Origin: Orbicella franksi
Taxonomy: Eukaryota
DNA: 64,000 nucleotides
Assembly: GCA_964199315.1 (NCBI GenBank)
Contig: OZ116699.1
Span: forward strand, 33,542,001 to 33,606,000
Direction of reading: 5' to 3'
In this document: positions 1-64,000 of the stretch, in pieces
Position numbering within the stretch: position 1 is the first letter of the stretch
Layout of the letters: each line of letters begins with the position of its first letter
Notes under the pieces: model-generated
What the model was told of the DNA's origin: nothing
Seen by the model: only the letters and a program-made list of their open reading frames with translations
Database searches by the model: none
Position numbers and translations under genes: made by a program

Positions 1-952
1 GACCTCTCTTAGGGGATCGTGACCTGCACTCCTAGAGAGAAAGGGGGTGAGGGGGGTTTTGACCCCTCCCTTCTTACCAAGCTAGACTAGTATTCTGTTA
101 GTGACACTGGCCGGTTGGAGTACTTCATTCCCAACCCCTTTCCCCACATTTATCGCTGTCTGTGTTTCTGTTTCTCATGAGTTGCAAGCATTAATTGCCT
201 GATTTCGTCTTACTGCTTGAATCAAGAGAAAATTTGTTAGTCTACTGGAAATCAAGAAAGGTTTATGAGTAGATTGACATAAGAATCATACTAGATGTTG
301 CGAATCAAATATTTCACAGCGCCACGAGAAATGCCAATTTTATGCTTTTAGAGACGTCACAACGAGCCATGACGAGGCAAAATATTTAACGGCTCCAAAC
401 GCAACTGGAAAATTATTTAGAGTCCAATCAAACCCGTTTTGACTCTTAAATTGGTTAAGCCTGGCAAAATGATTTTTGATGCTAAATTGAGTTGGGGGAT
501 CTTACAGAGACAGCCTGAGCCCTCTTAATGCTTCGATCCCGGTTTTAGAATGTTTTGCGCAGTTTACCGGCGAGCATGCTTTAACCTCAATCTGTGAGAA
601 CAAGAACGGATCGATCGGGATGACCTATTAAAAAGTGGTCTAACAAGATATCCAGTTAATTTACAATAGTTTCGTTTCTTACAGTCATGATCTTGAAGTG
701 CACTTGGGAAATAAAGCCTACATGCAGTTATTAAGAAAATTTGGGTGAATATTGGTTTTATTACATGTTTGTTTTGCGAGAGAGCTAGAACGCCGCTACA
801 AACTAAAATAGTGAACAGATTCACGCTAAGTCTCCTTAAAATTCTTGGATTTAGAACGAAAGAAAGTTAAAAATGCCACGAGATCTTGCCTGGTGATTAT
901 GTAACACCACCGAGCGACTTACACCCGACTTGCACAAATTAAACATTTCTAA

Positions 953-1545
953 GGTTACCGTAAACCTTCGCGGGTGTCCTTAGCGAAAAAAAATATTACC
1001 GCGCTGTCTTAAAGACAACCACTACAAATTATATATCAATGCAAAGGTTATAGAATGCTCTATTCGATAAAAATTGTTTTGCCTCAATCTTTTTTAATCA
1101 TAAGGCGAGCGCGACCTAAAAGCGCGAAACGACCGACGTTCCATTGAGCGAATTTATCGGGTATCAAACTCGACCGCATCAAGCTACTGCATTATATCAT
1201 TCACGAGGCATCAATCATCAAAACCGTGTGAGGGTTTGTCGATATTCCTATTGGTTGTTTTGGAAAATTTCTGTCAAGTTTGATGTCCAAAAATACAGCG
1301 ACACGTTTTACGACGAAGGCCATTGCAGGAAATCAATTTTGAAAATTCGCTCAATGGAACGTCGGTCGTTTCGCGCTTTTAGGTCGCGCTCGCCTTATGA
1401 TTAAAAAAAATTGAGGCAAAATAATTTTTATCGAATAGAGCATTCTATAACCCTTGCATTGATATATAATTTGTAGTGGTTGTCTTTAAGACAGCGCGGT
1501 AATATTTTTTTTCGCTAAGGACACCCGCGAAGGTTTACGGTAACC
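953..1545. mobile_element. Non-autonomous DNA transposon (MITE), Kolobok-like, ~203-bp TIRs
   Basis: 953-1155 is the reverse complement of 1343-1545 (GGTTACCGTAAACC...GGTTTACGGTAACC), flanked by CTAA/TTAA. It is absent from the paralogous site near 4522. TTAA TSD with RR..YY termini is the Kolobok pattern. Confidence 0.85.
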
Positions 1546-1598
1546 TTAAGGTATTGCGCATTTAGCAAATAAGAAATGTACAACGTAAGTACACTTAC

Positions 1599-1655
1599 CA
1601 AGTGGCGAGAATATATCAGAAACACGGCAATCGCCAAACTCTGTAAATTCGTTAT
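1599..1655 (-). pseudogene. Decayed signal-peptide exon of an LU/Ly6 paralog (duplicate of LU-1 exon 1)
   Basis: Aligns to 4629-4575, but ATG is replaced by ATA (ATAACGAATTTACAG vs ATGTCGAATTTACAG) and the exon is 57 nt rather than 55 nt, a frameshift. The GTAAGT donor is retained. Flanks ~525-2230 are homologous to ~4235-5230. Confidence 0.75.
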
Positions 1656-3168
1656 GTTTCTTCGTTTTTCCGCTTTACTAGTGGTTGCAGTCCGGAGCAG
1701 TATAGCTAAGTGCGGATCGGGACGATCAGAAGCGAACTGATCAACACAACTGAGCCTTACATACTATATGTGATGGCACACCTTAAAAATGTCAAAATTG
1801 ATTTATTTCGGAAGTGGGTTAACAATACTTGTCAGAAAAACTGTTGTCTCATTGGTCAACATAACAACCCTCCGGCTCTAATTTGTTCCCCCTCGCTTAA
1901 AATACTAGACCAAGTTTCAAAACTGCTATTTACATATTCAAGTTAGCTAGAATGTTTGTCTAACCATGATTAATTTAAACACGTGTTAATTCGGCTTCAG
2001 ATTGCTTCTTAATTTCAGCGATCTACAAATGGTTCAGCTTTCAGCTGCCACCCTTATTAATCATGATCAGGCGGGAACCTGAATGAGCGAAAATTTCATC
2101 CGTCGTTGTTTCTTTCATTCGTGCTTCGTTGCTTCGTTGGCTTTCATCAGACACACAATGACTTCACAGAAGCGATGAGTATGCAAATTTCTCATGCTGT
2201 CAAGATCAAGGTGCAATACATGACTACTTAGGGTTGCACGAGCACAACAGTGTAATAGTGTAATTAATCACTTTGTCGCATCGTTACTCGACAAAAACTC
2301 TATTGTTTAAATAGAAATCTCAAGCTCATAATAGTATTGTTAATTATAATATAGATAGGACTCTGCGGGCGTTCTGATTGGTCGAAAACCCATGTTTCAG
2401 AGTATAAAACATAGAAAAAGCCTGTTTTATTGTTTTTCGCCACATTCCCTCTATATCATAAAGCAAATGAAGAAGTCTAAGCCGCGTATTACACTGTGAT
2501 AAAACACCCGGACATAGGAGAACACTCGAGAAATGTGGAAAACACGAGCCGCAGGCGAGTGTTTTCTACATTTCCAGTATAATACATTTACAGTGTAATA
2601 CACGACTCAGGTTTCTTTATTTGTTAAATAAATTATCGTTGACGTCAAAATGTGGTAAGAACAAAAATGTGACGCACGACCGATTAGGCGAGTTTGTCAC
2701 TGATGTTCTTACCACTTTTTGACGTCATCTGGGATCTATAACTGAAAAAACGCACAGAAAAATGGAATCAACTTGTTTTATTTAAACGTTAACGACGTCA
2801 CCTATGCGTCTGTCCTCCAGTAGATCATAAGTAAGAACCAATCAAAATGCTCAAATGATTCCCTTATTACACAACTCTATTTCACAACTCTATTTCTCTC
2901 GATATTTTTTAAGAAACGTTACAAGCAACTGAAGATTTACCTATCACTGAAATTGAGCAACAATTATTGAATTTCTATTTAATGCTACATGCAGCTTTGA
3001 TCAACGAAGGTCAGAAATCCTTCAAATTTAAAACGACGCGTATGATTAATTTACTTAACATTCCTTAGCAGCTGCTAAACAATAAATCAACAACCTCGAA
3101 TGATTCGCATAATAACCGCGTTCTTCTAAATGACAATGAACGATAATCCATTATTACATAATTACAAC

Positions 3169-4629
3169 CTAATAACTGAACAAGTGGATAAAACCAGTGG
3201 CAACGCAAGCAATCAAAAGAAGACCGCTGACCATCTGACCGGGTGCACTGTTGCAGTAGTCTGAGGAGCAGCATTCCACGTTACACTTGACACCAGGCTC
3301 ATTGCAGGCGGGAACGGCTGATGCTGAGCAGGCAGCCGCGCAGCCTTTCACATAAGCTTCATCAATGGAACTGACGTGAACGCTGGCTTTAACGCAGTGC
3401 TGCGAATCTACGCACCTGCCCTTGTATCGCTTGGCATCACAGTCTTTCCAAGAGTGGGTGCTAAGGCACTGATAACATTCACGGGAAAACACTGCAAGAT
3501 TGAAGGAGAAGCGAGGTAAAATTATAAACGTGTGACTACCTTTTTCAAAATTTTCTAACCGTGAAAATAACGGGTGGAACTGACCGAATTTGTGTATGCA
3601 AGCAATCCAGAAAATAGCCATCAAGATTGTCTCCACATGTAAAATCTATGTAAAATCTTTCTGCACGCAACGGTGTTTTCGAAACCGGAAAATTTAGACT
3701 TCGCGGTATGTGTCAAGGGCAAGATGCTTCTGGAAAAACTTTTAAATGTTGTATAAAATAGCTAAATAGCAGGTTGAAATCCTCATCGGCTAATAGAGTA
3801 CTCAATAGTTAGACTTGAGCGATTTATAACAGTAGAAGTAAAGAGCTGGATTAGTTGGTGCAAGACATTTACTCTTCCGAAACAATCAGATTGCTACAAC
3901 TGCCAGAAAAAACGGTTACAGGGCAAGTAAAATAACTATATATGGAAATTGGACTTCGAGTTGCACTAACTGATAGTTTGAATACTTGCAACCGCGCTGG
4001 TGAATTTACTTTACTGTTATTCGATTACTTCAAGCGGTCTTCAGCTCATTCAACGTAGGTTGTTCATCTGAAATAATCTGTTTCAAACAAATTAAACAAC
4101 GTTTCGGCTCCTTGTCTAGTTTTGCTGCAGAATGCTTTGCTTTAGCAACTATGATTCTTCAAGCTGAGACTCAAACGTGCAATTCAGCATGGCTTATTTG
4201 CGACGTGGTATGTAACGCCCTCACATGGCATGATATTGAATGCTTCGATCCGTTTTGAAATATTTAGCACAGTTGACGTGTTGACCTGTGATAATGGATA
4301 GAGATCGATCGAGATGACGTACAAAAAGTGGTCTAACAAGACATCCAGTTGCAAACAAAAACTAAAATAGTGAACAGATTCAAAGTCTCCTCAAAGTTCT
4401 TGAATTGAGAACGAAGCTAAGGACACTCTAACTGAAACTAAAAGTGCCACGAGGTCTTGCCTGGTGATGATGCAAGACCACCGAGCGACTTGACATCCGA
4501 CTTGCACGAATTAAACATGTCTTTAGGTATTACGCATTTAGCAAATAAGAAATGTACCACGTAAGTTTACTTACCAAGTGGCGAGAACATTAGAAACACA
4601 ACAATCACCAAACTCTGTAAATTCGACAT
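3169..4629 (-). CDS. LU-1: GPI-anchored three-finger Ly6/uPAR protein, 125 aa (exons 4629-4575, 3491-3169)
   Basis: MSNLQSLVIVVFLMFSPL|VFS-RECYQC...KGCAAAC...ECCSSDYCN plus hydrophobic tail. Phase-1 GTAAGT donor and TTGCAG acceptor give a continuous frame. 12 Cys in the domain. Confidence 0.9.
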
Positions 4630-6327
4630 GTTTCTTCGTTTTTTCCGCTTTGCTAGTCGCCTAGTGATTGTGACTCTGCGAACCCACCGTACGGTAGTGC
4701 TGACTGGGACGATAAGACGCAAACTGAAGAACTCAACTGAGCCTTCTATGCTAAATGTGATGGCACACCTTAAAAATGTCGAAATTGATCTATTTCGGAA
4801 GGAAGGTAACAATACTTGTCAGAAAAGCTGTTATCTGATTGGTCAACATAAAAGCTTGTGGTAATGATGCACACCCCTGATCGCTCTGCTCTCCTCGTGT
4901 AGTCCACCCCTCTGTCTCTGGTTTTTTCCGCTCTGTATAAAATACAAGGTCAAGTTCCAAACCTGCAGGTTATTTACATATTGAAGTTAGTTAGATTGTT
5001 CGTCTGTTCATGATTAACTCAAACGCGTGTTAATTTAGCCGCCAACCTTGTTAGTCAGGCAAGAACATAAATGAGCGAAAATTTCATCCTGACGCGATTC
5101 GTGTTCCCTTGCTTTGTTGGCTTTAATCAGATCATTATGACGCTGACACACAATGACTCCATAGCAGCGATGAGTATAAGCATACTGTATTTCTAATGCT
5201 GTTGAGATAATTGCGCACTGCACGATTACTTAGAGTTTCAAGAAGACGATCTAAAAATAGTACGATCAATCATGTTGTTACCAAGATTGTGTACGCATTC
5301 CGATCTTTGATCTGCCGGCAGTGATAGCGTGCTTTCTTCAATCCAGTTTGATAACGTCATACCACGTCATTTCGTGAATTATACAGGGATTATAATAACC
5401 GGCTTGACGTAAATTGTAATACCTTCCTTCCTCCCCCTCCCCCTCCCCCCTCTTTTACTCGCTCCATTTTTCGCGCTGTAATTCGTTGCTCCCGAACCCC
5501 ACAGAAACGCTTGCTACGCAGGCTAGTAGAGAATTGTAATAACAGTTGCCGCGTGTTTGGACAACGAACAGCCGCTCTTTTGCTTATAGCCCGTATAGCG
5601 TGACACGAAAAAAAGAAAGCGCAAGAAAAATGCGCGTGACTCTAGGTTTCTCGTGGCCTCTTTTTTCGTGCACTTTTTAAGCGATGGCGCATTATGTGAG
5701 TTCATCACTTTAAGTGGGCGTGCTGCGTGCCTTTGGATAGTGATTTCTCTCTTATTTCGTCTCGCTTATGTCCGTCGCGCTTATATCGCGCACGATTTAT
5801 CCCTCTGTGGAAGCGAAATGCACTCTGGGAGTTCCTTTGCTGCTTTCCCGTGCTGTTCGTAATAAGAAAATATCCTCCATGTATACAAGTTTAGATAGAC
5901 AAGCGGGTCGCACACGCGATATGACAAGTATACAGTCTGTAATAGTACCCGACGGTAAAAGCAGATTGGTGGGTAATTTTTTTGGAGCTATTTTGTACCA
6001 AGAGCTAATTTAATGCAATAGCACGGTCTTATTCTTTTACCAGAAGTGATCAGATTGATCATAGTTTCTTTGGTTTTGAATTTCCAAGAAACCACTTCAA
6101 ATTAATACCGATTTTAAAAGCCATCCAAAACAGACACTCTATTACTCTTCACTACATTGCAATGCACTGCATTGCATCGCATTGCATTGCATGGCATTGC
6201 ACGGCATGCACTACAACGACCTAGAGCACTGCACTTGGTTGCATTCTATTATTGGCTGTTTTGGAAACTGATACCTGCATTATCATAGAACATCATTACC
6301 CGTAAGGCTCAGATTGTCAGCTTTATT

Positions 6328-7800
6328 TTATGTACAGAAGAAAACTGCTGGAAGAAGCGTTGCCATGGAGATTAACATCATCATTTTGCTGTTCGCTATC
6401 TTCGGGCTCATGTTGCAGAGGTCAGCGGAGCAACAATACGTGTCACAGATGACATGTTCGTCACAATGGAGAATCCCGCTGGCATCGCATCTGTCGGCAC
6501 AGCCTCTTGCAAAGACTGAGCTGGAAATATTTTTTAAGACGTTTTGGGTCGTTATGTTCGCTTTGAAGCATCTCTTGAAACTTTCCCGGCAAGTGACTTC
6601 TTTAAGGTTCTCATCACAGCTTTTCCAAGAAGTTGAATTTTCACAATGGTAACATTCCAGGCCGTTCACTGCGTCAGGGAAAATATTCCAAAGGTAAAAT
6701 TGTATATCAGTATACCAGAAAATTGACTCGTTATGCGAGAAGAGAGACAGCTCTTACTTTTGTAATCCTAATCGTAATTCGAATTTCTCAGTCATCTGAT
6801 TCCGTTTCCCCTATGGGTCTCAAAACTTTCTTAAACTAAATATGTAATATGTATGATAGGTTTTGTTTCCAAAGGCAAATACAAAAATTAGCCGCTGTCG
6901 TTTGCGTTCTCCAAAATACACAGAACTTGGCCATTTCACGATGCTGTTTAAAGAGGAGGGCTAAGAAATATACAAAGATTTACAATGAACTGCACAGCCA
7001 TGTCGTTCTGCTCATTTCAAAACTTTTGTCTGGTGACGTTCTCGTTTCTTGCCGTCATGGTTGGCTTAAGCTGCAGCGAATATGAAATAAATTTAACATG
7101 AATATCGCTTTACTTACTCTTTTGAATGAAACTTTTTTTTTCTCCTCAGTTAAAGGAGCTCAGTCACGGTTTGCACATTTTGAAAAGTTTAGCCTAAATT
7201 TTTCAAATTCGTCGTTTACAATCCGTGTTAATCTTCGCCATCCTTGACCATCCTTGTTTCCTTTATGGTTTATTATTATCTCTTTGATGTTTTTCTATCT
7301 TAGTAAACTATTATTTTCAGGTTTCCTTCCATTTAAAGGAGATTTTGTACGCGGCCAAAAAAAAAGACGGAACACCGTGACGGAGCTCCTTAAAGCCAAT
7401 GAATTCCGAATGGCAATTATTATGTCAAACATAATCTTTAAAAAGCGAGCCAGTTTATGATTAATGCTGGACATAAAACAAGGAATAGTTATTTTTCAGC
7501 TACTTTAAGGTTTTTCTTTTTGTCTTCCTAAATTGAACTACAGTTTCCCTTCCTGTTAAAACTCACTTCATATATTTCAATTCACTGCACGCAGACAAGT
7601 TGTCCCACGTTTTCTTTGATTTCTATGAACAACGATGTCTAAAAGGTTTTCCGCGATTACGCGCTGTTTAAAAAGTGTCGCACGGAGAACTATGTTTGTT
7701 ATTGAGGTTTTTAAAGCAGGAGAATAAGACGTTGTACTATACCTGTTTGGATCATCTTAAAAACGCTAACCAAAATCCCGGCAAGAGTTAGATATTTCAT
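6328..7800 (-). CDS. LU-2: GPI-anchored three-finger Ly6/uPAR protein, 132 aa (exons 7800-7743, 6668-6328)
   Basis: MKYLTLAGILVSVFKMIQT|VNG-LECYHC...ARGCADRC...YCCSADLCN plus hydrophobic tail. Phase-1 CAG|GTATAG donor and GCAG acceptor. 12 Cys. Confidence 0.85.
7154..7389. mobile_element. Kolobok-like MITE in the LU-2 intron
   Basis: TTAA-AGGAGCTCAGTCACGG ... CCGTGACGGAGCTCC-TTAA; short TIRs with TTAA TSD. Confidence 0.7.
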
Positions 7801-7978
7801 GTCTGCCTTAATATTACTTATTCTAGTCGGGCTAAACATCAGTCATCGATGTGACGTATGAAGGCGAATTTTAACATAATTTGTTGGTGCTTTTCTTCAC
7901 CTGGCTTTGCATTGATTTAATCTTACCGGTGTTGCGCTGATTTCGAATCATGACATTGGACTAAAACAAAAAATTATA

Positions 7979-9145
7979 TGGTATCCTCGTCTCGGAGAGG
8001 CGATGGTCAGCGCATCACTGTCGACAGGCTCTTAAGTGACTCAAAAGCCCGATTCTTGAGTGGCAGTCTTTGTTGCAGCTGGTACAGATGTAGTTTGTGG
8101 CCTCACGAACTGATACTTGTCGTTCCTTTCTCGCCGCCCGCTTGATTGTCGCCTCGGCCCTGGCCTTCGTCTCGGCCCTGAGTGCCCCCTCCTTCACACC
8201 GTGACGCCAGGCGGCGCGGACTTGCGCGAGGACCTCCCAGGTATTGGGATTGAATTCAGCGAGTCGCAGGTCACGCTTGCAAACATCCTTAAAGCGAAGG
8301 AGAGGTCGGCCCACGCGTCGGGCGCCCTCCCACAGTTCCCCGTAGAGGACTTGCCTTGGCAAGCGATCGGGTTCCATACGGTGAACATGACCGAGCCACC
8401 GTAAGCGTCTTTGGATGAGTAGTGTAGGGATGCTCGGCATGTCGGCTCGTTGAAGAACATTGGTGTTGGAGACTCTGTCCTGTCATTTGATCTGAAGGAG
8501 ACGCCGAAGGCAGCGGAGGTGGAACCCGTTGAGCCGCTTCTCTTGTCTGGCGTATGTGGGCCACGACTCGCTTCCGTAAAGGAGAGTGGAAAGGACACAA
8601 GATCGGTAGACTTGCAGCTTGGTCCTCTCGCTCAACAAGTCGTTAATCCACACTCTCTTGTTGAGGTTGGCCATAACGCCGGCTGCCTTGGCGATCCTTG
8701 AACTGATCTCGACATCTAGCGACGCCTTGCTTGGCACTGTTGACCCTAGGTAAGTGAAAGAGTCCACGACCTCCAGTTCAGTGTTGTTGATGGTAATGAC
8801 GGGAGGTGTCTCTGCATCTTGGGCTAGGATGTTTGTCTTCTTTAGACTGATGGTAAGGCCGAACTCCTTGCAGGCGTGAGACAGCTTATCAACCAAGCGT
8901 TGAAGGCCTGCCTCGCTGTGGGATGCCAGGGCAGCATCATCCGCGAACAACAGCTCGCGTATGAGCACTTTAAGGGTCTTGGTTTTGGCGCGGAGCCTGG
9001 CAATGTTGAAAAGCTTGCCATCTGACCTCGTCCGAATGTATACACCCTCCGAGCAATCGGCAAAGGCGTAGTGGAGTAACATCGAGAAGAAAATCCCGAA
9101 CAGGGTTGGCGCCAAAACGCAGTTCTGCTTTACTCCACTGCTGAC
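7979..9145 (-). mobile_element. 5'-truncated RTE-clade LINE (RT C-terminal half plus C2H2 finger), one premature stop
   Basis: GVKQNCVLAPTLF, LLFADDAAL, FTYLGS, TLLYGSESW, RRLRWLGHVHRM, CTSCNKDCHSRIGLLSHLRAC. The two ORF-track pieces are in one frame, split by TGA at 8485-8483 (IK*QDRV, presumably TGG originally). Confidence 0.92.
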
Positions 9146-10362
9146 ATAACTCCATTAGCAACATAAAAACTGCAGGGAATCAAACGATTTCTTAAATTAC
9201 TAACGAACAGACAAATGAGTTATGCAAAAATTATTCAACATCTGTTAAATAATGACTCACAAGTTGTTTTCTGAAAACTCATCGACTCAATTTTAGTGTC
9301 GTCACTTCTCAGTCCCCGCCGAAGTATATGTATTTCATATTTCATCCGGGAGACCCAGATTCACGCAACAGTAAACTGGGTTGAAAGGGGGAAAAAGAGG
9401 AGCCGAATGCAGTGTAATCAACTCTTCGTGTGTGCTCCTGGGAGTACTAATTTTTTTAATTATTCACTTTTTTAAGAGAAAAGAGAAGATGCTTTATTGC
9501 AAAGCTAGCGAAACTAAATATGGTGAAGCTCGCATTATAATCCAATGGTGAGCGCTCACGGTGTGAACAAAGTTGACTTCTCTTCGCCCTTTCCATTAGC
9601 GATGTTATGAAACAAATAAATTAATTTATTCATACTTTTCGCTGGGCATTATCATCATCGATTGAAGATATTCTTTGGAAGTTCAGTGAGCACTCAATTA
9701 AGAAGCTCAGTCCTCTCGAGTTTCCCTCTTGATTTTCCCGTTATAACAGAACGTTCGAGGTTAACAAGTTTATATGGCTCCTTGCCCCGGTTTTGCAGGC
9801 CTGTAATCGGGCCGTGGGCGTTACGGGAGAATAATGCCTTAGAATAAGCCAATGAGAGCTCGCGTTATATCGGCTACAAACACAAGCCGTAAAATAAAGT
9901 ACGAAATTAAACGTACTGCACGGGAAGAACAGGTGTCTGCTTGTTGCCGGATAATGATTGACCTAAAATGGCCTCATTTAAATGACGCAGTTTTTTTACT
10001 GTTACCGAATCTCCGAGAATTCTTCATTATGTTTCTTCATTGTTATAATTTTTAATCTGTTGATGGTCGCGTTTATATAGAGTTGGTATCAATTCCAAAC
10101 CTTTATGAATTGTTGACTTCTGTAAAATTTCGTGTTCTGATCCGATAGGGTTTCCATGTAATTTCATTGCCTACAGGAGAATCAACTGTGCGTAGAGGCT
10201 TTCTTTAGGCTGTTATTCAGTCACAAATACAACTCAACGCAGGTGTCCTGAAAAGGTTAGGCACTAAAATATTAATGATTAAAAGAAGCTTGTAAAATTT
10301 GTGTATGGGATGAAAGTTATTCAACACCAAATTGAGAAAATTGCCACCCAAATTGCGTACGA

Positions 10363-11036
10363 ATGGCTTTCCCTACCCGTGTAAAACGCTGTGTTATTTT
10401 CGCCATGCTAACTGCTTACATACTGCCTGAAGGTAGGTACTATAATGTACTTTATTGTTGCATATCAGCAAATCAGTTTTGGAGAAAAATGCGAATCACT
10501 AACCCACAAAACAATCGATACCAGCCACGAATTTACAAACGCGTTTGTGAAGAAAACACAACGTTACGGTTTTGAGGCTTATTTTATCTATGAAATTATG
10601 AAATTGACAGGTGCTCTGCTGGTCAAACTTCACTACTGGCTTGCGTCGCGTCGATAGCCGAGCTTTCAGGATTGAAAACTTTCATTCCATTAAATTTGTT
10701 TCTTTTAAGCCAAAATACCGCGTTACTGCGCAACTGCGTTCTCTTTGGTTCGTTCAATTCGCCGTCTAGGTTTCTTTCTAGTTTGTTTGTCGAGGTTCGA
10801 AAGGTTTCTTTTTCGTTTAAACGTTAAGATATGCCATATTTGATATGACACTTTTCAGTTTAAGACGGAGAAAAGTAAGACCGGCATTTGGGTGTTGACT
10901 GAAGAGATTCATACACTTTTAAAATCGAAATTCTTCTTCCATCTCCGCATATATGTTTCTTGTCCATCGTTTCATTTTTTTCTTGTCTTTCATTCTCTTT
11001 TACTACAAATTGACACCAAAATATCTAGCAATTCAT

Positions 11037-11072
<36 letters not shown>

Positions 11073-11969
11073 AAAGCACTTCTTGAAATCTCCAATTTTC
11101 ACGTTTCGACCCCCTCTCACCTGTTCATTGTTGTAACCACGTGACAGTGTCCACGGAGCGTATTTCAACATTGAAAAGGGGGAGAGGGGGGTTTGGCTAT
11201 CGACAAAAAGATGTTTTTTTTCAATTACGGAAGGACGCCAAAAGAAAGCGTTTGTTTTGCTCAAATGTGTCAACACTTTTGTCCATGATTGTAGCCATTT
11301 ATTTATGCACTGTTTGTTACTCCACGGCTTCCAATAAAGTAAACACAACTTACCTCATATCCCCCCTTGTCCATCGTTTCATTTTTTTTCTTGTCTTTCA
11401 TTCTCTTTTACTACAAATTGACACCAAAATATCTAGCAATTCATTTATTTATTTATTTATTTATTTATCTATTTATTTATTTATTTATTTAAAAAGCACT
11501 TCTTGAAAGAAAAAACTTAACGAAGCTGAGAGGTTACAGACAACTTTATTGTATATCCCTGATATCAAATTGTCTTCCTCTTACAGCCAGCAGTCTGCGT
11601 TGTAACAGGTGTCAGAGCCGTAAATCTTGGGAACACTGTAACGGAAACACAACAGAAACCAACTGCAACTTTACCGATGCAAGATGCGTAAAGTACAGCT
11701 ACGAAAAGATGGACGCGAACTCTGACGACAGAGAAACAATGTTTGCGCGCGGTTATCTGTCCCAATCCCAATGTTCCGGCAGTCTTCTCCCGGCATGTAA
11801 AGACCTACAAAAGTCTGGTGACAAAATGAAAGCAACTTGTAAAGTTTCGTGTTGCGGTGAAGATCTATGCAACTCACAAGTCAAGATAAACTCTTCGGTT
11901 TTGTTTTTGCTGGTGATGTTTCTTATTCATGCCATTTTTGTAAAAGTTTCGCTTCGAAGCGCGAAGTAA
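10363..11969 (+). CDS. LU-3: three-finger Ly6/uPAR protein, 150 aa, 11 Cys (exons 10363-10432, 11587-11969)
   Basis: MAFPTRVKRCVIFAMLTAYILPE|ASS-LRCNRC...ARGYLSQSQC...SCCGEDLCN plus hydrophobic tail. Phase-1 G|GTAGGT donor and TTACAG acceptor. Confidence 0.88.
10960..11507. repeat. ~130-bp direct repeat (with (TTAT)n) flanking a ~280-bp insert in the LU-3 intron
   Basis: ~10960-11088 is repeated at ~11366-11507. The insert ~11089-11365 nearly matches ~26225-26501. Confidence 0.85.
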
Positions 11970-13081
11970 AAACGCACTTCTTTTGACGCTTATATTCCTC
12001 TGGAAGATATTGTAGTTGTACAGTAGTGCACTTACAGCTTATCGTACCTTTCTTGTACTCTTCGGCGGTCGAGCCGTGATTCGTATTTGCCTAGTTTCTA
12101 GACCTCGATATTTCACCTCGATCAATCGTTTTCGGATCACGTGGTCCGAGGCGAAAAGAGTAGTTGCTTCCGGCCGTTCGTCTCGGTACGTCAACGAAAT
12201 CAATTGACCGTTAAGGCCCGGGAGAAAGCCGTACAGGAATTAGGCAAGGTACCTATATGGGCTCGACTACGTCTCGCCAAATACCCACGACGAGAACAAA
12301 GGAGCCTGATTTGACGCCGAAGCGTACGTAAAAGGGTACGATTAAGTGTTTATCGTGCCCAAATTCGGCCAAGTTATGTATCGTAACCAGTTCAGTGCAG
12401 GGTATCAGGACAGGACGGCTTCTGATTGGCTAATTGCGAACTTGGGTACGGTAAAACGTAGCAACTAAAACCAGTGTGTGGGTAGAACGGTAGAAATATG
12501 TAAATATAAAAATAAAGATTGTTATATAAGTGCAACTTTTGGCTCGAATACAGAGTCATAATTTTGCGAACATGCATATACAACCAAAAGAAGTATTATT
12601 GAATAATAGTCCTTATCAGCATGTGGTTTGTAAATATTTTATGAGACGCTGTTTACAGTTTATAGAGGCCGCATAAAGATTGGTGAGCAAGGTTAGTTAC
12701 AAGACCAACAAAGTACGTCTGCACAATACTAGATTCTCGCAATAAATAGTGTTATGGATATGATGTTTTCACTGTGTAACTTCACAGATGCTCACAAGTG
12801 TAAAAGAATGTCAGTAGGCCTGTCCCAGTGCCTGCAATTACACACGCTTTAATTTGTGTTTGCGACGAACTTGTTAACCCGGTTAAAACTTAAGTCTCTC
12901 ATCGGGTTTGCCAGGTTTGCGTTGTTCAATTTTTTTCCTGGTATTAATTCAGTTATTGCGTTCCTCAAGTACTAATTGTGAACCAGAACAACACAAGTTC
13001 GAACGACGCACGAAGGAAAAATGTTCCTTCCCCATGCAAATGTTTGCCTTCACATCGACGTTTTTCTCGATCCATTACGAA

Positions 13082-35439: not shown

Positions 35440-38184
35440 TCACTTCAGTAGTGCCAGACCAAACGCAGAGCACGCGGCCATCAAAATCACACTGAAGGAG
35501 AGTGCGGAGCTGGCGTTGCATTCGTCGGAGTCACAACAGCCGACTTCACATTCACCAGACTTTTCACATACTTCCTGGGCTAATTTACAGGCTTCCTTAG
35601 TTGAACAGCTGCTGACAACTGCTGTATTACCATCAACTTCAGCCTTCGACTTCATACACGAGTCGTTATCATCGCCACATGTTTTCAGGCGTTCATCTTT
35701 ATGATCCGCTAGTTTCTCTTTTGAGCAGTCATCTTCTGACCCGTTGCATTCCCAGCACTTGAGGCCATAACCTACCATGAAAATGTTTTACATAGAGAAA
35801 TGAGTTAATTCCTAGGGCAATTTGTGTTGCTCTGGCTTGAAAGTTTTTGTTTTCTATCCCCCCACTCAGAAGCTACAATTAAGCCCGTTGCTATAAACCA
35901 CTTGACGAACTTATTAAAAATCCCATTTTTGCAACATTCTGGCCGCTCGACAGTGGAATTACCCGAAGTAGCATACGACATGAGCCAAGAGTCACGTGCA
36001 CCTTAGTCCACTCGACCATCGTTTTAACAAAATGCCCTGCCACAAAAGAGCTTTCTGTTTCTCTGCTGATATCAGTTTAAGACGTTTAAAGAAGGGAAAA
36101 CGCGTCGAAGCTAAGACATCGAGATCCCACACTGCGCAAACTATTTTTCCTTACGCTGACACTATTGAAGCTGTTTTTAATTGACCTTTCGTGCATTTCA
36201 CCGGACAATAAGTGATGTTAACCTTAATTGGTGTTTTTTATTTTTTTATTCATTTGTTTTATTTTAATTTTCTTCTTTTTTTTGAAGCGTAAACAGCATG
36301 CTATCGATTCATTAGATCACCCCGTTAGCGCCTTGAAATTCACCTGCGCGTGTTTCTTTATTATGCTTCATAATCATCTTTCCTCTTTTGCGGTTTGTTA
36401 TCTTAATGAGCCTGAACGCTTTCATGTTCTAACCATCACTTGAAAAGAATTGCTTTGTTTTCCATGAACGAATCAGAGCTTTTTTGCAGAACTGACGTTG
36501 CCTGCTGTACAAAAATGAATTTCGTTTCTTCATCTGACTGCAGTTATTCGGAGTGCTGTCCATTGGAAAGCGTAGTTTTCTTTTTTTTCTTTTTCTTTTT
36601 TTTTTTTTGTCAACACGTATCTCCTTAATGGTGATTCCTTCAGTGGATAGCGTTATTTATCCTTTGAAAACTGGGCCCTAAATCAAACAAAGATGCAACC
36701 ATGCATGTTTCACTACCAACTGGGGGTCAATCGTGTCAAAGTATGTTGTTTCAACTTCAAACGGAGAAGAACAAAAGTTGAAAATCTTTAATAATTTAAA
36801 TTGACTAAGATGCACAACAGCAACAGTTGGATTACTGACAATATAGAATAGGAATTTGGCTTTTTTTTTTAGCTTTCGCCCCAGCTGAGAGCTCAGCACC
36901 AGAAAATTTTTTATTTTAAATATTTTGGTTTCTAAAACTGTGAGGTTAATTTTTTGCAAAGTGTCGTGCACGTTAGTGTTTGTGTGTTGTAGTTAAGGAG
37001 CTCCATGGATACGCCAAGACATACCTTAGCTTGCGCGGACACGGTGTATTTCGTTTGACTATTTCAGGTTCACGTAAGTAAGTTTTCGCCTTACAAATGT
37101 ATTCCATCTATTTAGGAAAAAGGTAGAAAAGGCTGTTTCCCAGCTAAAAACCGAAAAAATTTAAACTTCGTTTGTCCCATTGTAATCTCGCTACAAATGA
37201 AACATGAATTCCTTCATCATTCGCAACTCATGCATAAAAGTGCGAAAATTGGACCAAATTTAAACACAATGAACTGGTGGTAACTGAAGATGAGAATTAT
37301 TTTCTTCCAAAACGTTATAGATTACAAGCAAACATTCTCGCGAAATGATAAATAGTCTTCAGTCCTACAAATGCTTTCCATCTCTGTAACTGAGGACAGC
37401 TGGTGCGGACGCTTACAGAAACTAAAGTGCTGAAACTGCCACCATTTCGTTGCAACCGAAACATGAATGCCTTCAAATGTTTCCTCGATCCGGCCATACA
37501 AAAAGTTGTGCAAGTGTAGCAAAAGAGGAGTCAATTCAACTCAAAAAAAAACACAGCCGTGTGAGAGAAGAAAATGTGCTTTTTTTGGCCAAAATTATAA
37601 TTGAACTGAAAGTATAAGCATTCAGGACAGTAATTGTTTTTCTAGGTGTAGATCTTCCCGTTTCAAAAGGGAAACTGCCAAACGTAGCTTTTTAAGAATC
37701 ATTAATTTTAAAACTATTCAGCGCTGTTTCGTGGAAAGGGTGGAAAATAATGTTTTTTAAAGTGTGATGAAATTGAACGGCAAACGAAAAGGTTTTAAGC
37801 TAGCATACAGTCAAAAGTGGCTAAATTAAAGCATGCAAATAACATGAAAACTGATAGCTTCAACACAATGCTTCAACTTTACGCCTCAAATCAAGGGTTG
37901 AGGGCAACTTGACGAGTCTAATTAGTAACTTTGGTACTGGGTTATTTACAGCTTTGGCTTTCTCGTATCCTTTGCAACACCTAACGCCACTATGCATGTG
38001 TGAAACTGTTGAATACTGGGATAAATAGCTGGCGAAATAGTCGACCACCTTTCTCACCAGCACCTATTTGGTGAAAGAAACTTTTGCTAGTTGAATTCGC
38101 CCTCGAAAATTAACATGAGCACATTGAAATAAACTTACCACTGGCGATAACAGACAAGAAAACCAACAGCAGAAGATATTTCAT
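35440..38184 (-). CDS. LU-5: acidic GPI-anchored three-finger protein, 125 aa (exons 38184-38139, 35771-35440)
   Basis: MKYLLLLVFLSVIAS|GYG-LKCWEC...SSCSTKEAC...GCCDSDECN plus hydrophobic tail. Phase-1 G|GTAAGT donor. 12 Cys. Confidence 0.92.
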
Positions 38185-38189
38185 TTTGT

Positions 38190-38281
38190 TTTCTTCTTCT
38201 CCTTCTTAATTCTTCTTCTTCTTCTTCTTCTTCTTAATTCTTCTTCTTCTTCTTCTTCTTCTTCTTCTTCTTCTTCTTCTT
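38190..38281. repeat. (CTT)n/(GAA)n trinucleotide microsatellite immediately upstream of the LU-5 ATG
   Basis: About 30 units with TAA interruptions, ending about 5 nt before the ATG at 38184. Confidence 0.92.
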
Positions 38282-41200
38282 GTTATCTCTACGATAGCGA
38301 AGAAAAACCCGATTATTTTTTCCAGCCCCGTGATTGATATACAACGCCTGTATTGCAGCCTTCAACCAATGTGATTCAAGAAAATCATCAGGCATACAGT
38401 CAATTGGTTTCTTTTTCTTTGTCAGAGAAAACAATCGAGTTGAAGATTGGGCCGCAAAGCAAAACATTGGGAATTGAACCACTTTCACAATGAGAAAGTC
38501 AACAAAAAAAAAAACTATGAGAAGGTTTTCTGAATGCAAAGTAATTACATCGCTTGATACCACGCTGGCGTTGTGAATGATCGATTTTAATTTATAACGA
38601 ACAACAACTTTGTGGGACAGGTGATGGTCTTGCAAAGCATTTAACGGTGTAATGAACTAAAATGAAGACGGTTGGTTAAACATTGTTTTCATATCGATAG
38701 TTCATTTCTAACAATACTTTTAAGTCGACGTCCGAAATGTGAGCCGGCTGGGAGGCTAAGAAAAAGAATCCCAAATAATAAATAATATATACATATTTGT
38801 TCATCGCAATTACCCCCCTATTGCTACTTGACGAAATGTTTGCATGATCCAAGCTGATTAAAAAAGACGCAGGTGCCTGACCGGTGACTAAACGATGCTC
38901 GGTCCCAGACAGATACTTTGTAAAGATTGGTCTGGGACAACAGGCGGTTTTAATCGTCTTAAGCTTGGATTCAGTCTCTTTGTTGCCTTGCTCAGTAATT
39001 TTCCATGTTAGTTCATTTTCACAACGCACATTAATTTTTGATGTTGTTACTCACGGCAACCGTAAGATGGTAAGTATCGAATCCAAAACTTATTTTTAAT
39101 AAAGTACGATTCATTGTCATCGTTTAACAAATTGTACTTACTTGGACAATGAAACCAGAACATAGAGTCAGTTTTGAATTAGTTTAAAGTGGAATTGGAT
39201 GATATTTCTGTTTCAAGCTTTTTTTATATATCAACTATTCGTAAACAAGAACTCGTTTTTGAAGATCAAATTGAGATGCCTCATTAAGAGTTCAAAACAA
39301 AACAAGTCAAATTGATCTAACTGTAAAAATGATGGACTCAAGAGAATACTGTGCCAAATATTGAAAATTAAACACTCGAGAGTCCGAGAGCACTTTTCAA
39401 AAAACAAATGCCTTCTTCTTTTTACACAGCTTTGAGATTTGAGATGCTGGCAGGATTCGAACTCATTGTAAACAAAGCAAAGCTGATCGAAGATCAGATT
39501 GCTCCACTTGACTCTTTTTGCTCGTCTCAGTTAACGGTCAGTGGCTGGTCTCCTGCCGCCAAACGAAATGTTCCCATGATATCGTCAAATACAATGAAAG
39601 GGAAACAGGTAACAAAGACCATGTCTGGGCTGAGTCCCAGAGATTACTTTGCCATTATTGAAAAGGGCTGGGGCAACAGACGTTAACTAACAAACTTTTT
39701 GTCTGAAAATCTCCGTCTCCCGTGTTAATTTTCCTGTGCCTCTTTAGTTTCAAAGCTCTTAGGCAATTACGGTATGAAAACCTTAATAAGAAGTATGTCG
39801 TTTACGTAACTTTTTGAGACTTTTCAATCAAGTCATGGTACCTACTACAACAAATCAAACTCACCAAAAGGCCACAATGTAAATACTTAGCTTATCAAAC
39901 CACTTTGTCCACTTTGTACCTTAATTTTACTGAAGAGATATTCTCGTCGACGTAGTGAAGATAGGGGTGTCCATGACCGTTTTGGTTTGAAAGTTGTTGT
40001 TTGCCTTGTAAAAGTATAAAGTTTTGTCTCAGTTTTCTTTAAAAAAAAAATACCGAAGGAATTGAAAATTAACCCTGTGAAGTTAGTGTTTTCATGAATT
40101 AAAATTCGGCTTGTATTTGCACTTTCTTCTATTTTTTTTTCCGAACTCAACTTTTTACAACTGAGTAACGCATTGTTGTTCAGTTTCAAGTCATTGAAGT
40201 TTCTCCGCACATCATGGGGTAAACGAAAGTAATTTGCTGGTGTCATTTGAAGAATGCTTGTAAAGTTCGACAGATTACCAGAACAGTCACCAATTCAAAG
40301 ACAGAAAAATAATAGAGGAAATATCGATATCGAGAAAGTTTTGGGCAAACATCTTTAAATTCCTATTTCAGATGCATAAATAATTTTTGGTTCAATTTTC
40401 CGCGATTTTGATTTGTTTTGGAAGGTATATTCTCAGATTAGGTGATATTACTGAGTATTGAAAATGAATCTAAGTTTTAATAATAGAAAGGAATAATTCT
40501 TGGTAGATTCAACCTGCCGTAAATCAAGCTGAAAACAAAACGCATATGAAGACTCTCAAGGCGCGTGTAAGTGAATTTCCAATTACAAACGTAGCTGGAG
40601 TCTTGTGAAAGGTACTCTGAGACTCATGAATTATTATTTTATTCCAACAATGCCGTGTTCTTACAAGTGAAGATCAAGGTAAGAGAGTTAATGCCCTATA
40701 TAGGCCTTATACCCAAGGTAATCCCTCTAAAGTTATTTTTAGACATGGTACCAAGTTCGTCCGCGGATGTTCCTCACGCCTTGCGTGGATGTCTTTGTGG
40801 AGGAGACGTGAAAGATGCACTAAAAATGGCGGAGTGTGCGTCCTCAAAACTAAAATCTCCAAAATCGTTTGAAGTTTTCAAATACAACAATCAAAGCGCA
40901 GAAAAAAACAGCTAAATTCATTTTGAGGAGGTAGCCGGCTCTGGCGCGCGCGATCGAAAACGCATACATTTGAAAGCGCTGTTCAGAGTTAGCAGTAGAG
41001 ACCGTTCGCAAACGGAGCCCTATCGCATTAGCCAATCAAGAGTGAGAATTTGTTCATCTTGCCCGTTTGCAGAGCTAATCATGTGACAAAGGAGGGAATT
41101 CTAGTTTTTTCAGCTTGAATTTTTGCCAAAAGTTATGATATAAGTTGTGTACATTGCAAAAAACACATCGGAAAAAAAGGAAATGTGTAATTTGATGCTG

Positions 41201-42496
41201 GCTAAAATTGCGCTCAAATTTTAATTTACGAACCAAATGATCTACCTACCTAGCTCGGCAAGCCCCTTTAAAATCCCTACCGTAGACAAAACCAAGACGG
41301 AGTTTCGTAATTAAAGACATGTCAATAATTCATAGAAAAATATTGTCTTCATTGATCGCTTGGGAAGAATAGTTTAGAATGACAAAGCTTTAAACCCACA
41401 AGTGTGAAATTAGGGAACATTCTATATTTCCCACTTCACATTTATTTTATTACTTTGAATGTTTACTATTCAGTTTTCGTGCCTATCGACTTTGTGGCTT
41501 AAAATTTTAATTGTTATTTAATAGAAATCAGGAAATGTTCACAGTATGGAGAAGTCACGTTATGTCATAGGACAAAACTTAACCACGGTGTATCAAAACA
41601 TGTCGGTCAGCAGTTATAAACAGTCTTGAAGGTTTGCAGGACTTTGCATGACCCCACATCACATGTACATAGAATTCTGTCCAGTAAATACCAGTCAACT
41701 TAAACTATTTTTAAATTGTTATCCTTAAACATCAACATGCTTGATACCGGTACTCGGCAAGCCATAACAAAGCGTTGAACTCATTTGCACTTGCCGGCCA
41801 TGGCTCAGTAATTGTTTTTACTTAATTTTATTTTACTTAATGCAAAAGAGGAATGCGAGGGAACCTGTGAGTTTTCTTCCAATGGACGAACCGGAGGTGG
41901 CTATCAACTCAGTGTTAACCCAAAAGTGTCCGGAAAAAAATTGACTAATTTTCGTGGCATCAATTCGACTTCGTGACTGAAAATTTTGTTATTTAGTGTA
42001 ACAGAAATTACGAAAACCAATATATAATAAGGTGACGTCAACTAAGAAGATTAAATGGTCACAACCTAGAATCGTGTCTCAGTAAATTCACGACTTCCAA
42101 TATTCAGTTCTGGGAATTGTTTTCCTACAATAAAAACAAGCTAATACCGGTATTCGGCAAGCCTTAACAAAGTGTTTACTAACGAAGGTCTGGTTATAAT
42201 GAGTCGAGATTAATGGCACAGAGTTTAACTCAATGTCCGTTCCCATGGGCTGTTAGCTGCTGTTTTTAGCCTCGGCATTGAAGAACGCGAGAAAAGCAGA
42301 GAGCTCAGTTCTCTTCTGATTCTTTTTACGCCTTCATCAATCGAGGAATAATACCCGAAACAGAGGGCTGTGACTGTTTTCCCTTGCCACCCTTCCCTGG
42401 GTAAAGGCGCTTGCCGTATTTTGCATAGACATGCAAATTATTTGCCACCGCTTACCACAACGGCGACAGAAGCGGACGACATAGGTGCCTCAAAAT

Positions 42497-45230
42497 ATGA
42501 AGCGCTTTTTTGTCCTTTGGTGTCTAGTTATTATACCGGAATTTGGTGAGTACGTCTACGAAATGACCGAATTTTCTTTCAGAGTTTCTTCCAGAATCCG
42601 TAGTACCGTGTACCGTAATATTGCAGTTGATCAAATTGTCAGAAATTACGATCTTGTAGTACAGCTGATTTATTTTTATTGTTTTCATGTCTCGCTTGTG
42701 TGTGTTTAGTTGTTTCAAACCATGTCAGTCTTGTAGTCTTGGCTGTAAATCGTGGTTCTGAGTTCAGACATATTAACTTCATATATTTCTTTATTCCCTC
42801 AGTCGGTGAAAATACGGATTCAACCGAGCACAGACACAACATACGCTGCTTATTCAAATCTCTGTTTTGTTTGTACACATGTATTTAATACCGGTGTTTT
42901 TTAAAAAACGCCGCCGTTTATCGCTAGCACACTTCGTTTTGCATTTGATCTTGCTCTTTCGGGCTAGACAAAGATCAATGAAAGACCAAAATCAAATGAT
43001 TGCCCCGTTACAATGCACCAAGAACAGGTCCCTATAAAGTCAAAAGAAACTTTTGCCTAAGGGTTAGATGAGTCAGTCCAGCCTTTATTTTCTGCAGAAA
43101 AGGAAGACCTTTCATAACTTTGAAACGCTCTCAAAATCTGTCAAAAATGGACAGGAGGGCGTCCACACCACTGGAGGTTGGTTTTATTTGCGCAAACACA
43201 TTAAGATGCAGAAGTAGCGCCTCTCTGGTTAATTTACGTGTTATGGTGGGAAAACTTCCTACCAACATTTGTGCGCCTGCGAATGATGCTTAACTAATCT
43301 ACTTTAATTTAGTTAACCTTTGCGCTGGTGAAAACCAGCCTTGAGAAACCAACAAAACCTAAAAGCAATTGTCATTATTAATTTTAAATGCTGCATTTAC
43401 ATTTGTGCATTAGAGTGGCGACGAAAAGTGACTGGAGAGTATAATTTGCCGTGTAGTCCGTTTTTCTAGCGTGAGTAGTTGAATGTTTTGTTACGAGTGC
43501 ATGGGTTCGTAGTGTCGGGCCAAAGTCACGCGATCGCGGTGCGCATTAAGATTAAAACATCCATGTTCGTTCGCCGTAAATATTTTGCATTTTAAAAACA
43601 ATATTCAAGCGGATGTTTTCAAAACTTGAAGAAAACCTTTAAGCTATGATTATACATTTATAAGTGTAAAAATGTGCGAATCGTTTTAAATATGAACGGT
43701 TGCTAGGGCAATTAATTCAGTGGTATATTTTGCACTTTTAAGAAGGGCGATTGATCTCACCTGTCAGGCGATGACACTTCATTGCATCCGTGAAGCAATA
43801 CACTGCTCGCATGATGCTGCAATTTTTGAAATATCTTTGAAAAAGTTGTTTGAAATGTCCTCAAACATCGCCATAGCGAGTATAAAATTTTAATAGCTAT
43901 GTTCGCTTGTTGAATTCTTTCAGATGTCGACTTTCGAACATTCCAGCTGTGACTCAACATGACATACGCTCGCTCTAAGTACCTGCAATTTTAAACAAAT
44001 CGTGTCTGAAACCTGAAAACTGACAAAGGGCCAAGTTTTTACCGGCAACCTGGCAGCTGGCACTTTTATTTAGCCCTTCGTTAGAATATACCTCAACAGC
44101 TACAAAGCTTAGAAAAACTCTCAGAATCACTAAAGTTGCAGAACGCTTTGCCTCAATTCAAATTGCTTAAATTCTTCTTCTACTAACAAACAGCAGCGTT
44201 GGTTACTTTGTAACCTACATAATATTAACACATGATCGATAGCCAAATATGTTATCTCGCTCAAGCCACTTCCGTAACAGAAAGGCTCGAGACTTTTTTA
44301 AACTTTATTTCGTGTCAGTTCCCACGTTATACGTTTTTTAAGATATTTAAAAATACGTGTTCTTAAAAAAACTACATGTATCCTGAAAAGTTAGCATCAA
44401 TGATCCGTGTTAATCTAATTGCCGCATGGTCAAAGTCTGACTTTTTTTTATTCTACTCTTGGCCGTACGTCACTTTACCGTCACGTTTCATCTTTCCGAA
44501 AAATTAAAAGTGCAGAATAATTACCACCTGGGTGACTTACTGACGCAAAGCATTTATTTAGATGAACTGAACTGCAGAAATACTCCGTTTTGGGTGAGTA
44601 AGGTGTCCCTGAAAAGAGCTGGAACGACCGTGAAAATTTCAAGAGGGGTTGAGGGGAGGATTTTGCCAGCTTCGCGCTTCGCGCGTTAGATGCAGTCATC
44701 ACATCTTATGACAACCTCCGATATAGAGCGTATTCATTTGGCATCAGAATTCCGGAATATTGATACTACAAAGCTCCTTTTACTATGTAGTCTATACATA
44801 AGCTTTGGCGTTCATAAAGTGATGTAAAATTGTCAATCAAAGCTTGGTAAAGTAGACAAAGGACGTAGTTCAACTGAAAATGGCGGACGCATACTTTCAG
44901 TGTTTTCAGTTGAAGTTAAAGAAAACTGCAATGCTGAAATTTTGGCAATTTATTTCTTTTTCCCTATCGTAAAATCTATGAGTATTAATCATGAATTTCG
45001 CGCAAGTTAAGGAGAATGACTCTGGGTAGGACTCGAACCGGTGGAGTTAGAGTCTAGTAACATGCTACAGCCACTTGTTATTTTGGTCAAAACAGTCTGG
45101 AGGGCAGAGGTTTAACTCATTAATTTAATCAATTTAGTTTGGCTAATTCTTAATTCATATTGATCAGTTGAGAATTAGTAAAACTTGCAAATTTCAGCTG
45201 AGAAATGATGCGGGGCTTTTATTTATTAAT

Positions 45231-45261
<31 letters not shown>

Positions 45262-46718
45262 TATACTTATTTCTTTTTCTTTTTTGACTAATGGTTGAGA
45301 CTGAAGGGCTGAAACTTCATCTAATAGCGAAAAATTCGCCACAACTTTAAATTAAAAACTGAATTAAAACACTCCTATCCAGAACCTCTTTTCGACTGCG
45401 TCGTATCAGGATATTCAGGGATCGACTGGACAGTTGATGTTCGTTCCGGCGTGGGTGGTGAATTTGTGTTGAATAGACTTATGCAGAATAGCTAATTTTG
45501 TGTCCAAGTGTAAGCGTGATCGTGAGCAATTTCCCAAAGTAGTGCGACGATGAAAGGAACACCCACATAAAAACTGTGTGAGGATGGCAGAAGTTTGAGA
45601 AGAATTTCATCTCAAGGAGAATTGGAGCATAACTCCCATAAACATGGGAGGCAGCGTGGCCGAGTGGTTTAGGGCACTGGATTTGAAATCTGGAGGTCCT
45701 TGCTTCAAATCCTCCACCCTACCGCTATCTGGATTTGTTCACGGCAGCCCCGAGTTCAACTCCTCGACCGCGCTGTGTAAATAAACAACTGGTCAGCCTC
45801 CCACCAGTTGGGATTCTTAATAATTTGCGTTCTCTTTGCAATATTTGTTTGTTTAGTTACAGTGTCCTCAATTAGCACAACAGTGCCAATATTATTATTT
45901 TTTATCATTATTTTTATTATTATTTAGCTTCTTACGTAATCATACATAATGCCTGCTTGTTTAGTGCACGAACAATGGTCAAGTCTGCATTGCGTCAAGT
46001 GGTCCATACAGTCGGAGCTTACCCCGGTTTCCGTGGCATGAAGCGACTAGGAGTATTTCTACTCCCCCTGGATAGGATGCTAGTCAATAGCAGAGTTGTG
46101 CCCCTGCATTACAATCACCGATACCCAATTATACACCATTAGAGAGAGCCACTGTGAGAGCCAAGTGTCTCGCTCAAGACTGAATACAGTGCAGTGCCCC
46201 CGGCCAGGGCTCAAAACCCGCGAATTCGGGGCGCTAACAATTACATCCCCGCATTTTCCGCCCCCACACGAGTCAGTAAGGACTTCCATAAAATGCCCAG
46301 ACGTCACCACATAGAGTCTACCATTCTCTTAACACTAAGATTTTATCCTTTTTTCTCCCTTTCAGTGTGGTCTCTAGAGTGTTACCACTGTGTAGGCCCT
46401 GTTTCGAAATGTCAATCTGGCGGTGACAAATTAAAACTTCTGGAGTGTACTCCGACAAATGATCGATGCTATCACACAAAAGTCACGAAAATTGAAGCGG
46501 AAGACGAGTTGGATCAAGGCTGTACGAATGAAGAAGGCTGTGGTATAAAAACGAGAGCCTGCTCAAACAGCGGTGATTGCAAAGCTACTTGCTGCGAGAA
46601 AGATCAGTGCAACAGTGGAGTCAGCGCCAGCGGTATCGGAAACAGCGCATGGGCACGGATTTGTCTGCTCGTTGCTATTATCTTTGGAATTCGACTCCTG
46701 GTGCCAGGGAATTTGTAA
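42497..46718 (+). CDS. LU-6: GPI-anchored three-finger protein, 133 aa (exons 42497-42545, 46366-46718)
   Basis: MKRFFVLWCLVIIPEF|VWS-LECYHC...QGCTNEEGC...TCCEKDQCN plus hydrophobic tail. G|GTGAGT donor and polypyrimidine TTCAG acceptor. 12 Cys. Confidence 0.92.
45646..45885 (+). mobile_element. tRNA-derived SINE (second family) in the LU-6 intron
   Basis: GGCAGCGTGGCCGAGTGGTTTAGGGC head, TTCAAATCC B-box, non-tRNA body and AT-rich tail. Body fragment in reverse at ~27252-27288. Confidence 0.7.
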
Positions 46719-48743
46719 CAAAAGTATTTCAAGGTGGAAGCAGAAAATATCAGTTAGCATAACACTAGACATTCTACACGATGTTGACTGGGTGTAGAGA
46801 CTAAATTTGGATATGCAGTGTTTAACTTACACGTTCACAGATGCCTTTTACAGCACTGTTCCTAAGTCATCAGACAAAAAAATGTGTCTATAATCTAAGT
46901 ATAGTATACATTACGAAAAGGTAAAATTAAGAGGTATACTAATCACGGCAGGATTTCGAGTCAGATCCCGAGTTAGGATTTCGAGGAAGGTCTATTTTAT
47001 TTTTTATTTTGTTTATGTGAGGGAGTTGAAATGTGTAGCCATGCTTCCATGATATTCATGCAATTTTAAAACTATTCAGTGGTAAATGTATATAGCATTG
47101 CCAAAGCAAGCTAACTGTATGCAAAAAAATCACACTGATATAGCTGACCGGTTTTTCGTTTGGGAATCCTGACTCGAGATCCCGACTTGAAATCACTCCA
47201 ACTCGAAATCCTGACTCCGAGAATAAATTAATATCCTAAGAATCGATCAGAACTAACAAAAGGTTATATTATAACGTTTAACTTCAAAGCATTAAACTGA
47301 CAGCGCAGCTGCAATCAACCCACAACAGAGACCGTCTGATTATCGAAACTCTGATTACCATTAATCGACAATATCTAAAATAGAAAAATTAATTTGAAGT
47401 TGGTAAAGGTAAATGAACTGCAGCCGATTTTTTTTTCGACTCGCGCTTCGCGTTCGTGTATCGCGTTTCGCGCTCTGCCGCAAAACCAGCCGCCATAGCA
47501 AGTTTGTGAAACTCGAAACGGCAGTAAATTTATCTTTATCAACTTAAAGCTAAAAAAAATAACCGTTTCATAAAAAAAGAAATATTAATTTTGCTCGGCC
47601 ATAGAAACACCTGTGTATTTATACACTGTCGTTTACTTTTTTACATGTAATAATTTGAATCTTAAAATTAGTCTTTTAAGAAAATCGTTCACGCCAAAAC
47701 AATGAGGACTTCATACCGACGTAGGTTGTAAGTTAATGTAATCTAACGGCTGGAATAAAACTTTGGCTGTATTAAAAATGTAATGAGAAACGTGTGTACA
47801 TTTTGACTCTCTTACCTGGAGTAATAGTTTTTTTAAACAATTTTTTAACAATTTTCTAAATCACTAGACTAGGAAGTTGTAACTGATTTGTTTTGTTCGC
47901 CGACGCGTTTCGTCTAATTATCGTAGACCCCAAAACGTTTCAAGCTGAGTCAAGGTATTTTGAGTTATTTTGGCCAGGTCGGCTGAATTACCCTTGAATA
48001 GAAGGTAACCAGAAAATATTAGTTCACTAAGATAGAAAAACACCAAAGAGATGATGATGACAATAATAATAATAATAATAATAATAATAGAATATTAGAA
48101 TATTTTACAGATTCCCCTGTTACCTCATGAAAATCCAGGAGGTCCCATCAGGGGGTCTGAGTATCCATATCCCATCAATTTTTTCCCTAAATATTCCGTA
48201 CCATCAATTCCAGTTTTAAAAATCGACAACTCTCCTACTCGATAAAAGCGTGAGGAAACTTCTTAAGCCCTGACCGATCTCCTTCCTTACGTTATTATTT
48301 CATCGGCTTCAAGTATCAACGAATTCTTACAACTTATTTTAAAACAAAGGTATTTAAATCGCTAAGGAAAGTTGACAATTTTAGCTTTTAATTTAGAAAC
48401 AAACGAAAAATTCTAGATTTCAGTATCCACATTCTTGTCAACATATGCCGGGCCTGGTGTAAGTGTTATTATTGGTCATTAACGTTTCTCACTTGCCATA
48501 GGATTGTTTTAACAGCAACGCATTGGAGGACGGCAGCTGTGAAATAAAGAACGAAAACGATTTTTAACGACCCCCTATCGAGGTTCTTGTCCAGAGTTTC
48601 GTTCAGTCGATGCACCTGTTGGAAGTGGAAATCTCTTCTAGAATTTTCATTGTAAACAACTCGTCGAGACCATCAGAGGAACACATTCAACACGTCTGGT
48701 TTCATTTGACTGTGTTGTGAGAACGGGGATTTCACAGACAAGT

Positions 48744-50621
48744 ATGCCACGCATTCTTGCATCCTTATGTATAGTGCTGATATTTGCTAAAGGTATCAGT
48801 ATTTCCAGTTCTAGCTCATCTTTTCTCCGTTTCTTGAGCACTGTCACGATGTGCACAAGCTTGCACAAATTTGCGCATTTTTTTACTATTTTACATGAAA
48901 ATCATTGACTGAACATGTAAGCTTTAAATTAAATCTTAAACCGTAAATGATACAAGTATCTTGGATCAGTTCAGCCTGTTCTTAGACACGAGATGAAGTT
49001 TATTTGACCGAAACAAGCTCTCCCTAACAAACTTAACAAAGTTTAGATTTTTAATCCCGACAAAAGTATGATTTTAAATTGTAAGCTATCAGTGTCGAAA
49101 TATAATTCAGTCAGGAAAAAATAACCTATATCAGACTGTTGTGGTAAGCACGTAGTTTTACTGCTCTGTATGTTTACATCGTGCCAAAAAAGAAATATGC
49201 AATTAAATTTTGAGTGGCTCCATGTTTGAGCCAAGGTCTCTGAGGAAATTTCTGAGCGCATTTCATCTAATTCAGTTTTAATATCACTAATTATTCTGAG
49301 CCCGCGTACGGAGGCTAGTGGGATATCAGTGACTGGACGTCGTTTGCGTTAGGACTCGCGACTTCGGCACTGTGCGATTTAAGTTCCATCCAATGTAGTC
49401 TACTCTATGTAACTCCCTTATCCCTTTACCATCCGGTGAGGTTACATAACCGTATAAAACCCACTGGTATTGAATTTACAGAGTTATCAGGCATCAAATG
49501 TTTCGCATGTGAGCCAGGAGGTAACTGCCGAAAGGATATAAAAGAAAAGAAATGTCCCAAAGAGCCACTATTGATGGACAAATGTATGCTAATGATGGAT
49601 GATGAAAACGAACAGGTATTAATTATGTTGTTCTGTATTAATGTAAAATATCAATGTATGATTATAACTGTCATGTTAGCTCAAAGTAGCTTGTGAAAAG
49701 GCTCCGGCTGGAAGGGTCTGACCGCTGCAGAAAGAGCCGAGAAGGAACTGGGCTTGAGTGAAGTGAGCGGCCTGTTAAAAGGCTAAGCTTAAAGCTAGTT
49801 TTCACGCAGGCCACTCCGAACAGGTTGACAGCCAGTACCCGTGGAGTTGTACTCGGGTGGAGGACCTTGAACTCGGGACTACTGGCCTGTAAGGTTCTTT
49901 ATCGTTATTATCCAAGCTTGTATGCATTAATTTCCCAAAAACAAAATGACCCATCTTCAATGTCAGTTCAAAGTATTTGGAACCGAGTTTATCGAGGTGA
50001 TATCCCCGAGCTGGTCAGTGATTTCCTGAGTTCTACTCTCAGTGATTTTAAAGGGAGAAAAATCAGCGTCTGATGTAAATTCTTACTAGCTATTGCATTT
50101 GTCAGCACGAGCTCCACTACAAGTGAACCTCGTTTATTTCGAAGATGATTGGTGAGGCTACCGGAAACTTGTGTGGATGAGGATAATGCGAATTCTGAGA
50201 ATTAGATTGGCAGTTGTTTATGCAGGCTCTCAGACAGAAAATAACCCAGCAGTGGAATAGTCAGTTGTGTACTTGCTGCGACTGTAGCCTGCATAACAGG
50301 CGTGGTGGGGAGGGAAAGGAGGAGAAAGGCAGCTGGTGAGGTGGGGTACGGAAAAGTTTTCCCTTGTCCGTCGTGTTTTGCGCCTCCCCCTCTCCTTCCC
50401 CGTTTATTTCTGTAAATATTTTCTTTCAGATTGCAAGAGACTGCGCCAATAACATGATGTGTGAAACTGCAAGGAATAATTGCAAACAAGCCAAAGAGGC
50501 GAGGACTGGGGATTGTGATGTCACCTGTTGTTCAGATGACCTGTGTAATGCTGGCTCAACTTGGTCGCCATTACTCTGGCTTTCTGGGCTGTGTTTCATC
50601 GGTTATGAAGTGCTTTCGTAG
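48744..50621 (+). CDS. LU-7: GPI-anchored three-finger protein, 124 aa, three exons (48744-48792, 49482-49615, 50430-50621)
   Basis: MPRILASLCIVLIFAK|ELSG-IKCFAC...DKCMLMMDDENEQ|IARDCANNMMC...TCCSDDLCN plus tail. Phase-1 then phase-0 GT-AG introns. 12 Cys. Confidence 0.9.
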
Positions 50622-51191
50622 AACTTCATAGTCAGGACATTCGTAGCCAAACCCTGACAAGGATTACTGTATTGCACTGCAATTGAATCAGTAAGATAAA
50701 ATCGCACTGTCACGAGATTCCAGTACGTTCAGACAAGATTTATTGTGTTCCTTAATACGAGAAGCATGCATTAGATGGTGAGGTAACAAAGTACCTCTGG
50801 ATGATATCTATTTGTTGTAATTTCACGTATGCTGTTCATTTGTAGTTAAATCATTTTAACGTTCAGTCTGTAACACTCTATCAACAATAAAGACTTAAAA
50901 ACAGCTCGTATCCTTGCTTTCTTAGGCAGCACACTTTTCTCCCACGTTTCCTCTCTTTATCTACGGGAATAAATAAGCATCAGCAAATTAGGTGCCGAGA
51001 GAAGGAGGCCTGTGATGGACTAGCATCCTATTGGGGCGTGGGGGGAGGGGGCGGATATTCTCGAAGTCGTTTCATTCTCGAATGCTGATATAAATGGAGA
51101 ATTAATAAATAAGACCTCATCCGGGAATCATCTTAGGTGACCTGGAGACGACTTGACTAACTTATACACGGACAGAGCGACAACTTGCTAA

Positions 51192-54100
51192 CTATGATTG
51201 AAGTAATGCTTGTTTCCCACTTTCGCAATTCTTGCGTTTCCGTCTCGCTTCACTCGTCCGCGAGGAAAAAATAATGGCTAACACGATCGAAAAAAGGAAA
51301 GCCAAACTCCCGTGCGGGCTTGCCGTCGAGTGTGTTCCACCGTTACACAGGTGTCCATGGCAACATCCATATGAACATGATTCAGTAATGCTGCTTTGTT
51401 CATTACAATGAGAACCTGGTTTGGAACACTCGCTGCCCAAAGCGCAATCTTTTGCAAATATCTTGGTTGTGTTATTGGCTTGGTTGGAATTTTTTTCAGA
51501 GTCGTGCGTTTCTTCTTTGTTGAACGTAGCACAGTGTTCAAATCTGAATGGACATGTCTTTTCTACCTTGTGCGTGTTACAGTGGTCCCAAGAAATGGTA
51601 CTTTGACAAGAGAAGCATTTCGTCCCTGAAAGTTAGAGAAAAATATTTCGTAAACTCAAATAAATAGCCCCTTGCTAACCGAGCGTGAGGGCCCTACTGG
51701 GGAATATTAACTTGAGGTCTTGGCAGTACAGACCGAGCGTAGCGGGGTCCTTACAAATGCGACCAAGAGCAGTAACCCCCAGTATGGCTCGAGCAAGCTA
51801 CGACTAGTAAATAGTTTATTATATGGCACTCGAAAATAAAACAAATACACGACTTATGACAAGTTCTATGGAGACTGTCCGTATGGCAAAATCCTTCACA
51901 AGATCAATCAGAGCGCTCGGATTTACTTCAAGACTATCTTGTCATATAACAAATTCACATATTTTCTCGTTTGTCTTGCTTCCTCCAATAATGTAACTCC
52001 TCCACGTACCCAAGTATATAAATGGGTACCGGCGAACTTAATGCTGGGCCGGGCGGTAACTGTGCTATGTACTAGCCTCCCATCCAGGGGGAGTAGAAAT
52101 ACTTCTAGTCGCTTATGATACGGAAACCGGGATAAGCTCCGGCGGTATAGACCACTTGGCTCGAAGGAGACTTAATCATTACCAGTCTACACCACATGAT
52201 CACATGCTACACACAATTCTCTTGTTTAAGCTGTTGGTTATTGTTTATTTAGCAATGCCCTGAGTGACTTTACTGACCTGAGCAGTAACCCCAGCCCGAT
52301 CCGTTCACGCTTCCATCAAACTCAGACTTTGTCGCGCACCAGTAAAGACCTTCTGGATTATCCTCTGTAGCGGCACAGTTTTTGTACTCCTTTCCACGAT
52401 ACTTAAACGGAAAAATGCAGCAGTCTCCATCTGTAGTTTTTACAAAACACTGAGAATCTGTCACTGAGAAAAATTAAACAAAGAAAAACATTCCCTCAGA
52501 ATAAAAAAACACAGGAATGGAGATCACAGACCTCAGAGGTAGGGTGCTGTTTTTCACTTTGTTTATCTACAAATATCTCAATCCACTGATTAATTCTTTA
52601 CGAGGCATACTTATGTTAAAATCTGAACTAAATAGAGGAATAACACTCACATTTCACCTCTTGGATATTGTGCAGTTTCACGGTCTATAATCATGCATGA
52701 TTCCACACATTATCGAGCTAGCAGCAAAATATAAAGTTTATCCATGCATACTGCCACAAATTCTCCCGGGGGGGGGGTAATCCCCAAAGTTTTTTTGTGG
52801 GGGTGCGCAGTCCCGGCGAACCTTGAAACGAAACCTTCAGACCAAATACTTGATTTTTCACATCCTATTTTAGACCTGAGTGAAAAATCGATACCCCATT
52901 ACAGACCTCTAAAATTAATACACGGCTCTAATAGACAACCGCAGCTAACCAGAACTGGCTTCCATTTGTGTAAACATTTGAGAAGGGCGCACAAATATAT
53001 TTGCCAATGTTGATGCGGAGTTCATTGCCAACAAAATACCCGATGCAAAGCCAGCGAAACACATAGTTTGCTTAATTTTAGAAGAAAATGGTCAAAATCT
53101 ATTCCCTTTTTTCAGTCCAAGTAGAACAACAGCTAACAAACCACACCCCTTGGGACACCACTTACCTACATAGGCCATATAAGGGAGTACCCAACCGCCC
53201 CCCCCCCCCCTCCCCTTTCGGGAGAATTCTATAACCTAAACCAACTGATACCGTCACGCTTATTAGATTAATTTTATTGTAGCTTACATTTGCAATATCC
53301 CCAGCTGGTGGATACATTTCTACTGTATTTGAAGTCTTCTGTGGCGCACCAAAATCGATTATGGATATCACCGTGGTACGTACAACTCCTGTATCGTATT
53401 CCTTTATAATAGAACGGAAATCGACAGCAATGATTATCAACTGTTCTTTGGGTGCAAGCAGTGCTTTTCTCTCCTAGAATTGCTGAAAACACATAAAAAT
53501 AACTTCAATAAACTCAAAACTGCATGCCCAAAATTTTAACATCCCTACTGGTTCCCAGTACTTTCTCAGATAATGTTAACGCGCGCGTCGCGTGCAGGCG
53601 TGGATGTTTTCGTGTAGGCTGATTTGAAGATAATTTTGTACATAGTCTAACATGACGGAAACATTATTCAATGTATGTGTGCCATGATATATATAGCTTC
53701 TTTAAAGCGAAATGATCGACGGAGAAACTCTTTATTGGCTTTCTTCGACAGACGGCCATGGACCACCTGCCGTTGAATTAATTAATATTCAGCTTATTCA
53801 ACCAAGGACCGCCGTTTTAAATTTTAACTTTTATAACTAGTAGTAATCAGAGATTATGAGAGTGCGTTCGACGCTCTCACTTTAATATATCTATATATAC
53901 CGTAAATAAGTGATTTCACTAGCTGACTTTTAAACCTTTCAACCAAGGACCGCCGTTTTAAATTTCAACTTTTATAAAAACACTTATACGCCATCTCGCG
54001 GTGTGTTTTTGCGAAGATTAATCGCGTGAACGAATGCCAACCTTCTCTCAACGAGTTTATTCTACTGATCAACGTCAAGTAATAAGACCGAGTCAAATCT

Positions 54101-54650
54101 GTTTGACTTTTACAAATTTCAGTATCAAGTCCGAGTATATAATGGCGGATCAATCCCTAGTGATTTTGTTATCAAATTCATCGGGTTTTTTTAGACTATT
54201 TTGCATTAAAAAACAGGTAGCTAGCGATTCGATCATAGCTAGGTAAAAATACGTCATAACAGCCAAGAGTATTGTATTGCGACTTGAAATTATTCGACAA
54301 ATTTTTTTTTTTTTTACTTGCGCACATGTGGAAGGAAATTAATACTCTTCTAAAGGACTACATCATGTCTTAGACCCAAGAGGCTCAATCCTTGATTGTT
54401 CGAAGTCAAATACTTTGATCCTCTCATGTCCCTCCTAAACTTATTCATGTGTAAGAAAACCATGAAGACCTCATATATACGCATTGTTCAATATTACTAG
54501 ACAAAAGTGTAAAAATTTAAGTCAGAGGCGATACTATTACAAGTTAATCCAACAAGAATAGGGGAAGAATTGATCTCTCTGGACTCAACGCCTCTTACCT
54601 TTCAAAGAACAGCTCAAAAGAACGGCGAACAGGCAGATTCGATTCGACAT
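51192..54650 (-). CDS. LU-8: signal peptide, FN2, FN2, LU domain, hydrophobic segment and basic tail; 285 aa (exons 54650-54599, 53473-53288, 52463-52278, 51625-51192)
   Basis: MSNRICLFAVLLSCSLK|G; FN2-1 CCRFPFYYKGIRYRSCT..FWCAT..WGYC; FN2-2 CCIFPFKYRGKEYKNCA..YWCAT..WGYC; LU TKCFSC...AKDC...GCCHGHLCN (12 Cys). All three introns are phase 1 with GT-AG ends; total 858 nt = 286 codons. Confidence 0.88.
52765..53222. mobile_element. MITE with CCCGGGGGGGG termini in LU-8 intron 2
   Basis: CCCGGGGGGGGGGTAATCCC ... GGGAGTACCC..CCCC..CGGG; imperfect 8-bp TSD CAAATTCT/AGAATTCT. Termini resemble 21797-22176. Confidence 0.6.
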
Positions 54651-55249
54651 CGGCTCTAACTACTGTAGCCATCTGGCTATGTTGTGGTCAAACGATATGC
54701 ATGCTCCGATAATTCCTTCATGTAGTATATTTGTTCATAAATGTTTCATGTCACTCAAGCGGCATAACTTCTCCGACCCAACATAACAGGATGATATGTT
54801 ATGACAACTGGCGGTACAATAATTGACACACACTCGTTTATTCTGACATGATTTGCATTGCATTGTCAATTCACACCTGTGTGAGTTCAAGTGAATTGGA
54901 CCCATCGTCACTCGATCGCGACTGAGTGGTTTCCGGTTTGGATCACGAGGCAAAAGTTTGACTGGCTAAAAGCGGATTTTGCATGAGCAGTAAATTTAAA
55001 AAGACTCTCTTTTTTTTTTAAGGATAGCTAAGAATTTACGGCTTGGCAGCGTTTGATAAGAAATAGCTCCTGCGTTGAAATATCATGCTAATACTAATAA
55101 CAATAAAAAAAAACAGGAACTTGAATTGATGTCTGTCGATGTCTTGCAGGTTTCTAAGCAACTAACTGAACTAATTACTATGCAGAGGACAGACGTTTTA
55201 TAGAAAAAAAAAACAGCGTGAGTTTAAAAAATCTGCATAATATGCTCAA

Positions 55250-55431
55250 GAGTTTGTTCCTTTGGGGTGATCTGGATCGGGATCAGTGATCCAACATCAC
55301 TCGGATCATAGTTCATCAAGGAACCGATGAATCCGTGACCAGAGTAGATTCATCGGTTCCTTTGATGCACCATGATCCGAGTGATCTTGGATCACTGATC
55401 CTGATCCAGATCACCCCAAAGGAACATACCC
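55250..55431. repeat. ~180-bp near-perfect palindrome (MITE-like) between divergent LU-8 and LU-9
   Basis: GTTCCTTTGGGGTGATCTGGATC... / ...GATCCAGATCACCCCAAAGGAAC; arms about 80 bp. Confidence 0.85.
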
Positions 55432-55791
55432 ATAGACTGTCACGTTCAACAAATAAAGACAACAGAAAGAAATATGTTTCAGTCTTACTACCTTTTTATC
55501 TTGTTGACAGCGTAAAAATATGCAAATCTGAAATCTGAATCTGAATTCATAAATCAACTTTATAACGAAAAATCGAAAGCTTATTGAATCTTAACGACCG
55601 TCGAGTTTGCTAATTTTGTTGCTTCTTGCCGGGTAAAGCTATTGCTCATTCAGATTAGCTTTCCGTAAGTTGTCTGCAAATTAACTGTGTTTTGTTGAGT
55701 TAAACCATTTGCCCGCAGCGTCGTGTCCAAAATTTAAATTACAAAAAAGACGTTTTCGAAAACAATAAGGATTCGCGTAACTAGTAGCGAA

Positions 55792-57108
55792 ATGTGCCGA
55801 TACAGTTTTGGTGTGGTAATATTTCTCGCGGCTATTTTGCCTTTCTGTGAGTATATCAGAGTACAAAACTGTATTTCCGTGTTCTTGGTATATTTAATAA
55901 GCAAAACAGCTGCAAAATGTTGACAACTGATCATTGCTTCGGGATCTCGATAAACGTTATTTGAAAAAAACATATTTAGAAAACGCAACCTTGTCTGTTT
56001 TCTCCTCGTCGGCAAGCTTTTAACTTGTAGTCTAACACCAAGCTTTGCTTTCTTAGTACGTCATAGAGGGAAAGCGCTTTTATTTTTCCCAGTTAGGAAC
56101 GGAATTCAGTTTGCAGTCACTCCTCATTCGAGATCGAGAACCGATCGAAAATTAAACTACGCTTGACTTCTGTTGGGCCGTTTCTTCCAAACTATTTTTA
56201 GAGCCTAAAATCTGATAAGAAAAAGTACTCCACCTATTCACATAGATGTCAACGAGATCTCATTCATTTAAAGCTCTACTATATAGCCAGAACTCGGGTT
56301 TAAATTATTCGGCAAGATTCGGGTATGAAAAAGTTTTGAATTTGAAACCTGGCTAGTGGGGGAGTTTACACCGATAGAAAATTATGATATCATTGCAATT
56401 TTGCAATACCGATCTTTTATCGGCTAGTTCAGATATGGCAGATATATATATTGTATGGTATGATATATTGTTTGACTGACTGATTAAAAATGTGATTATT
56501 TGACTGCCTGAGTAACCCAGACTGACTGAATGACTGACCGACTGAGTGACTGACTGACTGAGTGACTGAGTGACTGAGTGACTGGCTGGCTGGTTGGCTG
56601 GTTGGCTAGCTGACTGACTGACCGAAGGACGGAGAAGCGGAGGCCAGACAAACAGATTGATCTGTGACAGACTACATATTTATTACCCAGACTGACTGAC
56701 TGAACGACTGCCGCAATTTTTCTATTGGCTTCAGGTTCTTCGCAGCTATGCTATTCCTGCCCGAAATCGGCATCCATGGAAAAATGCGACGCCCAAAGGA
56801 CACAATACAACTGTTCAATGATTGGCTCCTTTCACACCAAGTGCGCACGCTTCTGTGACTGGAAGAACGGCGTATATCATCGAGAATGTACCATGGATTT
56901 CAAGTGCGAGAGAATGCAGATGGAATGCGAGGAAAGAGTGGCAATGCAGGATCAGAAACAGAAAGAACTGGAATGCGAGTACAAGTGCTGTGAGGGAAAC
57001 CTATGCAATACTGACCCGTGTAACCTGGGGTCGAGCATTCGTCCACGATTGATGGGCATTGTGGGAATTGTCTTTGTCGTGTTAAATGTGATCACGTTCT
57101 GTTCGTAA
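55792..57108 (+). CDS. LU-9: three-finger protein, 142 aa, 14 Cys in the ectodomain (exons 55792-55846, 56735-57108)
   Basis: MCRYSFGVVIFLAAILPF|CSS-QLCYSC...TKCARFC...RECTMDFKC...KCCEGNLCNTDPCN plus hydrophobic tail. T|GTGAGT donor and TTCAG acceptor, phase 1. Confidence 0.88.
56470..56710. repeat. Degenerate (ACTG)n/(GCTG)n tetranucleotide array at the 3' end of the LU-9 intron
   Basis: Direct reading. Confidence 0.8.
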
Positions 57109-59390
57109 ATAACTCGGAGATTGTAAGAGTTAAGATGATTAACAGCTAGTTGTATGTAGTGTGTGTGAATTAAACTGACAGCTGGTGTAATAATTTTGCC
57201 GGAAAACTTTTTTCTGTCCGACGTCCTCTCCTTGCTTTGCTCTTTAAGACTTGTTTTCCTCAATCTAATATATATATATTTTTAACGAATTTATTGCGGT
57301 CACGAAAAGATAACTGTTTTGTTGCCAATAATTTACTAGTACTCACTAGTGGGCCACGCCGGATATGCTCAACTTGAAAGCCTGAGTCAAGTACTGTCTA
57401 GGTGGGTGGAGAGGGTGGTGAAAGAGGGGGTGGGCGAAGGGGGAAGAGGGAGGGTTTGGAATTAGAAAGCCAAATGAAAAGTTTATCGGAGAGCGCAAAG
57501 CCACATCCTTTTGTCAAGTCTCGGGCGGGTTCTCCAACGTGATTAGGGTGATCGTCGGAAATTTTGAAAGGATCGTTCATAGGCGTGGATCGAATTCTTA
57601 AAAGGTACTAGTTGTTGAACAAACTTTTACCCTATGGCTTTCCTAGTACATGTTCCCGTCATACTTTAACTATAAGGAACCAGGCAAGCTTTCACCTAGT
57701 TTAAAGACGAGAGTGATTCACTCTAAGATAATCTTAACCGTACTTCAGTGGACTCTAAGTATACACTTCAAGACATAACACTAAGTTTGTCTGACTGATT
57801 TATTTTCCAGATTCATACGAGGAACTCTCACTGTTTTGTTTTGTTTTGTTTTTCCTCTCAGTGTGCCCCCTTACCGATGTCTGAGCCCAGTAAGACACTT
57901 CTGAACTTTAATACTCTGTTGTGGCAAATTCTGTGTACTAAAGAGATATACAACAAAAAATAAAACCATTTTTGACAGATGTTTTTTGCCAATCATTATA
58001 GAACTCCTTTCTGATCATAGTTGTTCTAACAAAAGACTTCAGAAGCAGGAAAAAAGATACATCACTTCATACAGTACAAACATTAAATATAAGAGTAAAG
58101 GGACCAAATCAAATCCAGTAACATTCCTGTCATCCTAAATTTAAGCTTGAAAGGGCTTCCTGTCAAAACCAGTCCAACATTCTACCCAATAATAAAATAA
58201 TGAATTCATTTATGGAGATTTGATTTCATTCTTTGCTCCAAACTTCTGCCCTTCAAAATGAAGAGATCGATATTCAAGATAAGTCTTGATTCAGAGGCTC
58301 AAATTCCGATTGGATTAATGACATTTGTGTCAGTCTCTCAAGCATGGGAGAACTAGTAGATTGCATTATTTGGTACTGTGGTTCACGAAACAAATGAGGG
58401 GAAAATTCCATAGGTAGCCATTGCTATTTGTAGTCAAAAATAATTCAATTTCCAAAGAAAAGTTTTGCTTATTTCCACATGCCTCTCTTGTCAAAACCAG
58501 GTATTAATCCAATCTATGTGCAACTTGAAAAATATCAACCCACACCGCAAGCCAATACACGTATAGCACATGTGCCCCTGATTACATTTCTATCGTCACT
58601 GGCATGTGAATCAAAGTTTTAGCTAACTTATGCATTCTCCATTTCTCAGCACAAAATGAAGTAAACCAATATGTCTCTACCACATCTTCTTGATTCAATA
58701 CCACACCCCAAATAAATGCCAGGTTACAACAAAATGCAGGGTTTGCACGGGTAAGTTTGAAACGTAAACATGCCCAACATTCACTTGCCATCCATTTGGC
58801 ATTTAATCAAGAAGATATGATGATAATTGACAGACTCTGATCTACATACTTGTTCGCTAGGCCTAAAAGAGACTATAACAGTATATGAAGTTGAACTAAA
58901 AGTCACCCAACAGCTGCCATTTACAAGTTTATGTATGACCTTACTCCTTACCAAGCCACACAAAGGAAACCAAAGAACTTGTAATAGCACCTCTCTAAAT
59001 TAACGTTACTTAGAAAAGTTTACTTCAGGTCTTTTGCGGTACAAACGAGCTGGAGGAGTAATAATCAGTGCCAAGGTTTAACACAGTTTATTGTGCAGAT
59101 AAACCCATTAGATATGAACTGAGTGGAGAAAGATCAAGAACAAAACACAATGACCCTGGGTGTGGATCAAACCCAAGTCCAATATTCTAAATGTTACACT
59201 GAATTGATGACACTATGGATTCAAAGTAAAATAAATGTTAAGTACAAAAACTAAATTGGGTATGACTTCTTTACTAAAGCCTAATACATCTACCTACTTC
59301 AGACTATAAAACATATATTCCATGAAATGAAATAAGGGGACCCAGCAGGGTAAACCTTACACCAATTTATAAATCATTGACGCAAAATAT

Positions 59391-62012
59391 CTACTCTGCA
59401 ACTAATCTGACTTTGTTCCAGGAATTTCTGATTATCTGTTCGACTTGAGGTGCTTCAGGATGACGCAGCACATGAGGATGGAATGCACCTGGGTTAGGAG
59501 ACTCCCCTTCCTTCTGGGCACCACTAGCATCATGGTCGTCAACATACATCTCCAGCTCTGTGGCTGTACAGCAGCACAAGCATTTGCGAGTTGTCTTCAA
59601 TTCCAGATCTTTGAAGAACCTATAATCCATGTACTCCGTTCGAACTGACAAGACATTTGAGAAAAACAAATTACCATCACTTTCTACCATCTCGAGGTCA
59701 AATTAACTTTTCATTATCTTCTTGCTAAATTGTTTGGACTCTACACTCTTGAAATACACTATTCGCCACTAGAATTTCCAAGACTTGATATAAGCTCATC
59801 CAACATAAATTTTGTGTTGATTTGGAGGGCTCTTTTTGACAGGCTTTTTCTATTAAGTGCCTTGACTAGGCCAGGGTATGTCTTTTTAAGCATTTCTTAA
59901 AAGTCTCGAGAACATTTAGGTAAATCTGGATCTATTTTTCTGATGGGTTAATTTGTTCCGAGTTATTAAAACTGAGAAACTTAGCTTTTATCAACCTGAA
60001 GTTGATAAGGGCAAATAAACTGCCACAGGAAATTTGAAAAGCTGATGATTTGAGTATTAGCCTTTTATCACAGCAAAGCTGGGGATGGTAGGTTGTGTAC
60101 ATGTTCATATAAAGCATTAGGGAGTTACACCTAAGTTGTAAAGTTCACCGCAGTGAAATACAGCTAGATTTAATAATAATGAAGTGTTATCATTTGTCTC
60201 ACATTGGGATGACTTGACATGTACATCACAATGTTTCAATTGCATACTGCTAGCCTCCATCACCTGATGAAGACTAACAACTGTTATGCAGTCCAAACAC
60301 TGCGGTTTACACCATGCAGGTGACCACATTGTGAGACAGACATTTATTATTAATAATACTTTATTCAGTGTTATTACTGGGGATTACAATTGGTATTTAG
60401 CAATATAAATTTCAAGAATGAATGAACTAAATGAGAAACATTCACTAATCCCATTTGAGGGTCAATGTGGATTAGAGGAACCTATGTTCAAAATATATTT
60501 TCAAACCAAAACTTGTCTTGTGATGTTAGTGGGAAACATATTATAAAGGGCACCTGTTACAGACTTAAAGCACTTTCAAATGGGAGAAGTACTTAAGCAG
60601 GGAGGGGGTTGTGTTTTATTGGAAGGAGAGTGCTAATCAATGGTAGCAATGTTAGTGCTGTGTGAATAAAGAAGAATTTGTTGATACAGAAATATGACAG
60701 TTCTAAAAATTTACCCTCCATCCACAATCCACAGGGTGGTTCTCGCTTGTAAAACACGCCTTGCCCTGTCACACGCCAGTAGGTCTTAGCTAAGCAGCAT
60801 GGGCAGAAGTATGCCACGCAGCATTCTCCGCAGTCTTCTTTGTAAGCAATGCCAGGAGCAGGCGTCATTCCAGACCACTTGGCGGCACTGAGTTCAGCTT
60901 CTCTCTTTTTCTTCTTTAACAATCCAATTAGCTCTGTCAGATAAATTCTGTCTCCAAGACATGTTATCCCGAGTTCATGAAGGTGACCCTGAACATAAAA
61001 ATTAATACGTATTTAATTACGTCCCTTCATGACAGTGCATGTACTTTCCCATAACTAACTCGGTGAGCTTCATTCCATCAAAACTACAATGCTTCAGTCT
61101 AAGTTACTGTTTGACAATGTCAACTAGTAAGTTTACTTATCACACAAATCATGTAGAGCTACCAAACAATTTCCCACATTAAACTACACTTTCCTATGTT
61201 GCACAGAGAGAGGAAAAGGTTGTTTCATTGAGACTGGTATAGACAAACAATAATGGCACATGCTTTATTAACTAGCATAGTGTAGCTAATTAAAATACAC
61301 TGTCTTATTGTGTTACTTCACCAAGCTTTAAATTTTACGATTTATTATTATGTCTGTCACTCACGCTAGGCTTTGACATTGCTGATTTTAGCAGTAAGGT
61401 AGCACTTACTGTATTAAAATTATGTTGGTACCCATGATATTATAAAATCCAGTAAAATGACCCAGCTACATGTAGCTTTCCAGGAATTTTCTGTAGCACA
61501 GTGAAAAGAGCACCTGACTTGTAAGTGGAAGGTCATAGGTAAGAACCCCATTAGGGTTCTGTTTCTTTTTAAATTGTCCCATGCTTGAAAAATAGATGAT
61601 TGATATCATGTCAACTCTTGTCAACAAATGCTCGTATAGTGCCAGTGGAATTCTCTGGTGGCAGCCTTGTATGCAGACACATACGTTGAAGAATTATATC
61701 GTATCAACTGTTGTCAAAGAATTGTTTGTATAGGTGGCAGTGGAATTTATTGGTGGGGGCCTTGTAAGCAGACACATATGTTGAAGATTGATGACAATTA
61801 TTTTAAACTAGTCAAACATTATCTATTGAAAACAAACAGTGAACAGTTCGGTCAGTTGTTAGTTTTGAGTTGCTTTAGGTATATTTGTCAACTCACCTCG
61901 TTCAAAAGCATGAGGCATTTACCATTGATCTTGTTCGCATAAAACTGTTCTGCCATATAACCCAATCCAGCACGCTCAAGAAACTGTTGGTTAACCTCCT
62001 GTACCGACCAGC
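59391..62012 (-). CDS. SAM-domain protein with Cys-rich clusters and an unassigned C-terminal domain (exons 62012-61897, 60988-60715, 59644-59391; 5' exon(s) unresolved)
   Basis: WSVQEVNQQFLERAGLGYMAEQFYANKINGKCLMLLNE|GHLHELGITCLGDRIYLTELI fits the SAM consensus across a phase-0 intron. A phase-1 intron then joins PPCGLWME|VRTEYMDYRFFKDLE... to the stop. Confidence 0.8.
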
Positions 62013-62777
62013 CTGTTGACAACAAGGATAAATATGGCTTGTCAGACATATGTAAATCAACTGTTTTATCAGCTATTTTAAAAGAGTCAGTCTTATGACA
62101 TAAGAGTTGTTTGGACCATATACATGCATGCCTGACTGTGCAAGTGACAGTCAAATGTCTGCACTTAAGATCAAAGTGACCTATGCTGATAGAACCTATG
62201 GTTTCCATAGACTGGTGGGCAGGAGTTAACCTCCCCCTGTCATAGCCGCGAGCTATTATGTCAAGAACAGGATGCAATGTAGGTTGGTTAGTTATTTTAA
62301 TACCTTAAGCAACATGGCTGGAACTACATACAAAAGATCGCAAGGCACAATGGTTCACCTGGTGCTCACTTGACTGAAAGTGCATTTGAAGTACATATCA
62401 TCACCCCCCTCCCCCCTCCCCCCCCCCCCCACTTTCCGATAATTTGTTGTGGACCAAGTGCTTTGTTACTACTGTAGTTTGACAAATTCTACATTGTGAG
62501 AGCAACAAACTGTTTTACCTATAAACTCAACATAATGTCCTTTCCCAGCACTTGAACCCAGACTGTTCAATATGAACCCCAAACAACTAATCCTTATGCC
62601 ACCTGATCATGACCACCACACTAAGCAAGCACATTTATGCTCTTTATGTACTTCATGTCTTAAGGTCTGACACAAAATGAAAATTGTACAGATGAGGTAT
62701 TTCTATAGGCGAATCTTTGTTTACACTTCTTGCCTTATTAACATATGCTTATCGCTATCTGATGACGCTAATAAAAG

Positions 62778-62811
<34 letters not shown>

Positions 62812-63079
62812 CAATTATCTCTGAAAATTTGAGCCCAATACACCGAATGGTTTCGGAGAAATTCTCTTCTAAAAACTCAAATTTTACAGAGAAATGTATG
62901 GCTCATTAACTTTTTTGCCACACAGCAATTTTGCAATTTTTGATAGCTGATATTTTCTTCAATATTGCTTGCAAAGAGCTGAAAATTGCACAACTTGCTC
63001 AACTTAATCAACTTTTTCAACTTTTGCATTTAGTTCATATATACAGCCATGGCTTCTATGGGTCAAATCGTATGCTAAG

Positions 63080-63111
<32 letters not shown>

Positions 63112-64000
63112 ATTCACCTATAAAGCTACCACCATTAATACAGCTTGGAATTATATTAGAGGGAGCATAACCAATTTCTTTGCTGTGCTACATTTGGCAT
63201 AAGGGCAGTTACATGTAAGTATGTACCAATATCTTCAACATACAACACGGATCAGGTTGTTTGGTTATTTCTTTAAATTTAAATTCCACAATTTTGTAAT
63301 GTTGCAGTGTTTCTAGGCAACTGTTGCTCCTCGTGCTGGAATAAGAGAACCCTGAATTTCCAACGTCTCCTTTTCCCTAAGACATTTGTAAAAATGGACT
63401 TATTGGTGTCCCTTCTTTATAGTTAAATCTCTTCTTACTGACACTTTAGTAACTGATACCTCCATATTATGGACAGTTCAATAGTTATGCCTTCCACCTC
63501 TGTGGAAATAGGGTTAACTTCAATCTGTAATGGAGATACTCAGATCTACTCCTTTGATAGGGCAGGAATATTTTGCAGGTTGCAGGTTGAAAAATCGACT
63601 TTTAAGTCCGACTGAGTCTACATATTAGCACTTTGGTTAGCCTGAATAGCACTTCGGTTAGCCTAAATTAGCTTAGGTTGCATACCTGCCAACCCTCAGA
63701 GTGCAAAAACCTGGAGGCCTTCTTCAGTTCGACTGATGTAAACAGCGTGCAAAAACTACGCCAATGTTGTACCATGTATTGCACAATTTGATTGGTTGAT
63801 TTCTGACCAATTACGATACTCATTAAATATATATCAATTTGATTGCTCTGTTTCACGTTTTCCGATCGAGAGCAGCTCAAATAAGAGCAACAAATTCCCT
63901 TCTTGTTTTATTTTCCTTTTTGAAATCTCGAAAATAACGAAATTAATGAAAAAAAAAATTAAAAAGAGCCACAGTGAGTAGCTCCTGGGAGATTTGGTGC

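Follow-up and report, generated by a model that had tools for sequence, protein, structure and literature searches.

A tandem array of nine Ly6/uPAR-type genes in the stony coral Orbicella franksi, including one of FN2-FN2-LU architecture

Results

The window analysed here, a 64-kb stretch of the scleractinian coral Orbicella franksi (OZ116699.1, 33,542,001-33,606,000), contains exactly nine Ly6/uPAR (LU) genes at positions 3169-57108 and one relic signal exon. We consider it very probable that the genes are tandem paralogues forming the core of an old array, which encodes eight GPI-type proteins and one FN2-FN2-LU-TM protein (LU8). The array itself is genuine, and other corals have conserved it; the LU family has already been reported in cnidarians and corals. 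A preliminary description of this DNA had proposed nine LU genes and a relic in an early-branching animal, and both the count and the placement are borne out.

Nine genes with a common scaffold and signal exon

A search of all six frames for CC-x(2-7)-C-[ND] yielded nine open reading frames (ORFs) with a hydrophobic tail. When an HMM built from the nine LU ORFs was run over the window, it scored only the same nine loci (11 exon pieces, E 1e-34 to 4e-07); the next-best segment had an E value of 0.46, and there is therefore no tenth LU exon in the 64 kb. Single ORFs of 86-174 aa in the plain ORF list cover seven of the nine LU domains, so the earlier statement that most of the genes are invisible to ORF calling was overstated: only the signal exons are hidden.

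All nine loci show a scaffold of 12 cysteines that begins (L)xCxxC and ends CCxxxxCN, with the spacing C-2-C-5/8-C-8/15-C-5/9-C-14/28-C-3/5-C-6/7-C-5/10-C-3-CC-4-C. LU4 differs in that its intact relatives combine 8 cysteines with a 4-Cys extension, and LU9 has 13 cysteines in the domain and one in the tail. A phase-1 intron precedes the first cysteine in every gene: each LU exon follows a pyrimidine-rich AG acceptor and opens with the last 2 bases of a codon split by the intron; between 0.7 and 3.8 kb further upstream is a phase-1 signal exon of the form ATG-hydrophobic-GT. Apart from the cysteine scaffold, the phase-1 signal exon and a hydrophobic tail or membrane span, present in 9/9, the paralogues have little in common (20-33% pairwise identity), as had been noted by eye.

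The signal-exon/phase-1 structure is predicted for all nine genes, and the products of all but LU8 are 124-150 aa long. RNA confirms it for LU6 and LU8, and full-length orthologous proteins confirm the signal exon of LU1, LU2, LU3, LU4, LU5, LU7 and LU9; these proteins come from Oculina patagonica, except that for LU4, which comes from Orbicella. LU1 (125 aa; 3169..4629, minus strand) has its signal exon at 4629..4575 and its LU+tail exon at 3491..3169, and from its first residue onward is 61-66% identical to the Oculina proteins P0022-P0026. LU2 (132 aa; 6328..7800, minus strand; exons 7800..7743 and 6668..6328) is matched over its full length by Oculina ACROYT_G007844 (P0004; 76%). LU3 (149 aa; 10363..11969, plus strand) consists of a signal exon at 10363-10432 and an LU+tail exon at 11587-11969. 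LU4 (23640..28470, plus strand) has a signal exon at 23640-23688 followed by exons at 27336-27499 and 28247-28470, and was modelled from an alignment with P0044 and P0043, the reading frames and a DNA comparison with the older Orbicella faveolata assembly GCA_002042975.1. LU5 (125 aa; 35440..38184, minus strand; signal exon 38184..38139, LU+tail exon 35771..35440) has the Oculina orthologue P0063. Exon 1 of LU6 (133 aa, or 137 from an upstream in-frame ATG; 42217..47794, plus strand) runs from 42217 or further upstream to 42545, the coding part of exon 2 occupies 46366-46718, and the 3'UTR extends at least to 47794. In LU7 (124 aa, pI 4.7; 48744..50621, plus strand; exons 48744-48792, 49482-49615 and 50430-50621) a phase-0 intron splits the LU domain, and a full-length 73% match to Oculina LOC144641630 (P0059) supports the splice model. 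LU9 (142 aa; 55792..57108, plus strand; signal exon 55792-55846, LU+tail exon 56735-57108) is matched over its full length by Oculina ACROYT_G007830 (P0021; 74%).

RNA was examined for LU5 to LU8. Transcription was detected for LU5, LU6 and LU8, and splicing for LU6 and LU8. Of the sequence words of 35000-35771 (LU5), a fraction of 0.84-0.95 is present in each of four polyA RNA runs, and two Logan transcripts (L001 and L002, 99.1% identical) join 42545 to 46366 in LU6. No spliced RNA of LU7 was found in the three, of four RNA runs, that had reads. The preliminary description had named silence of most copies as evidence against its reading; of these four genes, only LU7 was not detected.

LU8 encodes an FN2-FN2-LU transmembrane protein

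LU8 (288 aa; 51192..54650, minus strand) departs from the plain LU layout assumed earlier for all members, which stands for the other eight. Its signal exon (54650..54599) is followed by two FN2 exons (53482..53288 and 52463..52278) and an exon for the LU domain, membrane span and tail (51625..51192), with a 3'UTR to about 50727. Spliced RNA supports this 864-nt ORF: the joints 51624>52277, ~52463>53288 and 53482>54599 were each seen in two to three of the runs X1, X5 and X24. The two fn2 exons score 45.8 and 40.3 bits against a Pfam gathering score of 22.2. At the C-terminus a 17-residue span is followed by a cytoplasmic tail of 22 charged or polar residues, and the protein is therefore transmembrane rather than GPI-type. 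A 278-aa fn2 gene occupies the LU8 position in Oculina, and the FN2-LU architecture is shared by that coral and by three or more other clusters of proteins; we found no description of it in the literature searched.

Family membership and fold

Two of the genes pass the Pfam UPAR_LY6 gathering score of 24.8 (LU1, 29.4 bits; LU2, 35.9 bits), and LU2 also exceeds that of Toxin_TOLIP (26.7 bits against 21.2), with LU1 below it at 19.9 bits. The best Pfam model for LU6 is CD59, at 33.6 bits, 0.3 bits short of the gathering score. The LU-type matches of LU3, LU7 and LU8 are sub-threshold, with weak Activin_recp matches in LU3 and LU7; LU5 has only Toxin_TOLIP at 12.3 bits (E 0.3), and LU4 and LU9 match no Pfam model. 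CD59 was considered as the assignment, and its best scores (LU6 33.6, P0011 31.2 and P0063 26.2 bits) all lie under the gathering score of 33.9.

Relatives of some of these genes do pass an LU threshold, namely P0052 for LU3 and P0084 for LU8, the latter with two fn2 domains and UPAR_LY6 at 31 bits; the QVR model reaches a sub-threshold 24.6 bits for the Oculina LU5 orthologue. A profile of the nine genes retrieved only LU-fold chains from the PDB, LYPD3 at 2e-06 and then BMPR1A, SLURP1, PSCA, LYPD6 and CD59. In hhalign comparisons with the LU2 group, the LU5 group reached 93% probability and the LU9 group 84% (E 8e-06). Because there are passing orthologues, and because hhalign and the PDB profile search agree with them, the gap left by sub-threshold Pfam scores is bridged. 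Folding covered LU5 and LU9. The AlphaFold2 model of LU5 was confident (pLDDT 82.3, pTM 0.70), and that of LU9 failed (pLDDT 39). The top 50 Foldseek matches of the LU5 model in the PDB are all uPAR, Lynx, CD59 or toxins (probability 0.99-1.00), its top AFDB matches are all three-finger proteins, and LYPD1 is its best structural match in Swiss-Prot. Pfam, the PDB profile search, profile-profile comparison and the LU5 model thus agree in supporting the assignment of the nine genes to the Ly6/uPAR three-finger family, as the preliminary description had proposed with an HMM search as its check.

A heuristic on tail shape found that eight products end, or nearly end, in a stretch of 11-23 uncharged residues, supporting a predicted GPI-type hydrophobic C-terminus in 8/9. 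The LU3 tail ends in a conserved polar octapeptide, KVSLRSAK, and could instead be a membrane span. A snake-type secreted toxin of 60-75 aa without an anchor was tried as a class; a hydrophobic C-terminal extension or membrane span was found in all nine products. The range of loop charge described earlier holds at its acidic end, where LU5 has 21 acidic residues in 81 (21 D+E against 10 K+R, pI 4.3), but none of the nine is strongly basic, with pI values reaching no more than 7.6.

The core of the array is conserved in other corals

In Oculina patagonica, a coral of another family (CM126636.1, 40.206-40.314 Mb), the genes run LU9(-), LU8(+), LU7(-), LU6(-), LU7(-), LU6(-), LU5(+), LU3(-), LU2(+) and three copies of LU1(+). 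The order and relative orientation of eight of the nine genes are therefore kept, as is a SAM-domain gene flanking the array; an LU4 counterpart was not identified in the region pieces examined. The extra Oculina copies are those of LU1 (at least three in all) and of the LU6-LU7 pair (two). LU3, LU2 and LU1 are also adjacent in Desmophyllum, where OS493_003573 corresponds to LU3 and OS493_003574 to LU2+LU1, so that the synteny proposed as a check is found in two related corals. In the tree, each gene forms its own clade with proteins of other species. Against Oculina, dN/dS is 0.17-0.43 at dS 0.35-1.0; these are gene-wide averages and are compatible with positive selection at loop sites.

The positional orthologues in Oculina and these dN/dS values indicate an old core, held under purifying selection. 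Collinear orthologues, per-gene clades and low dN/dS together argue that the divergence of the paralogues is old, not fast. The preliminary description had set its reading of the locus against conserved one-to-one orthologues under strong selection; such orthologues exist, but the selection on them is only moderate.

A relic, damaged copies and turnover at the edge

The relic (1599..1920, minus strand) is a decayed LU1 upstream region with its signal exon, and aligns to the upstream region and exon 1 of LU1 (4540-4900, minus strand) at 84% column identity. In its exon copy (1655..1599) the ATG has become ATA and 2 nt are inserted, whereas the donor GTAAGT survives; the relic is not followed by an LU exon, either downstream in the window or in the 29 kb to the left. 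Position 1599, the start of the annotated locus, is the last base of the relic exon.

Two genes are damaged in the present assembly, and the window is 99.6-99.7% identical to O. faveolata. The frame of LU4 is broken because the T-run at 27433-27435 is one base shorter than in GCA_002042975.1, a 1-nt frameshift; in the intact relative P0044 (145 aa), the LU domain with its 8 cysteines is joined by a 4-Cys extension, a stalk and a hydrophobic tail. In LU3, codon 11754-11756 is TAT (Tyr) where all relatives have a scaffold cysteine. The orthologues P0047-P0058, including Oculina G007843, keep that cysteine, all having GC there, and the position reads TGT in the older O. faveolata assembly and in one Logan contig, the loss being confined to the present assembly. 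Both lesions may be alleles or assembly errors. Reading frames are open in 8/9 genes and splice sites are intact.

The 140 kb to the left of the window contain another seven LU exons, including extra LU1/LU2-type copies, some with cysteines lost. Turnover is mainly confined to LU1/LU2, beside an old and stable core.

Discussion

Alternative readings of the array

The preliminary description saw a birth-and-death locus for surface recognition, with immunity or symbiont recognition, MACPF protection, fertilisation specificity and nAChR modulation as candidate roles. In a fast version of this reading, for recognising pathogens, symbionts, self or gametes, gain and loss of copies would be rapid and selection would diversify the loops. 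Turnover of this kind is visible in the left-side LU1/LU2-type copies, the lost cysteines and the orphan exon, in the Oculina-specific duplicates of LU1 and LU6-LU7, and in at least 113 LU exon matches genome-wide in several arrays (exon matches, not gene counts), and the low identity among paralogues fits it too. The birth-and-death claim is supported in part, but a fast locus is unlikely given eight of nine positional orthologues in kept order and orientation, a separate clade for each gene and the gene-wide dN/dS.

CD59-like self-protection, in which some members, above all LU5 and LU6, would act on the cell surface to block pore formers of the MACPF/complement type, whether foreign or the coral's own, is a distinctly improbable role. 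CD59 is the best Pfam model for LU6 and for the Oculina LU5 orthologue, and both structural and profile matches include CD59 chains; every CD59 score, however, lies below the curated threshold, and uPAR, Lynx2/LYPD1 and toxins fit the LU5 model equally well or better.

We likewise give a low probability to a biomineralisation or calicoblast role, in which LU5, being acidic, and LU7 as well would work where tissue meets skeleton or become part of the skeletal organic matrix. LU5 is acidic and transcribed in adult colonies, and its model matches residues 51-142 of the Acropora millepora 'Threonine-rich protein' B3EWZ7, which we take to be a skeletal matrix protein. Its acidity is nevertheless moderate beside that of known acidic matrix proteins, and parts of the Oculina orthologue are less acidic. 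In favour of such a role, another LU protein of corals, Pdcyst-rich, has been localised to the calicoblastic ectoderm (PMC2728513).

That the array is largely dead, with most copies pseudogenes, is very improbable: the LU4 frameshift, the LU3 cysteine loss, the relic exon and the absence of LU7 from RNA fit it, but eight frames are open with dN/dS well below 1, three genes are transcribed (two shown spliced), and the older O. faveolata assembly has both LU4 and LU3 intact. The remotest reading is that the products are three-finger toxins or venom components that are secreted: the fold is common to elapid toxins and LU2 passes Toxin_TOLIP, but all nine products carry an anchor signal or membrane span, no secreted form was seen and the one-to-one orthologues are under purifying selection.

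A possible set of surface co-receptors

For the old array of nine LU paralogues, analogy with LU proteins elsewhere suggests the following course. In eight products the signal peptide would be cleaved and the tail replaced by a GPI anchor; the products would face outward from the plasma membrane, and their three variable loops might engage further proteins, either extracellular or on the cell surface, with a separate partner for each old paralogue. In LU8 a collagen/ECM-type FN2 module for binding would be added. The left-side copies, lost cysteines and orphan exon indicate slow gain and loss of copies at the LU1/LU2 edge of the array. We raise as a speculative, unlikely extension that the nine paralogues are a fixed repertoire of surface co-receptors in corals, each doing a different job, including an acidic GPI-anchored LU5 at the calicoblast-skeleton interface and LU8 as an FN2-FN2-LU receptor coupling matrix/collagen binding to a three-finger module. 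If true, these two jobs would be new to the LU family.

Comparison with known LU systems

The ectodomains of TGF-beta/BMP receptors (Activin_recp) share the fold superfamily, and BMPR1A is the second PDB match of the nine-gene profile; unlike them, the coral genes have no kinase domain, score below threshold and carry a GPI-type or short tail. The Drosophila Ly6 proteins (coiled/cold, boudin, quiver) are also invertebrate GPI-anchored LU proteins, and cold (Q9VPR7) is the fourth-best structural match of LU5, although the Drosophila-type matches of the coral genes score below threshold. We found no cnidarian test of septate-junction or ion-channel roles of LU proteins in the literature searched.

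Among cnidarians, a survey (PMC13719153, Acta Naturae 2026) reports 563 LU proteins in 13/13 genomes, a mean of 43 per genome, with signal peptide and GPI/TM anchor; the accessible part of that paper makes no mention of tandem arrays, corals or FN2-LU proteins. The at least 113 LU matches found here are well above that mean, but they are exons, not genes, whereas the mean counts proteins. Pdcyst-rich of Pocillopora damicornis (PMC2728513; 147 aa) combines a signal peptide, a uPAR/Ly6/CD59 domain, a CCXXDXCN motif and a predicted GPI anchor, but its calicoblastic localisation and heat response are not transferable to the nine genes.

The vertebrate Ly6 clusters (Ly6E/H, PSCA, LYNX1, LYPD1, CD59) are likewise tandem small genes for a signal peptide, one LU domain and a GPI-type tail, with a phase-1 intron after the signal exon, the CCxxxxCN end and the three-finger fold. 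Set against vertebrate Ly6 genes, which usually have 8-10 cysteines, the coral array has 12, keeps the whole LU domain on one exon in seven of the nine genes, and includes one member with FN2 domains and a membrane span.

Nine LU genes share a cysteine scaffold and, probably, a fold

A six-frame scan of the window, which is free of sequence gaps, recovered nine ORFs carrying the LU end motif CC-x(2-7)-C-[ND], every one followed by a hydrophobic tail. These Ly6/uPAR (three-finger) genes, LU1 to LU9, lie at 3172-3645 (LU1, minus strand), 6331-6753 (LU2, minus), 11493-11966 (LU3, plus), 28129-28467 with an upstream exon at 27336 (LU4, plus), 35443-35787 (LU5, minus), 46158-46715 (LU6, plus), 49482-49615 and 50430-50618 (LU7, plus), 51195-51632 (LU8, minus) and 56704-57105 (LU9, plus). 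A nine-gene HMM was run with filters off against all stop-to-stop segments of the window in six frames; it matched the nine LU loci only (E 1e-34 to 4e-07) and detected no tenth LU exon in the window, the next-best segment standing at E 0.46. The count of nine made in the preliminary description is therefore exact, far beyond chance. Scans of the window for Rfam families and tRNAs returned 0 matches each.

The nine genes are 20-33% identical in pairwise comparison and have a common scaffold of 12 cysteines; LU9 carries 13 plus 1, and the intact relatives of LU4 carry 8 plus a four-cysteine extension. It had been proposed that loop charge ranges from acidic to mixed or basic. The acidic end of this range is borne out by LU5 (pI 4.3, with LU7 at 4.7), but none of the nine members is strongly basic.

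Membership of the family was assessed by profile and by structure. Pfam UPAR_LY6 accepted LU1 and LU2, Pfam CD59 fell 0.3 bits short for LU6, and the Pfam LU-family models were sub-threshold or silent for the remaining genes. Searched against the PDB, the nine-gene profile retrieved LU-fold chains only (LYPD3/C4.4A, BMPR1A, SLURP1, PSCA, LYPD6/6B, CD59 and CD177), and profile-profile comparison linked the LU5 and LU9 orthogroups to the Pfam-positive LU2 orthogroup with 93% and 84% probability, respectively. The top 50 PDB matches of an AlphaFold2 model of LU5 (pLDDT 82.3) were all three-finger structures; its best matches among Swiss-Prot models were LYPD1, Drosophila cold, uPAR domain 3 and Ly6H, and look-alikes in the ESM Atlas were cnidarian and other LU clusters. 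The LU9 model, built from a 10-sequence alignment, reached a pLDDT of 39 and was set aside.

Exon structure and candidate variants

Each exon carrying an LU domain opens with a split codon, two bases of which follow a pyrimidine-rich AG, indicating a phase-1 intron, and an ATG-hydrophobic exon with a phase-1 GT donor lies 0.7-3.8 kb upstream of each. LU7 has an extra, phase-0 intron within the LU domain. The predicted junctions are 4575|3491 (LU1), 7743|6668 (LU2), 10432|11587 (LU3), 23688|27336 and 27499|28247 (LU4), 38139|35771 (LU5), 48792|49482 and 49615|50430 (LU7) and 55846|56735 (LU9). For LU6, two Logan transcripts (SRR6255862 and SRR6255844; 99.1% identical to the window) join 42545 to 46366 and extend the 3'UTR to at least 47794. 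The models of LU1, LU2, LU3, LU5, LU7 and LU9 are supported by annotated Oculina patagonica proteins that align from the first residue, and that of LU4 by the Orbicella faveolata protein P0044 (LOC110054223), which is identical in three parts: the signal exon, the beginning of exon 2 and the C-terminal tail. An LU4 splice model of 27445|28129 was dropped for 27499|28247, the one that orthologues support. The Logan contig L003 was ruled out as evidence of LU3 splicing, since it runs collinear with the genome across the LU3 acceptor.

Two of the genes differ from their relatives at single positions. In LU4, the T-run at 27433-27435 has one base fewer than its counterpart in the older O. faveolata assembly GCA_002042975.1, so that after ...PSQPN the frame departs from that used by P0044 and a second retrieved relative, P0043; LU4 is broken in the source assembly. 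In LU3, codon 11754-11756 reads TAT (Tyr) in the source assembly, a G>A difference at 11755, and the site is Cys in the older assembly, in a Logan contig and in all retrieved orthologues that cover the position. Exact-sequence look-ups of the LU3 exon ORF found neither the Tyr nor the Cys version on record, and are therefore uninformative on allele frequency. Both differences may be alleles or assembly errors, and LU4 and LU3 are flagged as possible null or hypomorphic variants.

LU8 is an FN2-LU fusion

The preliminary description had treated LU8 as a simple LU gene, a reading that the RNA data overturn. RNA contigs and raw reads contain the joints 54599|53482, 53288|about 52463 and 52278|51625, which delimit GT..AG introns on the minus strand and yield a spliced ORF of 864 nt. 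The 288-aa product comprises a signal peptide, two FN2 domains (Pfam fn2, 45.8 and 40.3 bits), the LU domain, a membrane span and a charged tail of 22 residues. At the matching position Oculina carries a 278-aa fn2 gene, and a library-wide search recovered P0084, with two fn2 domains plus UPAR_LY6 at 31 bits, as well as P0087 and P0086, which combine fn2 with a C-terminal LU match. No description of an FN2 domain joined to Ly6 was found in the literature searched, and this fusion is the least expected element of the array.

High RNA depth at 51900-52300 and 53700-54100 (up to about 6000), within LU8 introns, was rejected as a sign of LU8 expression. The RNA contigs at both places have loose ends on both sides, and the stretch 51900-52300 is a dispersed repeat of ~105 nt (85-87% identity; >2000 first-look candidates, on all chromosomes) with no Rfam or tRNA match. 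This depth derives from other transcripts, not from LU8.

Expression was detected for part of the array. Spliced RNA was found for LU6 in two runs and for LU8 in three runs from different studies. Over the terminal exon of LU5 with its flank (35000-35771), 84-95% of the sequence words occur in each of four polyA RNA runs; in runs of three other studies the share is 41-57%. Genomic DNA carry-over is an unlikely source of the LU5 signal, because X1, one of the four polyA runs, leaves intergenic parts of 48.7-54.7 kb uncovered. No LU7 splice joint was found in the RNA runs X1, X5 and X24, where unspliced coverage was a trace only.

Conservation and turnover of the array

The window lies on chromosome C2 (33,542,001-33,606,000) of the 497-Mb assembly, in which the nine-gene profile matches at least 113 LU exons genome-wide, with arrays on C2 (30.7-39.4 Mb), C4 (9.5-10.0 Mb), C5, C6 and C11. 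The LU family of this genome is thus large and sits mostly in tandem arrays. About 16 kb of the O. faveolata scaffold MZGG01001432.1 can be aligned with the window, at 98.2-99.7% identity overall and 99.6-99.7% in the two longest blocks.

In Oculina patagonica, CM126636.1 40.206-40.314 Mb holds LU9(-), LU8(+), LU7(-), LU6(-), LU7(-), LU6(-), LU5(+), LU3(-), LU2(+) and three copies of LU1(+). This is the order and relative orientation of the window, reversed, plus a LU6-LU7 duplication and extra LU1 copies. The duplication is a 14-kb tandem one (40,220,311-40,240,130) with identical LU7 copies and LU6 copies; the gene range of LU7 contains an RVT_1 element. The region is covered by a 668-aa trypsin/Nudel gene model; in the window, no trypsin gene was observed. 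Searches by tblastn detected no LU4 orthologue in the Oculina genome pieces compared; a 148-aa gene, compared in part only, occupies the place expected for it. In Desmophyllum pertusum, neighbouring locus tags correspond to an orthologue of LU3 and to a model in which LU2 and LU1 are fused.

The gene flanking LU9 bounds the array on the right; its exons lie at 59325-62030 (minus strand) and show 75-89% protein identity to an Oculina neighbour whose model bears SAM_1/SAM_2 domains. The window exon 60596-60922 gave a weak PLAC8 match (20.4 bits; gathering score 34.4).

In a maximum-likelihood tree, every window gene fell into a separate clade together with proteins of other species, and long branches divide the clades. 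Window-Oculina dN/dS was 0.17-0.43 (NG86) or 0.21-0.59 (ML) at dS 0.35-1.0. Because the Oculina array is collinear, the clades are gene-specific and dN/dS is <1, the low identity of the paralogues reflects their age: their deep divergence is ancient, not rapid.

The relic proposed earlier was located at 1599-1920 (minus strand), which aligns at 84% to the LU1 upstream region and exon 1. Its exon copy (1655..1599) has ATA for ATG and a 2-nt insertion, and keeps GTAAGT. The last base of this copy is the start of the cluster as first described, so the two relics are the same. It is followed by no LU exon, either within the window or over the adjoining 29 kb on the left. Just downstream of the relic exon, a near-perfect palindrome at 950-1548 (206-nt arms at 99%, 187 nt between) resembles a MITE-type insertion.

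Another seven LU exons are found to the left of the window, at a distance of 29-140 kb (C2:33,402,835-33,513,232). Three are LU1-like (58-74% identity); two, L014 and L017, are LU2-like (76%), with open frames and one or three scaffold cysteines replaced; and the locus L012 has an ORF with two LU domains. The array had been taken for a birth-and-death locus. Duplication and decay of this kind are visible mainly in LU1/LU2, with their extra and decaying copies and the relic, and less in the core, which apart from the LU6-LU7 duplication is collinear in Oculina and is under overall purifying selection. By these sequence comparisons, the core array appears stable and turnover appears concentrated in LU1/LU2.

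Mobile elements also lie among the genes. A DIRS-like retrotransposon at 15927-20022 (minus strand; inverted repeats 15437-15522 / 15615-15700) has frames of 386 aa (family unassigned), 728 aa (RVT_1 plus RNase H) and 408 aa (Phage_integrase, tyrosine recombinase); the interval containing it, 14612-23521, corresponds in the older O. faveolata assembly to a gap of 100 N. A GC-rich (0.48) non-LTR reverse transcriptase fragment (8015-9115, minus; RVT_1 32.9 bits) lies between LU2 and LU3. A second near-perfect palindrome occupies 13108-13866 (255-nt arms at 97%, plus outer 116-nt arms), and a ~280-nt repeat, 96-97% identical, is present in the first introns of LU3 (11087-11368) and LU4 (26223-26505).

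Discussion

Domain family and exon structure are established for the array, as are its conservation, purifying selection and expression in part. Together they map, gene by gene, a conserved Ly6/uPAR cluster of a reef-building coral that is under threat. The LU products would act as binding modules of the outer leaflet, their loops engaging distinct partners. CD59-like protection and receptor modulation are possible roles, and the acidic LU5 may act in the calicoblast. LU5 (acidic), LU6 (CD59-like) and LU8 (the FN2 fusion), all of which are expressed, come first as subjects for work on expression and binding.

In vertebrates, tandem Ly6 clusters are the norm. A 2026 survey reports LU proteins in every animal phylum, including 563 of unknown function in 13 cnidarian genomes (PMC13719153). 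The coral LU protein Pdcyst-rich, cloned in 2009 and predicted to be GPI-anchored, was localised to the calicoblastic ectoderm (PMC2728513), and a 2026 Stylophora atlas preprint places a Ly6h-like gene among the heat-induced genes of alga-hosting cells. The literature searched held nothing specific on coral LU proteins in skeletal matrix or on Ly6 at cnidarian septate junctions. Since cnidarian and coral LU proteins are already published and vertebrate clusters are standard, the array leaves knowledge of the family unchanged and is a well-documented further case of a known type.

Follow-up and report, generated by a model that had tools for sequence, protein, structure and literature searches.

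A transcribed stony-coral gene family that combines paired fibronectin type II modules with a three-finger LU domain

A four-exon gene on the minus strand of a 64,000-nucleotide stretch of the Orbicella franksi genome (hereafter, the window) encodes a signal peptide followed by two tandem fibronectin type II (FN2) modules and a Ly6/uPAR (LU) domain with a hydrophobic tail. The gene is transcribed, with its signal, FN2, FN2 and LU exons joined in one mRNA, and on comparative grounds it is a member of an ancient family conserved across Scleractinia. The best explanation of these observations, and in our judgment a probable one, is that this scleractinian gene specifies an anchored FN2-FN2-LU co-receptor that tethers to or senses the extracellular matrix. 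All introns are phase 1 and GT-AG, and the features of the gene are as follows.

Exon 1, 54599..54650 (52 nt), minus strand: start codon and signal peptide (MSNRICLFAVLLSCSLK plus 1 nt), ending at phase-1 donor GTAAGA.
Exon 2, 53288..53482 (195 nt, phase 1-1), minus strand: FN2 module a, identified by Pfam fn2, mRNA block 53484/2-53288 and orthologous proteins.
Exon 3, 52278..52463 (186 nt, phase 1-1), minus strand: FN2 module b, identified by Pfam fn2, PDB matches and an mRNA block.
Exon 4, coding part, 51192..51625, minus strand: LU domain and tail, with the stop codon at 51194-51192.
3'UTR, 50109..51191 (at least 1083 nt), minus strand: covered by contig L006, continuous from 51628 to 50109 at 98.4%.

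Two JGI mRNA contigs (L006 and L007) align to the window as four blocks of 98-100% identity, whose junctions are exactly those modeled here. Exon positions in the original prediction (exon 1, the end of FN2 module a at 53288, FN2 module b and the LU exon, with AG/GT splice sites in phase 1) stand, as do its junctions 53288/52463 and 52278/51625. It had described both FN2 exons as 186 nt long, which is true of exon 3 (phase 1-1), but exon 2 measures 195 nt, and the junction expected at 54599/53473 is found at 54599/53482. The corrected acceptor at 53482 (ttttcag/CA), 9 nt upstream of 53473, is used in L006, L007 and every orthologous protein; it adds Ala-Ile-Leu, leaves exon 2 in phase 1-1 and brings the protein to 288 aa, and ILG is carried by all orthologous proteins. 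Exon 1 is kept in loci L001 and L002, and the two contigs, which begin at 54720/54801 and follow the exon to 54599 with 99-100% identity, extend the 5'UTR to at least 54801. The 3'UTR runs antisense to the last exon of a convergent plus-strand LU gene (about 50424-50620). An Rfam scan of 49-57 kb returned no match.

Further transcript evidence comes from other corals, where the full architecture is encoded by dozens of contigs lacking introns, and from public RNA-derived assembly contigs, which number 56 in the Pocillopora cluster and 36 in that of Porites. It is extremely improbable that the FN2 and LU exons belong to separate genes, or that the chimera is artefactual because the FN2 exons have decayed or are never included in the mRNA. 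Read-through of the exon 3 donor does meet a stop after three codons (SGQ*), and two RefSeq Acropora models (XP_015780304.1 and XP_044173038.1) lack proper FN2 domains; these models, however, take FN2b in a wrong frame and continue through the intron, and are poor models of the same gene. Separate genes are contradicted by the joining of all four exons in two independent mRNA contigs, as the original prediction of one FN2 and LU gene had anticipated, and by the intron-less contigs from other corals. In syntenic locus L002, intron 3 is only 69 nt long and leaves no room for a promoter, start or signal exon belonging to the LU exon. A signal exon of its own was sought within introns 2 and 3 and none was found, and the 5 kb upstream of the LU exon contain no further signal exon. 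Skipping of symmetric phase 1-1 exons leaves the frame intact, and isoforms without the two FN2 exons could occur, although none was found in the length range able to hold them; a ratio of nonsynonymous to synonymous substitution (dN/dS) of only 0.11-0.28 argues against the FN2 exons being dead.

The window protein differs at 4 of 288 aa from RefSeq model XP_020616091.1 of O. faveolata, which bears the name 'epididymal sperm-binding protein 1-like'; the protein was already public and misnamed. Proteins P0064 and P0076 (98-99% identical) served as proxies for the window's spliced protein in look-ups. In close relatives, syntenic loci L001-L003 have their exons in the same order, with splice sites, phases and the open frame preserved, and their exons are 84-91% identical compared with 70-80% in non-coding sequence. 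Full-length orthologous proteins were recovered from Pocillopora, Porites, Acropora and Oculina. Intron positions and phases in P. verrucosa and P. lutea are identical to those of the Orbicella gene, and the neighbors are the same (on the upstream side a SAM-domain gene, on the downstream side a convergent LU gene), so the suggestion that the chimera is a new receptor has to be abandoned. Because the same gene is present in Pocillopora and Porites, with full-length orthologs in Acropora and Oculina, the FN2-LU fusion would predate the Complexa/Robusta split. Outside stony corals, a word-limited search yielded no named full-length match (Logan contigs P0007, P0067 and P0070 carry no taxon), and the clusters returned by an ESM Atlas look-up were weak ones of LU type (score 0.82 or less), with no FN2+LU combination among them. 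All three domains are under purifying selection: dN/dS is 0.11-0.18 in FN2 module a, 0.14-0.28 in module b and 0.23-0.33 in the faster-evolving LU domain, and in the C-terminal tail it is about 1 (0.4-1.5).

Assignment of the two FN2 modules is straightforward. Both exceed the curated cut-off of Pfam fn2 (PF00040) with E = 1.9e-10 for module a and 5e-12 for module b (41 and 46 bits against a gathering cut-off of 22.2), and PF00040 is matched by 12 of 12 orthologs, with a best E of 5.6e-25. The modules are 42% identical to each other and align residue by residue with those of MMP-9 and MMP-2. Each contains six cysteines, the four canonical ones (C37/C51/C63/C81 and C98/C112/C125/C143), invariant in the family like the core F/P/F, W and Y residues (CxFPF...C...WC.T...WGYC), and an additional N-terminal pair (C27/C36 and C88/C97) predicted to form a disulfide. 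Among PDB sequences, exon 3 matches MMP-9 best (E = 3e-21), then MMP-2, fibronectin and PDC-109, the last of these (E = 8e-6) far behind the gelatinase and fibronectin range of 3e-21 to 1e-10. Identity as a gelatinase or peptidase M10A was considered and rejected, as the zinc metalloprotease catalytic domain is absent: Peptidase_M10 finds no match in any of the 12 orthologs, which are proteins of only 249-290 aa.

Exon 4 encodes a 12-Cys LU domain ending CCHGHLCN. Its framework (C148-x2-C151 ... C232-C233-HGHL-C238-N239) fits the LU pattern of an N-terminal CxxC, a C-terminal CCxxxxCN and 8-10 or more Cys, the twelve cysteines are invariant across the family, and the third loop carries an extra pair (C218/C228), likewise a predicted disulfide, that LYPD6 presumably has too. 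Pfam LU models are poor at detecting it. On UPAR_LY6_2, whose cut-off is 31.5 bits, the window LU exon reaches just 16.7, P0064 has no Pfam LU match at E<=0.01, and LU is detected in just 4-5 of 12 orthologs, Orbicella not among them. Two orthologs that do pass the PF00021 cut-off of 24.8, P0007 (31 bits) and P0006 (27.3 bits; a fragmentary ORF from the Porites ortholog), are clearly homologous to the window LU exon (E = 7e-19 and 1e-22, respectively). A profile of 43 LU sequences searched against PDB matched uPAR (E = 5e-9), LYPD6 (E = 2.8e-6) and LYPD6B (E = 1.1e-5). A full-length AlphaFold model from a 12-sequence alignment was discarded (pLDDT 38.7) and an AF2 model of the LU part alone was used instead (pLDDT 74.7, pTM 0.60). 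All 50 PDB matches listed by Foldseek for this model are three-finger folds (LYPD6/6B, uPAR, snake toxins, Lynx1/2 and BMP receptor ectodomains), with LYPD6B and uPAR leading by E-value; TM reaches 0.62-0.65 (0.62 for LYPD6, 6gbi) at modest Foldseek E (best 3.7e-3). Profile and model confirm exon 4 as encoding a three-finger domain, closest to LYPD6 and uPAR. The predicted pairing of PF00040 with LU is upheld by PF00040 above its cut-off and, for LU, by family profile and fold model in place of Pfam.

Beyond the LU domain lies a Ser/Gly-rich spacer, a hydrophobic segment of roughly 16 residues and a basic tail of 24 residues. The hydrophobic C-terminal stretch after a small-residue spacer is kept in 12 of 12 orthologs, most of which end at or soon after it (Acropora, Porites, Oculina, P0007 and P0070), and all six cluster paralogs examined end in the same way. 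An ancestral glycosylphosphatidylinositol (GPI) anchor is likely, judging from the early stop in most orthologs. In Orbicella and its close relatives the stretch is followed by a further 10-24 residues, mostly basic, so that the anchor in the Orbicella lineage may instead be single-pass; the Orbicella tail (hydrophobic stretch, then RTSEARRKRKNCESGKQALLQS) is atypical as a GPI signal. Cleaved GPI signals usually evolve fast. N-glycosylation sequons at N73, N136 and N195/196 fit with passage through the secretory pathway, and we infer that the FN2-FN2-LU protein is exposed on the extracellular side of the plasma membrane.

The gene sits in a cluster of LU genes that hints at its origin. In six paralogous LU exons a good polypyrimidine tract accompanies a phase-1 acceptor, and four of the six have a phase-1 signal exon of 46-55 nt lying 0.9-3.8 kb upstream, which agrees with the phase-1 intron originally attributed to genes of the cluster. 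As was also noted then, fewer residues precede the first Cys in the FN2-FN2-LU gene than in each of these paralogs. The phase 1-1 FN2 exons occupy the phase-1 intron position of a signal+LU gene, an arrangement that fits the symmetric-exon shuffling proposed at the outset. We suggest that, before the crown Scleractinia diverged, a signal+LU gene could have received a pair of phase 1-1 FN2 exons in its phase-1 intron. The gene would thereby provide a clean non-bilaterian case of class 1-1 exon shuffling, with donor-type and recipient-type genes both still visible in one genome.

The product is made up of a cleavable signal peptide, a tandem of six-Cys FN2 modules, one 12-Cys LU domain and a putative C-terminal hydrophobic anchor, and we propose that on the outer plasma membrane face it could act as a co-receptor. 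The membrane-distal FN2 pair would bind an extracellular ligand, most probably collagen-like matrix because collagen is the commonest FN2 ligand (fibronectin, MMP-2/9, Endo180), and the membrane-proximal LU domain might engage an adjacent membrane receptor, by analogy with uPAR, LYPD6 and Lynx1. A more elaborate version, in which a stony-coral-restricted anchored receptor for collagen or matrix is the one-chain counterpart of uPAR-uPARAP, couples cells to mesoglea or skeletal organic matrix (e.g., in calicoblast or desmocyte attachment) and was overlooked because Pfam misses its LU domain, is quite unlikely to hold in full. The FN2 pairs of seminal BSP proteins bind phosphorylcholine lipids and not collagen, and sequence alone does not tell the two ligands apart. 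A recognition molecule whose FN2 pair, like that of BSP or ELSPBP1, binds choline phospholipids on another cell (gamete, symbiont or microbe) would suit the short linker between the tandem modules, the presence of PDC-109 among the PDB matches and the role of the LU proteins Bouncer and SPACA4 in gamete recognition, as well as the RefSeq name of the O. faveolata protein. We regard it as unlikely, given that this label is an automatic best-match name, that gelatinases and fibronectin match the FN2 exons far better than PDC-109 does, and that BSP proteins are secreted and have neither LU nor anchor. Nor does the large number of RNA-derived contigs of Pocillopora and Porites, counted irrespective of tissue, suggest restriction to gametes. 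Membership of the BSP/ELSPBP1 family itself was rejected on account of the LU domain and hydrophobic anchor that follow the FN2 pair.

The division of labor between the domains could also be reversed, with LU as the working part that modulates a receptor in cis (LRP6/Wnt-type or nicotinic-type, as for LYPD6) and the FN2 pair only localizing or clustering the protein on matrix. Among solved structures with a single LU, LYPD6 and LYPD6B come closest (TM 0.60-0.63, with the profile E-values given above), the weak Pfam match is to UPAR_LY6_2, the Lypd6 family, and the extra third-loop Cys pair points the same way; yet LYPD6 shares only about 24% identity with the coral domain, LU similarity that remote has no predictive value for ligand, and LU evolves faster than FN2, all of which makes this arrangement doubtful. 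A secreted protein of venom, mucus or skeletal matrix, whose hydrophobic C-terminal segment is no stable anchor, would have precedents in secreted cnidarian LU fusions such as Kunitz+LU (PMC13719153) and would accommodate the near-neutral tail. The spacer and hydrophobic C-terminus kept in every ortholog are the pattern of GPI-anchored LU proteins, the six cluster paralogs share it, and fast evolution is normal in cleaved GPI signals; we consider secretion very improbable and favor the anchored co-receptor.

Databases name the orthologs "72 kDa type IV collagenase-like", "fibronectin-like" and 'the peptidase M10A', labels drawn from FN2 alone because Pfam misses LU in most of them. Together with the sperm-binding protein-like name, these are wrong or uninformative, hide the three-finger receptor domain and would mislead differential-expression and single-cell studies of corals. 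Non-standard invertebrate LU architectures, including cnidarian Kunitz+LU, were surveyed by Paramonov et al. 2026 (PMC13719153) with Pfam LU models, which as a type miss the FN2-FN2-LU family in most species, and FN2 is not among the LU combinations listed there. In the literature searched, that survey included, no FN2+LU protein is described, as originally expected, and the coral literature searched makes no mention of the RefSeq/UniProt names and accessions of the orthologs; a 'fibronectin type II' entry in a coral skeletal proteome preprint is really type III. As far as we searched, both domains and public gene models were known already, and the FN2+LU combination as a conserved, transcribed stony-coral family was off the record. 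Should the FN2 pair bind collagen, corals would gain a candidate receptor between cell and matrix, and in these animals the molecular basis of tissue-skeleton attachment is poorly understood.

Several known systems share parts of this architecture. Kunitz+LU fusions likewise join LU to another extracellular module (PMC13719153). The FN2 modules of gelatinases (MMP-2/MMP-9) and fibronectin are the best sequence matches of the coral FN2 exons, but gelatinases have a catalytic domain that the coral protein lacks, and the coral modules differ by their additional Cys pair at the N-terminus. In vertebrate genes FN2 is similarly encoded with one module per phase 1-1 exon, as is established for exon shuffling. 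BSP/PDC-109 and ELSPBP1 share with the coral protein a tandem FN2 pair after the signal peptide, a likeness that accounts for the RefSeq name of the O. faveolata protein, but they are secreted and vertebrate-restricted, have no LU and no anchor, and have four-Cys rather than six-Cys FN2. The GPI-anchored proteins LYPD6 and LYPD6B (PDB 6gbi, 6ib6 and 6zso) resemble it in having one LU, a spacer and a C-terminal hydrophobic signal, and UPAR_LY6_2 is its sole Pfam LU match; they lack FN2, are about 24% identical to the coral LU, and their vertebrate roles in Wnt/LRP6 and nicotinic-receptor signaling are not transferable to the coral protein. uPAR is the top PDB match of the LU profile, through all three of its domains. 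It has three LU and lacks FN2, whereas the collagen receptor Endo180 carries a single FN2 alongside C-type lectin domains, the two are separate chains, and protease or collagen uptake of the uPAR-uPARAP type finds no support in the coral gene. Jointly, uPAR and uPARAP/Endo180 bring LU together with FN2 on the cell surface, the parallel drawn in the original prediction.

The four exons of the original prediction were reproduced when the minus strand of 51000-54900 was read and the exons were spliced by script. All introns are phase 1 and GT-AG, and the exon borders stood except for the start of exon 2: the predicted acceptor at 53473 is replaced by one 9 nt upstream, at 53482 (ttttcag/CA), which is used in two spliced JGI mRNA contigs and adds Ala-Ile-Leu, with a matching ILG in all orthologs. 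With this acceptor, exon 2 becomes 195 nt long, its phase is kept at 1-1, and the product has 288 residues.

Exons of the FN2-LU gene
54650-54599, minus strand, exon 1, 52 nt, signal exon (MSNRICLFAVLLSCSLK plus 1 nt)
53482-53288, minus strand, exon 2, 195 nt, phase 1-1, FN2 module a (acceptor from the spliced contigs)
52463-52278, minus strand, exon 3, 186 nt, FN2 module b
51625-51192, minus strand, exon 4, 434 nt, LU domain, hydrophobic segment, basic tail and stop

Searching first with the LU exon and then with a family profile retrieved the 288-aa protein as an uninterrupted open reading frame on both contigs, L006 (2028 nt) and L007 (1491 nt). In BLASTN, these match the window in four collinear blocks at 98-100% identity.

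BLASTN blocks of the mRNA contigs
54720 or 54801 to 54599, minus strand, block 1
53484 or 53482 to 53288, minus strand, block 2
52459 to 52277 as aligned, minus strand, block 3, fitting exon 3 at 52463-52278
51628 or 51625 to 50109, minus strand, block 4

The contigs are spliced mRNAs from this gene or a near-identical allele, and they run through all four blocks; the proposal of a single exon-shuffled gene holds. The 3'UTR extends for 1083 nt or more. A promoter or signal exon belonging to the LU exon itself is ruled out by the syntenic locus L002 of a close relative, where intron 3 measures only 69 nt. We regard the gene model as almost certainly correct.

The chimera had also been put forward as new, which it is not: it belongs to a conserved stony-coral family already in RefSeq under misleading names. 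The corrected protein differs from the Orbicella faveolata model at 4 of 288 residues, which places the window in Orbicella, as another haplotype of O. faveolata or as a sibling species.

Members of the family in stony corals
Orbicella faveolata, XP_020616091.1, 'epididymal sperm-binding protein 1-like'
Pocillopora damicornis, XP_027051956.1, '72 kDa type IV collagenase-like'
Pocillopora verrucosa, XP_058944399.1, '72 kDa type IV collagenase'
Pocillopora meandrina, CAH3103998.1, partial
Porites lobata, CAH3034730.1; P. lutea, XP_073239276.1; P. evermanni, CAH3162977.1
Porites harrisoni, KAM7448980.1, 'the peptidase M10A'
Acropora millepora, 'fibronectin-like isoform X1'
Acropora cervicornis, KAK2563807.1
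Oculina patagonica, ACROYT_G007831

Apart from the partial P. meandrina model, the proteins listed have the full-length signal-FN2-FN2-LU architecture, which also occurs in many intron-less Logan contigs. In a word-limited search, in which some contigs carried no taxon, no named full-length member was found beyond stony corals. The source names all derive from FN2 because Pfam LU models miss the LU domain in most orthologs, detecting it in 4-5 of 12 and not in Orbicella. This is probably also why FN2+LU is not listed in a 2026 Pfam-based survey of invertebrate LU architectures, which gives Kunitz as an LU partner in cnidarians and, elsewhere, C1q, fibrinogen, Ig and MAM among others (PMC13719153). 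In the literature searched, neither the FN2+LU combination nor its function was found described. Two RefSeq models of the Acropora ortholog (A. digitifera XP_015780304.1 and A. millepora XP_044173038.1, isoform X2) have the FN2b exon out of frame and read through intron 3 before entering the LU frame; they look like products of intron-retaining transcripts, not true LU-only isoforms. A further FN2-bearing coral model, from Desmophyllum pertusum (166 aa), is doubtfully named 'Phospholipase A2'; its 69% identity to the 288-aa protein is confined to the FN2 part and covers 25% of that query.

In the genomes of P. verrucosa and P. lutea, the gene is again divided into four exons with unchanged intron positions and phases, and both genomes share with the window a SAM-domain gene upstream and a small convergent LU gene downstream.

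Neighbors of the FN2-LU gene
59394-62031, minus strand, SAM-domain gene, upstream (exons 62031-61894, 61006-60713, 59669-59394)
55792-57100, plus strand, extra LU gene in Orbicella, between the SAM-domain and FN2-LU genes
48693-50620, plus strand, convergent three-exon LU gene, just downstream (exons ~48693-48794, 49481-49618, 50424-50620)

The shared orthologs, exon structure and neighbors show that the fusion arose before the two main scleractinian clades diverged, so that the event is ancient, not recent. Protein identity of the SAM-domain gene to its Pocillopora/Porites counterpart is 85-95% in the two larger exons and 76-78% in the third; that of the last two exons of the convergent LU gene to its positional counterpart in P. 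verrucosa and P. lutea is 50-63% (tblastx). The last exon of the convergent gene in the window overlaps the FN2-LU 3'UTR in antisense. If this gene is the relic named in the note on the cluster, it appears instead to be live and conserved.

A six-frame motif scan of the whole window found FN2 only at this gene, but LU-type exons, about ten in all, on either strand. A phase-1 acceptor precedes six paralogous LU exons, and for four of these a phase-1 signal exon of 46-55 nt lies 0.9-3.8 kb upstream; the paralogs are only 20-28% identical to the LU of the FN2-LU gene. Because the FN2 exons are symmetric (1-1) and the signal and LU paralogs are phase 1, it is reasonable to suppose, as originally proposed, that a signal+LU gene received FN2 exons in its phase-1 intron. 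Symmetric 1-1 exons are the known arrangement for FN2 modules of vertebrate genes.

At collinear loci in three assemblies from close relatives (L001, L002 and L003), exon order, exact splice sites, phases and the open frame are all kept, with LU 73-81% identical to that of the window. Exons are 84-91% identical, compared with 70-80% for alignable non-coding sequence, and dN/dS (Nei-Gojobori) is 0.11-0.18 for FN2a, 0.14-0.28 for FN2b, 0.23-0.33 for LU and 0.4-1.5 for the C-terminal tail. A ~160-nt repeat (52017-52180), probably a SINE- or MITE-like element, helps account for the 652-nt length of intron 3 in the window; copies at 76-81% lie at unrelated sites in L001 (~16075-16224, plus a fragment of 99 nt at 10043-10140) and L002 (~16345-16504).

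The product enters the secretory pathway; its two FN2 modules and single LU domain are under constraint, and its C-terminus is hydrophobic in all family members. As this stretch ends most orthologs, surface display through a likely ancestral GPI anchor would be expected; secretion we consider improbable. Orbicella and its close relatives carry a basic extension after the hydrophobic segment (RTSEARRKRK..., 51192-51265) that is absent in other corals, which would make a single-pass anchor possible there, and with it a lineage-specific switch from GPI to transmembrane anchoring. Both FN2 exons pass the curated Pfam fn2 cut-off (E=1.9e-10 and 5e-12). Their top PDB matches are the MMP-9 FN2 inserts (E=3e-21) and MMP-2, then fibronectin, factor XII and PDC-109; since gelatinase and fibronectin modules match best by far, the pair would bind collagen-like matrix, and BSP-like phospholipid binding seems unlikely. 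The LU domain would contact a membrane receptor in cis. A 43-sequence LU profile matches uPAR (E=5e-9), LYPD6 (2.8e-6) and LYPD6B, and a role as LYPD6-like modulator is given little weight. We tentatively favor a matrix co-receptor, at slightly under even chances; gene model and mechanism blended, the explanation as a whole is somewhat probable.

Compared with known systems, the coral FN2 modules each have six invariant cysteines where canonical FN2 has four, the additional ones being an N-terminal pair (C27/C36 and C88/C97 in the family alignment; C-x8-CC in both modules, 53288-53482 and 52278-52463), which may mark a subtype of FN2 in corals. The LU domain has 12 invariant cysteines, combining the ten-cysteine Ly6 framework (CxxC, CCxxxxCN) with C218/C228 in the third loop. 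Its AlphaFold model (pLDDT 74.7) matches exclusively three-finger folds among the PDB matches listed, with LYPD6B and uPAR top by E value.
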